From positions 64,001 to 128,000 of the IMG/VR virus record IMGVR_UViG_3300032213_002832: a stretch of DNA of 64,000 bases, one strand, 5' to 3'. The notes beneath the pieces are model-generated. The model did no database searches. It worked only from the letters and a program-made list of their open reading frames with translations, and was not told the DNA's origin. The number at the start of each line of letters is the position of its first letter. Positions within the stretch are counted from its first letter, which is position 1. Both the position numbers and the translations under genes were made by a program. Positions 1 through 64,000 of this stretch are shown here, in pieces. Origin of the DNA: a virus.

Positions 1-792
1 TCCATCCTACGCGATCTAGATGGACAAGTAATTACTCAAGATGACGTTGAAGAGTTGGCAGTTGTTCTTTTAGAGAACTTCGGTTCACCTAGCGAAATCC
101 ACATTGAGCCTCTAGCTCTAAGTTCTTTCGTTCGTCAGTTCTATCCACAATTCAGATCAGCTCCTGGTCTTTCTAACCAAACTGTTGGTTATGACGTATC
201 CAAAGTAACCACAACTGCTGGTTCAATGGATCTTAAGCCAAACCTATTCTTGCGCCCACGCGGAAAAGCTCGTGAAAAAGCTGTTAACGCAAATTGCCCA
301 GGACAACCAGCCGCATTCACCGGAGCTGCAGTTCCTGCAACCGGTAATCTAGAAGCTGGTACTTACCAGTACCGAATTACCGAAGTTTCAGATTTCGGCG
401 AGTCCGCTCCTCGTAACATCACCGCTGCTGTTGTAGTAGCTGCTGATGGTAGCTCTGTTGCATTGACAATGCCAACCGCACAAGCTGGAACAAAGTACTT
501 CAAAGTATATCGTTCTGCTGCTGGTGGTTCTGTTGCATCTGCTCAGTTCATCGGTAACTATAAAGTAGGTTTGGGAGCATACGTTGATGCTGATGCTAAG
601 CGCCCAGGACTTGGTGAAGCTTTCATGTTAGACATGAGTGCTGAGTGCATGAGATTCAAGCAACTAGCTCCAATGAGCAAAATTAATTTTGCTATCGTTA
701 CTACTGCTCTTGAATTTGCGATCGTATTGTACGGAGCTCTCTTCGTATATACTCCAAGATTCAACGGTGGATGGAGAAATGTTGGGAAGTAA
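1..792 (+). CDS. Major capsid protein, C-terminal part (5'-truncated by window), Twort/SPO1-like with FN3-like insertion
   Basis: Frame is open from base 1 (SILRDLDGQVITQDDVEELAVV...). The C-terminus FKQLAPMSKINFAIVTTALEFAIVLYGALFVYTPRFNGGWRNV resembles the Herelleviridae capsid end (QLLPMMKLPLA...FAVLWYGALALxAPKKWxRIKNV). The GTYQYRITEVSDFGESAP insertion is also typical. Confidence 0.8.
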   Translation, partial: SILRDLDGQVITQDDVEELAVVLLENFGSPSEIHIEPLALSSFVRQFYPQFRSAPGLSNQTVGYDVSKVTTTAGSMDLKPNLFLRPRGKAREKAVNANCPGQPAAFTGAAVPATGNLEAGTYQYRITEVSDFGESAPRNITAAVVVAADGSSVALTMPTAQAGTKYFKVYRSAAGGSVASAQFIGNYKVGLGAYVDADAKRPGLGEAFMLDMSAECMRFKQLAPMSKINFAIVTTALEFAIVLYGALFVYTPRFNGGWRNVGK

Positions 793-812
793 TAAGTAAT
801 TGATTTTACTGA

Positions 813-845
813 TAAAAGTGGCTGGTGTAAACCGGCCATTTTTTA
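813..845 (+). terminator. Rho-independent terminator after capsid gene
   Basis: Stem GTGGCTGGT-GTAA-ACCGGCCAT followed by a T-run. Confidence 0.8.
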
Positions 846-903
846 TTTATATAACCTATAAAATTATTTATTTATGTACAATATCCATATGATGTGGAGA
901 TGT

Positions 904-1581
904 ATGAAAAAGAAATGTCAATATATAGTTGTAGAAGGTTTGGATGGTGTTGGAAAAACAACACAAACTCAAAAATTAGTAGATTATCTACGTAGTCTAA
1001 ATTATAAGGTTTTACAAACAAAAGAACCAGGTTCTGAACATGCTCCACTAACAATGGAACTTCGTAATATAATGTTAAATGCTAAATATGATACCTCACT
1101 CACTGTCGCAGCAAGAGAACTCATTAGTCTTGCTATACGTTCCATCCATCTAGAAAAAGTTATTATACCAGCCCAATACGAGTACGACTTCATAATACAA
1201 GATCGTGGTATCCTATCTGGTCTCGCTTATGGTGAAGCATGTGGTAACGATTTAGGTTGGATAATGAATATTTCTAATACAATTGTTAAAAATGCGGATA
1301 AAACGCTAGATGGACAACCTACTTTGCTATATGATAAGGTAATAGTGTTATCTGGTAATGCTAAAAGTAGTTTACACAAAGCTGCCCAAGCTAAACAAGA
1401 GTTCACACACGGAGACGCAATAGAAAACAAAGGTGTATCCTTTATGGAATCTGTTGGTATAAATATGTTAAATTATTCTAATTTCTTTAATACTAGACAC
1501 ATTGATGTGGATGGTAAAAATATAGATGAAGTTTTTAGTGAAATCATTAATACTCTTAATTTAGAGGAAACCAATGTATGA
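904..1581 (+). CDS. tmk: Thymidylate kinase
   Basis: VEGLDGVGKTTQ P-loop, TKEPG and IIQDR motifs. Start moved to ATG 904, which has GGAG upstream. Confidence 0.9.
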   Translation: MKKKCQYIVVEGLDGVGKTTQTQKLVDYLRSLNYKVLQTKEPGSEHAPLTMELRNIMLNAKYDTSLTVAARELISLAIRSIHLEKVIIPAQYEYDFIIQDRGILSGLAYGEACGNDLGWIMNISNTIVKNADKTLDGQPTLLYDKVIVLSGNAKSSLHKAAQAKQEFTHGDAIENKGVSFMESVGINMLNYSNFFNTRHIDVDGKNIDEVFSEIINTLNLEETNV

Positions 1582-1655
1582 GTGAGCAAGAACAAGCGGT
1601 AGTTAAAGAAGAAAGTATGAGTGAGCAAGAACAAGCGGTAGTTAAAGAAGAAAGT
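1578..1655 (+). repeat. Exact 39-bp tandem duplication including the start codon (MSEQEQAVVKEES x2)
   Basis: atgagtgagcaagaacaagcggtagttaaagaagaaagt at 1578-1616 and 1617-1655. Confidence 0.97.
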
Positions 1656-3248
1656 GAAAAGAAACTTGCTCTTGTAGAGACATATGCTTCATTAGCAAAA
1701 ACTTTACGTCGTCATGTCAAAATGACTGATCTTATCGATGGTTCATCTTTTACTAAAGACATGGTCACTCATTACTTTAAGTCACTCTCTAGATTAGAAG
1801 AAGCCGCAAGAGAAGCTTTTCCAGAAAGTTTCTATGACGTTAAGATCAAAGACATAATTGGTCCTAAAAAATTAGCAGAATTACAAGATGCTGTAAAGAA
1901 ATACAAAAGATTTTTCATCACCACAGCTGTAGCTGGATGTCAGGCTGATACAAATTTTCTTAAAAGTATTCAAAGCTATTGTGCGAAAAATAATGCGGGA
2001 TTTCTCGTGTTAGTCGCATCAGATCCAGCTCATGTACATTCAAAGGGCGGATATGGAACTATTGATACTGACGTTATGGCTTATGGTGGTCAAGTAGTAT
2101 TGGCTGATACAGCGCTTAATAGTAATCTATATGTAAGCACACTAAAGCTAAGCGCCAAGCATATCGATCCTATTACCGGTTTATCACGAATTGGTCAACG
2201 TAATGGTAGTTTTATTTACGCATCACCTAAACAGAGATTAAAGGCTACTGCCGTATCTAATACCAAACTCCCACATATGCTAATGACTACTGGAGCAGTA
2301 ACAAGATCTAATTACTCTACAGATATCTATATGAGTGAACGTACAGCATATATCGCAGAAAATGACCATGTAATGGGTGGATTAATCATAGAGATTGAAG
2401 ATGATAAGATATATCATTTTAGACAAGTACAGGCAGATATTGATGGAGCATTTATTGATTTGGGTATTCAGTATAATGCTGACGAATCTGTAGAAAATAT
2501 AGCACCAGAAGCTTTCGTTTTAGGCGATTGGCATAGCGGCGAAACAGATCCTGTGGCTAAACAAGCGTGGGTTGAAGTTGTACAACAACTAGGTGTTAAG
2601 AAAGTTATATTACATGATACTTTTAATGGTCTCTCTATTAATCACCATGAAGATCATATGGGGATTTTGAAGGCACAGAGAGCTCATATGAATCAATTGG
2701 ATCTTGGATCTGAGTTGAAAGTATTGGCACAAGATTTAGATGATTGGGCTTTGCTTGTCGATTCAGTTGTAATTGTAAAATCAAATCATGACATCTTTCT
2801 AGAAAGATACCTCCAAGATGGCAAGTACGTCAAAGATCCCCATAACCACAAATTATCTCTTCATCTATCTTTAGCAATGCTAGATGGTAAAGATCCACTA
2901 CAATATGGCGTTGAAATGCAGGGATTGAAGAATCCAGATAAGATAGTATGGCTTAAGATGGATGATGATTATAAGATTGCTCATATCCAGTTAGGAGCAC
3001 ATGGTCATAAAGGGTCTAATGGAAGTAGGGGGTCTCTAAAAGCAATGGAGGCAGCTTATGGACAGTCTGTTTCTGGCCATGCTCATACACCAGAAATATT
3101 AAGACAAAGTTGGCAAACCGGTACAAGTAGTTATCTAAAACTATCTTATAATTCAGGCGCCAGCTCCTGGTTACATTCCAGTTGCCTGGTTTATTCCAAT
3201 GGCTCAAGACAGCTAATCAATGTTATGAACGGTAAATGGAAAGCCTAA
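1578..3248 (+). CDS. T5 A1-like metallophosphoesterase/nuclease
   Basis: GDWH, LHD, SNHD, HGHxGxNGSRGS, GHAHT and YNxGASSWxHxxxxxYxNGxRxLI motifs plus ~550 aa length, as recalled for the T5 A1 family. Confidence 0.7.
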   Translation: MSEQEQAVVKEESMSEQEQAVVKEESEKKLALVETYASLAKTLRRHVKMTDLIDGSSFTKDMVTHYFKSLSRLEEAAREAFPESFYDVKIKDIIGPKKLAELQDAVKKYKRFFITTAVAGCQADTNFLKSIQSYCAKNNAGFLVLVASDPAHVHSKGGYGTIDTDVMAYGGQVVLADTALNSNLYVSTLKLSAKHIDPITGLSRIGQRNGSFIYASPKQRLKATAVSNTKLPHMLMTTGAVTRSNYSTDIYMSERTAYIAENDHVMGGLIIEIEDDKIYHFRQVQADIDGAFIDLGIQYNADESVENIAPEAFVLGDWHSGETDPVAKQAWVEVVQQLGVKKVILHDTFNGLSINHHEDHMGILKAQRAHMNQLDLGSELKVLAQDLDDWALLVDSVVIVKSNHDIFLERYLQDGKYVKDPHNHKLSLHLSLAMLDGKDPLQYGVEMQGLKNPDKIVWLKMDDDYKIAHIQLGAHGHKGSNGSRGSLKAMEAAYGQSVSGHAHTPEILRQSWQTGTSSYLKLSYNSGASSWLHSSCLVYSNGSRQLINVMNGKWKA

Positions 3249-3286
3249 AATAAACCACTCCAATCAATTGCGGTTACTGGCACTTC

Positions 3287-3295
3287 TGGTATAAT
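3287..3295 (+). promoter_or_regulatory. Extended -10 promoter (TGnTATAAT) before head-protein cluster
   Basis: TGGTATAAT in the intergenic region 32 nt before the 3327 start. Confidence 0.55.
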
Positions 3296-3326
3296 AAGCA
3301 TAAGCTTATATACTATGGAGTGAATA

Positions 3327-3641
3327 GTGAAACCAACAAATATGCCATCAGGCGCACAAAGAAATGCAGAAGTAGGGTTAGTTTGGATAGAAATATTAAC
3401 AAACGCCCAAGGGTCATTTCAATTACCATTTCAAGCAACTTTTAGAGTACGTGCTACTGGCGCAACCACGGTAACAATCGGTGGCACTTTAGCTATGACA
3501 ATGTCTGCCGGTGAAATAGCTATTTTCAATGCAGGCACTGGCCCATCTGACACACTCTCTTACACTACTATCGTCATAGCTGGTGCTAACGCATTTGTTC
3601 AAAAAGCAGCAGACATCGAAAGCGGACGTATACGCAGATAA
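3327..3641 (+). CDS. Hypothetical beta-rich virion protein
   Basis: GTG start with GGAG RBS; lies in the structural cluster. Confidence 0.6.
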   Translation: MKPTNMPSGAQRNAEVGLVWIEILTNAQGSFQLPFQATFRVRATGATTVTIGGTLAMTMSAGEIAIFNAGTGPSDTLSYTTIVIAGANAFVQKAADIESGRIRR

Positions 3642-3650
3642 GGAGTTTTT

Positions 3651-4703
3651 ATGAAGTTGGACAACTTTAAAGAACTTCTTGCTAAAAAAGCACAAGATGT
3701 TTCTATTAAAAATTTAATAAAGTTTATGAAAGATGATCTATTTGTAGATCTTGTTTATGAATCACTTGAGAAGATGGCGAGAGCCAGCCATAAAGGCGAT
3801 GCTGCTAATCTAGCTACTCGTGATTTTGGTACTGAAATGGATCCATCTCACGAGCCAAATATGATTCATGACGCATTATCACATCACGTGTCTAACTATA
3901 AGGCTGCACTTAATAGCGGAAATCATACCGTTGCTAATCAGCACGCTAAGCAAGTATTTAGAATAGTAGATATGGCTGATCAAGCACAAAAGCATTCTCA
4001 TGGTAAACTACAAGTCGAAGCAGTGTCTCCACATCCGTGGGAACGAAACAGTAAGACTAATAAGTATACTGCTGATGATGATAAGGTAAAAGATGGTTCA
4101 TACAAACCAGGTGAATTTAAAACAAAAACAAAAGGTTGGCGTTATAGAGGCAATGATTACGGGTTCCTACAACAGGCTCCTCATGAATCGTATTCAGGAG
4201 AGGTGCGTAGACATGGCCATAATAACGCATATCCTATGGAAGAGATAAAGGTTAATGGAAAACATGTTGATGTTGAAGATGTTAAGTCACCAACAACGTA
4301 TGCTGCTCATCCATTTGACTCGCATCCAATAATGCAGCACTTTGAAGAATCAGCTGGAAATAGAACTCCAGAAAGAGATAAGCAATATTTAGCAGAGCGT
4401 GACAAGTTTTCTGAGTCACCTGAGCTAGATAAATATTTCTCAAGCCAAGAAGAAAGACAAAACGCAGATCCAGAAAAAGCTCAACAACGCGGTAGTGTGA
4501 AGTCTTCACCTGTTCATAAGCAAGTTGAGCCACTAGATTTATCTAGCCAATCAAGTACAGAGCCAGGCCAACCAACAGATAAACCGGCTCCTAAGGCTAT
4601 AGTTAGAAAACCAAATCAAGCAAGTACATTATCAGACGAAGAAAGAGCAAAAGCAATATCTCTACTTCCACCTGACTTGCGTGCTAAATTAGGATTAGAA
4701 TAA
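3651..4703 (+). CDS. Hypothetical, probable internal head protein
   Basis: Strong RBS (AAGGAG); hydrophilic and His-rich; SLEK|M candidate cleavage motif. Confidence 0.6.
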   Translation: MKLDNFKELLAKKAQDVSIKNLIKFMKDDLFVDLVYESLEKMARASHKGDAANLATRDFGTEMDPSHEPNMIHDALSHHVSNYKAALNSGNHTVANQHAKQVFRIVDMADQAQKHSHGKLQVEAVSPHPWERNSKTNKYTADDDKVKDGSYKPGEFKTKTKGWRYRGNDYGFLQQAPHESYSGEVRRHGHNNAYPMEEIKVNGKHVDVEDVKSPTTYAAHPFDSHPIMQHFEESAGNRTPERDKQYLAERDKFSESPELDKYFSSQEERQNADPEKAQQRGSVKSSPVHKQVEPLDLSSQSSTEPGQPTDKPAPKAIVRKPNQASTLSDEERAKAISLLPPDLRAKLGLE

Positions 4704-5767
4704 TGAGCACATATGATATAAATTCCATATCGGCTACAATAGATTTTATTCGTCAAAATAAAGATGAGTTAATAAAAAATCTATCAGCATATGAACATTT
4801 GCTTCATACACTAAAGAAAGCAGCAGATGAGCAGAATAAGAAGCAATACTCTAAAGATTGGGAAGCACGCAAAGACTATTCTCCCCAAGAATCTGCTGCT
4901 ATAAAGAAGTACGTTGATGATGGGTATTCTCCAAGAGAAGCAGAGAGACTTGCTGGAGCGCATCAAGGGCCAAAGAATTATAAAGCCGCATTACAATCTG
5001 GCGTTAATCCATCTATGCCATCAGATAAAATGATGGGTAATTTAAAAGGCTTGGCTAAAGAGTGGCTTGACTCAAATCGCAGTCGTGATTTAGCCGAAGC
5101 AGATCCAGTGAAAAATCCGATGAAGCATGCTTCAGGTCAAATGGAACAAGCTCATCAAAAACACACTGGAAACTATCACGAAGCATACAGCGACTTTCTA
5201 TCATCCGATGATGTTAAAAATCTTTCTCCACGAGATAGGCATAAAGCAGTTTCAGAGTGGAAGAATAAGTGGAAACAAGATAATCCAGAGTATGAAGAAG
5301 GATTAACATCTAATGTTTCTCAAACACAATCTAAATTTGCCGATGCCGCTAAAAATATAGAACAAAAGAATCAAGAAGCAGCTCAGCATATAGCTTTAGG
5401 CGGTGCGGGTGACGTTCATGATATGACAGATCAAGAAGCTATGCAGCATCTTAGCGGTAGTCAAAATGATGAAGGTTATAGTGGCGGATCTATCATTAAA
5501 GATCCTGCTGCTGATTTTGCAGCCAAAAACCCACGTTACATAAAAATCTTGAATCAAGAACAAATGGATAGAGTGAAAAGATTAGATGCAGCTGCTACTG
5601 CTCAGGGTAAAACTAGAACTCCAGTACAGCCACAAACACAAGAACAGAGCACACCTGCTGCCCAACCAGAAGCCGCTCCGAAAAAAGCAGTTGTTGTTAG
5701 AGCTGGTCAAAGGGTTAAAAACACAGCCGCACCAATTAAAATCACTCGCGATGATGAAGAGGAATAA
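4703..5767 (+). CDS. Hypothetical, probable internal head protein
   Basis: Translationally coupled (TAATG); hydrophilic; ELIK|N and TLKK|A motifs. Confidence 0.6.
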   Translation: MSTYDINSISATIDFIRQNKDELIKNLSAYEHLLHTLKKAADEQNKKQYSKDWEARKDYSPQESAAIKKYVDDGYSPREAERLAGAHQGPKNYKAALQSGVNPSMPSDKMMGNLKGLAKEWLDSNRSRDLAEADPVKNPMKHASGQMEQAHQKHTGNYHEAYSDFLSSDDVKNLSPRDRHKAVSEWKNKWKQDNPEYEEGLTSNVSQTQSKFADAAKNIEQKNQEAAQHIALGGAGDVHDMTDQEAMQHLSGSQNDEGYSGGSIIKDPAADFAAKNPRYIKILNQEQMDRVKRLDAAATAQGKTRTPVQPQTQEQSTPAAQPEAAPKKAVVVRAGQRVKNTAAPIKITRDDEEE

Positions 5768-5770
5768 CAT

Positions 5771-6601
5771 ATGAGCATGAGTAGAACGCCAGAGTTGGAA
5801 ATGTTCCCATATCGCGCGACGGATCAATTTGAACCAACGTTTGAACGATATTGTCCACTTCCAACTGTATGTGATATGAAAGATAATAAGCTTTTTGGTA
5901 TACCATTAAGATCAGCATTGACTGGACAAGAATTAAAAGATAAAACTATTCAGTTCTATATGAATTCAGCAATATCAGAGATTGAGCATATGTTAGATCT
6001 CTATATTACACCAGTTAAATTCTTTGAAACACATGATTATGAGAGATCTAAGTTTACTTGGACTTACAACTACATGAAGTTAGATCATCCAAATATACTG
6101 AGCGTATCTAGAGTAGAGCTTAGTTTTTCCAATAACCCGCTAACACCTGGATTTGTACAGTTTCCATTAGAGTACGTGTATGTGCGTCCTCAAGAAGGCG
6201 TAATACAGCTAGTCCCAGCATACGGTACATCTATATCTGGTTTTCTACTATCTGCTTTTAGTGGTACACAGTTCCATGCCCTTCAATCAGCCGGCACGTC
6301 AAACTTTCCTGGTGGTATACGTGTAGAATATACTGCGGGATTTGCCGAAGATAAAGTACCTGTATCTATATGTGAACTTATTCAAACAATAGCAGCAATT
6401 AATATTTTGTCAGCATTAGGACCCATTTTGTTCCCTCAAACATCTGTCTCTATCTCTGTAGATGGTGCTTCGCAATCAACTGGCGGATTTGGTCCGAAAT
6501 ATCTTAACGATAGAATTGACCAGTTAAAAGAAGAGCGAGATAGAATGGTTGACGTCGTTAAGGGATACTATTGCCGTAGATTTCTCATAGATACTATTTA
6601 A
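5771..6601 (+). CDS. Head-tail adaptor/neck protein (Herelleviridae-like)
   Basis: IxFYMNSAISEIEHMLDLYI N-terminus, RVEYTAGF and SVSISVDGASQS pattern typical of Twort/SPO1-type neck proteins. Confidence 0.65.
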   Translation: MSMSRTPELEMFPYRATDQFEPTFERYCPLPTVCDMKDNKLFGIPLRSALTGQELKDKTIQFYMNSAISEIEHMLDLYITPVKFFETHDYERSKFTWTYNYMKLDHPNILSVSRVELSFSNNPLTPGFVQFPLEYVYVRPQEGVIQLVPAYGTSISGFLLSAFSGTQFHALQSAGTSNFPGGIRVEYTAGFAEDKVPVSICELIQTIAAINILSALGPILFPQTSVSISVDGASQSTGGFGPKYLNDRIDQLKEERDRMVDVVKGYYCRRFLIDTI

Positions 6602-6629
6602 GGGATAAAAGTGTTAAAAGGAGATAAAT

Positions 6630-8027
6630 ATGAGTAACAAAAAATGGCAAATAAAGCATCAAGGTAAGTGGTATTCACTTAATCATATAGTTGATAGTGG
6701 TAAACCTTCTCATGAAGAGGGTGGCGGAAACCATTATCATGTAGATGGTCATGAACCAATTAGCCAGCATGATATTGAAGATATTGACATGAGTGGTCAG
6801 CAAGATCTTAATAAGCGTGAAGATAAAATACCCGGCGGTTTAGCTGATAAGAAGAAACCCTCTGACTTTGATAGTGAGAAATTAAAAGCTGGTATCAAAA
6901 TAGAAATGGAACATACTAGTGATAGAGCTGTAGCTGAAGAAATTGCTATGGATCATCTCACTGAAGATTCAGAGTATTATAAGAAACTAAAAGAAGTAGA
7001 AAAATATGATCGCGTAGAAGTAACCCCTGATGGGAAGCGTGAACTTACATATGGAAAAGAAGATCTGAGTAAAGAACCAGACTTGAAAAAACGTTGGAGT
7101 AAACTTAAAAAAGCACTAGATAGCAGTTCTGCCATAATGGATTTAGCTGAAGAGAGTGGAGATGATGAGTCAGATGCTCAACCTGAAGCCCAACCAGATG
7201 CTCAGCCTGAAGGCGACGTTGACCAAAGTGCTCAGCCTCAACCAGACGCACAACCAGAAGATAGCGGTCAAGATGATTCACAGCAAGAAGATGAAGCACA
7301 AAAAGAACAAGAAGTAATTGACTTCCTTCGCCAAGAAGGGTATGATGATACAGAAATCGCATATATTGTACGAAACCACAGTATCCCTATCCCTACAAAA
7401 GATGATAATGCCGCACAAAATGAAGCAGCTAAGGGAGAAATGGAGCAAGCACACTTACAAGAAAAACACGAACTTTCTCATGCGCATAAACAAGATGCTC
7501 ATGAACAAGAACGTCAACAAGATGACGAAGAATATAAGGTTAGGCTAGAGCACAAGAAGCGTATGTCAGAAGTTGAATACGAAAAAGCCAAATCTGACCT
7601 AGTAGATCCTAGTTTAGCTGGAGAGCATAAAAAGAAAATGCTTGATATTGAAGTTGAAATAGCTAGTAAGAAAAAAGAGCAAGCAGCTTTAGAGGTTGAA
7701 CATAAGAAGCGCATGTTAGACTTAGAATATGAGAAAGCTCATAAAGAAGCTAATAAAGAAGATCCAGCAGAAGCTACACAGAAAGAGCAATTACAATTTG
7801 AATTAGACATGAAGAGGATGGAGAAGGAGCTTGAACTTGAATTTAAAAAGAAAGAATTAGCTCTTAAACTAAAACTCACAGAAGAAGCAGCAAAACAAAA
7901 ACATGAACATGCTAAGCAGCAGTTTGAGTCAGACGCGGCAGTTAATTCTCAAGTAAAAGAGAACCAAGCTAAACATAAAATAGCTGAATCTAAAAAACCA
8001 CCAGTTAAGGAGAAAAAAGGTGAATAA
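6630..8027 (+). CDS. DUF5661-domain protein with acidic QPD/QPE linker and long coiled coil
   Basis: KIPGGLADKKKPSDFDSEKLKAGIKIEMEHTSDRAVAEEIAMDHLTEDSEYYKKL; repeated EHKKRMLDxEYE heptads. Confidence 0.7.
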   Translation: MSNKKWQIKHQGKWYSLNHIVDSGKPSHEEGGGNHYHVDGHEPISQHDIEDIDMSGQQDLNKREDKIPGGLADKKKPSDFDSEKLKAGIKIEMEHTSDRAVAEEIAMDHLTEDSEYYKKLKEVEKYDRVEVTPDGKRELTYGKEDLSKEPDLKKRWSKLKKALDSSSAIMDLAEESGDDESDAQPEAQPDAQPEGDVDQSAQPQPDAQPEDSGQDDSQQEDEAQKEQEVIDFLRQEGYDDTEIAYIVRNHSIPIPTKDDNAAQNEAAKGEMEQAHLQEKHELSHAHKQDAHEQERQQDDEEYKVRLEHKKRMSEVEYEKAKSDLVDPSLAGEHKKKMLDIEVEIASKKKEQAALEVEHKKRMLDLEYEKAHKEANKEDPAEATQKEQLQFELDMKRMEKELELEFKKKELALKLKLTEEAAKQKHEHAKQQFESDAAVNSQVKENQAKHKIAESKKPPVKEKKGE

Positions 8028-8337
8028 GATTGAAGCACTTATAAAAGCATTATCAGATGTAAAAGAGAAACTTACAAAAGATGCTTTAGATGACAAGATT
8101 AAAGCTAAAATGAAAGCTGAAATGGATAAGCGTAATTTTGGTGATAAGCAAGTTGCTGACCATTTACGTGACACAGACGAATCTATTCCTGCTGCCCAAC
8201 GTAGTAATATCAAAAACTCACTTAAGATACAAAATGCTCCAAAACCTAAACTAACAATAGTTAAGGGTGAGGAGTGTTATAAGATCAGTGATTTAGGTCA
8301 ATGGGGTATTGAAAAGAAGGATAAAGATAATGGCTAG
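8020..8337 (+). CDS. Hypothetical, probable head protein (GQWxxEK motif)
   Basis: Overlapping GTG start; shares ISxxGQWxxEK with ORF 49579. Confidence 0.6.
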   Translation: MNKIEALIKALSDVKEKLTKDALDDKIKAKMKAEMDKRNFGDKQVADHLRDTDESIPAAQRSNIKNSLKIQNAPKPKLTIVKGEECYKISDLGQWGIEKKDKDNG

Positions 8338-8749
8338 AAAACAAGATATAGACTGGTCTGACTGGAAAGGTTCTGTTCAATTAACACAACATCCATTATC
8401 AGCACCTATTAATACTAATCTTAAAAAAGGTGCTGATGTTGTTAATAATTTCTTATCGACATGTGCTCAATCTATCTTACGAGATATACCAAAACAACCA
8501 ACAAATGAACGAATGTTTGGTCATCTTGTAAAAACAGAAGCAGAAATTAAGGCTATCAATAAAAAGTGGGAAAATAGCATACACAATCATAAAGAGTTAT
8601 ATAAGCCCATTGATCATCTTAATAAGTCTAAAATAGAAGCTACGTGGGGTGAAGGTAAGTCTTTCAATAGTTTGCTTAAAGAGCAACTCTCTAAAGAGGA
8701 ATTAGCACAAAGAAATATGTGCGTTCAAGATATTGATGTTGCGAAATAA
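8330..8749 (+). CDS. Hypothetical, probable head protein
   Basis: Start revised to ATG 8330; NLKK|G and HLNK|S motifs. Confidence 0.6.
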   Translation: MARKQDIDWSDWKGSVQLTQHPLSAPINTNLKKGADVVNNFLSTCAQSILRDIPKQPTNERMFGHLVKTEAEIKAINKKWENSIHNHKELYKPIDHLNKSKIEATWGEGKSFNSLLKEQLSKEELAQRNMCVQDIDVAK

Positions 8750-8828
8750 TACTCTATAGTATGATATACTAGTATAGTGTGATTTAAGAGTGACCTAGGG
8801 TGGTCATGCTTGGAAATGGGTGTAAAAT

Positions 8829-9824
8829 ATGTATGAAAAAAGACTCCCAGCAGTCTCTATACGAGCCTTTACTTCCGATGGTGGTACGCTTGGTCGCATA
8901 TTAACTACTCAAGCCCAAGATTTTAAAGTAAAACAACAAGTTATATTAAATTCTAATACCGCTGGCCAATCACGATTAGAGGTTAAGCGCGTAGAATCCG
9001 CTACAGTTTTATATGTAGGTCCTATTTCTACGCCCATCACTGCTAGAAGTGATATATCTAATTATTTAGTAGCAGATTCAGCTTCTATACAAGCAGATGA
9101 ACAACCACGTCCTACCATACCCGAACAAGAAATAGAGCGTTTAACTTACGAAGAAGAACCGACTGTAGCTAGGCGTACAGTTTTAGTAGATGCTTTAGGT
9201 AATAAATATAGCGATACCAATCCATTGCCAGTACAAGTTGATGGTGATATCAATGTTGGCGATATCAATGTAAGATTGTCACATTTAGATAATGTGCCTA
9301 ATCCAGGTGATATCGCCGACTCTGTTCGTGTAGGTGATGGTACTGATCTTTTAGGTATTAATGCCGATGGTAGTATTAATGTTGTAGATGATGCTTTAGC
9401 TGACTTGGTTACTGAAACTAATAACTTAATCACTGATAGTAATACTTTACTTGATGATATTAATACTCAATTAACCAGCGGTACGATTAAAGTAGACGAT
9501 GACCAAACACAAACCGCACTCAATAACATTCTAGGACAATTACAAGCCGGTGGTATAATCATAGGGACTGAGAACGGCACACCAACTGGTGTTCAGCATG
9601 TTTTTGTTAATAATATCAAAGAGATGATATTAAAAGCGAAAGATAGAACTGGGACAATAGTGTACGCAGATTTTGGAACTAAAGATCAGCGCATTACTAA
9701 AATCACATATACGGCACCAAGTATCGGAACCGGAGCTGGCTTTACAGCTGAAAAAACATTCACTTACACCCAAGTCGGAAATCGCTATCGAAGAGATACT
9801 CCTGGCAATTGGTCTTTGGTATAA
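8829..9824 (+). CDS. Virion structural/appendage protein
   Basis: TNPLPV, DSVRVGDGTDLLGINADGSINV repeats typical of phage fibre-associated proteins; first gene of the cassette. Confidence 0.5.
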   Translation: MYEKRLPAVSIRAFTSDGGTLGRILTTQAQDFKVKQQVILNSNTAGQSRLEVKRVESATVLYVGPISTPITARSDISNYLVADSASIQADEQPRPTIPEQEIERLTYEEEPTVARRTVLVDALGNKYSDTNPLPVQVDGDINVGDINVRLSHLDNVPNPGDIADSVRVGDGTDLLGINADGSINVVDDALADLVTETNNLITDSNTLLDDINTQLTSGTIKVDDDQTQTALNNILGQLQAGGIIIGTENGTPTGVQHVFVNNIKEMILKAKDRTGTIVYADFGTKDQRITKITYTAPSIGTGAGFTAEKTFTYTQVGNRYRRDTPGNWSLV

Positions 9825-9835
9825 AAGAGGGAACT

Positions 9836-11911
9836 ATGAAAACAATATTAGCAGACTTAGTAGCAAACGTAGGCAATACCTATGATCAAACCCGTACCAC
9901 AATCCAAGGTAGGGTATCGTCGAAGGTTATCAATACACAGACCGTACTTGGTCCTCCTTTAACAAAGTTTATTGACGTTTTTTCCGATACTGGACAAACG
10001 CCAACAGGTACAATCCGTGTTACTGATGCCAATAGACTTTTTGTGTGTGGAGCACCGACAGCGGGTAATATACCAATATTACTATACGATTTTAATTTAA
10101 CGACTGGCGCTTACGCTTATGTCGGCCGTATTAACGTAGCTATGCCAAACACAGCATCTACTACGCATACCATAAGAGCCTTAAGGGTTGCAGTCGACTC
10201 TACAAACACTGGCTGGAAGATTTTTTTAGTCACAACTGGATCAGTAACTATAAACGGTGGTACTTTTTTAATTAATAGTATCGACAAAACCGATTTCACT
10301 CCAGGTGGTACGTCCATCCCATTCGCAACAGCAAATAACCAAAAAGCTGTATATTTCTTGCAAGATCCAGCAAATATTGGAGCTGGACAACTTAACATTG
10401 CATCGGTTGGTGCTGCTTACGTTTCTTCAACAAATAAACTATATGTTCATAACGGTGTTGCAGCAACACATCAATACTATGTATATGACACGACTACCAG
10501 TCCAACTTACACAACCAATACCGTCAACGTATCTGTAGCATCTCCCGGTGTTGTCTCGGATGCCGGACACAGTTTTGTCCTTAATACGCCCGTTGTTTTT
10601 ACTAGTGGTCCTTTGCCGACTGGACTTGTCGTGGGTACGGTTTACTTCGTCAACAACCCTGTTGCTGGTGTAAGTTATGAATTAAAAGCAACTACAGGTG
10701 GTTCATCAATTAACACAACCGGCTCCCCCGCGACTGGAGTTGCGATAGGTAGAGCTTTTGGAACTACTGGTTCAAATTTTGTGCATAAAACTGGTAACTT
10801 ACCCGCATTATCAGGAACCCTGCTTGCTAACGACTCTGAAGAGTATGCCGTTCCGGTTGCTTCGCCAATCAACGGTGGTGTGCTTAACGGTAATGATTGT
10901 GTATTTTTAGCTACTACAACCAACTTATATTTGGGGTTAATTTCTCAACTAACGTCCGGCGCAGTTACTTGGACCTCTTTGTCAAACTCGAACACATTGG
11001 GTACAGTTAATCAAATCACGGCACCTACACCAACATTCGCAACTTGGTCAAACATATTAGATCAAGCTGTTTATATCACAAACACCTCAAAATTTGTATC
11101 GAAAAAATTAGAAAACAACGTCATCAGATCTATTACCGGCGAACTAAATAATCAATACTATGAAGGATTTTCTCCAGCAACTATTGAATTAGGCTTAGTT
11201 ACTGTCGTCGCTCTCACCAGAAGAGATGGTTGGATTTTTGCAGCGGGTGGTACGACAGGGCAAAGAGGAGTAATTGCTGCCGACTTTAAATCTGATTATT
11301 CAAATGATTTTTCCTATATCGTTACAAAAGTCTTAGATAATCAAAACGCCAAATTAAGATTTTATACTACTTATGAACAACTTTGGGATTCGACTGGTAA
11401 CATCAAGCTTCAGTATAGAACCTCTGGCTTTGGATCTATCAGCGGTGGCTGGATAGATGTTCCAGAATACGAAGACTTGGCTGGTTTGGTGATAGGAAGT
11501 AATCAAATACAGTTTAAGATTTCATTCAGCCTGCAATCAGAAGGAGCATCAGCTCCCGCTCAAGTTAATGAGTTAATAGCCGGTATTGATCCAAATGATG
11601 GGGTTAGTGATAATTGGGAATTTAGCGATGATTTCTCTGACAATGGTGTGCCATCAAGATCCGCATTCAGGTTAAAATTAGCATACGCTTCTGTCGTACC
11701 TACTCTTTATTATAGAGCATATGACTTATCAGATGCTCTATTGATTAATAACAACTCGGTCACTAATGCCGCCAACTTTGAATACTCAACCAATAATGGT
11801 ACATCATGGTTGCCTTTGGGAACTATCCCCAATACTGTAGGTACTTTAGTTAGGTATTCATTTACTACACCCCCAGGAGTTGATGTGCGCCCAGGACTTA
11901 AGGAGTCATAA
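9836..11911 (+). CDS. Large Thr/Gly/Asn-rich beta protein, probable tail fibre/appendage
   Basis: Start revised to ATG 9836 (GAGGG RBS). Contains an ASPGVV..GH...LPTGL..GTVYFV...YELKATTGG domain common in phage fibres. Confidence 0.55.
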   Translation: MKTILADLVANVGNTYDQTRTTIQGRVSSKVINTQTVLGPPLTKFIDVFSDTGQTPTGTIRVTDANRLFVCGAPTAGNIPILLYDFNLTTGAYAYVGRINVAMPNTASTTHTIRALRVAVDSTNTGWKIFLVTTGSVTINGGTFLINSIDKTDFTPGGTSIPFATANNQKAVYFLQDPANIGAGQLNIASVGAAYVSSTNKLYVHNGVAATHQYYVYDTTTSPTYTTNTVNVSVASPGVVSDAGHSFVLNTPVVFTSGPLPTGLVVGTVYFVNNPVAGVSYELKATTGGSSINTTGSPATGVAIGRAFGTTGSNFVHKTGNLPALSGTLLANDSEEYAVPVASPINGGVLNGNDCVFLATTTNLYLGLISQLTSGAVTWTSLSNSNTLGTVNQITAPTPTFATWSNILDQAVYITNTSKFVSKKLENNVIRSITGELNNQYYEGFSPATIELGLVTVVALTRRDGWIFAAGGTTGQRGVIAADFKSDYSNDFSYIVTKVLDNQNAKLRFYTTYEQLWDSTGNIKLQYRTSGFGSISGGWIDVPEYEDLAGLVIGSNQIQFKISFSLQSEGASAPAQVNELIAGIDPNDGVSDNWEFSDDFSDNGVPSRSAFRLKLAYASVVPTLYYRAYDLSDALLINNNSVTNAANFEYSTNNGTSWLPLGTIPNTVGTLVRYSFTTPPGVDVRPGLKES

Positions 11912-11913
11912 TA

Positions 11914-13263
11914 ATGGCTAATTTCTTAGTTAGAAATAATTTTTATCAAGGCACGAGTCAAGCATGTATCGTGGATTTAACACCGCCTACATTCGCGGGC
12001 ATTAACTTCCTTGATGTTGAGTCTAGAGGTCAAATAAGGTCTGGGTGGTCGGCAGCAACCGACGCATCAGCTCCTATTCGGTACGAGGTCTATATCAAGG
12101 CTTCGACCGCAACTGGCCTTTTTAACTTCGCTAATATCATTGCAGTAACACCAAACCTCCAGTACGATATCTTTACTCTACCAGATGGATCTTTCTTACA
12201 AAACGGAGTAACTTACTTTGTTGGAGTAAGGGCGATAGATGGTGTTAATAATAGAGATAGTAATACTATATCTCAAAGTGTTATTTCAACTGGTGTCTTA
12301 ACCACAATTGATACATATAACGTAAGTTGCAGTTTCTCTAATGACAATAACGATGATTTCAATTTGACGGCGTGGGCGGACAAGAATGGATCTCTAGCCG
12401 TTGCTCCTTCTGCGACTGTCGGTGTAGCGAATTATCAAGTGTATGATGAAAACGGCGCTGCTGTAGCTGGTATGTCAGGTTCTGGCATATCGGCTAATGT
12501 CAATGGATTATTCATATTTCCTCCCGTAGCAGACCTGACGAACCGACTCACTGAACATTATCAAGTTAGGGTGGGAATCATTGTAGACTCAGAAGAAAGA
12601 GTTAATTATACGCCAATAGACAGTTTCCAGAGAAATTATGAGATTGCTGGTATTGCTGATGCTGACGCTACTGGACAGATTGTTGGATCTTTCTGGATCA
12701 ACAGAAATGGTTCGATCGTTACTACTGGACTTGGTGATGGATCGTATCAATTATTTACATCTGACGGGATTGCGCTACCACTCACGGAATCTGGAATATC
12801 GGCCGATTCAAATGGATTTTTCGTAATAACTCCGGTATTCTCCCCCTTCCCGCTAGATCCAACCAGGCCATTTATTGTAAGAGCTGTTGTTGACATTGAC
12901 GGTCATATGCATGAACAAAACCTCATTCTGGGCAATGAGCAAGAAGTCTTTGATATTAAAGCTGTATTCTCGATTAATGCGTCTAACCAGCTTCGTGCTA
13001 CCTTTTGGTGTGCTAAAAATCATGAACAGATCAGCGGTGTTGTACTTGGAACAGCTAGTTATCAAGTATATGATGCCTCTGGAGCGGCTGTTTCTGGATT
13101 GACACAGTCTGGTTTAACCGCCGATGGAAATGGCTATTATCAAATCACTCCGGTTTTGGCTACATTAATAACCGATTTAACTCATTACACCGTTAAAATC
13201 ACTATGACGGTAGCTGGTTATCCAAGGATTGCAAGTAAAGCCTTCACTCTTTTAGGTACATAA
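11914..13263 (+). CDS. FN3-like domain plus three ~105-aa Ig-like repeats, virion protein
   Basis: DLTPPTF..WSAATD..TYFVGVRAID FN3 signature; three YQ(V/L)xxxxG..SG(I/L)(S/T)AxxNG(F/Y/L)xxxxPV repeats. Confidence 0.6.
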   Translation: MANFLVRNNFYQGTSQACIVDLTPPTFAGINFLDVESRGQIRSGWSAATDASAPIRYEVYIKASTATGLFNFANIIAVTPNLQYDIFTLPDGSFLQNGVTYFVGVRAIDGVNNRDSNTISQSVISTGVLTTIDTYNVSCSFSNDNNDDFNLTAWADKNGSLAVAPSATVGVANYQVYDENGAAVAGMSGSGISANVNGLFIFPPVADLTNRLTEHYQVRVGIIVDSEERVNYTPIDSFQRNYEIAGIADADATGQIVGSFWINRNGSIVTTGLGDGSYQLFTSDGIALPLTESGISADSNGFFVITPVFSPFPLDPTRPFIVRAVVDIDGHMHEQNLILGNEQEVFDIKAVFSINASNQLRATFWCAKNHEQISGVVLGTASYQVYDASGAAVSGLTQSGLTADGNGYYQITPVLATLITDLTHYTVKITMTVAGYPRIASKAFTLLGT

Positions 13264-13808
13264 TGGCTATTTCACGGAAATTATTAGCTCACGAAGATAA
13301 TGAGACTGTGCAATGGTTAAAAGTTGACCATGCCAGTCGTTACATTCAGATGCATAGTTCCGATTGGCAATTCCTATTCAATCCAGAGAGTACCCTTTCG
13401 GCCAGTGAACAGATTATCAAGATCGCTGCCAAATTTGATGATAATACTTTCAATAATATCCGAATGAGTGCGTACCTTTATGATCAGCAAAATGCGACAA
13501 TTGGCAATGCAGCGACATGTGTATTTAAAGTATACAAGGTATCTGGAGCTGATTGGGTAGAAACCTTACTTGCGACAGTTAATGGAACTCAACTCTCAAA
13601 TAATTATTTTTATGTCGCGCCAGACCTCAATACTTTGGGTAACTTAGACTATCAGGGCGGCGATACTATCATGATAGAAGCTACCATAATTAGGCTTACG
13701 ACTACTTATAGAGATAGAATCTATGTCAATCACTTGGGTATCTACGACAACATAACACGACTTCGCGGGGACGTGGAATTCCTAGAAGTTACAAAGATGG
13801 ATGAATAA
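13263..13808 (+). CDS. Hypothetical virion protein
   Basis: Coupled ORF in the appendage cassette. Confidence 0.6.
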   Translation: MAISRKLLAHEDNETVQWLKVDHASRYIQMHSSDWQFLFNPESTLSASEQIIKIAAKFDDNTFNNIRMSAYLYDQQNATIGNAATCVFKVYKVSGADWVETLLATVNGTQLSNNYFYVAPDLNTLGNLDYQGGDTIMIEATIIRLTTTYRDRIYVNHLGIYDNITRLRGDVEFLEVTKMDE

Positions 13809-14292
13809 CATGGTTAGAAAATATGCAATTCTAAAAAATCAAGTAATTACAGAAATCCTCTCTCTAGAGGAAGAGCAGGTTGCTGACGCAGCTCGTAATG
13901 CCGAAACTATCATCGATATCGAAGATATGTTACCACTTCCAGCAATTGGATATATTCTTAATGGAAATACCTTGCAAATTCCGCAAGGGTTAAGTTCTCG
14001 TGAAGAATTTGAAATTGAACTTAACAATCGAAAGTCAATTTTTGGTTCTGAACTGGCCAGAGAATCTGTCAATAGGATTGGAGCGAGAAACAAGATACTT
14101 AATAAGACTGGAGCGCAAGTTACAGCTCTTTTGACTACGCTGCTCGGAGTTAAATCTTTGATGGAGACCGGAGCATTAGGCACTGCCAGAAACGCCTGTA
14201 ATCAACTTAAGTATGTGTACACGGAATATACTGATATATTTGATTTAATCATACAAAAAATTAATGCTTTTGAGGCTACCAATGGCCTCTAA
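13801..14292 (+). CDS. Possible tail-fibre assembly/chaperone-like protein
   Basis: YAILKNQVITEI..PAIGYILNG N-terminus resembles phage fibre-associated chaperones; position after the fibre genes. Confidence 0.45.
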   Translation: MNNMVRKYAILKNQVITEILSLEEEQVADAARNAETIIDIEDMLPLPAIGYILNGNTLQIPQGLSSREEFEIELNNRKSIFGSELARESVNRIGARNKILNKTGAQVTALLTTLLGVKSLMETGALGTARNACNQLKYVYTEYTDIFDLIIQKINAFEATNGL

Positions 14293-14773
14293 AACTATCA
14301 TAGTGGGTTTCTCCCACGGCAAAACTATCTTCAGTAAACTTATATCCTTCCTTACACGCCAGGAGATAAGTCATTGCTACACTAGAATTCCTTTTGAAGG
14401 TGATGAAAAATTATCTACTGTTTTTCATGCGGCAGGCTTTAATGTTCACTATATGAATTACAACTATTTCAAAACTTTTCAGAAAAAGATCATTTCAGAG
14501 TACAAAATAGAACTAACTGATGAACAGTGGCTAGAAGCACAAAAGTTCAGGTTCGAAAATGCTGGCAAACCATATGGTTGGAAGCAAATTTTGGGATACC
14601 TATGGATTTTAATTAATAAAAAACTCAATAATCCCTGGGCTGATGGTGATAAAAGCCACGTTTGTGTAGAAGTGGTAGCTAAGTCTTTGGGTTTACCTGA
14701 CGCAGAAAAATTACTTCCACATGAATTAGAGGTAATAATGAAGTCAATGCCTTCAAGTACATTATTGATCTAG
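14282..14773 (+). CDS. Permuted papain-like (NlpC/P60, YiiX-type) peptidase
   Basis: SHC near the N-terminus, GKPYG, and C-terminal HVCVEVVA catalytic Cys. Confidence 0.7.
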   Translation: MASKTIIVGFSHGKTIFSKLISFLTRQEISHCYTRIPFEGDEKLSTVFHAAGFNVHYMNYNYFKTFQKKIISEYKIELTDEQWLEAQKFRFENAGKPYGWKQILGYLWILINKKLNNPWADGDKSHVCVEVVAKSLGLPDAEKLLPHELEVIMKSMPSSTLLI

Positions 14774-15507
14774 TGTGGTTTTTGTTCCATAGCGTGAATC
14801 CTATCTTTTAAGTCATTCTCTCTTTGCTTTTGTACTGCTTTAACATCTTTTATTCGAAGTTCAAATTCATCCTTTATTTCTTTTCTCTCACTTCTTACCT
14901 TAGCATACGCGTGGTCTAATGCCTTTCTAGTTTCAGCATTCATCTCGAGTTGTTTTTGTTTATGTTTTTCCATTAGTTCTATAAAATCTTTAGATAATAA
15001 TGATATCTTCTCTTCTCTTGCCTGTTGAATTGTATCCCACGCAGTCTTTACTTGTTTATCATGGGCCTCACATGAGACAATCTCTGCCTTTTCGGCTTCT
15101 TCTTTATTTTTAAAGCCTTCATAAGAAAAATCATCACACCTTCTTTTAACCTCTTGGTCAATTAGACTACGCATAGCCTCAAAATCTTCTTCATTCCATG
15201 TAGATATTATCGAGTCTACTTCGTGTATTTCTACTGGCCATGCCGATTTATGCTTCTCTTGTATCACACTCTCTACTGTCTCATATTCCGCCATATTAGC
15301 TTCATAACTATCCGTCAATTCAGTAGTCAACTCTTCATCTATAGATTCAATTTCTTTTTTATTTTGCTCAACTTCATATACTAAGTCTACTTTGAGTTTC
15401 TCGATAGATATACTACCTTTAGAAGTTGTTAATTTGACGGTTGATTTCTGAACTGGATCAGAGCCACAACCCACTAATAAGACTAAGCCCAATAAGCACC
15501 CTCTCAT
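14770..15507 (-). CDS. Coiled-coil lipoprotein
   Basis: Lipobox LLVGC after a hydrophobic stretch; helical and charged remainder. Confidence 0.65.
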   Translation of the reverse strand: MRGCLLGLVLLVGCGSDPVQKSTVKLTTSKGSISIEKLKVDLVYEVEQNKKEIESIDEELTTELTDSYEANMAEYETVESVIQEKHKSAWPVEIHEVDSIISTWNEEDFEAMRSLIDQEVKRRCDDFSYEGFKNKEEAEKAEIVSCEAHDKQVKTAWDTIQQAREEKISLLSKDFIELMEKHKQKQLEMNAETRKALDHAYAKVRSERKEIKDEFELRIKDVKAVQKQRENDLKDRIHAMEQKPH

Positions 15508-15695
15508 AAGTCCTCCTTATCTTTAGGATCATTAGCATAGTCTAAAAGTTTAGTGAGCTCTTCTACGGCCCCAGATACTTGGTGTAGTCGCACCTCTAAT
15601 TCTTGAACTAGGTTTAGCATATTTTCACGCTGTTCAACCAATGACAAAGCCTCTTTATTCAAACCTTTTATCCTATCTTCAATCACACTTCTCAT
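15504..15695 (-). CDS. Small coiled-coil protein
   Basis: GAGG RBS, heptad pattern, coupled to the next gene. Confidence 0.6.
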   Translation of the reverse strand: MRSVIEDRIKGLNKEALSLVEQRENMLNLVQELEVRLHQVSGAVEELTKLLDYANDPKDKEDL

Positions 15696-15767
15696 CTATA
15701 ACCTCTATTTTAGAGCTAATATTATGATATTATAGTATTAGTGTTATTTTACCCTCGAGGATTTTTT

Positions 15768-16184
15768 ATGAGCGATATACAACAATTTATTCTCAATAAA
15801 CTTGAGAAGTTAGATGAAAAACTCGATGAAGTTAGAGAACAAAATATCAAAATTAAAGCTGATTTTGATTCGCACGCAACAATAGATCAAGAAATACATG
15901 AAGAAGTGGTTAAATTAACTAGCAGTATAGATAACCACTCAAAATCATTAGATGAATACAATCGACAATTAGAAATACATATTAGGGGAGTCAACACGTT
16001 AGATAAAAAAGTTGACATCTTAGAGCAAAAAGTACTACCTATACTGATAGAGAAAACAGATACAGAAGTAGTTAAAAAGTGGTGGAGTGTCCGTTTTGCT
16101 ACTATTTTAAAAATAGCCGGCTGGTTATCCGGTATCGCTGGCCTAGTTGTAGTGATATTAGAGCTGATTTCTAAATTAAGTTAA
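15768..16184 (+). CDS. Coiled-coil protein with C-terminal TM helix (possibly lysis-related)
   Basis: Start revised to ATG 15768 (GAGG); C-terminal hydrophobic helix. Confidence 0.55.
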   Translation: MSDIQQFILNKLEKLDEKLDEVREQNIKIKADFDSHATIDQEIHEEVVKLTSSIDNHSKSLDEYNRQLEIHIRGVNTLDKKVDILEQKVLPILIEKTDTEVVKKWWSVRFATILKIAGWLSGIAGLVVVILELISKLS

Positions 16185-16255
16185 CATTAAGGTATAATTG
16201 ACATATCCGCCACAAGTAAATTTGCTTGTGTACTAACTAATATAAAGGAAAAGTT

Positions 16256-16882
16256 ATGGCCGGCCAAAGCAAAGCATCAATGAGAAAGAAGTTGCGCTCA
16301 GCATTAGCACACAAAAAAGCAGCAGACAAATTATTGGATTCTATTGTAACTTCACAAACAAAGTGGAATAGTGCAATGGCCAAACTACAAGCAGATAATC
16401 CTGCTTCATTAGATACCAACTACACAGCAACTCAAGCAATCACACCTAAATATGAAGCTGATGGCGAAGGTTCAGATGCTCAGCACAAGGTAAGTTTGCG
16501 CAATACAATGAGATCAGCACTTGCTCACAGAAAATTAGCTGATGAACTATGTGATGCGTTAGAAGAAATACAAACTGCGCATAACGCACTAATGGCAAAA
16601 CTAGATGCGGAAGCTGGAACACTTAATGATACAAACTATGTAGCATTAATTGCTGTAACACCAATCGATAGAGATGGTGAAGGTTCAGAAGCTCAGCACA
16701 AAGTAAGTTTAAGAAAATCATTAGTTTCTGCGTTAGCAAATAAATCACTCGCAGATAGTATTCTTGATTCAATTTGGTCTTTACAAACAGCATTAAACTC
16801 AGAGTTGGCTTTATTAAATACTAGTGTTGTTGCGGGATCTAGTGCGCGAGTCGTATCAGTAATTCAACCAGACGCTGAATAA
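16256..16882 (+). CDS. Helical protein with three internal ~70-aa repeats
   Basis: Q(S/H)K(A/V)S(M/L)RxxxxSALAxxxxADxxxD repeated three times. Confidence 0.7.
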   Translation: MAGQSKASMRKKLRSALAHKKAADKLLDSIVTSQTKWNSAMAKLQADNPASLDTNYTATQAITPKYEADGEGSDAQHKVSLRNTMRSALAHRKLADELCDALEEIQTAHNALMAKLDAEAGTLNDTNYVALIAVTPIDRDGEGSEAQHKVSLRKSLVSALANKSLADSILDSIWSLQTALNSELALLNTSVVAGSSARVVSVIQPDAE

Positions 16883-16893
16883 GGAATAATAGT

Positions 16894-17130
16894 ATGCGTA
16901 GAGCAAATATCGATCGTTTATCAGAATTAACAAAAGAGTTATTAGCCTCAAAACCTGCTTCTAAAGCAAAGGCTAAAGTAGAAGCTAAAGTAGAAGCTAA
17001 AGTAGAAGAAGTAGTAGAAGAACCTGCCAAAGATTTAGATGTTAATGAAGATGGCAAAGTTGACGAAGCAGATGTAGAGATGGTTCAAAAAGAAGTTCGT
17101 AAGAAAAAAGTAGTTAAGAACGAAGAATAA
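16894..17130 (+). CDS. Small charged protein with EF-hand/dockerin-like loop
   Basis: DLDVNEDGKVDEAD motif; AAGGA RBS. Confidence 0.6.
   Translation: MRRANIDRLSELTKELLASKPASKAKAKVEAKVEAKVEEVVEEPAKDLDVNEDGKVDEADVEMVQKEVRKKKVVKNEE
16972..17007 (+). repeat. 12-bp tandem repeat x3 (AKVE)
   Basis: gctaaagtagaa x3. Confidence 0.9.
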
Positions 17131-17139
17131 GAGGCAGTT

Positions 17140-17592
17140 ATGAAATTCAGAGATAGAGAACATTTTCTAGAAGAGCTTAATAAATCTTTTACAAGAGAAG
17201 TTGAGAACTTAGAAGAATTGAAGAAGTCAATTAAAAAGCCATTATTTCGACATGGTTCTACTATTCATATCACTAAAGCTGTTGCTGGAAAAGGCTATGG
17301 GGTTGAAGAGCATACAGCAGAGGGTGAGAAAGTTTCACATGAAAATGTACCTTTTCAAACACTAGATTCCAAAATGAATTCCCTCCCTAAACATCTTAAG
17401 CAAAAAGAAGGTCCAAAAGAACTTCTCAGAATGAAAGATTCTAAACACGAAGGCGCACTACTATATCATTCAGCAACAGTTTCACATAATTTAATGCCTA
17501 AGAATAAAAAAACTGGTGAAATTAGTAAGTGGGAAAAATTAGAACCACACGGTAAACCACATGGTACAGGTTCGGGTAAAAAAGAAGAATAA
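17140..17592 (+). CDS. Hypothetical, probable internal head protein
   Basis: ELNK|S and ELKK|S motifs; His-rich. Confidence 0.6.
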   Translation: MKFRDREHFLEELNKSFTREVENLEELKKSIKKPLFRHGSTIHITKAVAGKGYGVEEHTAEGEKVSHENVPFQTLDSKMNSLPKHLKQKEGPKELLRMKDSKHEGALLYHSATVSHNLMPKNKKTGEISKWEKLEPHGKPHGTGSGKKEE

Positions 17593-17598
17593 TAAAAG

Positions 17599-17620
17599 AG
17601 AGGTCGCGAAAGCGGCCTCT
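17599..17620. terminator. Terminator hairpin between convergent genes
   Basis: AGAGGTCGC-GAAA-GCGGCCTCT at the strand switch. Confidence 0.75.
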
Positions 17621-18429
17621 TAAAATTTAAACAGCCTGCGAGTAATTAATACAGATATAAACATTAGTATCACTCTAAAAGCAGCACGTCCCCATGCTTG
17701 ATACTCTACAACCTTAGAGACACTCTCTGTCTTGCCTTCACCTTGCTTCTCTTTTAAAGCGATAAGCTTATCTACCAAAGCCTTCTTTTCAAGTTCATGC
17801 CGGTTGACGCTAGTGCCCCAATTCTTACCTTTATAAAATTCTATAGTCTTTTGAATATCTTCTATTTGTTTTTCTACTAATACTACTTGCTGTGAAATAT
17901 TATTACTAACAGCAGTTGTTGAAACACTCTTGAATGCTAAATCAGATGTGATAACAAATAGCATCACACAGAATATAGAAACTCTCAATATACCAACAAG
18001 AGCTGATTCCACAAAGCCTGTCGCTCTATACCCACTCAAGAATATGAAACATACTTCAGTCAATATAGCCTTAATCCAACCCTTAGCTACTATCGTACTC
18101 TCAACGGCATAGAATGACACTGCTTCACTTACAAGAAACATAGTGATGGTACTTAATAATAATATATATAGGATTGAACGTGTATCAATTTTGCTTATCT
18201 TCTTAGAAAACCATCTCTTCCAGCGCTTCTTCTTCCAATTCTCTAACTCTCCTGGCGATAACGTAGTATACACATCAGTTGGATCATCTTTGAAGATTTT
18301 ACGAATAAGTTCATTAAGCTCATCTATAAAAGATAGCTGCTGCTTATCCGTATCTTCGATTTCTGTTTTAAAACGAGAACGAATATTGTTTACAGCATCT
18401 ATTAACTCTTTTTCATCTTTATCACTCAT
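17620..18429 (-). CDS. Multi-pass membrane protein with coiled coil
   Basis: About four hydrophobic segments. Confidence 0.7.
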   Translation of the reverse strand: MSDKDEKELIDAVNNIRSRFKTEIEDTDKQQLSFIDELNELIRKIFKDDPTDVYTTLSPGELENWKKKRWKRWFSKKISKIDTRSILYILLLSTITMFLVSEAVSFYAVESTIVAKGWIKAILTEVCFIFLSGYRATGFVESALVGILRVSIFCVMLFVITSDLAFKSVSTTAVSNNISQQVVLVEKQIEDIQKTIEFYKGKNWGTSVNRHELEKKALVDKLIALKEKQGEGKTESVSKVVEYQAWGRAAFRVILMFISVLITRRLFKF

Positions 18430-19285
18430 ACGATTTAATAGCCTTGCGAAGTTTATCTTTAGTGCTATCTTTAAACTCTAATTTATTAAATATATCATCT
18501 ATATCTTTTGTATACTGAGGTCGCATTCTTAAATCTTCTAAAGAAATATCTACATCTAATTTAACTAGATCTGTCAGTTGTTTGCTTAACCTTATCTTAT
18601 CCATACTCTTTATAAGCTTATCTCTATACTTAGCTGGTGTACTGTGTAGCCTATACTCAATCTCTTCCACACCACCATATTGAGATAGTAGGTCTTGCGC
18701 AGCTTTTGGCCCAATACCTTCTCCACCAGGTATGTTGTCTGCCTTGTCTCCACATAGTGCCAAGTAATCACTGATCTGACTTGGCTTAACACCAAACTTC
18801 TCAAATGCCGTTGCTTCATCATATGTTAGGTTCTTCATAGAATCAAATATAGAGACATTCTCATCAATAAGCTGTAACATATCCTTGTCGCCAGTTAAAA
18901 TAACAATATCTAGCTCATGTTTAAACTTATGTGTAATAGTAGCAATCAGATCATCTGCCTCATACCCAGACGCAGTGATTCCATATATGCCTAGCATACC
19001 TATTATCTTTCTTATAATCAATTCTTGCGCAGATACGGCGTTTACTTTCACTCTATTAGCTTTGTATTCTGGATAGATATCTCTACGTACACTTTTGCCA
19101 TCTTGCGCATCATATGTTATCGCTACGTACTTAGGTTTCTTTTCAGAAATGAATTTACATAATAAGCTTATTGTGCCATATATAGCACCAGAAGGCATCC
19201 CATGGCTCGTATATAGATCACTATGTGCGTGAAACGAACGATGGATAAAACTGCTTATGTCGATTATATATAGTTTATCTTTCAT
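18422..19285 (-). CDS. 5'-3' exonuclease / flap endonuclease (PolA N-terminal-like)
   Basis: YKANR, EADDLIAT, TGDKDMLQL, GDKADNIPG..GIGPK H3TH motif. Confidence 0.92.
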   Translation of the reverse strand: MKDKLYIIDISSFIHRSFHAHSDLYTSHGMPSGAIYGTISLLCKFISEKKPKYVAITYDAQDGKSVRRDIYPEYKANRVKVNAVSAQELIIRKIIGMLGIYGITASGYEADDLIATITHKFKHELDIVILTGDKDMLQLIDENVSIFDSMKNLTYDEATAFEKFGVKPSQISDYLALCGDKADNIPGGEGIGPKAAQDLLSQYGGVEEIEYRLHSTPAKYRDKLIKSMDKIRLSKQLTDLVKLDVDISLEDLRMRPQYTKDIDDIFNKLEFKDSTKDKLRKAIKSYE

Positions 19286-19643
19286 GTTGCGGTGATTTCA
19301 ATATGATTTCGTAAACTGGTTTACCTAACTTCATCATCTCTTTCTTCATGCTTAGACTACCTTTAGATGTTCCACTCCATATAAGGAGCAAAGCATCTCC
19401 ATATTCAGCCATTCTTTTATTTCGTATAGGTCCAGCAGCATTGCCATCATTCTTCCAATTGGCTTGGAATACTTTAGGTTCTTTCTCTAAGAATAAAGAG
19501 GACCACTCTTCGCCAGCTTCATCCACAAAGCCACCACTACCACTCACAACCTCTTTAACTTTTAAGCGAAAGTGCTTAACACATTGGTCCACAAAGTCAG
19601 AGTCAACTAGCAACTCTCTACTTCCAGCAATAACTAATCTCAT
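19275..19643 (-). CDS. YspA/SLOG-family (DUF2493-like) protein
   Basis: IAGSR, VVSG, AAGPIRNKRMAEYGD, SKGS motifs. Confidence 0.8.
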   Translation of the reverse strand: MRLVIAGSRELLVDSDFVDQCVKHFRLKVKEVVSGSGGFVDEAGEEWSSLFLEKEPKVFQANWKNDGNAAGPIRNKRMAEYGDALLLIWSGTSKGSLSMKKEMMKLGKPVYEIILKSPQHER

Positions 19644-20107
19644 ACAAATGCCTCATACTTTAATCTGATATACCCTTCTGGAGTTTGTGATTCAATAACT
19701 CTAATATCTTTCATATTCATTATAGTATCGAAGTCTCTATACTTAGTTTCACACACTACTTCAGTTATACCACTTTGATATAAGAGTCGCATACAAGAAA
19801 CACAGGGGCTCATCGTACATACAATCATACAGTCTTTGGTAGAGATGCCGCTATACGCGCAATTCGCAATTAGGTTTACTTCGCTATGTACAATCACGGC
19901 ATACTTCTCTGGCCTAGTATTAGGCAAACTATCATCAGGAGCATTCCTAACAAAGCCATTACACCCTGTAGCTATGATAGCTCCACTGTTGTTATTAATG
20001 AGTACTGAACCCACTTTTGTTTCAGCATCATGACTTCGTAAAGATACATTTTTAGCAATTGCCATTGCTGTTTCAATCTTACTAGGTCTCATCCACACAC
20101 CCCTCAC
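19640..20107 (-). CDS. dCMP deaminase
   Basis: HSEVN and SPCVSC zinc motifs; KVGSV and GCNG. Confidence 0.88.
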   Translation of the reverse strand: MRGVWMRPSKIETAMAIAKNVSLRSHDAETKVGSVLINNNSGAIIATGCNGFVRNAPDDSLPNTRPEKYAVIVHSEVNLIANCAYSGISTKDCMIVCTMSPCVSCMRLLYQSGITEVVCETKYRDFDTIMNMKDIRVIESQTPEGYIRLKYEAFV

Positions 20108-20176
20108 ATGATATCTTTTAAGATTATACGGTTTAAATATAAAATCCTATGTTATAATAATTAGATAGGAGGATTT

Positions 20177-20365
20177 ATGAAAAAGATATTAAGCTGTAGG
20201 AGATCATTAGTTGCTGTGTTTGCGATTAGTTGCTTAACATGGTTGGGGTTGGCAAAGGGGATAGATATTTCTGGCATAGCTATAGCCATCTCTGGAGTAT
20301 CGGCTTCTGTGTGCGCCGCAAATGCTTATCAAGGTAAGGGCTCTAAAACAGAAGAAAAAGGTTAA
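20177..20365 (+). CDS. Small 2-TM protein, holin-like
   Basis: Own TGTTATAAT promoter (20150-20158) and AGGAGG RBS; two TM helices and a charged tail. Confidence 0.5.
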   Translation: MKKILSCRRSLVAVFAISCLTWLGLAKGIDISGIAIAISGVSASVCAANAYQGKGSKTEEKG

Positions 20366-20553
20366 TCTTCTAAATCTGTTAGGGTTTCATCTAGTTCTAT
20401 ATCCAGCTCAGTACCGTCTGGTGGGGTGGCAGCTTTAAAACGCTTCACCTCAACTTCTTCTTCTACCCAACCCCTTTTAGGGCATTCATATCTAACAATA
20501 GTCTTATATACCAACTCTATCTTATCTTCATTACCTTCTTTTCTTTTTCGCAT
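20362..20553 (-). CDS. Hypothetical protein
   Basis: ORF overlapping the previous gene in the operon. Confidence 0.55.
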   Translation of the reverse strand: MRKRKEGNEDKIELVYKTIVRYECPKRGWVEEEVEVKRFKAATPPDGTELDIELDETLTDLED

Positions 20554-21109
20554 TCTCTGCCCTCATTAATTGAACAACCAAATCCCACTCACCATGTAGG
20601 CAATCCTCTATCGCCTTACGGTAGGATTCTACCGGCTTTGGTAAGCCTACTTGTTCAATATACCTCATCCAAGAGGTTAATGAGCCATATACTACTAATG
20701 TATTATATATACTTATTGGAGATATAACCTGTGATATAAACCTATCACAATGATCCGATTGATATGCCTGAGGATTGATTAATAATGCCTCTGTCGTCAT
20801 TTCAATATCGGCCTGTATCGTTTTGCTAGTTTCCAAATCTTGTGCGCCTACGGCACCAATATCCGGTATATAAGCCTCTAATTTACCACTCGTCTTCTCT
20901 GATGAGCATCTTAAGCCAAACTCTGAAAAAGTAAGCTGTACAAATAAAGGACACCGGATACTAAGCATGACATGGGTCATATCGGTGATCCGGTTATCTA
21001 TTGTGCCTCTAAAGTGGGTTTTTGAGATCCGCTTAAAGTCTTCCCGCATAGGAGACCCACTAAGTAGAGCAACCCAACCTTTATCAAGTACTGGCGTCCT
21101 GTTCAGCAT
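20531..21109 (-). CDS. ThyX-fold protein lacking catalytic motifs
   Basis: PVLDKGWVAL, IRCPLFV and SQVISPISIYNTLVVYGSL align to ThyX, but HxSPFE and RHRx7S are absent. Confidence 0.6.
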   Translation of the reverse strand: MLNRTPVLDKGWVALLSGSPMREDFKRISKTHFRGTIDNRITDMTHVMLSIRCPLFVQLTFSEFGLRCSSEKTSGKLEAYIPDIGAVGAQDLETSKTIQADIEMTTEALLINPQAYQSDHCDRFISQVISPISIYNTLVVYGSLTSWMRYIEQVGLPKPVESYRKAIEDCLHGEWDLVVQLMRAENAKKKRR

Positions 21110-21506
21110 CTTCTTCCTTTTTAAGGTAATCTACAAAGCCAGCTTTACAAGTAGCTTTTTTATTCTCAAGCTCACCAGACAACATAGCTTCCATAAGTAT
21201 TTCTACATGCTTTGCTTCAATGTAGTCGATAGTACAGGCATCTAGAACTTGTGGAGGTTTGCCGAAAGTTTTAGAAGGTATCATGGCTTTAGCATGAAGC
21301 TGTTGATCAATATGGATATTAGCTACAGTTTCTACCATCTCTAAGAAGTCAAATGGCCCACAAACTGACTCTGAGATAAACTTAGGCTTGGCTCTATCAC
21401 CAGTAGATATAGCAACAAGAAAGGTTTTATCTTTGATTTCAGAGAGATCCATTTCACCCAATTCTCCGATCCAAGTTTCAGGATCTGCTGTTGGTAAATC
21501 ACTCAT
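21084..21506 (-). CDS. Hypothetical protein
   Basis: AAGGA RBS; downstream of a motif promoter. Confidence 0.65.
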   Translation of the reverse strand: MSDLPTADPETWIGELGEMDLSEIKDKTFLVAISTGDRAKPKFISESVCGPFDFLEMVETVANIHIDQQLHAKAMIPSKTFGKPPQVLDACTIDYIEAKHVEILMEAMLSGELENKKATCKAGFVDYLKKEEDAEQDAST

Positions 21507-21538
21507 ATAAAAATCCTTATAAAATTATTACTAACCCA

Positions 21539-21551
21539 TCGAATCGGTTTT
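21539..21551 (-). promoter_or_regulatory. Phage promoter motif AAAACCGATTCGA
   Basis: Intergenic, 33 nt upstream of ATG 21506. Confidence 0.7.
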
Positions 21552-21559
21552 GTTTAACT

Positions 21560-22045
21560 CTAGATAGGTTTAGCTTTTAAAACGTTTTTAAGATAAGTCT
21601 CAGCTTGTAATTTAGTTTTATGTTTTTTGCGTAGAGGATTTGAAATGGTTTTGCCGTTTCTAATAATGCCATATCCACTATCAATTTCATTTAAATCGTA
21701 TGTTACACCAGTTTCATCAGCATACTGATTAGATACCGATTTCGCTGGCACACTAACAGTTGGTTTGGCAATTGATGATAATCTACTTGTTACGGCCTTT
21801 TTAGCTATGATAAAAAATTCATCACCACTACTGCGATTCTTTCTAGATACATAGTCACCCTGCTGAAGTATATCTTTATATACTTTAATATCAACTGGCC
21901 CATGAATAACTGTTCCGTTTTGCTCTTTAGCTTCTACATGCGTATATTTCCCACTACGAATCTTTTCTATCTCAGATTTCCATATTAGTGTAGTATTCGC
22001 AAAACTCTCTGCTGATGTGGACTTCTTAATAGTTAATACTCTCAT
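21560..22045 (-). CDS. Hypothetical protein
   Basis: AGGAG RBS. Confidence 0.65.
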   Translation of the reverse strand: MRVLTIKKSTSAESFANTTLIWKSEIEKIRSGKYTHVEAKEQNGTVIHGPVDIKVYKDILQQGDYVSRKNRSSGDEFFIIAKKAVTSRLSSIAKPTVSVPAKSVSNQYADETGVTYDLNEIDSGYGIIRNGKTISNPLRKKHKTKLQAETYLKNVLKAKPI

Positions 22046-22090
22046 ACCTTCTCCTTTGTCATAATTGACATTTATTGATTATTCTTATAC

Positions 22091-22867
22091 TTAACCTAGC
22101 ATCTTTAATATTGCGTCTTTATCTTTTTCATAGATATGGCAAGAATGAACCACGTGAGTGTAGTCGCCTTTAGTAAGTGTTGGGTACGTAGGTTTTAACT
22201 CATCAATCATCTTATCCATAAGAGATACAAAAAATGGAAGATCATACACTAGTCCGCGAAATAAATCATTAGACCTCATAACTACTGAAAAATACAACTT
22301 ATCATTACGTATTAAAAAATTACCGTGCATGGTACAGGTCTGATCTTTATTACCCATATATTGATGTTCTGGTAAACTAAATCGCAATATAGCTTGACGC
22401 GTATCTTTGTCTGCCTTTAAAGATTCTAAACACCATTCCCACGGCGATCGATAAATAGATTGAGCTCTTATACTAATCCCACCATCTTCAAAGCTACGCT
22501 TTTTAGTATACTCATAATTCTCATTACCACAACTCTTGTTTTCCCATATCAAATACCCGTAAGCCGAATTGATAGTCCCATCTGGATTGGCTATCTTCTC
22601 CCAAAACTTAGAGGCCTTAGCAAAATCTTCTACACGATTAGAGCGAGAATTGTAAAGCTCAACCTCTTTAGCTGTATAGTCAGCTATTACTTTATTTCGC
22701 TCTAAGTCTTTAGTGATAATAGGTTCAGAAACTGGATCAGAGACTGTAAAAGTGTAGTTTAAGATCTCTCTAACTGGCATTCCACGTGGTGATGCTATAA
22801 AATCTGGAAAGTACCATACTTGCTGTAGCGCGTCTAAATACGCTTCATGTATATTCTTGTATGTCAT
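22091..22867 (-). CDS. Thymidylate synthase superfamily, Asp-type (dCMP hydroxymethylase-like)
   Basis: SAYG, DTRQA, KDQTCT (catalytic Cys), MRSNDLFRGLVYD (Asp at the TS Asn177 position), HSCHIYE. Confidence 0.8.
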   Translation of the reverse strand: MTYKNIHEAYLDALQQVWYFPDFIASPRGMPVREILNYTFTVSDPVSEPIITKDLERNKVIADYTAKEVELYNSRSNRVEDFAKASKFWEKIANPDGTINSAYGYLIWENKSCGNENYEYTKKRSFEDGGISIRAQSIYRSPWEWCLESLKADKDTRQAILRFSLPEHQYMGNKDQTCTMHGNFLIRNDKLYFSVVMRSNDLFRGLVYDLPFFVSLMDKMIDELKPTYPTLTKGDYTHVVHSCHIYEKDKDAILKMLG

Positions 22868-23532
22868 TTATATCCCTCTAAGAATTCTTCATCTCTATTA
22901 GATCTCATTTTCAATAATTCTACAAACATTGCGCGTTGATATTTATCTACCTTAAAACCTTTTTCAATATATTTTACTAATCTTTTTACAGTGATGCTTC
23001 TAGCTTCAGTCTGAAAAACAATTCTCTTATCTACACAGTCACCTATCGCACCTTGAACACTAATGACTTGGCGCTTAACTGGATCATAAGCTATGGCACA
23101 AGCTCTTATATCGAAGTGACTTATGAGATCTTCTGGGGTATTAAATGGTACACCTACAATTAGGTTGTAAGTAACGTTACGATAAACATGCGCACATAAA
23201 TCGTACATAAAATTAGTAGGTTTACTAAACCCATTAATAGCACACCATAAAGTAGCATGTTCTTTAGAATGGAAGTATATGTCAATATCGTTGTGAATTA
23301 TGCTTTGATTTATATAGTGGCACATATAAGAACCAGCTATAATCTCACCATTATCTACGTATTCTGACTCATTGAGCCAACGTAAGGCATTAATCGGACT
23401 AGTTAATATTAAGTTTTCATTTCTATAAAGAAATTCTGGTACTGGTTTATCGTTTAGTAAAAAACTATTTTGAATATCATCAATTTGCTTTTTATAATGT
23501 TCTTCCGCATTATATTCCATGAGTATATCCAT
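22864..23532 (-). CDS. Nucleotidyltransferase (CCA/poly(A) polymerase head-like)
   Basis: IIAGS..DIDIYF..FDIRACAIAYD..RLVKYIEKGF. Confidence 0.65.
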   Translation of the reverse strand: MDILMEYNAEEHYKKQIDDIQNSFLLNDKPVPEFLYRNENLILTSPINALRWLNESEYVDNGEIIAGSYMCHYINQSIIHNDIDIYFHSKEHATLWCAINGFSKPTNFMYDLCAHVYRNVTYNLIVGVPFNTPEDLISHFDIRACAIAYDPVKRQVISVQGAIGDCVDKRIVFQTEARSITVKRLVKYIEKGFKVDKYQRAMFVELLKMRSNRDEEFLEGYK

Positions 23533-23544
23533 ATAAACCCCTTT

Positions 23545-23934
23545 TTACTCGTCTTCAAACCTATCACCAATTACTTCTTCGACTGGACTCATCCAGACCC
23601 CGTAGCCGTAACGCTTCTTGGTAAGCTTTTTCATAAGTTGACCAACTCTATTATATAAGTGCTGAAACACAAACGTAAACTCTTTAACACTCCTACCATC
23701 TGCTGTACGATACTCAGGATTATAGTTTTGTAAAGCTATTACCAGCTGATAATAAAGTTCTTGGCGCATATCAGCCATGGTCATGCCAGTATTACCTAAC
23801 GATATGTCTGAATCACCAGCAGACATATTAGCTTCTTTCCAATTCTTAACAATACTATCTCTTAAGTACTTATTAACTAATGGCATATACTTCTTAATAT
23901 CAGCGTTTGTAACTACCCTACGTTGCTTATTCAT
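23545..23934 (-). CDS. Miniature sigma70-family factor (region 2 only)
   Basis: IKKYMPLVNKY..DMRQE..LVIALQNYNP..FTFVFQHLYNRV matches the region 2.1-2.4 pattern; 129 aa with no region 4. Confidence 0.55.
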   Translation of the reverse strand: MNKQRRVVTNADIKKYMPLVNKYLRDSIVKNWKEANMSAGDSDISLGNTGMTMADMRQELYYQLVIALQNYNPEYRTADGRSVKEFTFVFQHLYNRVGQLMKKLTKKRYGYGVWMSPVEEVIGDRFEDE

Positions 23935-24473
23935 CTTCTTATCTTTCTTTTGGATGTTTCAGGTGATTCGTATCGGTTTTTAATTAAAAGCAATACTGAT
24001 CGACAAACCTTTAAATGATCTTCAGTCCATGCGGGTTTTGAAGTTGTGAACTTATCAAACTCGTATAAATCTTTCATAAACGCTTCATTACGTATAAAAC
24101 TATTATTCATAGTAGTATCTCGATACCACTTGTATAGTGATGTCAACTTGTTATTACTATGCCCACCCCTTTTATTTATGAAGTCAAGGACCTTATCTCG
24201 CATATTATGGTTGATGCGAGAATAGATTGAGTCAATACTATAGTTAACATCATACTTGTTTCTTTCTAGATTAAACTTTAAATCCGTACAAGATCTCACA
24301 GCCTCTATAACCGCATCATTTATACCATGTATTGCTTGTGAATTAAAGATGAATTGTTTATTGTATCTAAAGTAGATTTGATCTGCGCCATAAGTCAATA
24401 TTGGCGCTATTATAGGTTCTGGTAATTCAATAGCTGAAATCACTTTAGCTACGTCATCTCGTAAATGCTTCAT
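23931..24473 (-). CDS. Hypothetical protein
   Basis: GGAGG RBS, coupled. Confidence 0.65.
   Translation of the reverse strand: MKHLRDDVAKVISAIELPEPIIAPILTYGADQIYFRYNKQFIFNSQAIHGINDAVIEAVRSCTDLKFNLERNKYDVNYSIDSIYSRINHNMRDKVLDFINKRGGHSNNKLTSLYKWYRDTTMNNSFIRNEAFMKDLYEFDKFTTSKPAWTEDHLKVCRSVLLLIKNRYESPETSKRKIRR
23967..23981 (-). promoter_or_regulatory. Phage promoter motif AAAAACCGATACGAA
   Basis: Embedded in the 3' end of the upstream gene, 33 nt before the mini-sigma ATG. Confidence 0.7.
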
Positions 24474-25174
24474 ACAACCTCCTCCATAGAGTAAATTGGA
24501 TTCTTCTTATGTGTCATACACTTGAGTTTGCTTATGTTTGCTAGAGAGTAGGCATCTCCATTTTTAGCATAACTTTTTATCCACTTGAGAAGCTTGATAA
24601 TCAAATCTACATTTTTAATATTCCAAGTATTGTCATAAACTATACGACCAATATGCGTTTGAAGTACGCGTGCTCTTTTATTAATGGCTCGTGATCGACC
24701 GTTTTCTTTACATTCTAATAAATCCGATAATACACTAATATTGGCAGGTTTTGCGCTAGCTACATTGATACAAAGTTCGTGTCTGCTATTAAGATAAGGT
24801 AGTAACTCTTTGATTTCATCGTCACCCAATGATTCTTTCTCTTTCACTATACTAATGCGACCTACTATTCTTTTTTCAGCAACCTCTATTTTAGTACCTG
24901 GCTCAACTGTCATTTTAAAATAACGTTCAAACCCAATCAAGTCAAACAGCTCTGCTTGCTCTTTCGAGATACCAGCTTTATCCAACATCCTATTACAAAA
25001 ATACTCTAATCTCAAATGTCTATCATCAGCAATATATGGAACCAACTCTTCGTATTCAAGCACATACTCTGAAGGTAGTTTAACTAATGTATCACTTAAA
25101 GAAAAAGTATAAGGTTCAATTGCCTTATTCAACCAATCCATCTCTTCATATTGCTTATCATCTAAAAATGCCAT
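24470..25174 (-). CDS. Hypothetical protein
   Basis: AGGAG RBS. Confidence 0.65.
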   Translation of the reverse strand: MAFLDDKQYEEMDWLNKAIEPYTFSLSDTLVKLPSEYVLEYEELVPYIADDRHLRLEYFCNRMLDKAGISKEQAELFDLIGFERYFKMTVEPGTKIEVAEKRIVGRISIVKEKESLGDDEIKELLPYLNSRHELCINVASAKPANISVLSDLLECKENGRSRAINKRARVLQTHIGRIVYDNTWNIKNVDLIIKLLKWIKSYAKNGDAYSLANISKLKCMTHKKNPIYSMEEVV

Positions 25175-25182
25175 CTGTTCTC

Positions 25183-25707
25183 CTAATTGTCAAACCAAAA
25201 AACAACACGAACCTCTGGATTTATATCGGATCGGTTTAGAAGCATAGCCTCCGCAGCCTCATTATTAATCCACTCTTCACAGTAGTTGATGATAGTAGTA
25301 TAGTCTTCAGGGCGTTTCTTACCACCATGGTAGTCACTATATTCAAAAAAAGCTTGAGTAGACTTATTATCTGTAGGATAATACTCTGCTTCTATAAGAC
25401 ATTGCTTAAATTCTTCAAGAGAAAGCCAACTATGTGAATGTCCATCAACATACCTATCATATTCCCATCTCAATAACTCTGAAATATCTTCTGGTATCCC
25501 TTTAGGTGCGCGTATTACTGCTGTACCATAACGACGCACACTAGCAAGTATTCCAAATAAATCATAGTTCCTGCCTGTAGCATTCACTTGTTCTAAATAC
25601 TTATAATTATCGCCATCTTCACTATTTACTGTATGGTTTTCATCTAGTTGCCAAGGGTCTTCTTTTCTAAGGCGCTTTTCCAAAAATACATGAATATCAC
25701 ATCCCAC
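25183..25707 (-). CDS. Conserved phage protein (MGCDIH..RNYxLFxxLAxVR..VFWFDN family)
   Basis: Characteristic motifs of a widespread phage hypothetical family. Confidence 0.75.
   Translation of the reverse strand: MGCDIHVFLEKRLRKEDPWQLDENHTVNSEDGDNYKYLEQVNATGRNYDLFGILASVRRYGTAVIRAPKGIPEDISELLRWEYDRYVDGHSHSWLSLEEFKQCLIEAEYYPTDNKSTQAFFEYSDYHGGKKRPEDYTTIINYCEEWINNEAAEAMLLNRSDINPEVRVVFWFDN
25226..25237 (-). promoter_or_regulatory. Phage promoter motif AAACCGATCCGA
   Basis: 52 nt upstream of ATG 25174. Confidence 0.55.
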
Positions 25708-25726
25708 CTATAACCCCTTATTATCA

Positions 25727-26017
25727 TTATTTAACTTCAAAACCTGCTTCTTGTGCCTCTTTTAAAGAGAGGTCACCGCGCTTCTCGTCTGCGCGACGTG
25801 TTCTAGCATAGCTAAACTTCTCATAATAAACAAAACGACCATCTGGTATAGTCGTTTTATATACGGTTCCATCCGCATCTTGAAAATAACTGTTGACACC
25901 AATCTCAGCCACTACTGTTTCAAGCGCAGTAGAGAGCTCGTCAAAATACTTCTTTACTTCACTCTTCTTACGTTCTAGCTCAATGAACCGCTGAATCGCC
26001 GGCGTTAGATTTGACAT
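25727..26017 (-). CDS. Hypothetical protein
   Basis: Start revised to MSNLTPAIQ (AAGGA RBS). Confidence 0.65.
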   Translation of the reverse strand: MSNLTPAIQRFIELERKKSEVKKYFDELSTALETVVAEIGVNSYFQDADGTVYKTTIPDGRFVYYEKFSYARTRRADEKRGDLSLKEAQEAGFEVK

Positions 26018-26540
26018 CCTTATTCTCCTCAGTATTTTTAACGACACGAAGAATTCGCGTCTTACTTGTAGGATTCGGATCGGTTTTTAATTCTGCTATT
26101 TTATCTTCAGGTAGTAGACCAGACTCAAGGTATGGGAGTAGTTGTGAAGCCTTCATGGTTTTAGCTTCTCCATCTATTCTTATGCTCATAGTAGGATCAG
26201 CTCCATCTTTAAGCATGCTTCTAAATAGATCTAGTTTCTCTTCTTCCATAGCTTTAATTTTAGATACTAAAGAGTTTTTATATCGGCCATGAGCAGCACT
26301 AGCATTAGGTTGGTCTAGAGCTCCAAAAATCTGTATTTGCTCATTAGATATTTCGTTAATACGTTCTATTTTGGCTTGTAGCATGCCATTTTTAACACCT
26401 TCATCATAGGCGTAATTAATGTTTTTAACTATGTTTCTCTCAACACCACTAAGTAGTAGGTTATTGAAGAAGTTACTTATATAATAACCAATTAATGAAC
26501 CAACAATCAATGCGCAAGTAATAGATAACAGTAATAACAT
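25980..26540 (-). CDS. Membrane-anchored hypothetical protein
   Basis: N-terminal TM helix. Confidence 0.65.
   Translation of the reverse strand: MLLLLSITCALIVGSLIGYYISNFFNNLLLSGVERNIVKNINYAYDEGVKNGMLQAKIERINEISNEQIQIFGALDQPNASAAHGRYKNSLVSKIKAMEEEKLDLFRSMLKDGADPTMSIRIDGEAKTMKASQLLPYLESGLLPEDKIAELKTDPNPTSKTRILRVVKNTEENKDVKSNAGDSAVH
26075..26088 (-). promoter_or_regulatory. Phage promoter motif AAAAACCGATCCGA
   Basis: 58 nt upstream of ATG 26017. Confidence 0.6.
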
Positions 26541-26594
26541 ACAATCCTTTCAATAATATATCAATAGGATTATACAAAACCGTGTTTAATTAAT

Positions 26595-27173
26595 TTATTC
26601 GTTATCTTCGATTGGTAGAGATTCTAATATTTTTTCTATATCAAGTAATTGTAGTGTTTTTTCTAAACCTTCATTACCATGTTCTAAAGCCTTGGCTCGA
26701 AGCAGTGTCATAAAATCTTCAGGGTCAATATCATGTTTCTTTAACTTCTTTTTCCAAGCAGCTAGTTTCTTAGGGTCAACTTTATGGCGCCCTCGGTTTA
26801 GTTTCTCAGGGACCATGCGTGTATTTTTTGCTGCGTATCCATGACTATTGTTTTTTCTATCTGGAGATAGTTTCTGACCGGTTTTCTTTTCAGCTGCTTG
26901 GGTTTGCTTTACAATGGAAGCACGAGATCCTCTACCCTTAGACTTATGGCTTGCTGTACCATTCTTACCGTCTTGGCGCCTTAAAGCATCGTCCGCCTTA
27001 GTTTGCGCTCTCTGCCAGTGGCCAGGCTTTTTCTTATTAGCAGATAGCTTATTTAAGCAACCTCTACAGCGTCCAGCTGGATTAGACTTATTAGCACTAG
27101 TTTTTCCGCAACGAGGGCAGGATTTTATTAGTTCTTCTAATTCAGAAGCTACAAGTTTGTCTAGTATTTCCAA
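26595..27173 (-). CDS. Zn-finger plus HNH-like domain protein
   Basis: CPRC..CRGC; SPDRKNNSHGY..NTRMV...LN resembles the SxDRxDNxxGY..N HNH variant; own TGGTATAAT promoter at 27212-27220. Confidence 0.55.
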   Translation of the reverse strand: MEILDKLVASELEELIKSCPRCGKTSANKSNPAGRCRGCLNKLSANKKKPGHWQRAQTKADDALRRQDGKNGTASHKSKGRGSRASIVKQTQAAEKKTGQKLSPDRKNNSHGYAAKNTRMVPEKLNRGRHKVDPKKLAAWKKKLKKHDIDPEDFMTLLRAKALEHGNEGLEKTLQLLDIEKILESLPIEDNE

Positions 27174-27232
27174 GGTTTATCTCCAAAACATAATAAGTCA
27201 TTATATTTACAATTATACCACAGATAATAAGT

Positions 27233-27258
27233 AAGCCCTGGCATTTCTACCAGGGCTT
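27233..27258 (-). terminator. Terminator hairpin downstream of tRNA
   Basis: AAGCCCTGG / CCAGGGCTT inverted repeat. Confidence 0.65.
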
Positions 27259-27316
27259 TATTTTGCCAGAGTTTCCTCTGGCTAACACGTTCACTTTCGA
27301 TCCCGTGGATTCGGCT

Positions 27317-27392
27317 TGGACGCGGGTGTGGGATGTGCGCCCACGATCTGAAGGTTATGAGCCTTCCGAGATAACTGCTACTCTAACCCGCA
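27317..27392 (-). tRNA. tRNA-Met(CAU), initiator-like, CCA encoded
   Basis: Reverse complement folds as a cloverleaf: TGCGGGT/ACCCGCG acceptor, GAAGG-CTCATAA-CCTTC anticodon arm, GTGGG-CGCACAT-CCCAC T arm, A11:U24, 3' CCA. Confidence 0.85.
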
Positions 27393-27397
27393 CATTC

Positions 27398-27408
27398 ATT
27401 ATACCACA
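27398..27408 (-). promoter_or_regulatory. Extended -10 promoter TGTGGTATAAT for the tRNA
   Basis: Ends 5 nt before tRNA base 1. Confidence 0.65.
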
Positions 27409-27414
27409 TTTTCG

Positions 27415-27933
27415 TTAATCCCAAAGTGTTCTCCAATATTTACCTAAGTGCTTGAATAAACGATCATATAGTTCATCTTCTTTTTTAGCACTTTTCTCAT
27501 ACATCTCTCTCGAATCGGTTTCAGCCAACTCATGTAGCTCTGGAGTGTTAGCCTTGCTATAGCTCACCTTTAGTGCTTTATATCTTCTCTTATCAGCCTT
27601 TTCAGCTATAATCTCTTCAAAGCTATACTTTGTATCACCCCATTTATCATTGAATTCTTTTTTATAGAGTTCAGTATCATATTGGCTTTTAATACGCTCA
27701 AAAAGATATACAGCATAATCTATACGTCTACAAATAGTATTATGGTCAGTAACTAGCTGATTTCTACGTATACACTTAGACATACGCTTAAGCTTGAATA
27801 TAATCATATCTTCAAGAAATCCATAGTCATAATCTCTATCCTCTTTAAGAAGAGGTAGCCAATCTTTGATGCGATTAGCTGTTTGTATTTTAACTTTTGT
27901 TTTTCTATGCTTCTGGCGTTTTCTACTGTTCAT
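27415..27933 (-). CDS. Conserved phage hypothetical protein
   Basis: DRDYDYGFL..FKLKRM..LFKHLGKYWRTLWD pattern. Confidence 0.7.
   Translation of the reverse strand: MNSRKRQKHRKTKVKIQTANRIKDWLPLLKEDRDYDYGFLEDMIIFKLKRMSKCIRRNQLVTDHNTICRRIDYAVYLFERIKSQYDTELYKKEFNDKWGDTKYSFEEIIAEKADKRRYKALKVSYSKANTPELHELAETDSREMYEKSAKKEDELYDRLFKHLGKYWRTLWD
27510..27521 (-). promoter_or_regulatory. Phage promoter motif AAACCGATTCGA
   Basis: Intragenic copy about 120 nt upstream of the tRNA. Confidence 0.45.
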
Positions 27934-28147
27934 TATTTACCCCTCCAGTTGCTTGTTTGTTCAATAAGTACTCAGTATAGATTGCGGCAAGTATGAGTGC
28001 TGGCCAAGCAAATATAATACCTGCTAGACCCATATACACACCGTTTAATCCAGCACCAAAAAATAAACCAACAAACGTTGTACCAATAAACAGGCATAAC
28101 GTGTTTACTAAAGTCGTTTTAGCTAGTCTGACAAGATCATATTTCAT
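27923..28147 (-). CDS. Small membrane protein
   Basis: Two TM helices. Confidence 0.6.
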   Translation of the reverse strand: MKYDLVRLAKTTLVNTLCLFIGTTFVGLFFGAGLNGVYMGLAGIIFAWPALILAAIYTEYLLNKQATGGVNNEQ

Positions 28148-28156
28148 ATTTTATCC

Positions 28157-28627
28157 CTATACTAGAGTACTTGCATTAAAGTAGCCACCAACATAGTTGC
28201 CAGATTGGAAATCTTTAAAAAACCACTCTATTTCTCCACTAATACAAACATCTATTGATAGTTTAGCTCTTTTCAAATACCATGCCAATACTAATCCGCC
28301 ATCTTCTGAAGTACATACAACAGGTACTGGCATTTTAAAACCTACCTTTTTATCTAGTCTAGATCTAATTCTACTTACAACTTCAAAAACAAATTCATCT
28401 ACGTTCTCTTCGTCACTCTGTTCATCACATATAGTTTTTAGCTTTACAAGATACTCATTCCAAGCTTGCTCTTTTTCTTCAGGATTACTTTTAGGCCAAA
28501 AGTAATTGCATATTTTATCACCTAAAATTTGTTCAGGTAAATTTTTATGCCAGTATTCAATACGCTGTTTGGCAATTTTTGAACACACATCATCACAAAG
28601 TTTATCAATATAATCATTATTGCTCAT
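28157..28627 (-). CDS. Hypothetical protein
   Basis: GGGG RBS, dense packing. Confidence 0.6.
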   Translation of the reverse strand: MSNNDYIDKLCDDVCSKIAKQRIEYWHKNLPEQILGDKICNYFWPKSNPEEKEQAWNEYLVKLKTICDEQSDEENVDEFVFEVVSRIRSRLDKKVGFKMPVPVVCTSEDGGLVLAWYLKRAKLSIDVCISGEIEWFFKDFQSGNYVGGYFNASTLV

Positions 28628-28759
28628 TATTTACCCCCTGATTTAAAAACTCATGATATCTACGTGTATCTCTTTTAGCTTTCTCATATAAGAAATAGAC
28701 AAAGATTAAGAAGCACGAAATGATTATGCAATGTATAGTTTTTAACGTCTTATGACTCA

Positions 28760-29143
28760 TTATCTACTCTGTGTTAAAGATGTTTCTAATCTAAAAACAA
28801 ACTCACTGGTTAATTCGTATAAGCCATTAAGATCTTTACAGTACAACCTACCTAAATAGGCATTGTTTGTAAACCTATCATTGCGTCCCCAAACAGGTTG
28901 TCTCACTTTAAACTTACAGCCAGTTTTATTATCATCAAGATAAGTACCACGAGTAAACTTGGGATTGAACATATGTTGATTACATAAGTCGAACTCTCGT
29001 TGAGTAACTATTTTATACCCATTATCTTGACTCTCACACTCCCTGTGACCCCTACTACCGTCACTCATCTTAAAATTATGAGGTACATTGCTAGTATCAC
29101 AACCTGTTAGCATAAGTAATAGTATAAGCTTATTCTTCATCAC
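28760..29143 (-). CDS. Lipoprotein
   Basis: Lipobox LMLTGC. Confidence 0.6.
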   Translation of the reverse strand: MMKNKLILLLMLTGCDTSNVPHNFKMSDGSRGHRECESQDNGYKIVTQREFDLCNQHMFNPKFTRGTYLDDNKTGCKFKVRQPVWGRNDRFTNNAYLGRLYCKDLNGLYELTSEFVFRLETSLTQSR

Positions 29144-29531
29144 ACCCTTTATCCCCAGGAATTCTCACTATTAGATCTACACTTTCTGAATAGTACCCGT
29201 TGCTTTCGCCGTGCCACCTAACATCCACATAACCTTTTACAGTAGCAAATTTATAGAAGGTCCAAGTATGACTATTATCCATTTGAATACGACCATTAAT
29301 ATTTTCTTCAAATGATTCAGACGTCGATTCCTCTGCCACCAATAATGGTGTACCAATTAAGTCATTTAAATCACCAGCGATATCATCAATACGAACATGT
29401 TCACAACACTGCTGATCATGATAGAACACCCATTTAGTACCATTCTCTTCACAAAATACCAACCTCTCACCGCCAGTTGTACCGCTTACATTAGCGAAGG
29501 TTTTACCAACCATATCAGATATAGTTTTCAT
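29130..29531 (-). CDS. Conserved phage protein (HxQxCCE..TWTFYK..GESNGYYSE family)
   Basis: Motifs recognised; start revised to MKTISDM. Confidence 0.75.
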   Translation of the reverse strand: MKTISDMVGKTFANVSGTTGGERLVFCEENGTKWVFYHDQQCCEHVRIDDIAGDLNDLIGTPLLVAEESTSESFEENINGRIQMDNSHTWTFYKFATVKGYVDVRWHGESNGYYSESVDLIVRIPGDKGCDEE

Positions 29532-29665
29532 TTTGCCTTCCTTCTTTCTCTCCACTCAACTATTTCTCGCATCATAGCAGCTTTCAGCTCTTCTATAGGT
29601 ACATCGCTCCATATTATAAAATGCTTGGGATGACATTACCTTAATTCCAAATATTTCTAAAAACT

Positions 29666-29842
29666 TCATTTCTTTATCGCCTTTTCAATCTTAGCACAAG
29701 CCTTTAGTATATCCTCAGCAAGCTTCTTAGCTTCGCTCAATGTCATCCAATCGGAAGAAGCGACATAATCCGTAAAATGAATATACCACCCAGGTGGGGA
29801 TGGTTCGATTGAACCTTTAAATGCTTTAACTTTACGTCTCAT
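29666..29842 (-). CDS. Small hypothetical protein (58 aa, not in ORF track)
   Basis: MRRKVKAFKG...KIEKAIKK; coupled TAATG to the upstream gene. Confidence 0.5.
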   Translation of the reverse strand: MRRKVKAFKGSIEPSPPGWYIHFTDYVASSDWMTLSEAKKLAEDILKACAKIEKAIKK

Positions 29843-30357
29843 TATTTATCACCTTTCATTAGTTTTTTCAATGCTTCATTAGGTTCTGGACTTTCTACGA
29901 AGTCTTCGCCGTCAATCTCTTCGAATGGTAAATCCGGTTCACCTAGCTCTTCATTACATAGACCTTGTGGCAATGGTATCCAGCCAGTAACTTTGCCCGA
30001 TATAATATCTTCATGTTCACCAAAACTATAACAGAATTTACCACTTTTTCTATCTTTAAAACCTAATGTAGTCCAACTAGAAAACTCTGTTTCAATAAGT
30101 AATATGGCTTCATTATTAGTGATTGTATCAATAGGTAACCAATCTTTACGTCTAGTTTTTTGTAGTTCAATTGATTTAGCTATGTTTCTAAGCAAAAATC
30201 TTTCTACATCTTTACCGTTATTTGTAGCACAACGACATCCGCCATTAGTGCACATACCAGTTGGTATGACATACTTACAACCACTATCACCACAACCTAA
30301 ACCATAAGCAGCAGGATCTTCAAACCAATCCCAATTACCTATTAAAGACTTAACCAT
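29842..30357 (-). CDS. Cys-rich N-terminus plus DUF551-like domain
   Basis: GCGDSGC..GMCTNGGCRC; WLPIDT..VTGWIPLP. Confidence 0.6.
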   Translation of the reverse strand: MVKSLIGNWDWFEDPAAYGLGCGDSGCKYVIPTGMCTNGGCRCATNNGKDVERFLLRNIAKSIELQKTRRKDWLPIDTITNNEAILLIETEFSSWTTLGFKDRKSGKFCYSFGEHEDIISGKVTGWIPLPQGLCNEELGEPDLPFEEIDGEDFVESPEPNEALKKLMKGDK

Positions 30358-30413
30358 CTAATACACCTCATTATTTAACTAATTGTAGCGTGTTTGTATC
30401 ATTTAATTGTGTG

Positions 30414-30872
30414 TTATTTCCAACTAAAGTATAGACCAACCTTTTCATCATCAGTGGAACGATATGTAGTAATATGAAAACCATTAAATACCGGATCTTT
30501 TTCAAACATTTCATAAATTTTCCATATCATGTCGAATTCGCTAATCTTAAGCTTGAGATCTCCAATATGCTCTAATACCAATTTATTAACTTTAACGTAT
30601 TGATCTACCCGACCTTCAACTGCTGCTTCTCTTAAGCGCTCTAGTACTAATGGTTTATACTCTAATTCATATAAGCCACATATTATCTCATTATCGTTAT
30701 TGCGAATAAAACTAGCTGTATTCTGTAGTTCCAACTTAAATTGAGAAGGTTCAGACTCTTTTTTAAGCTCAGAAATAGGTTTACGATTAACAATCTTATC
30801 ATCTGCTATAAAAAAACGATATACCGCATATATAAAACCAAATAATGCTAGCACACAAGCTAAAACACCCAT
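30414..30872 (-). CDS. Membrane-anchored hypothetical protein
   Basis: N-terminal TM helix, GGAGG RBS. Confidence 0.65.
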   Translation of the reverse strand: MGVLACVLALFGFIYAVYRFFIADDKIVNRKPISELKKESEPSQFKLELQNTASFIRNNDNEIICGLYELEYKPLVLERLREAAVEGRVDQYVKVNKLVLEHIGDLKLKISEFDMIWKIYEMFEKDPVFNGFHITTYRSTDDEKVGLYFSWK

Positions 30873-30997
30873 AAATACCTCCTTATATTATTCATCGTCG
30901 TGGTCGTCTATACCCTTATATTCATCCATCATAATCACCATGATAACAACGCCCATAATAACAGCGAATACTAAAAACATCGCAATCTTTATCATAA

Positions 30998-31432
30998 TCA
31001 AACCTCATTAATTGGTTGTTTTGTTTTTCTAACCTTCTTTACCTTCTTAGGTATGGCTGCTTTCCATCTTCTAGCTAAAGCATCTATTTTACTGTTAAAG
31101 TCAAAGCTGAATATCTTAATTTTAGCCATCGCATATGACTTATGGTACTTTAAATCATCTACAAAGAAAGTCGTAGCTATATCTTTAACTATGGATTTAA
31201 CTAATACTTTATTAAACGAACCTGTTATTGACACTGCTTCAAAGTGTGTTACCTGATCCTCTATGATTTTATCTGCGAGTTTCTCTGCTGTAGCATTAAT
31301 CATATCTTTAAGCTTTACATACAGTGGCGAATTTACATCTACATTGAAGTTACCGACATAAGCCTTCTCTAAACTAGATACAGCAATATCTGTAATACTC
31401 TTCTTGATGTCTACCACGTTACCTTTAATCAT
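30998..31432 (-). CDS. Hypothetical protein
   Basis: Coupled ORF. Confidence 0.6.
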   Translation of the reverse strand: MIKGNVVDIKKSITDIAVSSLEKAYVGNFNVDVNSPLYVKLKDMINATAEKLADKIIEDQVTHFEAVSITGSFNKVLVKSIVKDIATTFFVDDLKYHKSYAMAKIKIFSFDFNSKIDALARRWKAAIPKKVKKVRKTKQPINEV

Positions 31433-31691
31433 ACTGATCCTCTTTAGGATTAACCTTATAATAGGCTATTATTCCGATAATTAATACATTGAATAAGTAA
31501 TTAATTAGCAATATAAGGTCATTAGTAGTATTTGCTACATAAATGATTAAAAATATCTCGCCCAATCCCCACAACCATAAGAACAGAGAGTTCACACCAG
31601 CACTTGATTTCGTCTTAATGGATTGAATCGCTTGAGGGATACCACATATAGCCAACATTGCTGATCCAATTATACCGATAAGACTAATCAT
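31425..31691 (-). CDS. PQ-loop / SemiSWEET-like 3-TM protein
   Basis: IGIIG..ICGIPQAIQSIKTKSSAGV, three TMs, conserved Asn (LINY). Confidence 0.8.
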   Translation of the reverse strand: MISLIGIIGSAMLAICGIPQAIQSIKTKSSAGVNSLFLWLWGLGEIFLIIYVANTTNDLILLINYLFNVLIIGIIAYYKVNPKEDQYD

Positions 31692-31702
31692 ATCAATACA
31701 CC

Positions 31703-31918
31703 TTATTTCAATGTTATTGTGGTGGTACCAGGTTTTGCTGGTGGATCATACCTTTTAATGTATTCGTCCATAATCTTTTGTAGTGTTTGCTTTGAGATAA
31801 CTTGGTATCCCATTTTACAGTTTGCTTCATTTAAAGCTAATACCGCAGCATCAACAAGTTCTTTTTTAGTCTTACTCGCTTTAGTGACTTTATTTACTTT
31901 GATTGTTTTATTGCTCAT
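31703..31918 (-). CDS. Hypothetical protein
   Basis: Coupled ORF. Confidence 0.55.
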   Translation of the reverse strand: MSNKTIKVNKVTKASKTKKELVDAAVLALNEANCKMGYQVISKQTLQKIMDEYIKRYDPPAKPGTTTITLK

Positions 31919-32277
31919 TATAAATCTCCATGAAGTAATTTTAATTCAGTTAACTCATTTAATAACTCATCCATATCATATTTTTGTCTTACATTATCCC
32001 TAGATTTAATCCAGCATGATACTTCCAAATTCTCAGTTGGCATGAAACCTGAACCAGGTACCCATTTCAGCATCTTGAATGCTTTTGCTTCAAAAGATCT
32101 ACCTGATATTTTTATAGTCTTTGAAGCTGTTTTTTGCTTTTTGTTTCTTTTTAATCTTCCGTAAAGTTCAAATGCTACATCATTGAACATGAATAATACA
32201 TCTCTTTCTGATTTATTTGTCAAAGCTGATACAACCTTAACTGTATCACTATCAATTATTAATGTATTTTCACTCAT
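31918..32277 (-). CDS. Hypothetical protein
   Basis: GAGG RBS. Confidence 0.6.
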   Translation of the reverse strand: MSENTLIIDSDTVKVVSALTNKSERDVLFMFNDVAFELYGRLKRNKKQKTASKTIKISGRSFEAKAFKMLKWVPGSGFMPTENLEVSCWIKSRDNVRQKYDMDELLNELTELKLLHGDL

Positions 32278-32278
32278 A

Positions 32279-33727
32279 TTACACCTCTAGATCTCTGTCA
32301 GATTTAAGTGCGCTAGTTTTTGGAATCTTGATTGTTTCGCCTAAACGTACTAAAGGATGATTTTCCATGCCATCTTGAGATATAATCCACAACACTTGTG
32401 GAAACAAGGTATTGGGAGGAATCATAGATTCAAAGTCAACATCACAGAAGCAACCATCTGTAACAATTATTGACAGGTCAGGTTTAGCTTCGGCAATATA
32501 CTTAAGTACTGGAGCTGGATCTGTACCACCCGATTGAACCATGGCTTTATTTAAGCGATCACCAAGCTTATATGGCTCAACATAATATAGATCAGTGTGC
32601 CACAAGCCTAACATACACTTACGATGACCTACTGAAAGACAGTTGTCGACAATAGAGAGAAAGTCATTTAGCTCTTGGACACTAATAGAACCTGATGAAT
32701 CTAAGAAGTTTTGAATTTTAGGTAGTGGACCTACTTTTGTACCAGGAGCAATGTTGCCATACCTACGACTTGGCTTACTCCAAGTACCAACACGGTCAGT
32801 ACCAGAGGCGTGTCGCTTGATAGCCGATTGAATGATTTCCCTATAATTGAGTTCATTCCTACGTGATTCAATATCCGTTAATAAATCCTGTATAAACCCA
32901 GGCAGCTTATCAAATGATAGCCCACGCTTCTGCATGGCCCGCTTAACAAGCTCCTCTGTAGCATCCATCATATCTCGTTCTTCTGAACCGCCATCCCAAT
33001 CATGGGAGTCAAACTCTTTAGGTAACCCTTTGCCTTTGCCTTTACCACCATTACTGCCATCTAATCCACCTTCGCCTTCTTCCTCGCCTTCACCTTCATC
33101 TGACATTTCAGAAAATTTTTCTATAAGCTTATAGTAGTAGTATTCAAATGTCTTATTCTTTTCCCAAGGTATTTGTTTACCCTTTGCGTCTTCATCATAG
33201 AAGTTTTCTACTAGTATTGGATGACCTGGACACAGCTCGTTTTTACAAGTAGCACCCATTTCTCGTTCATTTTTAGGCGGACATTCTTGACAACCATCTG
33301 GAAGGTCTTTAATATATTGATTAATAGACATATCCATCGCTATGTTCATAAGCCTACGACGATTAGGGTTAAGCTTTAACATTGGAGCACGAATGATATG
33401 CTTATGAGTTAAGTGATATAGTTCATGTAATAAGATACTAATCCGAGCGCGTGTACCCTGGTCACCGTCACCTAGGTTTACACAAAACCACTTTGGATTA
33501 ATCATCATCTTCCATTTTTTAGCATTATTATCAAACATTACTCCAGCTGTAGGGAGAGTGTGAGAATAGTGAATGTCTAAGCATTGAAGTATCATGCCGA
33601 AAAATGCTTGATTCTTCGTAAGTTGATACAAAGCTGTTTCTAAGCACTGAACCTTTTTATGTGGATCAACATACTCTTTATCAAGGACCGCTTGACTTAC
33701 AGTCTGCTTTGGCTTAATATCAGTCAT
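32279..33727 (-). CDS. Metallopeptidase (HExxH) plus vWA protein (DUF2201-type), MoxR partner
   Basis: LLHELYH, MNIAMDMSINQ, DSSGS MIDAS, GGT, TDG; start revised to MTDIKPK (AGGAG). Confidence 0.85.
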   Translation of the reverse strand: MTDIKPKQTVSQAVLDKEYVDPHKKVQCLETALYQLTKNQAFFGMILQCLDIHYSHTLPTAGVMFDNNAKKWKMMINPKWFCVNLGDGDQGTRARISILLHELYHLTHKHIIRAPMLKLNPNRRRLMNIAMDMSINQYIKDLPDGCQECPPKNEREMGATCKNELCPGHPILVENFYDEDAKGKQIPWEKNKTFEYYYYKLIEKFSEMSDEGEGEEEGEGGLDGSNGGKGKGKGLPKEFDSHDWDGGSEERDMMDATEELVKRAMQKRGLSFDKLPGFIQDLLTDIESRRNELNYREIIQSAIKRHASGTDRVGTWSKPSRRYGNIAPGTKVGPLPKIQNFLDSSGSISVQELNDFLSIVDNCLSVGHRKCMLGLWHTDLYYVEPYKLGDRLNKAMVQSGGTDPAPVLKYIAEAKPDLSIIVTDGCFCDVDFESMIPPNTLFPQVLWIISQDGMENHPLVRLGETIKIPKTSALKSDRDLEV

Positions 33728-33753
33728 AATATCTCCTATTTTATATAAAACAT

Positions 33754-33766
33754 TCGGATCGGTTTT
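33754..33766 (-). promoter_or_regulatory. Phage promoter motif AAAACCGATCCGA
   Basis: Intergenic, 27 nt upstream of ATG 33727. Confidence 0.75.
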
Positions 33767-33798
33767 AATCTTTACTAGCAATGCTTTAAAAACAAGCA

Positions 33799-33817
33799 CG
33801 AGGCTTATAAAGCCTCG
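33799..33817 (-). terminator. Terminator hairpin after AAA operon
   Basis: CGAGGCTT/AAGCCTCG followed by a T-rich tract on the - strand. Confidence 0.6.
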
Positions 33818-33825
33818 CACTATAA

Positions 33826-33984
33826 TTATTTACCCAGTTTTTCTCTTTCTTTTAACTGCTCAAGAAGAAGGTCACATCTCTTTAAAGATTCTCTTATTCG
33901 TCTGAATCTTTCATTTAGGTCAATCTCTTCAACTGGCTTATCTAATACAACTTTATTATTTGGAAACTGTATTATTTTTGCCAT
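33826..33984 (-). CDS. Small hypothetical protein (52 aa, MAKIIQFP...)
   Basis: Read manually; starts immediately after the AAA stop. Confidence 0.55.
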   Translation of the reverse strand: MAKIIQFPNNKVVLDKPVEEIDLNERFRRIRESLKRCDLLLEQLKEREKLGK

Positions 33985-33985
33985 G

Positions 33986-35155
33986 TTATTTCTTCAATGC
34001 GCTGCTAAGTTTAATATGGTCACGTAGCAACTCAATACTCTTAGGGTTACGCTTAGTGAATTCACTAAAGAATTGAGAGATGTTACCACGTTGATTCTTC
34101 TGCGCACAACCTTTGATAAGGTTAATACCGTGATCTGCTGGGATGTTTTCCACAACTTCAACCATAGTCTTCTCATCAATAGTCTCTGGATCATGTGCCC
34201 AATCTTTACCGTCCTTCTTGCGTCCTTCGAACCAGCCACCGTATTTTTCAATAATACTATCAACAGTGAGTGAGATCTTGTCGCCAGCGTAGTTTGCGTT
34301 GGTCTTGTACATATCTTTTAGTTTCTGGATTGCTTTCTCTTTATCATTTAGGATGTCTTGTGCTGTTACAGGCGCGTCATCCCAGCAAGATTTCCAGTAC
34401 TCGTTACCTAAGTGCTTACCTAGTACTGATAGAGCTACAATGTAGTGAGAGCCTCTTTTTGAAGGGTGGTCAGATGCGCCACACATTTCAATAGCATTCA
34501 AGCGATCAAGGGTACGTGGACTAACATACTTGCCTTCTTTACCAACACCATCAGATTTCTTATAAACCCAGCTACCAGCTTTAACAAAGTTTATAACATT
34601 CCTATGCCAAAAAGTAGTTTCGATGTGAGTCATGAACGCTTGGTAGTTGAATTCAACTTCAAATTCTTCAAAACGATTTTTAAGAGCTGTATCCATGCTG
34701 TTGACGTCGTATTTTGAACCTTCAGGGTTTAGTGCTGCTGCGATAACCCAACCTTCAGGTAGTTCGTATGTTGGACCAACTTTTCTGTTCTTATCTGTGA
34801 GCTGCATTAAGCAGTTCTGAATCATTGTATTACCACGGTTTGGCTCTTCAAGTAGTAGAAGTCCGCGACCTTTGGTTGGCCAGAAGTGTGGAAGTGCGTG
34901 ACCCATTCGAGCATTACCTTCTTGATCTTTGTACTCGTAAGGATAGCCTACGAAGTCCGGCCCTTCATAATACGCAATACGTAAGTCAATAAAGCCAAAG
35001 TCAGGATCTGTTTCTCTCTGCTTGGCTACCCATTGCTGTATGATCTCGGATTTACCGATGCCGGCTTCGCCGACAAACATCGGGTTAAAAATCCGCTTAA
35101 TTTTACGAGCAGCAATTGCTAAATCAAGAATCTCTGTAATTTTGTCTGGGTTCAT
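33986..35155 (-). CDS. MoxR-like AAA+ ATPase
   Basis: GEAGIGKS Walker A, IDLR, LLLEEPNR Walker B, AALNP, MDTALKNRF. Confidence 0.88.
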   Translation of the reverse strand: MNPDKITEILDLAIAARKIKRIFNPMFVGEAGIGKSEIIQQWVAKQRETDPDFGFIDLRIAYYEGPDFVGYPYEYKDQEGNARMGHALPHFWPTKGRGLLLLEEPNRGNTMIQNCLMQLTDKNRKVGPTYELPEGWVIAAALNPEGSKYDVNSMDTALKNRFEEFEVEFNYQAFMTHIETTFWHRNVINFVKAGSWVYKKSDGVGKEGKYVSPRTLDRLNAIEMCGASDHPSKRGSHYIVALSVLGKHLGNEYWKSCWDDAPVTAQDILNDKEKAIQKLKDMYKTNANYAGDKISLTVDSIIEKYGGWFEGRKKDGKDWAHDPETIDEKTMVEVVENIPADHGINLIKGCAQKNQRGNISQFFSEFTKRNPKSIELLRDHIKLSSALKK

Positions 35156-35184
35156 AAAATCTCCTTAAATATTATATTCAACAT

Positions 35185-35198
35185 TCGAATCGGTTTTT
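35185..35198 (-). promoter_or_regulatory. Phage promoter motif AAAAACCGATTCGA
   Basis: Intergenic, 30 nt upstream of ATG 35155. Confidence 0.75.
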
Positions 35199-35200
35199 GA

Positions 35201-35746
35201 TCATATCTTGTCATGTTTACGCCAGTTATCTTCAGCCCACAAAGGTTGTAAGTTAGTATAGTGACATGCTTTAAGTAATTCTTCTCTATCGAGTATATTA
35301 AAAAAGCTTAATGGAATCTTGTGATCTAGTTCCCAACATTTAATCCCTACTTTTCTCCCATAGTTATCCCAAGTCATATCGGGTAACCATAATGACTCTA
35401 TATACGTCCTAAATTCTTTGATAGAGCAACCCAGATCTCTTACGGCACTTCCAACTTTAGTATTCTTTCTAAGAGCTGTGCTTAAGCGTTTTCTTAGATT
35501 TTGTCTTAACTTATATTCTGGATCTTCTTTCATCTTTTTAGCACGATATACTTTATCTCTTGCTATTTTTTCTTTCTTATATAATAAGTATCTGTTTTTA
35601 TTATAATTATTTAAATGTGTTGTATTGTTTTTTACCCAATTAGCAGTTGTGTTGTTTTTTGCGACAACCCTACAATTATCGCTACAAAATTTAGAATTAT
35701 GTACTTTAGGTTGATATTCTTCATTACATACAGCACAATTTTTCAT
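35201..35746 (-). CDS. HNH homing endonuclease-like
   Basis: CAVC..FCSDNC; LGCS..MTWDNYG..WELDHKIPLS..CHYTNLQPLWAEDN. Confidence 0.85.
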   Translation of the reverse strand: MKNCAVCNEEYQPKVHNSKFCSDNCRVVAKNNTTANWVKNNTTHLNNYNKNRYLLYKKEKIARDKVYRAKKMKEDPEYKLRQNLRKRLSTALRKNTKVGSAVRDLGCSIKEFRTYIESLWLPDMTWDNYGRKVGIKCWELDHKIPLSFFNILDREELLKACHYTNLQPLWAEDNWRKHDKI

Positions 35747-35747
35747 T

Positions 35748-36257
35748 TCACTTGCCTTCTAGTACTATTCTTTCAAAGTTATCATCCATAAACCTAAGCT
35801 CATTGTAATAAGCTATTTGAGCATCTATTAGTTTTTTAGAACCACAACTAACATAATAAGCAGCATTAAAACAATTCTTAGCTGTCCTAAAAAAAAGACC
35901 ATCTTGTTCAGCTACAGTAAAAATAGTGTAGTCAGCAGAAATAAGTGGATATAGATATGAGTCACTAATAAAAACGCCATTACCCTGTTGGTCTAATAAG
36001 CCATTAATTACAACATTAGTGTTTCTAGCAGCATCTCTACATTGTTCACTTGTCGCTTTATCTTCAAGCCATAGTTCAACTAATTCAATCCCCTTTACAA
36101 AATAAGGTTCTTGACGCCATATATTACACCCTTGGTAAGCACAGAATAAGGCAAACCTTATACAGTCTTTATGAGATAATTGTTTCAACTGTTCTTCATT
36201 TATGCCACCAAATGCTACATAATTCTCTTGACAATTAGTTCTTATCATGTTATCCAT
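35748..36257 (-). CDS. Hypothetical protein (Imm5-like helical pattern)
   Basis: RFALFCA..IELVELWL pattern. Confidence 0.55.
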   Translation of the reverse strand: MDNMIRTNCQENYVAFGGINEEQLKQLSHKDCIRFALFCAYQGCNIWRQEPYFVKGIELVELWLEDKATSEQCRDAARNTNVVINGLLDQQGNGVFISDSYLYPLISADYTIFTVAEQDGLFFRTAKNCFNAAYYVSCGSKKLIDAQIAYYNELRFMDDNFERIVLEGK

Positions 36258-36265
36258 ATAACCTC

Positions 36266-36517
36266 TTAATTCAAAACATTAGAAGCTGGTTCACCAATAT
36301 CTATAGAGGTTTTAAATAACTGTAGGATGTCGTTAGCGTCACTTACCATTCTGTTTAGCTTAACTAAGTTCTCACTATTTTTACCATTTGAGTGCTCATG
36401 CTTAGCTAAGGTAGCTGCTGTAGATGAAGCAAACACCAGTAGTTCTACTAATGCTTCTATGTATAGTTCATCCATTTGAAAACTATGAATTGTATTCTTA
36501 TTACTCATTAGTGCCAC
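36266..36517 (-). CDS. Hypothetical protein
   Basis: Dense operon packing. Confidence 0.55.
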   Translation of the reverse strand: MALMSNKNTIHSFQMDELYIEALVELLVFASSTAATLAKHEHSNGKNSENLVKLNRMVSDANDILQLFKTSIDIGEPASNVLN

Positions 36518-36770
36518 TCAATCTATCAACTATCTCTTTAGGTAGATTGTAATTATTAATTATATCTTTTAATGATATTTTCTTAATAGATTTATTGACC
36601 TTACGATTCTCTGCGAAATAGTGAGCACCTTCATCTAATGATAAGATACGACCCTCTGGCATGGTATTTACGATTGGTACTTGTATAGCAACTTCAGCGA
36701 CTTCTTGCTTAGGCAGTACTTCTACTTTTCCACCTCTAGCTAAAAACTCTTCAAACGTCTCTCTTCTCAT
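36501..36770 (-). CDS. Small phage protein with EEFLARGGKVEVLP (SutA-like) motif
   Basis: Start revised to MRRETFEE (GGAGG); motif resembles the FLxxGGxI segment of SutA-type RNAP-binding proteins. Confidence 0.55.
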   Translation of the reverse strand: MRRETFEEFLARGGKVEVLPKQEVAEVAIQVPIVNTMPEGRILSLDEGAHYFAENRKVNKSIKKISLKDIINNYNLPKEIVDRLSGTNE

Positions 36771-37395
36771 CTGATCCTCCAAGGATAAGTGAATCTACGA
36801 AATCTGGAAATGCCTTAACAGCAATATTGATTAATTCTCTGCGTTGTTCTACTTCTTTTTTATATAGCTTATATTCAGCTACTTTTTTATATAACTTACC
36901 AAGACGAACCTTTATTAATTGAATATCGCGTCGGTTTTCAAATTCAAAGTCCCAGTTGATTTCAGCTTCAGATTCATAGTTTTTATCCACAAACCCAGTT
37001 ACGGAGCCTGTCTTACGAACTTCACTGCTAGTGACTTTTATATGGAATACGTTTGTAAAGTAATCCCACTCTATTTGCAACGCAGATGTAGGACCAGAAT
37101 CATTGTCTGTTGGTTTGTCAGCTATCTGTGATCTATCATAGTGATTATAGAATATACCGTTAGAATTAAAGAAAATACGTGTTCTTTTTACAGATTTCTT
37201 CATAACACTTTTACCATGAGTCTCCATAAAGTTTATATGAGAGAAGTCCGACGGATCTCTTATATCCTCTATAATTTCACTTACTACATTAGTACCAAAA
37301 CAATCTAAGCCCTTATTATCTAACTCTTCTTCTAACTTATTTACAAATAGCTTTAGCATAGCTAAATCTTCTGAATTTGTCTTCTTTATTTGCAT
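36751..37395 (-). CDS. Hypothetical protein
   Basis: GGAG RBS. Confidence 0.65.
   Translation of the reverse strand: MQIKKTNSEDLAMLKLFVNKLEEELDNKGLDCFGTNVVSEIIEDIRDPSDFSHINFMETHGKSVMKKSVKRTRIFFNSNGIFYNHYDRSQIADKPTDNDSGPTSALQIEWDYFTNVFHIKVTSSEVRKTGSVTGFVDKNYESEAEINWDFEFENRRDIQLIKVRLGKLYKKVAEYKLYKKEVEQRRELINIAVKAFPDFVDSLILGGSDEKRDV
36926..36938 (-). promoter_or_regulatory. Phage promoter motif variant AAAACCGACGCGA
   Basis: Intragenic; identical to the copy at 59828. Confidence 0.5.
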
Positions 37396-37431
37396 AAACT
37401 CTCCGATTCTTAGTATAATATCAATACAATA

Positions 37432-38316
37432 ATGGGATTATACATGGCTATATCTGATAACAATGTGACCCAAATACTTGATTATGATGTTGATTTTAAA
37501 AAACGTCGTATCTATTTTGGTGCGCTTAACGCAAGTAATGACGAGAACGGCTCTGAATTTACTTGGCGCTCTGTAGAGCGTGCGGTAAGGCATATCCATA
37601 TAATGGAAAGTGACGCGCCTGCTAAGCCAATAGAGTTACATATGTCTAGCATAGGTGGTGATACTGCTGCTCTTTTACGTTTATATGATGTCATACAAAG
37701 CTGCTCCTGTCAAATTAAGTTCATCGGTGGTGGAGAGATAAGTTCATCAGCCACTTGGATTATGGCTAGTTGCGATGAGCGTCTACTATATCCAAATACT
37801 ACTATTACAATTCACGATAGTGGTTGGGGTGAAGCAGTGTCTCCAGAAAAGCTTGTAGACAAAAGTATTATGATTGATAACGAAAAACTATTACAACACA
37901 AACTAAATCAGATATATGCCGATAACTCTATAATGCCATTAGAGTTTTGGACAGAGATGGTTAAACGAGATCTCTATCTCACCGCAGAAGAAGCTATCAT
38001 GTTAGGCTTAGCTGACAAGATTATTCAACCGCGTAAAAGAGGTAGCTTGCGTCGTAACCGTATAGCAAGTATGAAGCAAGAGAGAGATAAGAAAGATATG
38101 AGTAAGATGTTAAAGATGCTCAAAGATCGTATCTATATGGATAAACTCTCAAAACTAGAATTACATCTTCCTGAAGAGAAGTTCGATAAAACGCTAGTGA
38201 TTGACAATACAGTAACAGTGGAAGTCCCTACGGTAGTAGCTCCTTTAATAGGAGGTACAAGCCAATCAGATGTCGATTTTCCTCTTCCCACTCTTCATGG
38301 CAAGACGAACACCTGA
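37432..38316 (+). CDS. clpP: ClpP-like protease with C-terminal extension
   Basis: SSIGG, ISSSA (Ser), TIHD (His), KRDLYLTAEEAIMLGLADKI (Asp). Confidence 0.8.
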   Translation: MGLYMAISDNNVTQILDYDVDFKKRRIYFGALNASNDENGSEFTWRSVERAVRHIHIMESDAPAKPIELHMSSIGGDTAALLRLYDVIQSCSCQIKFIGGGEISSSATWIMASCDERLLYPNTTITIHDSGWGEAVSPEKLVDKSIMIDNEKLLQHKLNQIYADNSIMPLEFWTEMVKRDLYLTAEEAIMLGLADKIIQPRKRGSLRRNRIASMKQERDKKDMSKMLKMLKDRIYMDKLSKLELHLPEEKFDKTLVIDNTVTVEVPTVVAPLIGGTSQSDVDFPLPTLHGKTNT

Positions 38317-38404
38317 ACTTAAACTCCTCCGGCATTGGAGGAAGTGTTCGTCTTTGTATATTCTGTGTAGTCATACACCACGTACATTCTTCTTTAGCTC
38401 GCAT
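38228..38404 (-). CDS. Small Zn-ribbon protein (58 aa, not in ORF track), overlapping clpP 3' end
   Basis: MRAKEECTWC...FRCSSCHEEW; ATG immediately after the NAMPT stop. Confidence 0.55.
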   Translation of the reverse strand: MRAKEECTWCMTTQNIQRRTLPPMPEEFKFRCSSCHEEWEEENRHLIGLYLLLKELLP

Positions 38405-38405
38405 C

Positions 38406-39809
38406 TTACTTAGCAGCTTCTATACGAGCTTCATCAAATGTACACTGGCTAAACTCCAAACCATTTCGGAATACTACTCTTAATTCATCTTGTTCTGAAT
38501 AATTGTAATTTTCTTTAACAGTGAGATATTTTTCATTACTAGGGTTTCGGTCATCCCATCCAGTCATTTTAATTAGTTTTAAACGACCTCGTTTACTATT
38601 CTTACTTGGATCTGTAGCTGGAGCCTTATAAACTTCTCGTTCTTCAACATAATTAACTACTATGCTGCTACATTTGAATGCGAATCGTTGTGTATCACGA
38701 TTAACTTGTTGTAGAAGAGCTCCACCACATCCAAATGCTACGTTATCAGCAGACCAACCAGCATTAGTCATAGCATCTAAAATACCAATAAGAGAATCGT
38801 AGTTAACGCCATCTCCCTGTATAACTCTTACTTGATCTGGCAATATCTTATATCCTTTAGCATTAATACTATAGCCAAAAGCATCTCCAAGCGCATTTAG
38901 AACTTCAACAACGATTTTTTCAGGGTTGCCAGAGTCAGGTCTCACTACAAGAGTACCTTTACGAGCTAATACTTTATCGCGTAATTTCTTACCCCAAATT
39001 TCTTTACAAGCATGAATTATGTCAAATGAGTCAGATACACAAGCAACCAATCCTTCTGGATATTGGTCTAACATGTTTTCCATAGCATCCGCTTCGCATT
39101 CTGGTCCCCAACTTGTTATTGTTGAGTGTTCAGAAGCCGGGATAGAGAATGCTGGCATGTCAGCATAATAGTATTTTTGTGCTAAAGTAATAGCAGCTAA
39201 AGTATCAGTACCCATAAAGTTAAGTAAATGAGCAGCTCCGCCAAGTCCAGCAGACTCAACACTAGATACACCACGAAATCCAAAATCATGAAGTTTAAAA
39301 GCAATTAAATCTGGGTTACCAGTCATTTTCAGATAACTAAGTATTACATCTTTCATGTGTCTAGATAGGGTCGCGACGGTAGTTGGATACCAAACATGTA
39401 ACAAAATAGTTTCTAGATAATTAGTTAACCAGAAACACTCTGGATCTGTATTCTCAACAGTGACAAGAACATTGCCTTCTTCTACTACAGTGCCTTCAGG
39501 AACTGCTTTGATGCGGACTGGTAACCTACCATCATGCTTATCTAGTATATGTTGCCATCCAGCTTTATTAAATAAGTTAGGGCCTAAGTGCTTAGCAAAG
39601 AAAGCATCTGCTTCATCTATCTTCTCTTGCGTTACAACTTTACCACTAAGGTAACGTCCAATAATATACTGTAATCCAAAGAAGGTTGTCTTTGTAAACT
39701 TCCCACCTTTGCGAGCTTCTAAGTATGAATATACTGAAGTAGTTCCAGGTGGATATTGCTTGAAATGAGTTGCCTTATAACTGTCCGTAAGTAGCATGAT
39801 GTTGTCCAT
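38406..39809 (-). CDS. nadV: Nicotinamide phosphoribosyltransferase
   Basis: TDSYK, WYPTTVAT, LHDFGFRG, PASEHS, VSDS, VRPDSG, IQGDG, NRDT. Confidence 0.95.
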   Translation of the reverse strand: MDNIMLLTDSYKATHFKQYPPGTTSVYSYLEARKGGKFTKTTFFGLQYIIGRYLSGKVVTQEKIDEADAFFAKHLGPNLFNKAGWQHILDKHDGRLPVRIKAVPEGTVVEEGNVLVTVENTDPECFWLTNYLETILLHVWYPTTVATLSRHMKDVILSYLKMTGNPDLIAFKLHDFGFRGVSSVESAGLGGAAHLLNFMGTDTLAAITLAQKYYYADMPAFSIPASEHSTITSWGPECEADAMENMLDQYPEGLVACVSDSFDIIHACKEIWGKKLRDKVLARKGTLVVRPDSGNPEKIVVEVLNALGDAFGYSINAKGYKILPDQVRVIQGDGVNYDSLIGILDAMTNAGWSADNVAFGCGGALLQQVNRDTQRFAFKCSSIVVNYVEEREVYKAPATDPSKNSKRGRLKLIKMTGWDDRNPSNEKYLTVKENYNYSEQDELRVVFRNGLEFSQCTFDEARIEAAK

Positions 39810-39843
39810 AATATTCTCCTTGTTGAAGTCCGCAACCCGCAGA

Positions 39844-40875
39844 CTATAATTTGTTTGTGAAATAATTGATTATATGTAAGTGATCCTCATAGAATTCTGA
39901 CTCTTTAATAAATAAGTCTGCTATTGGAATCCATATCGCTCTTTCAGCATCGTCATCACCTTTAACTTGTGGAAGTTGTCCACCGTCAGGTAGTTTTACG
40001 CAAAAAGCATTAGTAATAGTACGACCACGTAGCGATCTACTCGGATTATCAAATACACGCTGGTCAACTATGTATTTCATTAATGTATCTTTTGGTACTA
40101 AGATACGAGTCTCTTCTTTGAGCTCACGAAATGCTGAGTCAATAATAGTTTCATTTTGGTTTACGAAGCCACCTGGAAGTGCTAGAAGCCCTTTACCAGG
40201 ATTAAACTTCCTACGAATAACTAGAACATGGGCGTTTTTAACTACTAGAACATCAGTAGTGACAAAGGTTACTGGATATGGTGCCATTGCCCACATGTCT
40301 TTATAATCTTTAATAAACTTCCACTCTTCAACTAAGTTAGTATATGTTGTAGTCTTTTCCCAATTTGTTAAATAATCTGTTACTTCTTTAGCTAAATTAT
40401 TGGTAAACTGAGGGTTGTTTTGAAAGTATAAGTTACGAATCTCAGTGGCATGTGTTACATTTCTAGCGATAGAGAGTTCTCGTTTCCAACTCTCTGGAAG
40501 AGCATCTAGATACCAAGAGCTCTCATCTTTATTAGAACCTAATACGCATATGCTTGAAGTTTCCACATTATATATTTGATTCATTACTGAGTTATGTAAG
40601 TCAGTAAACCAAGCTGTATCATTATAGTAATAATCACGAACTTGTACAAAAATAAGTCGAGTATTTTCTAATTTAGAGAAACAAACTCTAACCATCTCTT
40701 CACGTTCTTGAGCATTCCAGGGGTTTTTAATGTTTGGGGCAGCACGATGTGAGCCAAGAGCAATAATTACATTATTGGCTAATTCTAATCCGCGCTTGAT
40801 TTGATTGATGTGTTCTTTGTGGGGTGGTTGGAGTCGGCCAATGAAAACCGCATAGTCATACTTATACTTATTCAT
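39844..40875 (-). CDS. nadM: Bifunctional NMN adenylyltransferase / ADP-ribose pyrophosphatase (NadM-Nudix)
   Basis: GRLQPPHKEH, KNPW, ALPGGF..RELKEET Nudix box, RSLRGR, DDA, EDH. Confidence 0.93.
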   Translation of the reverse strand: MNKYKYDYAVFIGRLQPPHKEHINQIKRGLELANNVIIALGSHRAAPNIKNPWNAQEREEMVRVCFSKLENTRLIFVQVRDYYYNDTAWFTDLHNSVMNQIYNVETSSICVLGSNKDESSWYLDALPESWKRELSIARNVTHATEIRNLYFQNNPQFTNNLAKEVTDYLTNWEKTTTYTNLVEEWKFIKDYKDMWAMAPYPVTFVTTDVLVVKNAHVLVIRRKFNPGKGLLALPGGFVNQNETIIDSAFRELKEETRILVPKDTLMKYIVDQRVFDNPSRSLRGRTITNAFCVKLPDGGQLPQVKGDDDAERAIWIPIADLFIKESEFYEDHLHIINYFTNKL

Positions 40876-40920
40876 ACGATAACCTCGTTAATGTTCTGTC
40901 AGCTCTCTGCTAACAATGTT

Positions 40921-40948
40921 ATTATACCACAATATATCGAAACGGTTT
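40921..40948 (-). promoter_or_regulatory. Composite promoter: motif variant AAACCGTTTCGA plus TGTGGTATAAT
   Basis: Both elements directly upstream of the NAD operon. Confidence 0.65.
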
Positions 40949-41489
40949 ATTGATCAGTACAGATTTTTTCTCTTACAATCGTAATCTCTGTATTTTGATC
41001 ATGTCGTCTCACTATCATTGTAATACTAGTACCTGGTTCACCCCTGATTTCTCCGTAAGGTGTTATAATATCACCAACTTTAAGTCCAGCTTCATCAGCT
41101 GGATAATCATCTACCACATTAGAGATTTGTTCTTGAGTAGGACTTAAGCGTTTGGAATTAATACCGATACCTCCATACCATTTCTCACACTCATATCCCG
41201 ATTTTTCACTATCTACAAGAACCTGCTTAAGAGTATCACCCTCTTTATCTATGACTTTTTTAGGCTTGCTTTCAGTGGGTGTAGGCTTATTCTCTACCAT
41301 GTTAGGTGGTTTCGGCATAATGTTCTTATTGTCACCCTTATTATCTTCTTTATCTTTACCGGTCTTATTATCAATAATAGTCATAGTGATAGCTTCTCTT
41401 TTCTCTACTTTATCGTGACCTTTCATTAGGATCGACATTGTTGAGAAGAAAAGCGAATGTACAAATATACTAAGTACTATATAGTTCAT
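40947..41489 (-). CDS. Membrane-anchored PDZ-domain protein
   Basis: N-terminal TM, K/P-rich linker, YGGIGI, PADEAGLKVGDII, RGEPGT. Confidence 0.75.
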   Translation of the reverse strand: MNYIVLSIFVHSLFFSTMSILMKGHDKVEKREAITMTIIDNKTGKDKEDNKGDNKNIMPKPPNMVENKPTPTESKPKKVIDKEGDTLKQVLVDSEKSGYECEKWYGGIGINSKRLSPTQEQISNVVDDYPADEAGLKVGDIITPYGEIRGEPGTSITMIVRRHDQNTEITIVREKICTDQ

Positions 41490-41510
41490 TAAATATACCT
41501 CATAATAAAT

Positions 41511-41535
41511 TGTGGGGAGTCATTGACTCCCCACA
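41511..41535 (-). terminator. Terminator hairpin
   Basis: TGTGGGGAGTC-ATT-GACTCCCCACA. Confidence 0.75.
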
Positions 41536-41558
41536 CAAACTAAACTTTTATCTAATAA

Positions 41559-41822
41559 TTAGATAGATCCATTAACCTTACGGTTCTTAAGGGCTTTAAG
41601 AAGACGTGCTTTAGGCGTCTTTCCATAAGCAGCAAACTTTCCGTTACCTTGGAAAACTTGTTCTGTTTGTCCATTTAGCCATGTGTCTAGTGCTAATGAC
41701 TTTTCTGAAAACACACCTTTGCGAGGAGATACTGTATAGTATGGTCCTGCTTCTGTAACTTTTCTAGAGTTAACACTTTGTAATGCTGCTACAAAAAAAC
41801 TGATTGTATAACCTTTTGACAT
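41559..41822 (-). CDS. Small basic hypothetical protein
   Basis: AAGGA RBS, followed by a terminator. Confidence 0.65.
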   Translation of the reverse strand: MSKGYTISFFVAALQSVNSRKVTEAGPYYTVSPRKGVFSEKSLALDTWLNGQTEQVFQGNGKFAAYGKTPKARLLKALKNRKVNGSI

Positions 41823-41896
41823 CTAATTTCCTTTATCAATGATGTTGATCGTTCGTATGTTATTTATACCTATTATTTATCGGAACAATGTGAACC

Positions 41897-44188
41897 TTAT
41901 ATTTTATTTTCCAATATGCCTTTAACAATATTCTCCACACTATCATTCTTATATGTAGTGATGTTGTCAAACTTTTCTTCCATATTTGGTAATACTAATT
42001 TCGTCTCAAATTCACCAATCACTCTAATTGCCGTTTCAGCATCTTTTATAGAGGGATGATTCTCTCTTGCTATGGCTCTTTCAGTACATATATCAGCCGG
42101 AACATCTAGAATTACAGCGGATACATCAGTGAGTTTAAAGTTCTTAGCTAAATCAAGCCAACTCTTTCTTTGTAGTACATCGAAGTTACAACGATCTATA
42201 ACAACATTCTTATTCTGCTTTATAGCTTCTACTGTAGCCTTCTTACAAGCATTACGTGATCCCAAATCATCTTGGTTCACACGCACATATCCATGTTTCT
42301 CAAGCTCTGTTGCCACGGTAGATTTACCAGAACCAGGTAGGCCAACAAGTATGATCATCTTAGATTTACTTGTATTATTACTTTTATTGTTATTATTATA
42401 ATAATACATTATGTCATCACCAAACTTACCCCACTCTTTTGGTCCCATATCAAGTTCTGCTTGTAATAACTCTTTAGTCACAAGCTGATCTTCAGAGAGA
42501 ATCTTCTTTACAGCCTCATCTACTCTGCCCTGCATAGTAGCATCAAAATTCTGCCAATGAACTTCCTCTATATCTGAAGGTTTTATCTTATAAAGAGTCC
42601 TATTAATAACGTCACAATTCTCATCTAATAAATACATTACTTTGCCTTCTACAGCAAAATGTTCATATTCATACTTATGAGGTAAATTCTTAAACTTACG
42701 GTATATTAAGTTACTATTTAAATCTTCAAGTTGATGTTGCTTACATTTAGCTACCACATCAATAGGTGCTGAAAAGCAATTAATGTCATCCTCTGCGAAT
42801 ATAACAGGTCGTATAGCACCATTATCGGTAATAACAAATAGTGGTTTTAAATCTATATCAAAATTATATTCAACTAAATGTGGCTCTTTTTTACCACACA
42901 ATTCAGCAGATACAGCACTTACATGGTGGTATTCTAATAACTGTGTTATCTTTTGTACTGTCTCTTCATTATTTAACAATACTTCTCTAGTTAAAGATAA
43001 GAAATTACCCATAGGAGAGTCGCCTAAGAATGGTCTACCTTTAGATTTAGCTGTAACAAACACTGTATTCTCAGCATCAGTATACTTATAGAATAATACA
43101 TTCATACCATTCCACTTTTCAGCGAAGTATACATATTTATAATCTTTTATATCCATGTACTCTTTAGATCCATATGTTTTATATGGATATGCCAGTTTAG
43201 GAGTACCATGTACAAGCTGTTGCTTAACAACTATACCATTCACATGAGTAATTAGCAATGAACCCTGCATTAACCCTTTTTCACGACATATAATTCCACT
43301 CACATGATTGCTTTTATTAAACGGATCTTCCATGGTAAATTTATCAGTGAATTTAATATTACATCCAAACAGTTTAGCAGCTATTGCTCGGTACTTATCT
43401 AGTTCACTAGTAGGTACCGCACTTTGCTCTAAGCACTTAATTTCTTTAAAAGGTTGCCCATGCTTAGCTCTTAATACATCTACTGTACCAGTAGAGAAGA
43501 AGCAACCATTAATAACTTTATCATCAGTTAAACCAGCGCTTGTGTCATACCACTTCCATAAAATACCGTCAACTGCTCCAGGTTCTTGGCCAGCAGTACA
43601 GTGAACATGGCCAGACATGTAGGCCTTGATTCCAGCCGCACCTATAAGTTCTGCTGTAGATACACTCTGTGGATAATGTCCTATCAATACTGGAATAGGG
43701 TTTTTAAGTGATTTAGACTGATGAACCACATCTTTAGCGAAGTCCACTATATTCTTATTAACTTTTTCCATATCTTCTGTTTTTAAAGAGTGATCTGAAT
43801 AGCAGCCAATAACATATGGGCCTAATTGCATTATTTCATTTTCACCAATTATATGTAACCTAGGTACATTTAAGCTAAGTTTTAGCTCTCCAACTCTCCA
43901 TGATGCGTCGTGATTTCCACGACATACAACTATATGACCTAATATATTAGCTCTAAGCCAGTTTAATGAATTAAATACTGAACGCCCGTACATATCATGA
44001 GTAATGTCACCAGTAATAAAAGTGATATCGTTTTCACTTATATTTTCTTTAGCAAAGTCTGCTATAGCTTCTAAGTAATTAACAAAAGTCCATGAACCAA
44101 TAGCCCACCTACGCTCATGCATCTTTTTAATAGGCTGCATGTTCTCATCCATGGAGAGGTGGGTATCTGAAATATGCCAAATTTTCAT
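41897..44188 (-). CDS. Tri-domain RNA repair enzyme: metallophosphoesterase, RNA-ligase-like adenylyltransferase, polynucleotide kinase
   Basis: SDTH/GD/GNHD/GHVH; GTPKLAY, EKWNGMN (motif I), AELCG, VEGKV, YKIK; VGLPGSGKST, NQD, IDRCN. Confidence 0.8.
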   Translation of the reverse strand: MKIWHISDTHLSMDENMQPIKKMHERRWAIGSWTFVNYLEAIADFAKENISENDITFITGDITHDMYGRSVFNSLNWLRANILGHIVVCRGNHDASWRVGELKLSLNVPRLHIIGENEIMQLGPYVIGCYSDHSLKTEDMEKVNKNIVDFAKDVVHQSKSLKNPIPVLIGHYPQSVSTAELIGAAGIKAYMSGHVHCTAGQEPGAVDGILWKWYDTSAGLTDDKVINGCFFSTGTVDVLRAKHGQPFKEIKCLEQSAVPTSELDKYRAIAAKLFGCNIKFTDKFTMEDPFNKSNHVSGIICREKGLMQGSLLITHVNGIVVKQQLVHGTPKLAYPYKTYGSKEYMDIKDYKYVYFAEKWNGMNVLFYKYTDAENTVFVTAKSKGRPFLGDSPMGNFLSLTREVLLNNEETVQKITQLLEYHHVSAVSAELCGKKEPHLVEYNFDIDLKPLFVITDNGAIRPVIFAEDDINCFSAPIDVVAKCKQHQLEDLNSNLIYRKFKNLPHKYEYEHFAVEGKVMYLLDENCDVINRTLYKIKPSDIEEVHWQNFDATMQGRVDEAVKKILSEDQLVTKELLQAELDMGPKEWGKFGDDIMYYYNNNNKSNNTSKSKMIILVGLPGSGKSTVATELEKHGYVRVNQDDLGSRNACKKATVEAIKQNKNVVIDRCNFDVLQRKSWLDLAKNFKLTDVSAVILDVPADICTERAIARENHPSIKDAETAIRVIGEFETKLVLPNMEEKFDNITTYKNDSVENIVKGILENKI

Positions 44189-44199
44189 ACTAATCCTTT

Positions 44200-44514
44200 T
44201 TATACGTCACTGTATTCAAACTCTTTACTACCACTATGAGAAATGAGAGTGAGTTTTAAATGTTCGTATGGTAATATTTTCCATTCATAATCTAATAACT
44301 GAAGTTTATCATCTTTATAAAGATCCGTAAGTACTCTATGTATAGCAGAGGAATGCATGCTAGAATGAGATTTAAGTATCACATTTATAGAGTCTTGTGT
44401 AATCAGTTTATCTTGTTTAAGATGATTTAGCATAGCAGTCTTGCAATCCATCAGCTCAAATAATCTATTTAGAAACTCTACCTTCTTATTCATCATCAAT
44501 CTCCGAGTAATCAA
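44200..44514 (-). CDS. Hypothetical protein
   Basis: Probable start MMNKK with GGAG. Confidence 0.55.
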   Translation of the reverse strand: MITRRLMMNKKVEFLNRLFELMDCKTAMLNHLKQDKLITQDSINVILKSHSSMHSSAIHRVLTDLYKDDKLQLLDYEWKILPYEHLKLTLISHSGSKEFEYSDV

Positions 44515-44690
44515 GATTCCAGTAATACCAGCTAGAACAAAAAGCCTTAGCCCATCTGATAGCCTCGTCTTTTGTACCCTTGTATATAGGACCTATGCGA
44601 TAACCGCTTGGAGAAAATAAGCAATACCTATTTTTACTAATTGGCTTCAGCTTTATTTTTATCATTACAACTCTTTAATAAGCCTAAAGC

Positions 44691-45806
44691 TTAGTGAAAA
44701 TCAGTGTTATCTCCAAGTAGATATTCATCACTAATTAATTTAAGCACCTTACGTCCTATGTGGCACTTTTCTTCTTTGATAGGACGGATCACTACACCTT
44801 CTATTACCTTTTGGCTTGGTACCATCACTGAGTTACCCTTAGTGAGCTCTTTAGCTTTGGCTGTATCGAAAGGTCCTTTATATAGTACTGGGACAGTTTC
44901 GAATCCGAGTTTAGAGCACAGAGATTCTACATAGCTTTGATCTGTAAAGCCATTTCCAACAATCATTGTATCGAATATTACTAGCTTACGCTCACCTTCT
45001 TTACAACCGTATGTATACCCTTTTTGGATACCAGAGCCGTATATCTCGCCATAAAAGACATGACCTTTAAGTCCTTCAGTCTTTTTCTTTAAATCATATT
45101 GAATAACAGCTGCTTCATATACGTTTCCAATACCCATTTTCTCATAATAATCTTTGTTAAAAGATGTTTTACTTTGAAGTTGTACTCTATTAGAGCCAAA
45201 CGCAAATTCATACTTAGGTAATAAGCCAAATAGTTTCTTTACTTTCTTGAAAAATGTATCAGCTACTGTTGGGACCCAGCCGAATCGGAAGTTGGTTCCA
45301 TGAACCTTTTCAGTAATGAAGACCTCTTCACCTTCTTGAAATAGATTTGGGTTATGTTTAAAGTTATCAAGTCCACCATATTCCGCAAAGTATGGGTTCT
45401 TGTTTTTCTTTGGAGCCGGGCTTCCAGTCATTGATGGAGGTGCTTCTGGTGGCTCAAACTTAGTGATACCTAATTGCTTAGTACAGTCATACCCTTCTTT
45501 TTCAGGTACTTTGAATACGCTACACTTGGCTAACATGCCTTGAGAAATACAGCCTCTTAGCTTAATTGTCTTTACACGAGATTTGCTAAGCTTAACTTTA
45601 GAATCAGGCGAGAATAGGACATCTTCTACTTCTTTAGAGAGTATAGAGTCAATCGGAATATAGATTGCTAAATCGCCTGCTACAAAAGCGCCTTTTTGAA
45701 TTACACATTGCCATCCAGCAATATGCGCCACCTCGAGGCGATCAGCATTTGGAACAGGACTTATACTACTTATCTTTACTACTTTAACTGAAAAATCTGA
45801 AGCCAT
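44691..45806 (-). CDS. RNA ligase, DRB0094 family (N-terminal OB fold)
   Basis: PNADRLE..GWQCV..GDLAIYIPIDS; TEKVHGTN; GEIYG; EGVVIRP; KLISDEYL. Confidence 0.9.
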   Translation of the reverse strand: MASDFSVKVVKISSISPVPNADRLEVAHIAGWQCVIQKGAFVAGDLAIYIPIDSILSKEVEDVLFSPDSKVKLSKSRVKTIKLRGCISQGMLAKCSVFKVPEKEGYDCTKQLGITKFEPPEAPPSMTGSPAPKKNKNPYFAEYGGLDNFKHNPNLFQEGEEVFITEKVHGTNFRFGWVPTVADTFFKKVKKLFGLLPKYEFAFGSNRVQLQSKTSFNKDYYEKMGIGNVYEAAVIQYDLKKKTEGLKGHVFYGEIYGSGIQKGYTYGCKEGERKLVIFDTMIVGNGFTDQSYVESLCSKLGFETVPVLYKGPFDTAKAKELTKGNSVMVPSQKVIEGVVIRPIKEEKCHIGRKVLKLISDEYLLGDNTDFH

Positions 45807-47050
45807 TATTTATCATTCCTCCATCGAAGTATAACCGGAAATCTCATTACACCATCGGCACTTAAATCTTGGTATTTAATCTCTGCTATTCTACCCACCG
45901 CTAATGATGGCGTATTCCATATATTAGATCTATCTTCATCTGTAAATCCAGAACCTACATCACATGCTAAACCATTCTCTTGAATAAGCTTTAATCCACC
46001 CATCATCCCAGCATATTTGCCTTCACCTTCATATAGTCCAACAACTTTACAATCCATCGATTTCATTGTTTTGAACTTCATTAGGCGATTAGACTTCTTA
46101 CCAAGGTAATATGGGATATTAGGCAATGCCATAGCACCTTCTAAACCTTGTGCTAAGTATTGTCTTTCAAGCTCTAATATCTCATCTACACTTTTAACTA
46201 AGGCTTGAGTGACCTTTACTATATTAGTGAGATTAGGATTTTGCTCAAAGAATAGGTCGAGATTCTCCAGTCTCTCTTTAGTGACCATCTTAAAGCTGCT
46301 ACTATTAAATTCATTAGTTGGAATCCATCCAAACACATGGTATTTGACATCGCCCACACTCTTCTTGCTTTTGCTTGACATTGCTGTTTGCTGCATGGCA
46401 TTGAAGTCATCTGACATGATCTCGCCATCTAAGATGAAATAGGTATCTTCGCAAAGACTCTCTAGTGTTTCTTTAATAGATGGGAAGTTCTCAAACTCCG
46501 TACCATTGCGTGAAAACAGTTGTACTTGGCCATAAGAACATATAGCAAGACACCTGTATCCATCAAGCTTAGGGCTAACATAAACACCTTCTTTGACCAA
46601 CGCCGGAAGGTTCTTTGCTTCCTTACCATCCTTAGCTAACATCACATCAAAGTCAGGGATATTGAATCCAGCTTTATTAGCTTCAGTGAGTCCAAAGCCG
46701 GCACGCAAGTTCTTACGCAATACACGCGCATACCATTTAGCCTCTAATGGATTAAGCAATTCAAATACCTTATCTACTTCACCTTTAGCCTCATTTCCAG
46801 TGATACTTCGTGTCTCTAATCTATTTAGTAATTTCATAAATATTGTATGAGTTGTCTTAGTAGCTTTAGTATCATCTGGAAAACCAGCTACATCATTGAA
46901 CTTCTTAACATAATACTTACGTTTGAAGTTGAGAGCAGCATCAATTAATTCTGCCAACTCAGTATTGTTCTGGTTGGCAGTTAAAATCTTCTGTTTCTCG
47001 GATGTCGATGAGGTTTTCTCGAGCAAATCTAATACGTCGAGCGCATTCAT
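45806..47050 (-). CDS. lig: ATP-dependent DNA ligase
   Basis: PKLDGYRC, LDGEI, EGAM, KFK, VGSGF, RFPV. Confidence 0.92.
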   Translation of the reverse strand: MNALDVLDLLEKTSSTSEKQKILTANQNNTELAELIDAALNFKRKYYVKKFNDVAGFPDDTKATKTTHTIFMKLLNRLETRSITGNEAKGEVDKVFELLNPLEAKWYARVLRKNLRAGFGLTEANKAGFNIPDFDVMLAKDGKEAKNLPALVKEGVYVSPKLDGYRCLAICSYGQVQLFSRNGTEFENFPSIKETLESLCEDTYFILDGEIMSDDFNAMQQTAMSSKSKKSVGDVKYHVFGWIPTNEFNSSSFKMVTKERLENLDLFFEQNPNLTNIVKVTQALVKSVDEILELERQYLAQGLEGAMALPNIPYYLGKKSNRLMKFKTMKSMDCKVVGLYEGEGKYAGMMGGLKLIQENGLACDVGSGFTDEDRSNIWNTPSLAVGRIAEIKYQDLSADGVMRFPVILRWRNDK

Positions 47051-47059
47051 ATTATCTCC

Positions 47060-47842
47060 TTAATGTTTTGATAAAAAAGCTTCTAAAGCACTTAGAGGTA
47101 CTAGCATAGCAAAAGCTCTAAGCTGACCCTCTACTAACGACATTACACCAACTACTTCACCATCTTCATTAAGAGCAGGCGATCCACTCTGTCCCTTATC
47201 AGCTAACGCGTCTGTGAACATAAAAGGTGCCGTGAGAACACATATTTGTTCATTTTTTATTGTTCCATCTTTTAATTTTATCGAAACGGTTTCAATTTTA
47301 TACTTTTTAGCTACGCAGAATTTTAGATCTTCTAGTGGATATTGGTTGGATATAAGAAAACGCCCACGATAATGTCCACTTGAAGAAGACAATAGTGGGA
47401 CAATAGGATATCCTACTATGGTGACTTTTGAGTCAATATAAACATCTTCAGCTAACTTAATAGATTTAAAATGAAAATCTTTTGGTACCTCAACAAGACA
47501 TAAATCGTGTTCACTATCAAGTTTGAGTGGTTTTACTTTAAATCGTGAATATTTTCGTAAAATATTATTCTCTCTATGAGAGACAATAAAGAGTGGTAGT
47601 AGGTTGTTTATTTCGCACACATGAGCATTAGTAATAATGACCTGTTTACCACTTTTTGTATTAGCGAGAAAGCCAGTACCACTGGATCCAGTGGTAACAT
47701 CTTCTAAAGATACGATTGATTCAGCATTTTGGTGTAAAACATTCTCTGATTCATGAATAGTTTTCTCGTGATCAATAATAGAAAAACTAGAAACCATGCC
47801 GAGTATTACCAGTAAACCTATTATCATTCGATTGTCCTTCAT
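47060..47842 (-). CDS. Secreted/membrane-anchored trypsin-like serine protease
   Basis: Signal/TM, GTGF, TNAHVC, DLCL, GQSGSP. Confidence 0.88.
   Translation of the reverse strand: MKDNRMIIGLLVILGMVSSFSIIDHEKTIHESENVLHQNAESIVSLEDVTTGSSGTGFLANTKSGKQVIITNAHVCEINNLLPLFIVSHRENNILRKYSRFKVKPLKLDSEHDLCLVEVPKDFHFKSIKLAEDVYIDSKVTIVGYPIVPLLSSSSGHYRGRFLISNQYPLEDLKFCVAKKYKIETVSIKLKDGTIKNEQICVLTAPFMFTDALADKGQSGSPALNEDGEVVGVMSLVEGQLRAFAMLVPLSALEAFLSKH
47281..47292 (-). promoter_or_regulatory. Motif variant AAACCGTTTCGA
   Basis: Intragenic, about 230 nt upstream of the ligase genes; identical to the 40937 copy. Confidence 0.45.
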
Positions 47843-47844
47843 GT

Positions 47845-48030
47845 CTATTTTCTTATAATGAGAGTTTGATTATCTCTTAATTCAACTTTGAATCCGTTAT
47901 TTTTCAACAACTCAACTATTTCATAAACTGAAACATTATCAAATTTGACATAACCGTTATCAATCATTATACCTTCTTTAACAAAACCTTTATTTTTATT
48001 ACGTATCCTCTCGTCTTCACTCATCCCCAT
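47845..48030 (-). CDS. Small hypothetical protein
   Basis: AGGAG RBS. Confidence 0.55.
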   Translation of the reverse strand: MGMSEDERIRNKNKGFVKEGIMIDNGYVKFDNVSVYEIVELLKNNGFKVELRDNQTLIIRK

Positions 48031-48070
48031 ATTAATGACTCTCCTTTATGTAGTAGGCTATTATAGACAG

Positions 48071-48088
48071 TATAATAAGTAGTATAAT
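48071..48088 (+). promoter_or_regulatory. Tandem TATAAT boxes upstream of FliA-like gene
   Basis: agTATAATa twice, 12 nt apart. Confidence 0.5.
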
Positions 48089-48115
48089 AGCTTATATATT
48101 AGTATTGAGGAACAA

Positions 48116-48520
48116 ATGAGTCTCTTAAAAGATCCGAAGAACAAGAAACTACTTGACGAATTTATGATCGAACACGCCCCACTTATCAATAAGCATATTA
48201 ACGTATTGAAATCACAGAATAAGATACCACCACACGTTCAAGAAGAAGACCTACATTTGGCTGGATTCAAGGGTTTAATGGAGGCTGTCCATAAATATGA
48301 TCCAGAGATTGCTAGTCGACTATCTTCGAAAGAGGGTGAAAACGTCTTTGCTAAATATGCCGACAAGAAAATTCGTGGACATATGCTAGATCATGTAGTC
48401 TCTACTGGTGAAATACCTAAAGTACACCAGAAGAGAGCCAAGAATATCAGCCTTCTTGAGAAGCAACCTGAGGCTACTACGACTGTGAATCTGGCGAATC
48501 CGGTGAAGAGCTCAGAATAG
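48116..48520 (+). CDS. Miniature FliA/sigma28-like factor (region 2 only)
   Basis: EHAPLINKH..IPPHVQEEDLHLAGFKGLMEAVHKYDP..FAKYADKKIRGHMLDHV..IPK matches FliA/WhiG region 2; 134 aa with regions 3 and 4 absent. Confidence 0.75.
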   Translation: MSLLKDPKNKKLLDEFMIEHAPLINKHINVLKSQNKIPPHVQEEDLHLAGFKGLMEAVHKYDPEIASRLSSKEGENVFAKYADKKIRGHMLDHVVSTGEIPKVHQKRAKNISLLEKQPEATTTVNLANPVKSSE

Positions 48521-48824
48521 TTTCTAATTGTTCATGGAACTCACCTTCATTCCAAACTTCACCACAAGCTGTAATCACCTCTTTAATAGCCTCATCCTGA
48601 ATTAGAGGGTGAGTGCTTGTATATAGAGCACCGCATAGAGCTACGGTGAGCTTATATTGATCTTCAGGACTATATGTATCGCCTTTGGCTTTATATTTAC
48701 CTAATTCTGCCTTCAACTTATCTGTCATCACTAAATCATTAGAAGTGCCAGCATAGTTACTGAAGAAATCTTCAATCATCTTAATGTCGTCATTATTAAT
48801 CACTACTTTATCCTTAATGTCCAT
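48477..48824 (-). CDS. Hypothetical protein
   Basis: GAGG RBS. Confidence 0.6.
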   Translation of the reverse strand: MDIKDKVVINNDDIKMIEDFFSNYAGTSNDLVMTDKLKAELGKYKAKGDTYSPEDQYKLTVALCGALYTSTHPLIQDEAIKEVITACGEVWNEGEFHEQLETILSSSPDSPDSQS

Positions 48825-48840
48825 TTTTAACCCTCTAGAA

Positions 48841-49491
48841 TTATTTGGTTTTCTTTGTGGTTTTTTTAACCAACGTTTTTGTTTTACCCTTAATTCTATT
48901 CACCTTAGGTTTTAATTCTGGAATTTCATATGCCCATGATACAACCGGAATGATATTAGGGATGCCTATCACGTCAATAATATTGAATTTCTTGGCAGCT
49001 TCGGCAGACATCCATATCTCTTTAGATCCAACAGAATCTTTTATTAATTGTTGAAGTTTCTCATATGTAGTACCACAGTTGGCAGCAAGTAACCCCATAA
49101 AGCACCTATTCATTCTTAAAGCCTCATCACTATCTGCCTTAATAGAGTAAGCGTCACCCCAAGAACCAGTAGAGATATTGTGAATCATCACTCTACTCAA
49201 TGGACCACAGAACCTTGTGTCACCGTGCGACAAAAGGATTGCGCCGCAACTTATAGCTTTGCCCATACAAATAGTGATAAACCTATTCGGAACTTCATCC
49301 ATTGTCTCTATCATTTTAGCTAATGAATCTACAAAACCACCATAACTGTCTATATAGATTGGGATAACTATACTTGGGTCTTGTTTAGCGATGGATAAAA
49401 CCTGGTACCTAAATTCTTGTGCTGATTTCTCTGTAAACTGAGTGACCCAAATCTCTCCACTGTACGCACTTGCCGCCGCTTCATTAGCCAT
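48841..49491 (-). CDS. clpP: ClpP-like protease
   Basis: YIDSYGG, GKAISCGA (Ser), MIHN (His), EIWMSAEAA..IIDVI. Confidence 0.85.
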   Translation of the reverse strand: MANEAAASAYSGEIWVTQFTEKSAQEFRYQVLSIAKQDPSIVIPIYIDSYGGFVDSLAKMIETMDEVPNRFITICMGKAISCGAILLSHGDTRFCGPLSRVMIHNISTGSWGDAYSIKADSDEALRMNRCFMGLLAANCGTTYEKLQQLIKDSVGSKEIWMSAEAAKKFNIIDVIGIPNIIPVVSWAYEIPELKPKVNRIKGKTKTLVKKTTKKTK

Positions 49492-49578
49492 CTGTTACCT
49501 CATAGAATTTAGTATATAATATCTTTATACTCACCCTCCAGTACACAGTACAATATAGATATGAAATAGGAGTAATTA

Positions 49579-50184
49579 ATGACATATTTAAGTGTTAAAG
49601 AAGCTTTGGTTAAGATATTCAATGATTCAGAAAACCCAAGTGAAGTCTTTAAACAAGTGAAGAATGAAGATATCCGTGATTTAGAGATTGCGTTACGTAA
49701 AATGTCAGGTAAGGTATATAAGCAAAACCTCAATAAGAACTCCTCACAAGACTTCAATATATCTAATAACGGACAATGGTCTTTAGAAAAAGCAATCAAG
49801 CCTGGTCCTACTCTAGACTATGGCAAAATAGCTCCAGAACAAAACCCGATCTCAAATCCAGCAGCAGCTAAAGAGGCTAAAACTGCTCGTCTAGCTACTC
49901 AAGAAGCAAACGCCCCATCAATTAATTATGGTGGCAATAGAATGGCCACACCTAAAGTCAATGCTGGCTTAGCTGATAAGGCAAAAGCTGTAAGAGCTAA
50001 AATTGAAGCAGAGAGTAAAGAAACTGCTCTTGAGACTATTCAGCGTAAGCAGAAGATGAACAAAGAAGAAGGTGAACCTCATGATGACCCCAATCATGAG
50101 AAAAAAGAAAAGCAAAAAGCTGCTAAGATAAAAGAAGAAGCTGAAGGCATATTAGATCTACATAAAGCAAAAGCTACTAATTAA
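49579..50184 (+). CDS. Hypothetical, probable internal head protein (GQWSLEK|A)
   Basis: AGGAG RBS, TATAAT at 49515; shares a motif with ORF 8020. Confidence 0.6.
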   Translation: MTYLSVKEALVKIFNDSENPSEVFKQVKNEDIRDLEIALRKMSGKVYKQNLNKNSSQDFNISNNGQWSLEKAIKPGPTLDYGKIAPEQNPISNPAAAKEAKTARLATQEANAPSINYGGNRMATPKVNAGLADKAKAVRAKIEAESKETALETIQRKQKMNKEEGEPHDDPNHEKKEKQKAAKIKEEAEGILDLHKAKATN

Positions 50185-50187
50185 AAG

Positions 50188-50583
50188 TTATTCGATAACC
50201 AATCTCTCACCATTAGAATCTAGCCCATCAACTTCATCGGTATACTTTTTAAGTTTAGTACGATGATTACACGATGGGCATTTTCTCATGTAGAATAAGC
50301 CATCTGCTCTAGGAACAATTATTACTCTTAGATAGTCATTCTTACATCCGTGACATATCCAGGTTTGCTTTAAATTCTCTAATTCAACAGTGATATCAAA
50401 ATCTTCATCTTCATATCCCTGAGTTTCTATTATATCTTTAAGGTTTGAGTATCTATCTATATCAATTCTAGACATTTGCTTTCTAAGTTTCGACATTTGC
50501 TTCTTAAGTTTCTGATTTTCCATCTTAAGACGTCTGATTAAAGTTAGTTCAGTATTACTTTGACCTTTATGACTCTTACCCAT
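50188..50583 (-). CDS. Coiled-coil plus Zn-ribbon protein
   Basis: CHGC..CPSC. Confidence 0.65.
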   Translation of the reverse strand: MGKSHKGQSNTELTLIRRLKMENQKLKKQMSKLRKQMSRIDIDRYSNLKDIIETQGYEDEDFDITVELENLKQTWICHGCKNDYLRVIIVPRADGLFYMRKCPSCNHRTKLKKYTDEVDGLDSNGERLVIE

Positions 50584-50881
50584 TGACTTCCTTTTTAACT
50601 AGGAGTTAATTTAATTATACAGCATTTTAATTGAAAATATTAACGACGAGTGCTGTTATAATAAGAGTAGAATATCTGTATATGTTTCTTTATCAGTGTG
50701 GGGATAAGTTATGACTTCCATTATGTATATTACTCTTTGTTGCTATTGTATATATTGCCACTATAAGACTAATAAATTAATCTTAATTCCAATTAAAAAA
50801 TAATTCCAGTAAATTATTAAAATAACCGTATGCTATTGTGGCATACTTATCTTTTATCGTCACCTCATATGGAGAGTTCAC

Positions 50882-52735
50882 ATGAGTATATCAACTGAGA
50901 TCCTGTCAGACATAACTGTTTTTACGAAATATGCTCGTTATTGGCCAGAACTTGGAAGAAGAGAAACTTGGGAAGAAATATGCTTACGCAACATGGCTAT
51001 GCACATTAAGAAATTTCCTTTATTAAAAGAAGAAATAACAAAAGTATATACTGATTTTGTTATTACTAAAAAAGTATTACCAAGTATGAGGTCTCTTCAG
51101 TTCGCTGGCAAACCTATCGAACGTGATCCTAACAGGATATACAATTGTTGCGCTCTACCTGTAGATGATTATCATGCTTTCAGCGAGACTATGTTCTTAC
51201 TCCTAGGTGGTACTGGTGTTGGTTATTCTGTACAAAAGAAGCATGTACGTAAACTACCCTCTATCATTAAGCCAACCAAACATCGTCGTTATGTAGTTGC
51301 TGACTCTATTGAAGGTTGGGCAGACGCAGTTAAAGCACTTGTCCAAGCTTATATGCTTGGTAGGTCTTTGCCTGTCTATGATTTCTCCGACATACGCGAG
51401 AAAGGTGCTCCACTTATTACCTCAGGTGGTAAGGCTCCAGGTGCTCAGCCACTTAAAGATTGCTTACATAACTTACAAAAGATACTTGATAGCGTGGATG
51501 AAGGCGCCCAGCTGACACCGCTACAAGTTCATGACATGATGTGCTACATTGCTGATTCAGTTTTAGCTGGTGGAATACGTCGTGCCGCACTCATCTGTTT
51601 ATTTAGTTTAGATGATGAAGATATGTTGACATGTAAATTCGGCAACTGGTATGAACTAAACCCTCAAAGAGCACGTGCTAATAACTCTGCTGTAATCGTT
51701 CGTGACTTGGTTGAAGAAGACGACTTCAGAATACTATGGGATAAGATCAAGGCCTCTGGTAGTGGAGAGCCCGGCTTCTATCTCACTAATGATCCTGACT
51801 GGTTGACAAATCCATGTTGCGAAATTGCGTTGCGTCCATTCCAGTTCTGTAACCTTTGTGAAATCAACGCTAATGATATAGTTGATCAGGCTGATTATAA
51901 GGAGCGAGCTGTCGCTGCTGCTTTCATCGGCACATTACAAGCTAGCTATACTGACTTCCATTACCTAAGGGAGATATGGAAGAAGACTACTGAGAAGGAT
52001 GCTCTTATCGGCGTCTCTATGACTGGCATTGCTTCTGGTGCGGTACTTAGCTTAGATGAAGTCGCTGCTGCTGAAGCTGTATTGAAAGAGAACATACGAG
52101 TCGCTGATTTAATCGGAATTAATCATGCCGCAAGAACCACCGCGATCAAACCTGCCGGCACGACATCCTGTGTCCTAGGATCATCCTCTGGCATCCACGC
52201 GTGGCACGATGAATATTTCATTAGACGTATGAGAATTGGAAAGAATGAATCTATTTACACGTATTTAAATATTAATCACCCTGAATTACTTGAAGATGAA
52301 TACTTTAAACCTCATCTAATGAGCGTAGTCTCTCTACCTATTAAGGCTCCAGAAGGTGCTATACTTCGTCATGAGAGTGCGATTGACCTACTTGAAAGAG
52401 TTAAGCGATTCAGTAAAAACTGGGTTAAGACTGGACACAGAGATGGAGCTAATACACATAACGTCTCTGCCACTATCAATATCAAAGAAGATGAATGGGA
52501 TGATGTTAGAGGGTGGATGTTTACTAATCGAGAACACTTCAATGGATTAAGTGTATTACCTCATGATGGCGGAAGTTATATACAGGCGCCTTTTGAGTCA
52601 TGTACTAAAGAAAAGTATGAAGAAATGATAGGGCATTTAAGAGGTATTGATCTTACAAGGATAGTTGAGGTACGAGATGATACAGACTTAAGTGGTGAGC
52701 TCGCTTGTGCGGGTGGAAGCTGTGAGTTGAAATAA
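50882..52735 (+). CDS. nrdJ: Class II (B12-dependent) ribonucleotide reductase, monomeric type
   Basis: YNCC, GTGVG, RRAA, TNPCCEI, FCNLCE, KPAGT, C-terminal ACAGGSCE. Confidence 0.92.
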   Translation: MSISTEILSDITVFTKYARYWPELGRRETWEEICLRNMAMHIKKFPLLKEEITKVYTDFVITKKVLPSMRSLQFAGKPIERDPNRIYNCCALPVDDYHAFSETMFLLLGGTGVGYSVQKKHVRKLPSIIKPTKHRRYVVADSIEGWADAVKALVQAYMLGRSLPVYDFSDIREKGAPLITSGGKAPGAQPLKDCLHNLQKILDSVDEGAQLTPLQVHDMMCYIADSVLAGGIRRAALICLFSLDDEDMLTCKFGNWYELNPQRARANNSAVIVRDLVEEDDFRILWDKIKASGSGEPGFYLTNDPDWLTNPCCEIALRPFQFCNLCEINANDIVDQADYKERAVAAAFIGTLQASYTDFHYLREIWKKTTEKDALIGVSMTGIASGAVLSLDEVAAAEAVLKENIRVADLIGINHAARTTAIKPAGTTSCVLGSSSGIHAWHDEYFIRRMRIGKNESIYTYLNINHPELLEDEYFKPHLMSVVSLPIKAPEGAILRHESAIDLLERVKRFSKNWVKTGHRDGANTHNVSATINIKEDEWDDVRGWMFTNREHFNGLSVLPHDGGSYIQAPFESCTKEKYEEMIGHLRGIDLTRIVEVRDDTDLSGELACAGGSCELK

Positions 52736-52737
52736 GT

Positions 52738-52761
52738 AAAGGGAGCCAATTGGCTCCCTTT
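52738..52761. terminator. Bidirectional terminator
   Basis: Perfect palindrome AAAGGGAGCCAATTGGCTCCCTTT between convergent genes. Confidence 0.85.
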
Positions 52762-52777
52762 TTAATATCAGGTTTTA

Positions 52778-53083
52778 TTATTTCTTCTTAAGAAGCTTCA
52801 ATGGTAAGCAGATACCATTGCCTTCAGCTTCTGGTAAAGAAATTGGGCAACTTGCTGTTCCACATACTAGTGGTGACTGGATACTAATCAATTGATTTGG
52901 TGCCATTGGATTTGGTGCTACTGTAACAATGTTACCAACCACTACACTACAATCTTTTGTCTCTTCATCTTTTGCCATTAGCTTTTCACCAACAACAATA
53001 TCCTGTGCTGTAAGCTCTTTCTTTGCGGATGCGCAAGATACGAAAAACATGGCTACTACTGCTACTGCTAATACTACTCTCAT
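52778..53083 (-). CDS. Small lipoprotein
   Basis: Lipobox FVSC. Confidence 0.65.
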   Translation of the reverse strand: MRVVLAVAVVAMFFVSCASAKKELTAQDIVVGEKLMAKDEETKDCSVVVGNIVTVAPNPMAPNQLISIQSPLVCGTASCPISLPEAEGNGICLPLKLLKKK

Positions 53084-53131
53084 TCTTTCTCTCCTTTGTG
53101 GATTAATTTCATCGATATATGTTATACCAAT

Positions 53132-53596
53132 TTATATATTTACTATGTTACAATTTGCTGTAGTAAAATTGAAGGTTTCATGTATTACACCAGTGACCCT
53201 ATCTATATATCTAGCCTTCATAAGGTTGGTTTTTCTATCTAACATAATCACCCACTTACCACCATTGTTAAAAGGAGCATAAACGTCAGCATCCACTGTT
53301 ACTCGTGCTAATAAAGATCCAGCTTCATCTTTATAATACTCTTGTTTGTTATTTCGTGAGAAGTCATGTCGTGTAGCTACTTCGGCAGAGGCTTTGATAT
53401 TACCATTTTGAGTGATTTCGGCTTTGTATTTAAGTGAAACACCATTTAGTCTTATATAAGATCCACTGGAAACACCTTCGCATTGAATGGTAGATACCAC
53501 TCTATCTGTAATTGGTTGACGCTTGGTTGGTACTTGAATAGATGTTGGATTGTTACAACTGATTATCATTAACAATAAAGAAAAATACCTTACCAT
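53132..53596 (-). CDS. Lipoprotein, paralog of 53643-54170 head domain
   Basis: IISC lipobox; colinear similarity to its neighbour. Confidence 0.7.
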   Translation of the reverse strand: MVRYFSLLLMIISCNNPTSIQVPTKRQPITDRVVSTIQCEGVSSGSYIRLNGVSLKYKAEITQNGNIKASAEVATRHDFSRNNKQEYYKDEAGSLLARVTVDADVYAPFNNGGKWVIMLDRKTNLMKARYIDRVTGVIHETFNFTTANCNIVNI

Positions 53597-53627
53597 AAAA
53601 CCTCCAAGGATTTGTAATAAGGTATGT

Positions 53628-53640
53628 TCGTATCGGTTTT
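53628..53640 (-). promoter_or_regulatory. Phage promoter motif AAAACCGATACGA
   Basis: Intergenic, 32 nt upstream of ATG 53596. Confidence 0.75.
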
Positions 53641-53642
53641 AA

Positions 53643-54170
53643 TTAATAGTTATTAATTATACAGGCAGAAGCTGGATAAGTAAATGTTTGCGTTACCGTG
53701 TCGTGATAAACAACAGTAGCAATACCTGTATAGCGGGCCACACTAATTTCAAACCACCCATTATTATTATATGGAGAGTAATAATCTGCGCCAATTTCTA
53801 TAGCAGCTGTTGAAGCTCCAACTTGATTAGCAGAGTAAAATCGAGAACCAGATGTAGGGTCTACGCCTGGTATAGAAACTTCTGCTGAAGCCCAAACATC
53901 GCCAGCTTTAGTAACTGTAGCCCAATAAGATACCTTAATTCCATTTAGCGCATAAGACGATCCGCTTGTAGTTCCATTACAGTATAACGTAGCTACTACT
54001 TTATTATCAGTTCCCGATGAGCCCGTAGCTCCAGTAGGACCAGTGGCTCCAGTAGGGCCTGGTGAGCCTTTGTCTCCAGTAGGACCAGCTGGTCCAGTAC
54101 CACCATCTTTACCATCAGTACCACAACTCATTAAACTTAACGCCAACATCAGACCACTTAATACTTTCAT
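53643..54170 (-). CDS. Collagen-like lipoprotein
   Basis: LMSC lipobox, about 12 Gly-X-Y triplets, beta head domain. Confidence 0.8.
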   Translation of the reverse strand: MKVLSGLMLALSLMSCGTDGKDGGTGPAGPTGDKGSPGPTGATGPTGATGSSGTDNKVVATLYCNGTTSGSSYALNGIKVSYWATVTKAGDVWASAEVSIPGVDPTSGSRFYSANQVGASTAAIEIGADYYSPYNNNGWFEISVARYTGIATVVYHDTVTQTFTYPASACIINNY

Positions 54171-54198
54171 CGATTCTCCTTAGATTGTTACATAACTA

Positions 54199-54212
54199 TC
54201 GTATCGGTTTTT
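54199..54212 (-). promoter_or_regulatory. Phage promoter motif AAAAACCGATACGA
   Basis: Intergenic, 29 nt upstream of ATG 54170. Confidence 0.75.
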
Positions 54213-54221
54213 ACTTACTTA

Positions 54222-55124
54222 TTACTTACCAGGGATTTCATACCAATCAAGAACACCGCGATCCCCTACTTCAACTTGTTGCCAATTAGGAGAACCGTTA
54301 TCTTTCAGTTCATCAAGATGCTTATAAAAACACTCTCTAAAATAACGTTGCGCATTTACTTTTTCTGGCGTACTAAACTTACGAGTAACGATTGTTGCCA
54401 GTGGTGCCATAGTGCTAATTGGACCAGATGTTAGTCCGTTATAGTTGATGCTATGAGGACGGTATACACCTTTTACTTTGGCGGAGATAGCTTCTCCAAT
54501 TGGAATAAGTTTATATTTAGTTTTATCGAGAGTAGCAATATTTGGAAGAGGTGCTGCGCCAACAAAGATTGCTCCAGCTATTTCACCTTTATCCAAAGCT
54601 TCAAGAACTTCTTTACCAGAGTTGTATGTAACAACTTCAAATCCGCCATCACCTTGACCTTTAAGGATTTTGGCTGTATAAACACCGCCGCCTGCTGCAC
54701 CAATCTTTTGTCCTTGCATTTCAGATAAAGTATTGAAATCAGCTTTACCAAGACTAAGCATTCCCTTTTTAGGGGTTTTTGACTCTTTAAGAAGGAGTAC
54801 GTGGATTGGTTCAGGGTAGAGCGATACGAGTGTTTGGAATCGCTTGTATGATGGATCTGATTGTGAGTTCGCAAAGAATACATCAGAATGTAGAAAAGCA
54901 GCTTGTGCTTTATTATTTACTAATGCTTCTAAATTACCTGGAGCTCCACCTGCTATGCCTTGAGCTTCAGCTATATTAAACTTATCATTAGCACAAACAC
55001 CGATAATTTCTCCAAGCATTTTCTTATATGTACCGCTTGAACTATCACTAGCAACAGATAAAGACAGTCCTTGTGCAAATCCTACTTGACTAATAAAAAA
55101 CAACAATACTAATAACTTTTTCAT
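54222..55124 (-). CDS. TAXI-family periplasmic solute-binding protein
   Basis: Signal peptide (start revised to MKKLLV); SGTY, GAPGNLEAL..AFLHSDV, LYPEPIHVL. Confidence 0.8.
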   Translation of the reverse strand: MKKLLVLLFFISQVGFAQGLSLSVASDSSSGTYKKMLGEIIGVCANDKFNIAEAQGIAGGAPGNLEALVNNKAQAAFLHSDVFFANSQSDPSYKRFQTLVSLYPEPIHVLLLKESKTPKKGMLSLGKADFNTLSEMQGQKIGAAGGGVYTAKILKGQGDGGFEVVTYNSGKEVLEALDKGEIAGAIFVGAAPLPNIATLDKTKYKLIPIGEAISAKVKGVYRPHSINYNGLTSGPISTMAPLATIVTRKFSTPEKVNAQRYFRECFYKHLDELKDNGSPNWQQVEVGDRGVLDWYEIPGK

Positions 55125-55137
55125 TCCATTTCCTTTC

Positions 55138-55257
55138 TTAAAAATGAATACCATCATTATTTGATGACGACGCTGGGGTTGATGAGCTGTCTTGAACAAG
55201 ATAACATGTTAGCCATACAGCTAAGATAACTAAAATACTTGCAATAAACCTATACAC
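55138..55257 (-). CDS. Small single-TM protein (39 aa, not in ORF track)
   Basis: GTG start overlapping the upstream stop; MYRFIASILVILAVWLTCYLVQDSSSTPASSSNNDGIHF. Confidence 0.6.
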   Translation of the reverse strand: MYRFIASILVILAVWLTCYLVQDSSSTPASSSNNDGIHF

Positions 55258-55987
55258 TAGTACTCCCTTCTTTTTTAGCAATTTTCATATGTGACAACTC
55301 TTTAGTTAAAGAGGTTGGTTTATTAATGGCTAGATTCATAGAGTCAATAGTTTTACCTGCCATTGCTTGACGCATCTTGCTTTTAATCGACGTTCTTGCA
55401 ACCTCAATTCGTTGAAGCTCTTCTGGATTACGTTCTGCTCCATGAGCTTTCTCCATAGCTTTTGCTGAACGATGTAGAGCAATATAGAGTTTATTGATAC
55501 GTTGAAGTTCTACAAAATCGATTTTACGTTGTCTTAATGTATCTTCAGCATCTTGAATGATAGCTTGTATTGCATTAATCTGTCCATTAAGCATTTCTTG
55601 TTCTTCTAAAGATGCTGTTTTAAGTTGTTTACTAATTTCCTCTTGAGCTCCTTCTAATTCAGCGCAAGAAGAGGAGTATTGATCTTCTAATACGGCTATT
55701 CTTTCAGCTTCTTTTTGCTCATCTTCCCTAATGGTTTCTTCAGAAAATGCTTCAGTCATTTTGGTTAAGGCTTTTACTCTCCATAAAGCAACAGATCGTG
55801 CGGTTACGGGTACTACAAAGTTCACCATTACTAATCCGACAACAGCTACTACTGATGCTGTCACCAACGATGCGCCAACAACTACCACTGCTGCTGACGC
55901 AGCGCCAACAACCGCGACTGTTCCAGCTACTTTAGCATATCCCTGTAGCTTAACTAGTTTAACATCATCCGGTAAAGTACTACTCAT
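55250..55987 (-). CDS. Membrane protein with long coiled coil
   Basis: Hydrophobic hairpin at the N-terminus, then heptads. Confidence 0.7.
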   Translation of the reverse strand: MSSTLPDDVKLVKLQGYAKVAGTVAVVGAASAAVVVVGASLVTASVVAVVGLVMVNFVVPVTARSVALWRVKALTKMTEAFSEETIREDEQKEAERIAVLEDQYSSSCAELEGAQEEISKQLKTASLEEQEMLNGQINAIQAIIQDAEDTLRQRKIDFVELQRINKLYIALHRSAKAMEKAHGAERNPEELQRIEVARTSIKSKMRQAMAGKTIDSMNLAINKPTSLTKELSHMKIAKKEGSTSV

Positions 55988-56016
55988 TTCTATCTCTCCA
56001 ATTGTTAAATGTTATG

Positions 56017-56262
56017 TTACTTATGCTTCTTGAACATATGATACTCATTGATCACGCACTGCTCATGTCCAGGCCAACAGGCATTGCGGTCCTTCTTCTG
56101 CCTACACATTAGGTAATCTATGAAACACCTATCCGTACGGATGAAGAAGCTGGCTGACACTGCTTGGCTTTCGAGCTGCGTCAATCTCGCATCAAACTCT
56201 TCATCCCGCGAAGGGTGGGAGTGACTACAAGATACTATCAATGCGCACAGTAGGTATTTCAT
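56017..56262 (-). CDS. Small Cys-rich lipoprotein
   Basis: LIVSC lipobox, four further Cys. Confidence 0.6.
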   Translation of the reverse strand: MKYLLCALIVSCSHSHPSRDEEFDARLTQLESQAVSASFFIRTDRCFIDYLMCRQKKDRNACWPGHEQCVINEYHMFKKHK

Positions 56263-56273
56263 ATAGTTTCCTC

Positions 56274-56804
56274 TTAAAAGTCTAAGCCTAAGTTGAATAG
56301 GATAGTCTTGTTGGTTTGTACTTGTCCACCTACAGAGAGGTCAAATGGGGTTAAGCTTTGGTCAATGATGCGCTGATACATTAAACCACCAACAGCACCT
56401 TGTCTACTCTTAACTTCTACTGTATCGCCTTTAGTGTTTTTATCTAAACCACTACGTAGACCTTTGCCAGCAAGAATTGATACTCTGTTGGAACCTGGTT
56501 TGATATAAACCGTGTTTGTCTTAACCTGAGTGGTTGTACACTGAGTTTGACTATGGCTAATATCGTGTGTAACAATAAACTGTTGCTTACGTGGGACTAC
56601 TTTAAACTTTTCAGCTGGTACACTTGATTCACGACCATCGGCAGTACGCACAATGATAGTTGCTCCGCGTAGATGCTTAGGTGTGCTTGTGTCGATCACT
56701 TTAGTTTCAAGTTCTTGAGTTCCAACGTTTTCCATTTTACAAACTGTCTCTTCAGCAAAGACTGGTGTTGAGAACAATATAGTTAATAATGCTAGTTTCT
56801 TCAT
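56274..56804 (-). CDS. Secreted protein with beta-signal-like C-terminus
   Basis: Signal peptide PVFA; alternating strands ending FNLGLDF. Confidence 0.6.
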   Translation of the reverse strand: MKKLALLTILFSTPVFAEETVCKMENVGTQELETKVIDTSTPKHLRGATIIVRTADGRESSVPAEKFKVVPRKQQFIVTHDISHSQTQCTTTQVKTNTVYIKPGSNRVSILAGKGLRSGLDKNTKGDTVEVKSRQGAVGGLMYQRIIDQSLTPFDLSVGGQVQTNKTILFNLGLDF

Positions 56805-57256
56805 CTAAACTTCCTTCTTATTGGTGTTAATACTACATTTGATTCCATTGGTTTTTGTGTAAAAAAGCTTACATGACATGAATATGTGCGTTTTGATGGA
56901 CTATACCAAATACAAGTATTTGATTCTAGTGCTGATAATCCATATTTTCCATGATGATCTTTTATTATTTGAGAAGCTTTTTGTAAAACTTCATTCATAT
57001 TTTGACTTTGAAACATAGCTGCGACAAATCTTTTTTCCCTATACATTTGTGTATAGTTTACTCCACCCCATAATTCCTTATAATCCTTGTAAACATCTTC
57101 CCCTAAATATGCTCTTAATACATTATCTGGTACCTTTTCAGAGATAGTATCATTGTAAAAATGTTTAGGTAGCGTTTGATTTAAAATGCCAAAACCACCT
57201 ATAGCGGAACCAATCAAACCTATACCAATATTTCTAAACAAATCTCGCTTATTCAT
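56801..57256 (-). CDS. Hypothetical exported protein (Tat-like KRDLF signal)
   Basis: MNKRDLFRNIGIGLIG. Confidence 0.55.
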   Translation of the reverse strand: MNKRDLFRNIGIGLIGSAIGGFGILNQTLPKHFYNDTISEKVPDNVLRAYLGEDVYKDYKELWGGVNYTQMYREKRFVAAMFQSQNMNEVLQKASQIIKDHHGKYGLSALESNTCIWYSPSKRTYSCHVSFFTQKPMESNVVLTPIRRKFR

Positions 57257-57456
57257 TTAACTTCCTTTTGTCCAATTCGTTTTAAAAGCTCTTCTGATTC
57301 TAAGTAAAAATCATCTTCCCAAGCTCTCTCATCACCACCCCAATCTACAACAACGCCTAGATTTAACAATGCTTGAGAGAATCTTGTGTCAGGATACTCT
57401 TCGATATACTGCTCTAGTATAAGTATTATTAAGCGATTTGCTTCTAGACGTGTCAT
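57253..57456 (-). CDS. Small conserved phage protein
   Basis: YPDTRFSQALLN..DDFYLES. Confidence 0.65.
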   Translation of the reverse strand: MTRLEANRLIILILEQYIEEYPDTRFSQALLNLGVVVDWGGDERAWEDDFYLESEELLKRIGQKEVK

Positions 57457-57465
57457 AGGGATTCC

Positions 57466-58848
57466 TTAGTGTGTAAAGTCAGAGGCAGGCACTACAGCTT
57501 CAGTCATATTTGGGCCAGACATCTTGAGTTGTAAAGCGATCTGAGTAGCTGGACCTTGGAAATACACGATATTGAACTTGTTTGGACCTTTATTAAGTAA
57601 CTTAGTACCAGATACGGTATGTGGAGCATGTAAACCTTGATCTTCGACTAATAAATAACTATCTTCGATTGAGAGTCTAGCACCGTCATCACTTAGAAGT
57701 TTAAGAGTATATTCACCAGAAGTCTTGATGTTTAAATAACCAGAACAATCTAAAGCATAATCAGTATCGCCTACTAATGTTCGTAAATTAGCTGGCATTC
57801 CTGGAAAACCATTAGCAGATGGACTATCACCTACACTTAGATTAGCAAGAACAAAACTGCCTACTACTGGACTATTTTTTAGAGCATCAGGTAGTTTAGT
57901 ATCACCATTAGTTGAACTAAGATTATGAACATTACATAAAAGACCTGGTTGAATAGCATCTTCACCATCAGCACCAGTTGCTCCTACTGACCCATTAAGT
58001 CCGTCACGTCCTGGCTGACCTTGTGGGCCAGTTGTACCTGCTGGACCTTGAGCACCATTAGCTAGAAATACAGTACTTTCACCACAGACTACATTAGCTC
58101 CACCTGGAGCAGCAAATGCGGTACAAGAAGTTCCATTCAAACCATTTTGTCCGTTTTCACCATTCTGGCCATTTTGGCCATTATTTCCAGTTTTACCTTT
58201 TTTGCCATCATACACATAAGATACAGAATGTCCACATGTAATTTTTATACGTTTTTTATGAGATTGACGCTTCACTGTACAGCTGTCGCCCTTATCACCT
58301 TTATCTCCAGCAATACCTTGTTCACCCTGAATACCCTGATCACCCTGAATACCTTGTTCACCTTGAATACCCTGATCACCTTTATCACCTTTAGCTCCAT
58401 TATGGATAACTAAAGATTCTTGGTCAGGACAAGAAAGGACGACATTACCATCTTCGTCTGTTGATGTTGAACAGCTAAGACCATCAGATCCAGCTACACC
58501 CTGCTCACCAGTTTCACCCTGAATACCTTGTATTCCTTGAACACCTTGCGAACCGTTATAAACGATTTGACTAGTGCCATCATCACAAGAAATCTTAGCA
58601 CCAATCACTACTAAAGTAGTATCTAAAGAGTAGTATTCATCTTCTAGTTCAGCATAAGCTGGGGCAACTGAACATGAGCTACCATCTTTACCAGTTGCGC
58701 CAGTATCGCCTTTCGCTCCATCTTTACCATCAACACCGTTGGTTCCATTTGTACCAGCAGCACCAGGTGCTCCAACCGTCACCTTCACTTTCTCTTTGTC
58801 TACACTACAACCCACTAATAACATTAGACTCAGCAACACGTTCTTCAT
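57466..58848 (-). CDS. Collagen-like lipoprotein with C-terminal PA14 domain
   Basis: LLVGC lipobox; Gly-X-Y blocks separated by Cys-bonded beta spacers; YTLKLLSDDGARLSI..YFQGP PA14 motif. Confidence 0.85.
   Translation of the reverse strand: MKNVLLSLMLLVGCSVDKEKVKVTVGAPGAAGTNGTNGVDGKDGAKGDTGATGKDGSSCSVAPAYAELEDEYYSLDTTLVVIGAKISCDDGTSQIVYNGSQGVQGIQGIQGETGEQGVAGSDGLSCSTSTDEDGNVVLSCPDQESLVIHNGAKGDKGDQGIQGEQGIQGDQGIQGEQGIAGDKGDKGDSCTVKRQSHKKRIKITCGHSVSYVYDGKKGKTGNNGQNGQNGENGQNGLNGTSCTAFAAPGGANVVCGESTVFLANGAQGPAGTTGPQGQPGRDGLNGSVGATGADGEDAIQPGLLCNVHNLSSTNGDTKLPDALKNSPVVGSFVLANLSVGDSPSANGFPGMPANLRTLVGDTDYALDCSGYLNIKTSGEYTLKLLSDDGARLSIEDSYLLVEDQGLHAPHTVSGTKLLNKGPNKFNIVYFQGPATQIALQLKMSGPNMTEAVVPASDFTH
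58311..58392 (-). repeat. Imperfect 18-bp tandem repeats (GIQG(E/D)Q)
   Basis: aataccYtgWtcaccYtg units in the collagen region. Confidence 0.8.
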
Positions 58849-58933
58849 TCTTACTCCTATATATTGATTGGCGCTTAAAACTATGTATAATATACTAAGA
58901 TATAATCTTAATAAAGTGTTAAAGGATACAAAA

Positions 58934-59182
58934 ATGGCATTATTAATACCGAAAATACAAAAAGATATGGAAGCAGCTTTGATTGCGGCTTTAAAAACAG
59001 AGTTTGCTAAAGAGGGCTTGGCTGATACTACATCTCATCAAAGAATGGCAGCAGCTATAGCGAAAGGCGTAACTCAAGTACTCATCACTGCCATCACTAC
59101 ACAAGCACAAGTGGTGCCAGGTATCGCGACGGTGGGTGGCGAAAGTTCACAAACTTCAGTTTCACCAGGAAAAATAGTTTAA
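58934..59182 (+). CDS. Small virion (baseplate-tip-like) protein
   Basis: Start revised to MALLIPK; own TATAAT promoter; AQVVPGIATVG..PGKIV pattern. Confidence 0.45.
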   Translation: MALLIPKIQKDMEAALIAALKTEFAKEGLADTTSHQRMAAAIAKGVTQVLITAITTQAQVVPGIATVGGESSQTSVSPGKIV

Positions 59183-59376
59183 GGCTTATAGTGAGTTCTC
59201 TTCATATACTCAACGACGGGATTATTATAGTAATCCCTTGTTCTCTCTTGAAGCCTGTTCAGCTCTTCCAATGAATAAGCTGTATCATTCTTCTCACTTC
59301 TAAACAAACCGGTTATCATAAAACCTATTGGTATACCAGCAAAAATACCCACGATCAAACCCCATATAAAGAACAT
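59179..59376 (-). CDS. Small membrane protein
   Basis: N-terminal TM. Confidence 0.55.
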   Translation of the reverse strand: MFFIWGLIVGIFAGIPIGFMITGLFRSEKNDTAYSLEELNRLQERTRDYYNNPVVEYMKRTHYKP

Positions 59377-59390
59377 AAAACCCCTAATTG

Positions 59391-59600
59391 TTACAGTTTT
59401 TGATCTTGTATTACATTAACACCGGCTTTATGTGCTCTATCTCGCATCATTGATAGTCGATCTGCTAACTCTTTATAAACTTTGCTTTCAGCTACAATAG
59501 CTGTATTATTGGCTTTGATTAGAAGTTCAATAATTAAATCATTAGCATCTATATAAACTTCTTTAGAGGGTATTTCAACCACACGAATATTGTGGTTCAT
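59391..59600 (-). CDS. Hypothetical protein
   Basis: Coupled ATGA. Confidence 0.55.
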   Translation of the reverse strand: MNHNIRVVEIPSKEVYIDANDLIIELLIKANNTAIVAESKVYKELADRLSMMRDRAHKAGVNVIQDQKL

Positions 59601-59788
59601 TCTTTAATCCGATATGATCTCAAAACTCCAATATTAGCTTGTGTACGCTCTTTAGTGAGCTTTTCTTTTTTCTTACGATTTGCTTCCATGATGTTTTCAA
59701 AAGAGGTCTCTTCTACTTCTTCATCAAAAATAATCTCTTCATTTTCAACTAGCTTTTCTTTAGAGAATAGATTAATCACCTTACCCAT
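59597..59788 (-). CDS. Small hypothetical protein
   Basis: Start revised to MGKVINLF (AGGAG). Confidence 0.6.
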   Translation of the reverse strand: MGKVINLFSKEKLVENEEIIFDEEVEETSFENIMEANRKKKEKLTKERTQANIGVLRSYRIKE

Positions 59789-59827
59789 TAAGCCTCTCCT
59801 TTCAAATGATAACACCACACATATAAA

Positions 59828-59840
59828 TCGCGTCGGTTTT
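59828..59840 (-). promoter_or_regulatory. Phage promoter motif variant AAAACCGACGCGA
   Basis: Intergenic, 40 nt upstream of ATG 59788. Confidence 0.65.
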
Positions 59841-59848
59841 ATTACACC

Positions 59849-60511
59849 CTAAATCTCTACAATTATAGGTAGATTTTTGATTTTATATTCAGCGGTACAC
59901 GAGCAAGCATTAATAAACTTAACACCGTTGTGTTCTTTTAAGCCATAAGATTCGTGTATATGGCCAAAAACGTGTAGCTTCAATTGTTTTAATTCTTGAA
60001 TTCTTTCAGCTAAATCTTGGCACCCAACAACAGAGCCATCTTGGCATTCATCTAGTATGTCAAAAGGTGGACCATGTGTTATGAGGACGTTCGTATCATC
60101 TGGAATTTGCTTCCATATATCTTTAAGATCATTACCTCTTTGTAAGTTGAAGGCCCAGTTGTAAAAGAAAGGTTGCCATGGACTTCCATATACTTTAATC
60201 TGTCTACCGTTTATAGGTAACACAATTTCTGTGTCTTGTAGGTATATGAAGCTATCGTTAATAGGACCGTTATATAGCCATTCTAAAGCTTGGGCATTAG
60301 TATCACCTTCAAATGTTTGATCATGATTCCCAGCGATAAGTAATTTATATTGAAAACCCTTTATCGAACTGAACCACTTACCAAAATCCCTTACTTCTTT
60401 CTCTCTACCTCTAAAGGTAAAGTCGCCAGCATGTACCAGGATGTCTCCTGGTGGGACGATAAGTGAATCATGGTATGTGTGGGTATCAGAAATCGATACT
60501 ACTTTAATCAT
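59849..60511 (-). CDS. Metallophosphoesterase (MPPED/239FB-like)
   Basis: ISDTH, HAGD, AGNHD, YGSPWQP, THGPP, FGHIHE. Confidence 0.9.
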   Translation of the reverse strand: MIKVVSISDTHTYHDSLIVPPGDILVHAGDFTFRGREKEVRDFGKWFSSIKGFQYKLLIAGNHDQTFEGDTNAQALEWLYNGPINDSFIYLQDTEIVLPINGRQIKVYGSPWQPFFYNWAFNLQRGNDLKDIWKQIPDDTNVLITHGPPFDILDECQDGSVVGCQDLAERIQELKQLKLHVFGHIHESYGLKEHNGVKFINACSCTAEYKIKNLPIIVEI

Positions 60512-60727
60512 TTAGTTTTCCATTATGAATTGGATCAAGTCATTTGTTGAGTTAAAATTAGCAACTTCTTTTAAGTATCCATATTGATTATAAGATCTAA
60601 GTCGTATACGATTACTAAAAACGTCTACTACATGGTCATCACCTAACCAAAGAGTATGCTCAAGATCTCTAATAGAGTACGGTATTCTAAGTTCATCAGC
60701 TTCACGCGCTATATCAAATATGTCCAT
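60512..60727 (-). CDS. Hypothetical protein
   Basis: AAGGA RBS. Confidence 0.55.
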   Translation of the reverse strand: MDIFDIAREADELRIPYSIRDLEHTLWLGDDHVVDVFSNRIRLRSYNQYGYLKEVANFNSTNDLIQFIMEN

Positions 60728-60735
60728 AAATATCC

Positions 60736-61170
60736 TTATTTACCTTTTAGTTTATCAAGTCTCTCTTTAAGCCTCTGTTGATTATCTAGCTCTTCTAAAC
60801 CTTGTATTAACGTATTTTTAATATGTAGATTAAACCAAACTAAACACAAACAAAAAGCGCACAATATGCTAAAAAATAATGCTAACAATATATTGTTATA
60901 AAAATATATGAACATAGCTAGATCAACTACTGCTAAAACTAAGTTAAGCTTAGCATGAAGGTCACATTTATTTATTACATTTTGTACTGCTTCTCTACCT
61001 TCATCACTATTAAATTCTTCAATATTCATTGACACATCCCCGTAATTATAATTATTAAACCCATACAAAAAACTATAAAAGCTACATACTCTAACTCTGG
61101 TTCTTGACTTTTGATAGCTGCTAAAATCATTACTAATACTCCAATTAACAATGACATTGTTAATCCTCAA
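60736..61170 (-). CDS. Membrane protein (true start probably the internal MNIEEF)
   Basis: Two TMs in the C-terminal half. Confidence 0.5.
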   Translation of the reverse strand: MRINNVIVNWSISNDFSSYQKSRTRVRVCSFYSFLYGFNNYNYGDVSMNIEEFNSDEGREAVQNVINKCDLHAKLNLVLAVVDLAMFIYFYNNILLALFFSILCAFCLCLVWFNLHIKNTLIQGLEELDNQQRLKERLDKLKGK

Positions 61171-61486
61171 ATTTCATAGGTATGAAAGCTGTACTTCCTA
61201 CTTTGTAACCTTCATGAGTAACTATCACTCCGCCTGGTATTCGCTTAATTGTTTTATCTCCACCACAAGGTTTAACCTGCTGTCCTGGTTTTAGTTTCTC
61301 CCAGCTAATATTTTGAGCTTCGCATTCCGCCCGTATTCTATTACAATGTTCCGAGTTTACCATTAAATACCCAATTAAGATAATCACACCAATACGGAAA
61401 GGGATATCTAATAACTCGATGAAGTTAGGAGAAAATACTTTAAATTGCTTCATCTCTTCAATAGTGACTCTATTTTCTTCTCTCAT
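61160..61486 (-). CDS. Membrane protein
   Basis: One TM; coupled. Confidence 0.55.
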   Translation of the reverse strand: MREENRVTIEEMKQFKVFSPNFIELLDIPFRIGVIILIGYLMVNSEHCNRIRAECEAQNISWEKLKPGQQVKPCGGDKTIKRIPGGVIVTHEGYKVGSTAFIPMKFED

Positions 61487-61968
61487 TTTTCCTCACTAAT
61501 CATTGCTCTAATAGCTTCGAATAGTTCTTTATTTTCCCAATTTCTATAAGCATGAACTACATAATCTTGGTGTTCGCCTAGATTGTGCCTATTGCTACGA
61601 ATATGCTCATCTAAACCTCGCTTTGTTAAGAACGATTGAGAGGTTTCCCAATAATGACCCACTTGAAGTGTTTCAATCTCTCCAATCTCTTCTTCAAGCT
61701 TTTCACCTTCGTATTCTTTATCTTCTTTTAAGAATTGAATACACTCTTCTTCCGTATCGTACCATCCATCGTCTGGTTCCATTTCGGGGTGCTTAAATAC
61801 TGTTTTAGAGTCAGAGCAGTAATCTCCATCCGCAACGTATTCTCGTTTCTGTTGAAGTAGAAACTGAATTGGTCCAGCAGTCCAACGATTATCTTGAGTA
61901 TCTATTTCATTAATAAAACTCTTAAACCAAGCCATAGCTTCATCTTTAGTCATTTTATTACCTCTCAT
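61483..61968 (-). CDS. Conserved phage protein (TQDNRxTxxP / Ead-like C-terminal family)
   Basis: IDTQDNRWTAGP..FLT...HIRSNRHNL..YV..AYRN. Confidence 0.7.
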   Translation of the reverse strand: MRGNKMTKDEAMAWFKSFINEIDTQDNRWTAGPIQFLLQQKREYVADGDYCSDSKTVFKHPEMEPDDGWYDTEEECIQFLKEDKEYEGEKLEEEIGEIETLQVGHYWETSQSFLTKRGLDEHIRSNRHNLGEHQDYVVHAYRNWENKELFEAIRAMISEEK

Positions 61969-62179
61969 ACAAAGATGGTTGTGGACCTTTGTTTACATAG
62001 CGTTCATCTAACCTACCTTTGATATAAGTAGCTTCAATCATCTCAGCCATTATAGTTAAGATGCTTGTTTTTGCTGAGGAGTAAATGTAATGAGAGCTCA
62101 TTGTTGCTTCTAATTTGTCGTATAACTCTTTAAGCTCTTCATTATTCTCTATAAACTTAACTAGATTTTCTGGCGGCAT
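61958..62179 (-). CDS. Hypothetical protein
   Basis: AGGAG RBS. Confidence 0.55.
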   Translation of the reverse strand: MPPENLVKFIENNEELKELYDKLEATMSSHYIYSSAKTSILTIMAEMIEATYIKGRLDERYVNKGPQPSLYER

Positions 62180-62520
62180 ATATTACTCCTTGTAATCTGG
62201 TTTAGTAAGTCGTATGAAAGCAAGAGCCATTAACAGTGGGATACCAAATGGTATTAGTATAAGTATCCATTTTATTGTTGGCCACATAGGCTTTATGTGT
62301 ATCTTAGCTTTATCCATAAACCACCAAAGTATTCTTTCTGGCATATAATACACCTCAAAATTAAGTATAGCACTAAGATACAATCAGCTTATGATAGAGA
62401 TAGAGTATGAACAATCTAAACAAGTCTTAATGTTAATGACAGTTTTATTAAAACTACAAGTCATTGATATGGTTATATTTAATTCAGTATACCTCGAAAT
62501 CGTTATTAAAACCTCTTATA

Positions 62521-62769
62521 TCAAATAGACTTCATATTCTTCTTAAAGCCTTTTTGCTTCTTTAAATCCAGCTCTAATAGAAACATCTCTACATCAACGC
62601 CACTCTGAATCTCACTTACAACCAACTGTGCGGCATCAAGTGGTTCTTCGCCATCGTTGTACATACTCTCCATTTCGCTATCATATTCAGGACCGATGTC
62701 CTTTAATGAGTACCCAAGAACTTGGTTAAGTATGATATTAACTTCTCTGCGCCAACTTTCAAAAGTCAT
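62521..62769 (-). CDS. Hypothetical protein
   Basis: Coupled ATGA. Confidence 0.55.
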   Translation of the reverse strand: MTFESWRREVNIILNQVLGYSLKDIGPEYDSEMESMYNDGEEPLDAAQLVVSEIQSGVDVEMFLLELDLKKQKGFKKNMKSI

Positions 62770-63191
62770 TTCTTCCCCTTTTTCTTGGTAGTTTTTATAT
62801 AGCCAGAATCTTTAAGAAACTCTACTGTTTCTTCATCTTCTTTTGTGCTTGTATAATTAGTAAAATCTTTAGCTTCTTGTAGCCAATTTGGATCTTCTCG
62901 CATACTGGCAGTATGTTTAGGTCTGAGCTTAACCCAACGGTCATAATACTTAATAGCATCCTTATCAGTATGGTCTACAGGCTTAATCTCAAATGTTTGA
63001 AAAAGACCCCATAAACAATCTTCACATAAAGCAAAGGTATAGCGATTATTATCACCTAATATGCATGAATTCCACCCGCCGGAAATGTAAGTCTCTGGCA
63101 AACCCTCACCATAGCAATCTCCACCACATTTATTACAAATAGTGGACTCTATAGTATCAACAACTTTAAGCTTTTTTACAACTTTACGCAT
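62766..63191 (-). CDS. Zn-finger hypothetical protein
   Basis: CNKCG..LCEDC. Confidence 0.65.
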   Translation of the reverse strand: MRKVVKKLKVVDTIESTICNKCGGDCYGEGLPETYISGGWNSCILGDNNRYTFALCEDCLWGLFQTFEIKPVDHTDKDAIKYYDRWVKLRPKHTASMREDPNWLQEAKDFTNYTSTKEDEETVEFLKDSGYIKTTKKKGKK

Positions 63192-63625
63192 TATTTAGTC
63201 TCCGTATTGAGTTGCTTCATTCTTAGTGCTATCTCATTATCAACAGCTTGTATCTCTTTTTTATTAGATAGCAGTTTTCGAATAGATTTAAGGTCTTTAA
63301 GAACCTCATCATCTTGATTAGCTTTGCTACCAGGATTCTTAATCTTATGTTTCGCCCCACCATTAATCCTATTATCTTTGCGCAACCAGTTGGATAATAG
63401 GCCAGTTGAGTAGTTTCTTATCTTTGTAGGTGTATCATGTTTAGCTCGCGCCGTAGCAGAGAAAGGCATATCACCTGAATCAAGAGCTGTAGCAATCATT
63501 GTAACAATAGTCTTGCGATCACTTTTTGTAAGTTCAGCTCTGTTATTCTCTAATGAGAGTCCATTTTCTTGTAGAAAAGCAACGATTGCGTTATATACAA
63601 CTTGTTTTTGACTTTCTTCAGACAT
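63191..63625 (-). CDS. Hypothetical protein
   Basis: GGAG RBS; WLRKDNRINGG. Confidence 0.65.
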   Translation of the reverse strand: MSEESQKQVVYNAIVAFLQENGLSLENNRAELTKSDRKTIVTMIATALDSGDMPFSATARAKHDTPTKIRNYSTGLLSNWLRKDNRINGGAKHKIKNPGSKANQDDEVLKDLKSIRKLLSNKKEIQAVDNEIALRMKQLNTETK

Positions 63626-63637
63626 ATAAACTCTCCG

Positions 63638-64000
63638 TTATGGGTAGATATTAAAACGAAAACCGAACCTGTCATATACCGGAAAATGCGTGTCTCTTAC
63701 TTCTTCGAGGATATGTTGGCTATGGTGTTGTTTAAATAAGATCATCTTATCTATACCCTTTTCATGCCAAACCACTAAACCTAATTCATATTGCCATCCA
63801 GCAGCTTTGATACTATTAGTCTTATCTGAACCATCGAAATGAAGTAGGTTATTCCAATATAAACCAAAACCGCTATATTTAGCCATATCAAAATCTACAT
63901 TAAAACCAGCACCCATTCCAAGATCTTCATCTAAAGGCTTTAAGTATGGGTCACGAACTGTCTTATTGCGGTAGAAATCTACATGAACATCATTTGGGGC
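63638..64000 (-). CDS. Beta-strand-rich (outer-membrane-like) protein, 5'-truncated by window
   Basis: Frame open to the window end; aromatic alternating strands, HHSQH, C-terminal FGFRFNIY. Confidence 0.5.
   Translation of the reverse strand, partial: APNDVHVDFYRNKTVRDPYLKPLDEDLGMGAGFNVDFDMAKYSGFGLYWNNLLHFDGSDKTNSIKAAGWQYELGLVVWHEKGIDKMILFKQHHSQHILEEVRDTHFPVYDRFGFRFNIYP

Follow-up and report, generated by a model that had tools for sequence, protein, structure and literature searches.

Bacterial sigma-28 (FliA/SigD/WhiG) promoters follow the arrangement TAAA-N15-GCCGATAA, whose -10 part is read as (-15)GCCGATAA(-8): residue Y76 of sigma-28 stacks on the flipped A-11, and residues R80 and D87 engage G-12 and -12/-13, respectively (PMC12784957). 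The late structural genes of phage T4 are served by gp55, a phage sigma cut down essentially to region 2, which uses the host core polymerase at TATAAATA, a single -10-positioned, A/T-only box lacking a -35 element. At T4 middle promoters, which depend on sigma appropriation, the MotA box lies at about -30 and is separated from the -10 element by a spacer of 12-13 bp. In the large myovirus SPO1, the phage's own sigmas (the gp28 and gp33/34 cascade) redirect the host polymerase to a phage-specific promoter consensus, and these promoters are bipartite, with -35 and -10 elements. The uncultured phage analyzed here, with a genome of 167,515 bp, has a capsid protein whose nearest cultured relatives belong to Herelleviridae (about 30% identity) and is most similar to SPO1-like phages. 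In this phage and its relatives, the box AACCGAnnCGA marks about 40 genes on one strand, and on balance we favor the view that it forms the core of a phage-specific, -35-less promoter class, most likely read on host core polymerase by the phage protein P0002.

Within the window, i.e., the whole 64,000-nt stretch of this genome that was analyzed, the pattern TCGNRWCGGTTT, the + strand form of AAACCGWYNCGA, has exactly 13 matches, all in a single orientation (minus strand), whereas 100 dinucleotide shuffles averaged 0.04 matches and never gave more than 1. These are the 13 copies given in the preliminary description, all recovered; its position 23967 is the site at 23968 counted with one extra A. 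The strand bias holds genome-wide and in relatives: the strict motif occurs 23 times on the minus strand and never on the plus strand, the core AAC[CT]GnnnCGA 38 times versus 2, and PWM scores of at least 12 are reached by 38 sites versus 2 in the present phage and by 30 versus 2 in the relative G001. When both phages are pooled, exact AACCGA..CGA copies number 50 versus 0, and the 2-nt spacer is constant across all 50. The bases A1, A10 and the downstream CGA are invariant, A5 of CCGAT accepts T, and the two CGA triplets within the motif keep a constant 5-bp offset. The box thus has the C-G-A(-T) core in common with the sigma-28 -10 element, but differs from it in its length of 11 bp, its two CGA triplets and its invariant AA; its G/C positions (AACCGAnnCGA) distinguish it from the T4 late box.

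Six of the window copies lie 26-33 nt from a start codon, counted between the final CGA base and the ATG, much as originally described. They comprise AAACCGATTCGA at 21539..21550 (intergenic; 32 nt to the ATG of a 140-aa ORF, 21084-21506; predicted start site near 21529), AAACCGATACGA at 23968..23979 (33 nt to the ATG of P0001, 23545-23934), AAACCGATCCGA at 33754..33765 (intergenic, with a strong terminator-like hairpin upstream; 26 nt to the ATG at 33727 of a 482-aa HNH-family protein; predicted start site 33744), AAACCGATTCGA at 35185..35196 (intergenic; 29 nt to the ATG of a 389-aa ATPase, 33986-35155), and two intergenic copies of AAACCGATACGA, at 53628..53639 (31 nt to the ATG of a 154-aa ORF, 53132-53596) and at 54199..54210 (28 nt to the ATG of a 175-aa collagen-repeat ORF, 53643-54170). 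Four further copies stand at 39-61 nt, again in line with the earlier count: AAACCGATCCGA at 25226..25237 (51 nt to the ATG of a 234-aa ORF, 24470-25174) and at 26075..26086 (57 nt to an SD-supported ATG at 26017), the variant AAACCGTTTCGA, with T at position 5, at 40937..40948 (61 nt to a cytidylyltransferase/NUDIX gene, 39844-40875), and AAACCGACGCGA at 59828..59839 (intergenic; 39 nt to the ATG at 59788 of a small ORF). Three of these ten, where several had been noted, are written into the 3' end of the upstream ORF (23968 in 23931-24473, 25226 in 25183-25707, 26075 in 25980-26540). A GGTATAAT box follows the copy at 40937 by 8 nt, and two promoters would therefore stand in tandem there. 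The gene next after the cytidylyltransferase/NUDIX gene encodes a nicotinamide phosphoribosyltransferase. The remaining 3 of the 13 sites are ORF-internal with no start codon within 140 nt: AAACCGATTCGA at 27510..27521 (within ORF 27415-27933), which is possibly an internal promoter or not used, AAACCGACGCGA at 36926..36937 (within ORF 36751-37395, nearest following start about 150 nt off), and the variant AAACCGTTTCGA at 47281..47292, within a trypsin-like peptidase gene (47060-47842) and 230 nt from the DNA ligase start.

The linkage of motif and gene start proposed for the window extends to the whole genome and to the relatives. Fully intergenic positions are occupied by 20 of 38 sites, compared with 6.5% non-coding sequence in the genome (p = 2e-14), and 36% of sites have a strong hairpin within the 75 nt before them, versus 12% of random positions (p = 0.018). 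The sole strict copy off the main arm lies just 5' of the sole other multi-gene minus-strand block. The distance from the CGA end to the ATG has a median of 31 nt and a minimum of 23, and the corresponding values for the ends of GTATAAT boxes in the same genome are 31 and 24 (Mann-Whitney p = 0.67); the 3' end of the motif thus takes the position held by the 3' end of the phage's GTATAAT -10 boxes. The earliest SD begins at position 21 or later in both phages compared.

The flanking sequence agrees with the initial reading that a conserved -35 element is lacking, as none of the 25 upstream positions exceeds 0.14 bit, except for an A at -1. No TAAA-type -35 was found at the required spacing at the sites of the present phage or at 42 sites of other phages. 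The start-site signature, computed on these 42 sites, consists of 79-93% A/T at positions 11-16, a pyrimidine at position 19 in 76%, and at position 20 a purine in 88% and C in none; this pyrimidine-purine step, 10 nt after CGA, is the probable start site. The proposal that the motif itself is the -10 element passes all computational tests run, but the melted part is more likely the downstream CGA than CCGAT, with AACCGA as an upstream extension, because A1, A10 and CGA are invariant, A5 is variable, and the pyrimidine-purine step follows 10 nt on. Accordingly, the start that had been anticipated 5-8 nt past the motif is now expected at about 10 nt, from the conserved step. The register allows two readings: CCGAT (positions 2-6) fits five bases of the sigma-28 box and would give a start near position 16, whereas CGA at positions 8-10 matches three, yet suits the pyrimidine-purine step and the invariance data better.

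The preliminary description had cited T4 gp55 as showing that region-2-only sigmas read -10-only promoters, and the phage does encode a protein of this kind. P0002 (134 aa, 48116..48520, + strand), antisense to the motif-bearing arm, is a stand-alone sigma-28 relative cut down to region 2 and the first helix of region 3. Its best family is FliA/WhiG, TIGR02479 (E = 1.6e-11, profile positions 3-89 of 224), as is that of its G001 orthologue (E = 5e-23, positions 2-89), and the best solved structures are WhiG and FliA (E about 1e-11 to 1e-12). The sigma-28 residues Y76, R80 and D87 correspond to Y81, K/R85 and D92, so that P0002 keeps the residues for stacking on the flipped A-11 and for contacting G-12/C-13; among 27 family members, D92 never varies, Y81 hardly does, and K or R always occupies position 85. 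Unlike sigma-28, P0002 lacks regions 3.2 and 4, the phage box has neither a -35 element nor the G/C extended -10, and R97, the sigma-28 residue reading the latter, is an invariant Lys in the P0002 family. Reduction to region 2, a single -10-positioned box and use of the host core polymerase are features common to P0002 and gp55, and neither a T7-type nor a multisubunit RNA polymerase was found in the phage; however, the descent of P0002 from sigma-28 is clear, whereas gp55 has diverged too far to be assigned. The likeness to SPO1 lies in the large-myovirus type and in the redirection of host polymerase by the phage's own sigma, which here would be a 134-aa sigma-28 fragment acting without a -35.

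The motif statistics, placement and conservation, the sigma-28 identity of P0002 and the co-occurrence of the two are direct computational findings; from them we infer a scheme in which the motif would be transcriptionally active and P0002 on host core RNA polymerase would read it at the -10 position. C8-G9-A10 would equal C-13 G-12 A-11 of sigma-28 promoters, with A10 as the flipped base, the A/T-rich positions 11-16 would form the melted tract, the start would fall on the purine of position 20 (10 nt past the motif), and AACCGA, at about -21 to -16, would extend the element upstream. It counts against P0002 as the reader that AACCGA at about -20 is unexplained by region 2 alone. The motif promoters would drive the leftward (minus-strand) arm, which contains many small early-type genes and genes of nucleotide, NAD and RNA-repair metabolism, in contrast to the flagellar regulon of sigma-28 and the late structural genes of gp55. 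Two GTATAAT boxes (48070-48076 and 48082-48088, + strand), the phage's other promoter class, lie 5' of P0002; in the presumed cascade, this GTATAAT-type promoter would switch on P0002, antisense to its regulon, and P0002 in turn roughly 40 motif promoters. GTATAAT boxes also precede structural genes, and the timing of P0002 relative to the "early" genes is therefore in doubt. If P0002 is the reader, host core polymerase with P0002 would transcribe or melt a template carrying AACCGATTCGA. Since the phages encode the likely reader, a stripped-down sigma-28, alongside the box, the two would constitute a compact, testable and new promoter/sigma pair.

The motif and the stand-alone mini-sigma co-occur. 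G001, alignable over about 18 kb at 65-73% nucleotide identity, has 23 forward versus 2 reverse copies, two other relatives (G006 and G007) have 4-5 copies each on a single strand, and an orthologous site lies 5' of ClpP in four further relatives. All 7 of 7 phages with a stand-alone mini-sigma have the motif, which runs antisense to the sigma gene, and five extra contigs contain it 12 times versus 0, with 0.29 expected (p = 5e-16). G009, G010 and G013, each at least 91% complete, are devoid of the motif; in G009 and G010, the sigma module is embedded in proteins of 550-641 aa and Y81, D92 and K102 are replaced, and a search for covariation in G010 turned up no motif in its place. Shared ancestry confounds this co-occurrence, since the phages that have the motif all belong to a single clade.

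A second element, T-A-T-n-A, absent from the first reading, lies exactly 8 nt past CGA. It stands out among the early-type genes at the far left (genome 132-144 kb) but is weak in the window, and its strong conservation at a fixed 8 nt in the former region could reflect a different architecture there. Were TATAnA the real -10, the motif would be a MotA-like activator box at about -31 to -21, bound by a phage DNA-binding protein, with polymerase recruited through the host primary sigma or the phage's RpoD-like sigma, which lacks region 4 and could need such help. The constant 8-nt spacing, kept by 15 of 19 early-region sites, and the 13 bp from AACCGA to TATA, which resemble MotA-box geometry, fit this arrangement, which we nevertheless regard as unlikely: G001 and other relatives keep the motif with a TATA that is weak or missing, a sigma-70-type -10 should have T at -7, as just 8 of 38 sites do, and a search of the phage for a MotA C-terminal domain found none. 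Moreover, the earlier argument that a downstream -10 would put the start inside the SD at 33754 and 35185 generalizes, as the SD would begin -1 to 6 nt past TATAnA at 13 of 25 sites, compared with at least 14 nt for real GTATAAT boxes.

It is distinctly improbable that a full-length host sigma-28 (FliA or SigD) reads these promoters, with P0002 as a competitor, decoy or modulator. The CCGAT core is identical to the sigma-28 -10 core, and P0002, devoid of regions 3.2-4, might bind core polymerase yet fail to initiate; however, the -35 that sigma-28 requires is missing, its consensus has neither the invariant downstream CGA nor AA at positions 0-1, the host may not be flagellated, and the motif follows the phage sigma, being lost where the specificity residues of the latter change. 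We consider P0001 (129 aa, 23545..23934, minus strand) a highly improbable reader, alone or together with P0002, with one region-2 module per CGA half-site. Its gene lies downstream of a motif copy, the paired CGA triplets would suit two modules, and most matches of its predicted fold are to region-2 domains of sigmas (N-terminal domain of SigE, TM 0.68-0.70 on target), possibly as a diverged form, but with E-values of 0.15 or worse and no significant family match found; its homologues also occur in six related contigs without the motif, three of them at least 91% complete. Of the two mini-sigmas initially proposed, P0002 is thus a demonstrable sigma-28 relative, whereas P0001 is weakly sigma-like and present in motif-less relatives.

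A role outside promoters, as an RNA-level signal (processing or cleavage, translation, stability) or a polarity signal for DNA replication or packaging, is very hard to credit: strand specificity by itself and the three ORF-internal window copies would be compatible with it, but the distance to start codons is narrow and identical to that of -10 boxes, sites are enriched in intergenic DNA and past terminators, polarity signals normally have no tie to gene starts, and the motif sites yielded neither an Rfam match nor a folding signal (mean z -0.1 to -0.2). The sole strict copy off the main arm lies just 5' of the sole other multi-gene minus-strand block.

A search of the window with the motif pattern, written TCGNRWCGGTTT on the plus strand (AAACCGWYNCGA on the minus strand), returned 13 matches in a single orientation, in agreement with the preliminary description in both number and position; dinucleotide shuffles gave a chance expectation of 0.04 copies. 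The virus record as a whole, of which the window covers bases 64001-128000, is 167,515 bp long, carries direct terminal repeats and has a G+C content of 36.8%. The strand bias extends across it: all 23 strict copies in the genome lie on the minus strand, and of the matches to the core AAC[CT]G...CGA 38 are on that strand and 2 on the opposite one. On a crude gene map, the genome comprises a long minus-strand arm (~81.6-143.9 kb) with plus-strand arms on either side, and the credible motif copies all lie on the minus-strand arm, with one exception. The sole strict copy off the main arm, at genome position 31996, lies 35 nt before the one further block of several minus-strand genes. Re-measured distances to start codons and overlaps with the 3' ends of upstream ORFs agree with those first described, and 20 of the 38 sites are fully intergenic, compared with 6.5% of the genome being non-coding (p = 2e-14). 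A strong hairpin is found in the 75 nt before 36% of the sites versus 12% of random positions (p = 0.018); many of these hairpins carry cUUCGg loops and T-runs, which points to a terminator-then-promoter order, as expected between transcription units.

DNA and protein searches of INPHARED phages found no near relative, nor did a single-protein locus search with the ATPase. A collection-wide scan of viral contigs for AACCGAWTCGA-N8-TATA gave 75 single matches, essentially chance level, one of which led to G001, a genome of 166,618 bp that is collinear with this phage and alignable over ~18 kb at 65-73% nucleotide identity. There the motif occurs 23 times in forward and twice in reverse orientation (reversed-pattern controls, 3 and 0), takes the form AACCGATTCGA at 13 of the 23 sites and lies 20-52 nt before SD-ATG starts. 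The partial relatives G006 and G007 have 4-5 copies apiece, in each case confined to one strand.

The reported absence of a -35 element holds: over the 38 sites, positions -25 to -2 each contain at most 0.14 bit, and in 42 sites of relatives no position upstream of the motif stands out as a -35-like signal. In the frequency matrix, A at -1 is the only conserved base among 25 upstream positions, and the TAAA-type -35 that marks sigma-28 promoters ~15 bp upstream of the -10 is missing. Within the motif, CCGA occupies positions 2-5 and is followed by T at position 6 in 22 of 38 sites (17 of 23 in G001); another CGA, at positions 8-10, never varies and precedes T/A-rich bases. When one position was relaxed at a time, A1 and A10 never varied and the 2-nt spacer was absolute, while A5 tolerated T and changes were also tolerated at positions 0 and 3. 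The end of the CGA lies a median of 31 nt from the ATG in this phage (minimum 23), and the 3' end of the phage's other -10-like class, the GTATAAT boxes, lies a median of 31 nt from SD-supported start codons (minimum 24; Mann-Whitney p = 0.67). On these distances, and on the evidence given below against the TATA sub-box downstream of it, it is the motif itself that occupies the -10 position.

Positions 11-16, after the CGA, are 79-93% A/T in 42 pooled sites of other phages; in these sites pyrimidines account for 76% of position 19 and purines for 88% of position 20, where C never occurs. The same YR step is seen in this phage (82% and 89%, respectively), and the earliest SD starts at position 21 or later in both complete genomes, this phage and G001. 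Transcription thus probably starts at Y(-1)R(+1), position 20, 10 nt past the motif; a start there would account for the sharp 23-nt lower bound between CGA and ATG. The preliminary description read CCGAT as the -10 core and the CGA as its extension. A sigma-28-like core is indeed present, and in that alternative register transcription would begin near position 16; however, the invariance of A1, A10 and the spacer, together with the tolerance of T at A5, favours the downstream CGA as the core (C-13 G-12 A-11), which AACCGA would extend on the upstream side.

The frequency matrix also contains an element missed in the first reading, T-A-T-n-A, placed exactly 8 nt after the CGA. It is very strong in an early-type small-gene region (132-144 kb), where TATA occupies positions 19-22 after the motif at 15 of 19 sites (L005, a stretch of this genome, ~4400-16100, genome 132.4-144.1 kb), and weak in the window. 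Motif promoters of this region often come after cUUCGg-loop terminators. Were TATAnA the -10 of a sigma-70-type promoter, the motif would lie near -30, like the box of T4 middle promoters. This reading was rejected: the expected T at -7 occurs in just 8 of 38 sites; TATAnA is weak or absent in G001 and other relatives, which keep the motif itself; and it ends 9-22 nt from the ATG, so close that at 13 of 25 sites only -1 to 6 nt would separate it from the SD. A MotCF (MotA C-terminal) domain was found in neither phage searched, and with a TATAnA unfit as -10 the class does not match T4 MotA-box middle promoters. With transcription starting at position 20, the TATA of the early-region promoters would fall within the start site and initial transcript.

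The candidate reader is P0002, a 134-aa protein encoded by the ORF at 48116-48520 (+). Pfam matched neither P0002 nor the second mini-sigma of the window, P0001 (23545-23934, -), but a six-frame search of G001 gave a Sigma70_r2 match to the orthologue of P0002 (E = 1e-10). NCBIfam places P0002 and this 123-aa orthologue specifically in FliA/WhiG (TIGR02479, E = 1.6e-11 and 5e-23), with alignments confined to profile positions 2-89 of 224 and scoring 44-82 bits, under the 189.6 cut-off. The best PDB matches of P0002 are WhiG and FliA (E ~1e-11 to 1e-12), and PHROGs returned generic sigma families, nothing more specific. By descent P0002 belongs to the sigma-28 lineage and keeps region 2 with its -10-reading residues; it differs from full-length FliA (~240 aa), whose regions 3 and 4 were not found in it, in having no regions 3.2-4. 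The stand-alone family numbers at least 53 members of 80-176 aa, most of 113-153 aa, one of the NCBI-sourced members being located in a metagenome assembly; in the genes sampled, the neighbours on both sides lie on the other strand. P0002 itself is on the plus strand, antisense to the motif arm, behind two GTATAAT boxes, and its G001 orthologue is likewise antisense, behind one.

In the Pseudomonas sigma-28 open complex, where the box is numbered (-15)GCCGATAA(-8), Y76 stacks on the flipped A-11, R80 contacts G-12, D87 contacts -12/-13 and R97 reads the extended -10 G/C (PMC12784957). By HMMER alignment, their counterparts in P0002 are Y81, K85 (Arg in the G001 protein), D92 and K102. Across 27 members of the family of at least 53, D92 and K102 do not vary, Y81 hardly does, and position 85 holds K or R throughout. 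At the place of the extended -10 the motif has A and C in the CCGAT register, or a variable NN, mostly T/A, in the CGA register, and the Arg-to-Lys change at the residue reading it would fit a motif with no G/C pair there. Judged from sequence, P0002 appears to drive ~40 promoters of 11 bp without -35 contact.

Five further contigs encode P0002 family members of 50-60% identity in the same antisense orientation. Their loci share a trypsin-like peptidase and DNA ligase on one side and ClpP and ThyX on the other, with an RNR gene after ClpP/ThyX in the four of five long enough to reach it. Exact AACCGA..CGA occurs 12 times on the anti-sigma strand of these five loci and never on the other, with 0.29 copies expected (p = 5e-16), and in four loci a motif site lies upstream of ClpP at an orthologous position. 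The mini-sigma gene is preceded by GGTATAAT-N6-ATG without an SD in four of the five contigs (L106-L109, ~9980-10000), which suggests a leaderless mRNA for the mini-sigma. The motif is absent from three relatives that are each at least 91% complete (G009, G010 and G013). In G009 and G010, a sigma-28-like region 2 forms the C-terminal part of 550-641-aa proteins (L103:1378-3030 (-), 550 aa, G010; L104:43-1968 (+), 641 aa, G009), whose N-terminal 400-500 residues matched no Pfam family; in these modules Y81 is replaced by W or H, D92 by T and K102 by Q or H. The correlation of motif and sigma, present in 7 of 7 and absent in 3 of 3, is suggestive support for P0002 as the reader, the groups being clades rather than independent cases. 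A covariation search for a replacement motif matching the altered module of G010 found two CCGATCGTATAAT sites only; in relatives, strand-biased 8-mers mostly reflect coding bias. Both CCGATCGTATAAT sites (L112:10591 and L113:6896) are intergenic and join a CCGAT core directly to a GTATAAT box, shortly before an SD-ATG start; they may be hybrids of the two promoter classes or an ancestral form of them.

Other readers fared less well. The host sigma-28 is an unlikely one, given the missing -35 and the phage-specific invariant bases. The motif shares the -10 core of canonical sigma-28 promoters but, with no -35 and no clear G/C extended -10, falls outside that class. P0001 had no significant family match, and its AlphaFold model (10 homologues, pLDDT 73.5) matched mostly sigma region-2 domains with weak E-values of at least 0.15. 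Its homologues occur in six related contigs, all without the motif, for which reason it was rejected as the primary candidate and as the specificity determinant; the position of the promoter upstream of its orthologues is not conserved. It may still have a helper role. Searches for T7-type or multisubunit RNA polymerases (PF00940, PF00623, PF00562) gave nothing above the cut-offs; the PF00940 negative is weak, as that search matched no control genome either. An RNA element was rejected, as the window had no Rfam match and the motif region no folding signal.

The redirection of host polymerase by phage sigma factors is a classic theme. To our knowledge, the number of known promoter/sigma pairs is small, and minimal sigmas such as T4 gp55 have diverged too far for their descent to be traced. 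P0002 and its motif resemble gp55 and the T4 late promoters in combining a minimal sigma (region 2) with a single -10-positioned box and no -35, although the late box TATAAATA is clearly different from AACCGAnnCGA. In the searchable literature, whose coverage is incomplete, neither a FliA-type region-2-only phage sigma nor the motif box is described. P0002 shows that viruses have taken over and trimmed the flagellar sigma lineage. With its motif it would provide a minimal system, made by nature, in which to test what part of a sigma promoter recognition and melting require, and it would give synthetic biology an orthogonal promoter/sigma pair ready for use. With at least 53 family members in metagenomes, the motif would also help to decipher how a whole clade of large uncultured phages regulates its genes.

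It is conceivable, if improbable, that the mini-sigma is a virion protein, made late from the GTATAAT class of promoters that it shares with the structural genes, then packaged and injected with the DNA, and that the ~40 motif promoters are the true immediate-early ones, read by host core polymerase with the injected minimal sigma. This idea draws on the position of the sigma gene, antisense to its regulon and behind GTATAAT in 7 of 7 phages, and on the early-looking region, which has no excess of canonical -35/-10 promoters (62 found versus 72 expected) and no intergenic GTATAAT boxes. Where N4 and phiKZ inject a polymerase, this phage would inject a sigma alone.

Boxes of the second promoter-like class, (G)GTATAAT, are enriched ahead of plus-strand genes; they dominate on the plus-strand arms and are mixed among motif sites on the minus arm. 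In the window, intergenic boxes lie at 3289, 16192, 37413, 48070, 48082 and 58885 on the plus strand and at 20123-20129, 26569-26575, 27212-27218, 37437-37443, 40921-40927 and 50614-50620 on the minus strand, 24-59 nt before start codons. The only ordinary sigma detected by Pfam is a 228-aa RpoD-like protein encoded outside the window (L002, another stretch of this genome, 14734-15420 (+), genome 34734-35420), with regions 1.2, 2 and 3, no confident region 4 match and ~47% identity to phage rpoD genes; by its domain content it may read the -35-less (G)GTATAAT class. A 146-aa protein in the structural-gene region (L004:343-783 (+), genome 60343-60783) has a weak sigma region 4 match below the cut-off (Pfam E = 2e-4). 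Dual control of an NAD salvage operon is suggested by window 40921-40948 (-), where the genes for NMN-adenylyltransferase/NUDIX and nicotinamide phosphoribosyltransferase are preceded by two boxes in a row, the variant motif AACCGTTTCGA and GGTATAAT.

Follow-up and report, generated by a model that had tools for sequence, protein, structure and literature searches.

The stretch of DNA considered here, referred to as the window, comprises 64,000 nt (positions 64,001 to 128,000) of the IMG/VR record IMGVR_UViG_3300032213_002832, which is derived from the 167.5-kb genome of an uncultured phage. At 41897..44188 it carries on the minus strand, as do all features given with coordinates below, a single uninterrupted open reading frame of 763 amino acids (P0001), which begins with ATG and has AAGGA 8 nt before the start. 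One intact coding gene with exactly these bounds had been proposed in the original prediction, as had three domains in the order phosphoesterase-ligase-kinase, and both have been recovered: an N-terminal metallophosphoesterase (MPE, residues 1-261, 43406..44188) and a C-terminal putative polynucleotide 5'-OH kinase (KIN, residues 606-763 plus the stop codon, 41897..42373) have been identified by Pfam, and a putative ATP-dependent RNA ligase domain between them (LIG, residues 262-600, 42389..43405) by its motifs and an AF2 model. Upstream lie a small ORF of up to 104 amino acids (44200..44514), for which no family has been found, and, 500 nt from the P0001 gene, a gene for a 371-residue nick-sealing RNA ligase of Rnl5 type (DraRnl/NgrRnl-like, 44691..45806), which has been assigned by Pfam RNA_ligase (8.8e-21), the PHA02142 OB-fold (2e-21), and NgrRnl 5cot (E 1.8e-15). 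Two genes upstream of P0001, an ATP-dependent DNA ligase of 414 amino acids is encoded (45806..47050; Pfam DNA_ligase_A_M and OB_2, phrog_114 E 4e-96), the stop of which overlaps the start of the Rnl5 gene. Directly downstream of P0001 an 87-residue ORF has been found, again with no family (41559..41822), followed by a terminator-like hairpin with an 11-bp stem and 7 G-C pairs (41511..41535), a pattern match only, which probably ends the ligase/RNA-repair transcription unit. A promoter scan has given fewer matches than shuffled sequences and no promoter is claimed, and the PADLOC defence models have returned marginal matches only (<= 19 bits).

The N-terminal domain is a member of the binuclear metallophosphoesterase superfamily PF00149, in agreement with the calcineurin-like phosphoesterase noted originally. 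Pfam Metallophos covers residues 1-197 (E 1.5e-12, 48.8 bits at a cut-off of 21.5), and the full set of metal ligands is present in the motifs D8-x-H10, G60-D61-xx-H64-D65, G91-N92-H93-D94, H171, and G193-H194-x-H196, with D8, H10, D61, H64, N92, H93, D94, H171, H194, and H196 being invariant wherever aligned among 46 homologues (D8 and H10 are gapped in two of these). The AF2 model (pLDDT 93.9) has the MPE fold and has been matched to aq_1956, TT1561, Mre11/SbcD, and Rv0805 with Z-scores of 15.1-13.3. By sequence profile as well as by Foldseek the nearest relatives are Mre11/SbcD, and the fold matches in general are generic (Mre11, 5'-nucleotidases, Rv0805, GpdQ), with nucleases and cyclic-nucleotide phosphodiesterases among them, while the Pnkp and lambda phosphatase structures, i.e., the RNA-end healers, have not been retrieved in the profile or structure searches. 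Motif II is GDxxHD in Mre11 and GDxxDR in the lambda and Pnkp phosphatases, and P0001 carries the GDxxHD form. These features, together with a HAD_PNKP gene adjoining the P0001-related gene in three contigs (L007, L009, L011), would suit an enzyme in which ligase and kinase repair RNA and the MPE is an end-trimming nuclease or a hydrolase of 2',3'-cyclic or other signalling nucleotides, with 3' healing performed by another protein such as HAD_PNKP. We regard this division of labour as unlikely: no HAD_PNKP homologue has been found in the genome by tblastn with three HAD_PNKP proteins of relatives, RtcB has not been found either, no 2H-type CPD has been seen near the gene, and the kinase-ligase pair would be unable to use 2',3'-cyclic phosphate ends without healing by the MPE. 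Moreover, the MPE-KIN fusion persists in relatives from which the ligase is cleanly missing, an arrangement characteristic of end-healing enzymes. The MPE is predicted to hydrolyse RNA ends that bear a 2',3'-cyclic phosphate or a 3'-phosphate because it is fused to KIN and LIG and no other healing phosphatase has been found in the genome.

The central domain is predicted to be an ATP-dependent RNA ligase that forms lysyl-AMP and seals RNA, and it has no match in Pfam, NCBIfam, or PHROGs. With the profile of its family nothing significant has been found among PDB sequences, the best match (E 0.2) being a flocculin that has been dismissed as spurious. The hhalign comparison to T4 Rnl1 has given a probability of 0.4%, and the Rnl1 model PF09511 matches neither P0001 at E <= 1 nor the central domain at E <= 10. 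One of 26 members of the ligase family is matched by PF09511 (E 8.6e-4), and the language-model neighbours of the ligase are PF09511 Rnl1 clusters (0.97), which serves as a lead only. The nucleotidyltransferase with KWNG as motif I (residues 358-361), as it had been proposed, rests on more than these four letters because it is backed by motif conservation and an RNA-ligase fold. Motifs I (K358-W-N-G), Ia (K381-S-K383), III (E429), IIIa (F451), IV (E514-G-x-V517), and V (K534-x-K536) occur in this order, and all of their residues are invariant or almost so among the 46 homologues. Across 26 aligned sequences, protist homologues included, K358, G361, N363, E429, G432, E514, G515, and K536 are invariant, and K358, the predicted adenylylated lysine (codon 43115..43117, calculated from the ORF start), is retained in all 46 homologues as well. 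The set fits, in the same order, the motifs listed for Trl1-LIG, namely KxNG, SK-, E, an aromatic IIIa, EGxV, and KxK (PMC6379707).

The ligase model (pLDDT 91.2) is built from an Rnl1-like N sub-domain, the NTase core, and a 55-residue three-helix C module, which is conserved (H544, W545, E578-L-D-M, W586) and has the signature HW...ELDMGxKEW. RNA ligases constitute its 30-odd best Foldseek matches, led by T4 Rnl1 (2c5u, E 5.9e-7), and its 12 best VIA matches, which include archaeal Rnl3 (5d1o, Z 14.1, rmsd 5.2 Å, 257 residues aligned), T4 Rnl1 (9do4, Z 13.9, rmsd 5.1 Å, 259 aligned), and fungal Trl1 (6n0t, Z 12.8, rmsd 6.2 Å, 271 aligned). The scores of RNA ligases in VIA (Z 12.7-14.1) are set apart from those of DNA ligases (<= 7.5), with the next unrelated folds at ∼5, and an OB domain is absent from the model.

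The P-loop kinase that had been anticipated at the C terminus has been corroborated by Pfam AAA_33 (E 4e-16) and by RazKIN, a Mucorales tRNA-splicing RNA 5'-OH kinase that has been crystallised (PDB 9d8a, E 8e-27, ∼50% identity over 128 residues). The P-loop G616-x-x-G-x-G-K622-S-T (G616-LPGSGKST), D640, R674, R704, and R708 are kept in 45-46 of the 46 homologues. The P-loop, the catalytic Asp, and both arginines of the lid are shared with RazKIN, for which the roles of these residues have been defined, and with MciKIN (PMC11571804). From this homology, a polynucleotide 5'-OH kinase with a P-loop of PNKP/RazKIN type is predicted. RazKIN and its close homologue MciKIN, which complements yeast tRNA splicing, depend on GTP when they phosphorylate RNA 5'-OH ends in vitro, and the GTP preference is common to the Mucorales tRNA-splicing kinase and Trl1-KIN (PMC11571804). 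Unlike P0001, both are stand-alone eukaryotic proteins, and because the G-loop serine that specifies GTP lies outside the region aligned with the P0001 kinase, its phosphate donor is not predictable from the RazKIN alignment.

The match to the T4 kinase is faint (E 0.25), and among PDB entries mammalian PNKP, a DNA repair kinase, ranks second (E 1.7e-11). As DNA is a further substrate for kinases of the RazKIN and PNKP types, MciKIN among them (PMC11571804), one may ask whether P0001 is instead a DNA end-processing and nick-sealing enzyme, analogous to PNKP plus ligase or to LigD, which fixes 3'-phosphate/5'-OH breaks made by host nucleases; the proximity of the MPE to Mre11/SbcD and the DNA ligase encoded two genes upstream would point in the same direction. 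That same gene, however, means that the phage already owns a dedicated DNA ligase, and the fold scores together with the missing OB domain place the central domain with RNA ligases. In addition, the LIG-KIN core occurs also with a Trl1-type CPD (P0084, a LIG-KIN protein with a weak C-terminal tRNA_lig_CPD match), and the ligase is also found among RNA ligase genes (L013, in which a stand-alone LIG is flanked by two PF09414 RNA ligases). A function in DNA repair is therefore considered quite improbable.

The description of the known RNA repair systems on which the original prediction had drawn, i.e., bacterial Pnkp (KIN-MPE-LIG with Hen1), Trl1 (LIG-KIN-CPD), and T4, in which Pnkp and Rnl1 are separate proteins, is borne out by published work (PMC3675462, PMC6379707). 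Among characterised enzymes, only bacterial Pnkp unites a P-loop kinase, a binuclear MPE, and an ATP-dependent RNA ligase in a single chain (PMC3675462, PMC2190708), and like the enzyme of Clostridium thermocellum, P0001 holds all three module types in one chain. It differs from bacterial Pnkp, whose ligase is of Rnl4 type, in the order MPE-LIG-KIN and in the lack of Hen1, for which the absence noted in the window extends to the whole 167.5-kb genome (E <= 0.001). The bacterial Pnkp model TIGR04075 scores 28 bits (cut-off 750) with P0001, in the kinase region only, and the ligase fold is distant from the Rnl4 type (4drf, Z 6.4) and from the Pnkp1-associated Rnl (4xrp, Z 8.0).

P0001 resembles T4 Pnkp and Rnl1, the established role of which is the repair that follows cleavage by host PrrC (PMC6379707, citing Amitsur 1987), in being phage-encoded, in the presence of a second, nick-sealing ligase in the phage (Rnl1 and Rnl2 in T4), and in the expected chemistry, by which the cyclic phosphate would be removed to 2',3'-OH, the 5' end phosphorylated, and the ends sealed with ATP and without a 2'-phosphate. 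It is one protein where T4 has two, and its 3' healing module is a binuclear MPE, whereas T4 employs a HAD (DxDxT) phosphatase. The structural alignment spans residues 1-302 of T4 Rnl1, which indicates a shared N sub-domain, but the C module of P0001 (∼55 residues) extends no further than the beginning of the Rnl1 C domain (∼120). With Trl1 and AtRNL (Rnl6 clade, LIG-KIN-CPD), P0001 shares the direct succession of LIG and KIN in one chain, KxNG as motif I, SK- as motif Ia, the Rnl1-like N sub-domain, and the fold (Z 12.8 over 271 residues). In contrast to Trl1, it has the N-terminal MPE in place of a 2H CPD, Tpt1 has not been found in the genome, no significant sequence match to Trl1-LIG exists, and the two C modules differ, that of P0001 being the shorter. 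The RxxR 2'-phosphate site of Trl1 is likewise missing after motif V (residues 537-551), and at none of positions 539-551 does arginine rank among the top three residues by frequency in 46 sequences.

The "unusual domain order" proposed for P0001 has accordingly been upheld in part, as LIG followed by KIN is the order of Trl1 and the plant enzymes; the element of the architecture that appears to be new is the N-terminal metallophosphoesterase, which replaces the C-terminal 2H cyclic phosphodiesterase. A jumbo-phage review from the Burroughs/Aravind group states that 'calcineurin-like' domains sometimes provide the phosphatase and contains nothing further on such an architecture. No description of the MPE-LIG-KIN combination has been found in the searchable literature, although an earlier one may exist. 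A viral single-chain heal-and-seal enzyme, the baculovirus AcNPV ORF86 Pnk/Rnl, is reported by Martins and Shuman (2004) to be a ligase-kinase-phosphatase, in which the ligase is of Rnl2 type and the kinase-HAD phosphatase resembles that of T4; P0001 differs from it in module types and order.

We have collected 46 full-length homologues with 37-90% identity, every one of them from metagenomic contigs, of which all long ones examined appear phage-like. Members of the family are common among uncultured phages of 90-175 kb, and the active sites of all three domains are essentially invariant across it. In megablast and tblastn searches of 50,697 GenBank phage records, no match has been obtained for the ligase domain, even with E <= 1 allowed, or for the stand-alone relative P0141, and the only match, to the kinase part, has been a Microbacterium phage polynucleotide kinase. 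The conserved core of the family is LIG-KIN, represented by 40 proteins among the sequences fetched, and relatives with swapped modules have been found as MPE-KIN, LIG-KIN (also in protists), LIG alone, and LIG-KIN-CPD; in L008, a separate small MPE gene precedes the LIG-KIN gene. The search of IMG/VR for related loci has returned one locus, L013, and the comparison of contexts comprises six individually fetched contigs. Across these, a replacement of the Rnl5 ligase by the fused ligase has been considered: L007, which has no fused ligase, has Rnl5, and no Rnl5 has been found within 8-10 kb in L009, L011, and L012, which carry the fused ligase. Such a complementarity is not strict because the window carries both. 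Given that most of the related phages examined encode a HAD 3'-phosphatase separately, one may ask what the MPE contributes.

Considering its domain identities, conserved catalytic residues, folds, and gene context, P0001 is likely to be an enzyme that both heals and seals RNA ends within a single chain. In the proposed order of steps, the MPE would open the 2',3'-cyclic phosphate and then remove the phosphate to leave 2'-OH/3'-OH, the C-terminal kinase would phosphorylate the 5'-OH with D640 as the general base and R704 and R708 in the lid, and the central ligase would self-adenylylate K358 with ATP, transfer AMP to the 5'-phosphate, and join it to the 3'-OH. This pathway would be T4-like and independent of a 2'-phosphate, since the MPE would be capable of acting as a phosphomonoesterase and is not a 2H CPD, and since neither the RxxR site nor Tpt1 is present. 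A partner protein would not be required, because Hen1 is absent and the ligase fold is not of Rnl4 type; the neighbouring Rnl5-type ligase may handle nicks in duplex RNA, and a second AAA_33 kinase has not been found in the genome. The self-sufficiency claimed in the original prediction is thus plausible (Z 6.4 for 4drf compared with 13.9 for T4 Rnl1), but it has to be qualified in view of the second ligase and of the HAD 3'-phosphatase of most relatives examined. As the latter adjoins the MPE-containing gene in three of four contigs, self-sufficiency may fit this phage and not the whole family.

The repair target would be RNA, probably tRNA, cut by bacterial defence nucleases, and the role would be one of counter-defence, in which tRNAs or other translation RNAs cut by host anticodon nucleases or toxins are restored. 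It is also conceivable that P0001 serves the RNA metabolism of the phage itself, in processing or splicing or in the repair of self-inflicted cuts that regulate host translation, given that its nearest characterised kinase acts in tRNA splicing (PMC11571804), that the protist LIG-KIN homologues are presumably housekeeping enzymes, and that the window contains one tRNA gene only. This appears very unlikely in view of the gene's surroundings, a block that holds other accessory genes and a NAMPT and NMNAT pair that corresponds to NARP2, a counter-defence pathway of NAD+ reconstitution. Furthermore, the presence of the gene and of its modules varies from one related phage to another, as is typical of accessory counter-defence genes, and the role established for T4 Pnkp/Rnl1 is repair after host cleavage.

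How the counter-defence enzyme proposed here has arisen can be outlined tentatively, as a serious possibility: a ligase with its own C module may have been hard-wired to a RazKIN-type kinase, the cassette transferred between phages and eukaryotes, and an MPE captured later in phages, yielding what would be the first autonomous one-polypeptide RNA repair machine independent of Hen1 and of a 2'-phosphate. Within this reading, a eukaryote-phage transfer would follow from the occurrence of LIG-KIN in uncultured large phages as well as in diverse protists (Dictyostelium, Balamuthia, marine and soil transcriptomes). Because the FastTree phylogeny has many open forks and long branches, no direction is claimed for it.

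Cleavage of RNA, above all of tRNA, is a widespread anti-phage strategy of bacteria, and hardly any phage answer to it other than the T4 Pnkp/Rnl1 pair has, to our knowledge, been worked out so far. If our reading is true, P0001 would represent a compact, partner-free alternative that is assembled from different parts. In practice, a single enzyme that seals 2',3'-cyclic-phosphate/5'-OH RNA could help RNA-seq library preparation and RNA circularisation. As Pfam, NCBIfam, and PHROGs all miss the ligase domain, and proteins of the P0001 family are labelled 'hypothetical' or 'phosphohydrolase/kinase' in public records, the RNA-repair capacity of phage metagenomes would be under-counted. Finally, the occurrence of the LIG-KIN core in amoebae and further protists as well as in phages is relevant to how eukaryotic tRNA ligases of Trl1 type originated and to the exchange of genes between eukaryotes and phages.

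The locus predicted to encode a single-chain RNA-repair enzyme (41897-44188) has been found to coincide with exactly one ORF, 41897..44188 (-), which starts with ATG, carries AAGGA 8 nt upstream and encodes the 763-aa protein P0001, composed of a metallophosphoesterase (MPE), a central ligase domain (LIG) and a P-loop kinase (KIN). The virus record, of which the window covers positions 64001-128000, comprises 167,515 bp with direct terminal repeats and has been judged complete. The central domain (residues 262-600) has found no match in Pfam, NCBIfam or PHROGs, and a profile of its family has retrieved nothing significant among PDB sequences. The KWNG of the original prediction, at residues 358-361, indeed occupies the motif I position of a conserved ligase motif series: in an alignment of 26 homologues with identity down to 29%, the invariant or near-invariant residues fall in the canonical ligase order, namely motif I (K358-x-N360-G361), Ia (K381-S-K383), III (E429, in FELCG), IIIa (F451), IV (E514-G515-x-V517) and V (K534-x-K536), which parallels the TLKENG, SKHS, Glu218, His241, EGFVIR and FFKYK of Trl1-LIG (PMC6379707). 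The AF2 model of this domain is confident (pLDDT 91.2, pTM 0.84), and its top structural neighbours in Foldseek and VIA have been exclusively RNA ligases. Foldseek has returned T4 Rnl1 (5.9e-7), the Candida and Chaetomium Trl1-LIG (∼1e-6) and archaeal Rnl3 (2.6e-6), and VIA has ranked Rnl3 5d1o (Z 14.1), T4 Rnl1 (Z 13.9) and Trl1 (Z 12.8) above Rnl5 (Z 9.8), Rnl2 (Z 9.5) and a Pnkp1-associated Rnl (Z 8.0), with DNA ligases (Z ≤7.5) and the Pnkp C-terminal ligase (Z 6.4) lowest. Since the structural alignments with T4 Rnl1 and Trl1 reach back to the first residues of the modelled domain, P0001 appears to possess the Rnl1-type N sub-domain common to Rnl1, Rnl4 and Rnl6 (PMC6379707). Motif V is followed by a three-helix module of ∼55 residues (544-600) with strongly conserved H544, W545, F548, E578-L-D-M and W586; taken in isolation, this module is similar to helix-turn-helix domains alone (Z ∼5). 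The RxxR site of Trl1, a proposed 2'-phosphate binder, is absent from the P0001 sequence. Weak sequence bridges link one family member to PF09511 (Rnl1, 8.6e-4) and two to PF09414 (6e-3), and 28 of 30 protein-language-model neighbours have been Rnl1 clusters (score 0.97). The linker to the kinase (residues ∼593-607; 42373-42410, minus strand) consists of low-complexity sequence rich in Asn, Ser and Lys, YYYNNNNKSNNTSKSK, and is unconserved among the homologues.

The kinase domain (residues 606-763) matches Pfam AAA_33 (E 4e-16), and its best solved relative is the RNA 5'-OH kinase of Rhizopus azygosporus, RazKIN (9d8a, E 8e-27, ∼50% identity). Conservation in 45-46 of 46 homologues extends to the P-loop, to D640 as the catalytic aspartate (Asp36 in the Mucor homologue MciKIN) and to the lid arginines R704 and R708 (R99 and R103 in RazKIN); the GTP-specifying G-loop lies outside the alignable region. 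In vitro, RazKIN and MciKIN act as polynucleotide kinases that depend on GTP, and MciKIN has complemented yeast tRNA splicing (PMC11571804); that P0001 itself serves housekeeping RNA processing is regarded as very unlikely. The MPE domain (residues 1-261) matches Pfam Metallophos (E 1.5e-12) with complete binuclear-metal motifs (D8-x-H10, GD61xxH64D65, GN92H93D94, H171 and GH194xH196) that are invariant, where aligned, across sets of 22 and of 46 homologues, and its AF2 model (pLDDT 93.9) shows the standard MPE fold. The best fold matches by Z score have been two uncharacterised thermophile MPEs (Z 15), followed by 5'-nucleotidases, Mre11/SbcD, Rv0805 and GpdQ (Z 13-14), and Mre11/SbcD has been ranked first by Foldseek and by sequence profile. 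A function of P0001 in DNA repair, to be weighed with this match and with the low rank of DNA ligases for the central domain, is considered quite improbable. Neither lambda phosphatase nor the phosphatase with which bacterial Pnkp heals RNA has been retrieved in these fold and profile searches. Judged from motifs and model, the MPE is an intact domain of a separate sub-family, its substrate not being readable from relatives, since the fold matches are generic and the Pnkp and lambda enzymes were not among them. A non-healing role of the MPE has been rated unlikely.

The full-length homologues retrieved by a word-indexed search number about 47 (730-778 aa, 38-90% identity); they are without exception metagenomic and named at source solely as 'predicted phosphohydrolase/predicted kinase'. 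Exhaustive searching with a profile of the ligase domain has found 699 clusters (E ≤ 0.001). None of 50,697 records of deposited phage genomes encodes a detectable relative of this domain. The proteins fetched comprise 48 MPE-LIG-KIN, 40 LIG-KIN, 114 LIG-alone and 9 MPE-KIN forms; in the latter, the ligase module is cleanly missing between P0001-equivalent residues ∼255 and 600, with the flanking domains still ∼50% identical. One LIG-KIN protein, P0084, shows a weak C-terminal match to tRNA_lig_CPD, i.e., the Trl1 arrangement. Dictyostelium discoideum and several protist transcriptomes contribute LIG-KIN members with 30-41% identity to P0001, and the Balamuthia mandrillaris homologue consists of the ligase part only. 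The annotation of these protist homologues (P0065-P0070, P0094) is either hypothetical or a wrong name ('FYR N-terminal domain'), and two of them, P0066 and P0068, may have an inactive kinase because their Walker A is degenerate. FastTree has placed the stand-alone ligases (∼390 aa) in one well-supported clade and all kinase-bearing proteins in the other, the phage MPE-LIG-KIN proteins sharing a sub-clade (support 96) with short LIG-KIN and LIG forms from phages, and the named protist sequences falling outside it. As many forks are unresolved, no direction of transfer has been concluded.

The P0001 gene lies within a same-strand run (all minus) comprising a trypsin-like serine protease (47060-47842), an ATP-dependent DNA ligase (45806-47050), an Rnl5-type RNA ligase with N-terminal OB (NgrRnl/DraRnl-like, 44691-45806), a 104-aa ORF, the P0001 gene, an 87-aa ORF, a strong terminator-like hairpin (41511-41535), a protein with a weak PDZ domain (40947-41489), a 343-aa NMN adenylyltransferase-Nudix fusion (39844-40875) and, last, a 467-aa NAMPT (38406-39809). 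The two ligase genes just upstream (44691-47050) adjoin with overlapping stop and start codons, and three ligase domains, that of P0001 included, lie within 5 kb. The repair cluster is flanked by the PDZ and trypsin-like proteins and by a ClpP-like protease (37432-38316, +) that also resembles head-maturation proteases; Clp-like and trypsin-like protease genes recur in related contigs L009 and L011. The window holds a single tRNA gene, tRNA-Met (CAT; 27317-27392, -). On phage-like contigs of 90-175 kb, the full-length gene is found near DNA ligase, AAA protein, NAMPT and NMNAT-Nudix genes, and a 147-aa HAD_PNKP phosphatase follows it directly or almost directly in two of the three examined (L009, L011; not L012). 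A stand-alone HAD_PNKP 3'-phosphatase adjoins the MPE-containing gene in three of the four related contigs examined (L007 8001-10004; L009 10588-11031; L011 12297-12740). The gene of L007 is the ligase-less MPE-KIN form; its surroundings are those described above, with an Rnl5-type ligase in addition. The NAMPT and NMNAT-Nudix genes, direct neighbours in the window (38406-40875, -), are also found as a pair together with the RNA-repair gene in L007 and L009. In contig L008, the gene caller missed an ORF for a small Metallophos_2-like protein (7397-8092, +; E 1.2e-5), which overlaps a LIG-KIN gene at the latter's start and could represent the MPE module in unfused form. In L013, a 133-kb IMG/VR phage, a stand-alone LIG is flanked by two PF09414 RNA ligases, so that three different RNA ligase genes stand in a row (7551-12076, +) with a GIY-YIG homing-endonuclease-like ORF among them.

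The best reading of P0001, and a likely one, is an RNA heal-and-seal enzyme, because five observations agree: the ligase has the fold of RNA ligases, the kinase has close relatives among characterised RNA 5'-OH kinases, the fusion of the MPE to this kinase persists with or without the ligase, none of the three catalytic centres has been lost across a divergent family, and the modules also occur in new combinations with further RNA-repair parts (CPD, HAD phosphatase, other RNA ligases). Searches of the present genome have found no HAD_PNKP homologue, Tpt1, RtcB or second AAA_33 kinase, nor Hen1, whose absence from the window had been noted earlier; PF09511 has matched nowhere in it, and neither has the control of that search. 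Membership tests have placed P0001 outside PF09511 Rnl1, Rnl6 and Pnkp/Rnl4 and inside the NTase superfamily, the PNK-type kinases and the MPEs. With Trl1, P0001 has in common the order of its LIG-KIN core and the style of its motifs, and bacterial Pnkp has the same parts list but differs in both order and lineage. As far as sequence and models indicate, P0001 would represent a ligase clade that lacks annotation, set in a new combination of three domains and involving no new principle; this architecture may already be listed in the survey of Burroughs and Aravind (2016). By analogy, it is predicted to work like T4 Pnkp plus Rnl1, and the expected outcome would be the T4-type clean 3'-5' junction and not the Trl1-type 2'-phosphate junction, because an MPE can be both diesterase and monoesterase, as in Pnkp and lambda phosphatase (PMC2190708), and neither the 2'-phosphate site nor Tpt1 is present. 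As Rnl1 and Rnl4 seal stem-loop breaks and Rnl2 and Rnl5 duplex nicks in other systems (PMC4408790), this division of labour suggests that the fused ligase would act on breaks in loops, anticodon cuts among them, and that nicks would fall to the Rnl5 enzyme encoded nearby. The adjacent NAMPT and NMNAT genes match the gene pair of NARP2, a phage counter-defence pathway of NAD+ reconstitution (10.1101/2024.02.11.579819; PMC13464706), and such a pair fits with the P0001 region being a counter-defence island.

Follow-up and report, generated by a model that had tools for sequence, protein, structure and literature searches.

A short FliA-like sigma-2 protein of an uncultured freshwater phage, its candidate CCGAT promoters and its relation to a head-module protein

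The stretch of DNA analyzed here (64,000 nucleotides, called the window below) comprises bases 64001-128000 of a 167,515-bp IMG/VR virus record of an uncultured freshwater phage (G000), which carries terminal repeats and is rated complete; gene calls beyond the window are crude ORF calls. At window positions 48116-48520 of the + strand lies a gene with an ATG start, referred to here as the mini-sigma gene, whose 134-aa product contains regions 2.1-2.4 of a sigma factor and the first helix of region 3.0. Two tandem TATAAT boxes of the -10 type (48071-48076 and 48083-48088, +), each following AG and with no evident -35 element, are placed 45 and 33 nt 5' of the ATG and are the probable promoter of the gene; a (C/G)AGTATAAT box is kept ahead of the sigma copy in relatives. 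An earlier note on this DNA had described an isolated + strand gene with tandem TATAAT boxes and was right in this: the ORF was found at 48116-48520 and the boxes at 48071 and 48083, and the mini-sigma gene is the sole + strand gene among neighbors that are all on the - strand. Upstream of it are a DNA ligase, a trypsin-like protease and a 61-aa gene; downstream are a convergent gene of 115 aa (48477-48824, -) without assigned function, whose versions in relatives measure 104-117 aa, and a ClpP-like protease. Since the convergent gene shares the last 44 bases of the mini-sigma gene, there is no space downstream for sigma regions 3 and 4. The two proteases, the trypsin-like one (47060-47842, -) with an N-terminal hydrophobic segment and the ClpP-like one (48841-49491, -), always flank the sigma gene, and a second ClpP-like gene was seen in one contig of a relative (L007).

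The mini-sigma gene sits in a minus-strand block, outside the head module, yet it is on the strand of the structural genes. The minus-strand block carries ligases, a polynucleotide kinase, a thymidylate-synthase-like enzyme, NAMPT, an ATPase and an array of small genes, and the plus-strand block the major head protein, the tail sheath and an adaptor-like gene.

The product of the mini-sigma gene matched the NCBIfam FliA model NF005413 (E 1.6e-13, profile positions 12-108 of 241) and the FliA_WhiG model TIGR02479 (E 1.6e-11), and WhiG and other sigma28 models matched as well. The scores fall far below the curated cut-offs (51 versus 201 bits for NF005413 and 44.4 versus 189.6 for TIGR02479), since the match covers no more than the first 40% of each model; the match to Pfam Sigma70_r2 was weak (11.6 against a cut-off of 24). 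A profile of the mini-sigma family found WhiG (3e-11), E. coli FliA (1.4e-10) and P. aeruginosa FliA (about 1e-10) in the PDB. The AF2 model (pLDDT 72) shows helices at residues 7-33, 43-59, 63-69, 77-97 and 102-109 and a tail that is disordered from residue 117. Its best structural match was P. aeruginosa sigma28 in the open complex (9wsm_F; Z 11.5, rmsd 1.7 A over 78 residues, 37% identity), followed by other sigma-2 domains. The likeness to FliA/WhiG region 2 reported in the earlier note is thus confirmed both by the NCBIfam match and by the structural comparison, and the sigma-2 fold, whose absence would have spoken against a sigma factor, is present in the model. The region 2.2 signature DLhxAGxxGLMxAVxKYD is kept, and a 9-residue insertion is found in the specificity loop (about residues 63-75).

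As to where the likeness ends, the alignments with FliA stop at FliA position 108-113 or thereabouts, and the model has one short helix (102-109) after the sigma-2 domain. The segment IPK..QKRAKN pairs with PRSVRRNAR of FliA, and this alignment implies that the mini-sigma contains the first helix of region 3.0. Regions 3.2 and 4 are absent across the ORF, which gave no Sigma70_r4 match, and a genome-wide search for region 4 found two other genes only, none of them near the mini-sigma gene. The description "region 2 only" therefore stands as far as regions 3.2 and 4 are concerned and needs to be extended by one helix. Judged from its sequence, the mini-sigma is a FliA/WhiG-descended sigma-2 domain with the first helix of region 3.0.

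A frameshift or an assembly error concealing a full-length FliA was also considered and rejected: homologues are uniformly short, the convergent gene covers the 3' end, and no region 3 or region 4 signal lies nearby. All 18 close homologues are 117-153 aa long, and in a profile search about 60 clusters of short relatives (105-200 aa, E < 1e-14) came before full-length FliA appeared at about 1e-12. The order ligase, trypsin-like protease, sigma gene on the opposite strand, small gene and ClpP-like protease is the same down to 48% identity; both the contigs with 48-88% identical copies and one more distant contig leave the position and the opposite strand of the sigma gene unchanged. With about 60 clusters of equally short relatives and a conserved synteny, the short form is natural and not a frameshifted one. 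No close DNA relatives were found among GenBank phages, and the GenBank phage matches at the protein level were three fecal "Bacteriophage sp." fragments only, with about 30% identity. In PHROG the mini-sigma matched generic sigma families (phrog_36098 and phrog_351), and in the literature that we searched we came across no phage sigma-2 stub of FliA descent. The earlier note had also pointed to possible processing flanks. Both MSLLK-D and SLLEK-Q are present. The family keeps the N-terminal LLKDP, also at the fusion joints described below; the C-terminal LEKQ flank is not conserved, relatives having SLLP, and it was discarded as a conserved protease site.

The sequence AACCGAWHCGA occurs 24 times on the - strand and not once on the + strand of the whole genome, and the reversed pattern used as a control occurs once in each orientation. 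Nine sites are in the window, and most of the others belong to a series of small genes, each bounded by a hairpin terminator, at 129-144 kb of the genome. All nine are on the - strand. Those with the sequence AACCGATTCGA are at 21539-21549 (42 nt before the start of gene 21084-21506), at 27510-27520 (within a called ORF) and at 35185-35195 (39 nt before the ATPase gene 33986-35155). Sites with the sequence AACCGATACGA precede gene 23545-23934 (23968-23978), gene 53132-53596 (53628-53638, at 41 nt) and gene 53643-54170 (54199-54209, at 38 nt). The form AACCGATCCGA is found upstream of gene 24470-25174 (25226-25236), within a called ORF (26075-26085) and at 33754-33764, followed by a Shine-Dalgarno (SD) sequence and an ATG about 43 nt downstream. 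The promoter sequence of this CCGAT class, the candidate target of the mini-sigma, can be written AAACCGATTCGA.

Two features of these sites bear on their nature. No base is conserved upstream of the motif, a -35 element being absent, and the motif lies 10-20 nt 5' of SD boxes. In most sites of three genomes the SD sequence starts at motif index 20-31, and in 22 of 45 at index 30 or less. An SD sequence so close to the motif places the start of transcription within about 10 nt after the 10-mer, and with such a start the motif has the geometry of a -10 rather than of a -35 element. The motif is followed at 8 nt by an A/T-rich TAtaa element, and TTAACC or TAAACC occurs at a -35-like spacing, so that some promoters of the small genes could be of the sigma70 type. 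Reading the motif itself as a sigma70-type -35 with TAtaa as the -10 was rejected for about half of the sites, where the SD sequence would lie at or before the transcription start; it is possible for a few sites of the small-gene array. A search with PF00940 for a single-subunit RNA polymerase that might read the motif gave no match, and the control genomes likewise gave none. On both strands there is a second promoter-like class, (G)GTATAAT or TAGAAT with no clear -35, which is about 14-fold enriched upstream of genes; examples in the window are at 12344, 16193, 27217, 37414, 40926 and 50619, and the class is enriched in four of four relatives.

Upstream of the CCGAT motif and just after the terminators, the exact 14-mer TGACACTGCTACGC was noticed at genome positions 129859-143223 (-). 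It is present too in four complete IMG/VR relatives (G002-G005) and in 25 multi-copy IMG/VR loci, and it is conserved letter for letter in spite of major head proteins that are 66-70% identical and a GC content ranging from 35% to 49%. Measured from the 14-mer, the next CCGA downstream is most often 14-18 nt away and less often 6-8, about 25 or about 36 nt, and the 14-mer may be a -35-like or activator site. Two further sigma-related genes were observed. The head module contains, at genome positions 60343-60783 (3.2 kb before the window), the gene of a 146-aa protein with a Cys-rich N-terminus and a sigma-4.2-like HTH (Sigma70_r4, E 2.4e-4); this protein (L002:1234-1674) is conserved at 52-65% identity in all five genomes and is a candidate for the second half of a split sigma or for the reader of TGACACTGCTACGC. 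At 34734-35420 of the genome (L005:1375-2061) there is an RpoD/RpoS-like sigma of 228 aa that stops just before region 4.2 (RpoD_Cterm 2-191 of 238), and it is found only in the two genomes with a free mini-sigma (G000 and G002), being absent from the three with a fused form.

An arrangement similar to the MotA box of T4 has to be weighed here, in which another phage DNA-binding protein, for example one with a sigma-4.2-like HTH, binds the motif, host sigma70 uses TAtaa, and the mini-sigma has its target elsewhere. The TAtaa element 8 nt after the motif and the conservation of the sigma-4.2-like HTH protein in five of five genomes are in line with it. However, 22 of the 45 sites would then have an SD sequence beginning at or before the transcript start, and the start codons of the group-B sites lie 20-22 nt away from the motif, which makes this arrangement hardly credible.

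For the mini-sigma as the reader of the motif, the open complex of sigma28 offers a direct comparison. In it GCCGATAA occupies positions -15 to -8, A-11 is flipped onto Y76, R80 is at G-12, D87 at C-13/G-12 and R97 at the -15/-14 pairs, and R101, R104, R32 and R40 touch the DNA backbone (PMC12784957). In a pairwise alignment Y76, R80, R82, D87, R97, R101, R104, R32 and R40 of sigma28 correspond to Y81, K85, R87, D92, K102, K106, K109, K26 and K36 of the mini-sigma, and the aligned -10 contact positions are mostly invariant or nearly so across the mini-sigma family; D93, H100 and S72 of sigma28 are not kept. The phage motif and the sigma28 box have the same CCGA core, and the 9-residue insertion in the specificity loop may, as we infer, read the additional WHCGA.

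Whether protein and motif go together was examined in the four complete relatives, which had been reached through the exactly conserved 14-mer and whose major head proteins are 66-70% identical to that of G000. A protein-pattern search of IMG/VR yielded one 13-kb fragment only, which lacks the motif, and G006, a genome with a single chance match to the 14-mer, has neither sigma nor motif and served as an unrelated negative example. G000 has its free 134-aa sigma on the + strand, 0 forward and 25 reverse sites of the AACCGAWHCGA type, and 1 forward and 0 reverse of YCCGATNYTA. G002, with a free sigma of 123 aa on the - strand, has 19 forward and 0 reverse sites of the first type and 1 and 1 of the second. 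In G005 the sigma is contained within a 499-aa protein (-), and the counts are 19/0 and 0/1. A divergent sigma is found within a 521-aa protein (+) of G004, where they are 0/1 and 1/8, and within a 550-aa protein (-) of G003, where they are 0/0 and 7/0. Thus all five complete genomes, which belong to one clade, have both a sigma-2 domain and a CCGAT motif, the latter on the strand opposite to the sigma gene; more distant contigs show ACCGAT(T/A)CGA on the expected strand. The divergent sigmas of G003 and G004 are changed at the contact positions (Y81H, D92T and K102Q/H), and their motif, YCCGATNYTA, keeps the CCGAT core with altered flanks. This co-occurrence and two-state co-variation suggest a link between protein and motif, the co-variation being between two sigma subtypes only, which also lie apart in phylogenetic distance. 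At four variant-motif sites of G004 (109064, 114022, 162116 and 168162, -) the start codon is 16-22 nt from the first motif base and an SD sequence is absent; in the analysis of SD spacing four G004 sites without an SD had their ATG at motif index 20-22. The mRNAs of these sites would be leaderless, or nearly so, if their transcription began directly after the motif.

The earlier note had proposed the protein as a candidate reader of the CCGAT promoters and had asked whether related phages carry both gene and motif. Both are present in the five complete genomes, and the proposal gains from the conserved contact residues, the -10-only geometry and the co-occurrence and co-variation, the mini-sigma still being a candidate reader. 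Two other explanations were weighed against this comparison. The host FliA holoenzyme could read the CCGAT promoters, the stub helping indirectly, for instance by soaking up FlgM, and the core of the motif is indeed that of the sigma28 -10 element, GCCGATAA (PMC12784957). Yet the sites have no -35 of the TAAA type and no conserved base upstream, the flanks of the motif change from one phage subtype to the other together with the phage sigma, and FlgM binds all three sigma28 domains (PMC12784957), so that a sigma-2 stub would be a poor FlgM sponge; we regard a host FliA reader as very improbable. The second is a decoy or competitor, a stub that blocks the beta' clamp helices from host sigmas, or from host FliA only, while something else reads the motif. 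Region 2.2 is intact and regions 3.2 and 4, needed by most sigmas, are missing, as such a blocker would allow. But the DNA-contact residues of regions 2.3, 2.4 and 3.0, needless for blocking the core, are conserved and vary with the motif in the divergent subtype, and T4 gp55 shows that a sigma-2-only factor can initiate (PMC2988020). Because those residues are conserved, the decoy that shuts down flagellar genes, the third possibility of the earlier note, is disfavored, and a decoy of any kind appears improbable. The mini-sigma is rather likely to be a minimal sigma for the 25 or so -35-less CCGAT promoters of the phage.

A second gene enters the picture through the relatives of the mini-sigma. 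In the head module of the window, between the major head protein (which ends at 792) and a 276-aa head-tail adaptor-like gene of the Herelleviridae/Mx1 type (5771-6601), a gene at 4703-5767 (+) encodes a charged, poorly folding protein of 354 aa, here called the partner. Seven long representatives (401-549 aa) carry the sigma-2 domain and have no Pfam domain other than Sigma70_r2; the partner family was recognized in all seven (E 1e-27 to 4e-94). A sigma-2 domain is thus fused in relatives to a head-module protein, which is new here. Three architectures occur, with the sigma-2 domain C-terminal to the partner, inserted in its middle or placed directly ahead of its C-terminal tail. The product of 4703-5767 is 37% identical to P0027 (1e-49), and the gene that follows P0027 is 54% identical to 5771-6601. 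The fused copy lies inside the structural module in G003, G004, G005, L014 and L015. In G003, G004 and G005 the fused gene is the only sigma-2 copy and is translationally coupled to its neighbors, with no internal Met at the joint. There are 49 closer homologues of the partner without a sigma domain. Neither PHROG nor Pfam has a family for the partner, the Atlas offers no usable fold, and no match to it was found among 50,697 phage records.

Several observations were made around this part of the head module. Window positions 874-3248 (+), downstream of the major head protein and upstream of the partner, encode a thymidylate-kinase-like P-loop protein and a 556-aa "DNA transfer protein" of PHROG 1745, and L014 and L015 show the same gene order around the major head protein, the P-loop protein, the PHROG 1745 protein and the partner. 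The mobile elements noticed in relatives (L007:14330-17233, L013:13631-16540, L013:4307-6568 and L017:11080-11619) are inteins in ribonucleotide reductase and RNA ligase and an HNH endonuclease gene inserted between the partner and adaptor genes; the 179-aa gene found at this place in L017, considered as a possible sigma, is such an HNH endonuclease.

Complex prediction for the split pair, the mini-sigma and the 354-aa partner of this phage, gave an ipSAE of 0.66 against 0.08 for the best control; among reference pairs, 58 of 80 solved complexes attained the mark, as did 2 of 110 mismatched pairs. At least 59% of the contacts are shared between runs, and the pLDDT of the partner is at least 68. 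The predicted interface joins residues 78-125 of the partner, its most conserved block, to residues 12-26 and 47-63 of the sigma, which by homology are regions 2.1 and 2.2, the face that meets the beta' clamp helices. The model supports binding between the split mini-sigma and the partner. Since the two form a single polypeptide in relatives and the predicted contact of the split pair is made through the beta' face, the partner can be seen as a silencer or carrier of the sigma.

The mechanism that we propose runs as follows. Through region 2.2 the mini-sigma would bind the beta' clamp helices in the core enzyme of the host RNA polymerase, and it would recognize the -35-less (A)AACCGAWHCGA much as GCCGATAA is recognized by sigma28. 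The CCGA bases would lie at -14 to -11; Tyr81 would receive the flipped A-11, Lys85 and Asp92 would contact G-12/C-13, and Lys102 would contact the -15/-14 pairs. The start of transcription would be found about 5 nt past the 10-mer. With regions 3.2 and 4 missing, initiation may need an additional co-factor. The CCGAT promoters would drive the 65-kb minus-strand block with its genes for nucleotide metabolism and repair and its array of small genes bounded by terminators. Late in infection the head-module protein would keep the sigma silent and would probably carry it into the capsid, from which it would enter the next cell with the DNA. A fused sigma made late could hardly serve the early and middle genes of the same cycle, and packaging with delivery is therefore the simplest reading of the fused forms. 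That the sigma is packed in the capsid, ejected with the DNA and redirects host RNA polymerase to the CCGAT promoters before any phage gene is expressed is nonetheless advanced tentatively, as a possibility that we put at somewhat less than an even chance. The free mini-sigma gene with its TATAAT promoter could also be read early by the host holoenzyme. The location of the gene outside the head module, its own promoter that a host holoenzyme could read early, the failure to find a protease site and the lack of a known family for the partner speak against packaging. The virion-delivered sigma suggested as a possibility in the earlier note is plausible and gains indirect support from the fusion of the domain to a head-module protein in relatives and from the predicted binding of the split pair.

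The main competitor of packaging is a switch from early to middle transcription within one cycle, where the host holoenzyme reads the TATAAT boxes, the mini-sigma turns on the CCGAT regulon and the head-module protein acts as a late anti-sigma. The tandem TATAAT promoter of the mini-sigma, conserved in relatives, and the position of the gene among those that it would activate agree with such a switch, as does a predicted partner interface that covers the core-binding face in the fashion of an anti-sigma. The SPO1-type cascade is a precedent, the adaptor-like neighbor being of the Herelleviridae/Mx1-like kind. In G003, G004 and G005, however, the sole sigma-2 copy would be a late product joined to its own inhibitor, an arrangement hard to understand in an activator of middle genes, and we consider the switch unlikely.

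Phages are known to take over host transcription by full-length phage sigmas, by gp55/gp33, by AsiA/MotA appropriators and by packaged polymerases. Minimal phage sigmas and split sigmas are already known (PMC2988020; PMC7824862). T4 gp55 is a region-2-like sigma that binds the beta' coiled coil of the core and uses a short -10-only promoter, the function of sigma-4 being absent or supplied in trans (PMC2988020). Like gp55, the mini-sigma is limited to sigma-2 and has a -35-less promoter. It differs from gp55 in that no gp55 ancestry is detectable in it, its PHROG matches being to generic sigma families, and in that it is clearly FliA/WhiG-like; its promoter is AAACCGAWHCGA and not the T4 late box, no gp33 or clamp-binding tail was identified for it, its presumed regulon is the non-structural strand block and not the late genes, and it is tied by fusion and predicted binding to a head-module protein. 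With bacterial FliA/sigma28 (PDB 9WSM, 6PMI and 1RP3) the mini-sigma shares the sigma-2 fold, the -10 contact residues and the CCGA(T) promoter core, but it has half the length and an additional 9-residue loop insertion, and it lacks the sigma-3 body, the sigma finger and sigma-4, so that it would not read a -35 and would probably bind FlgM little.

The cascade of SPO1 gp28 and gp33/gp34 (Herelleviridae) is similar in that a large myovirus with a related head-tail adaptor re-programs host RNA polymerase with sigmas of its own. The SPO1 sigmas are not known to be FliA-like stubs or to be linked to head proteins. As in sigma/anti-sigma pairs and cis-inhibited sigmas, the partner is predicted to lie over the core-binding face of sigma-2, and the pair exists both split and fused; in contrast to such pairs, the partner matches none of the known folds or families of anti-sigmas, most of it is unstructured, and its gene stands between those of the major head protein and the adaptor. 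Transcription proteins carried in the virion include the N4 virion RNA polymerase and T4 Alt. Phage polyvalent proteins have been surveyed as injected proteins, packaged polymerases and enzymes being known (PMC5512222). If packaging is true, the mini-sigma would resemble all of these as a factor made late, packed in the head and injected for the next cycle, but N4 virion RNA polymerase, T4 Alt and the polyvalent proteins are polymerases or enzymes. The survey of polyvalent proteins (PMC5512222) nowhere mentions sigma domains (0 occurrences of "sigma"), and our literature search found no description of a capsid-carried sigma factor.

The mini-sigma would be a second, independently evolved sigma-2-only factor, with a clear cellular ancestor in FliA and a defined promoter class. 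The family, so far unnamed, is found widely in freshwater metagenomes, where it makes up about 60 clusters at 50% identity. The natural variants, in which protein and motif change together, offer a small model in which to study what minimal part of a sigma is needed to open a promoter and how -10 specificity is re-written, and the repeated fusion to the head module raises the possibility of a sigma factor carried in the capsid.
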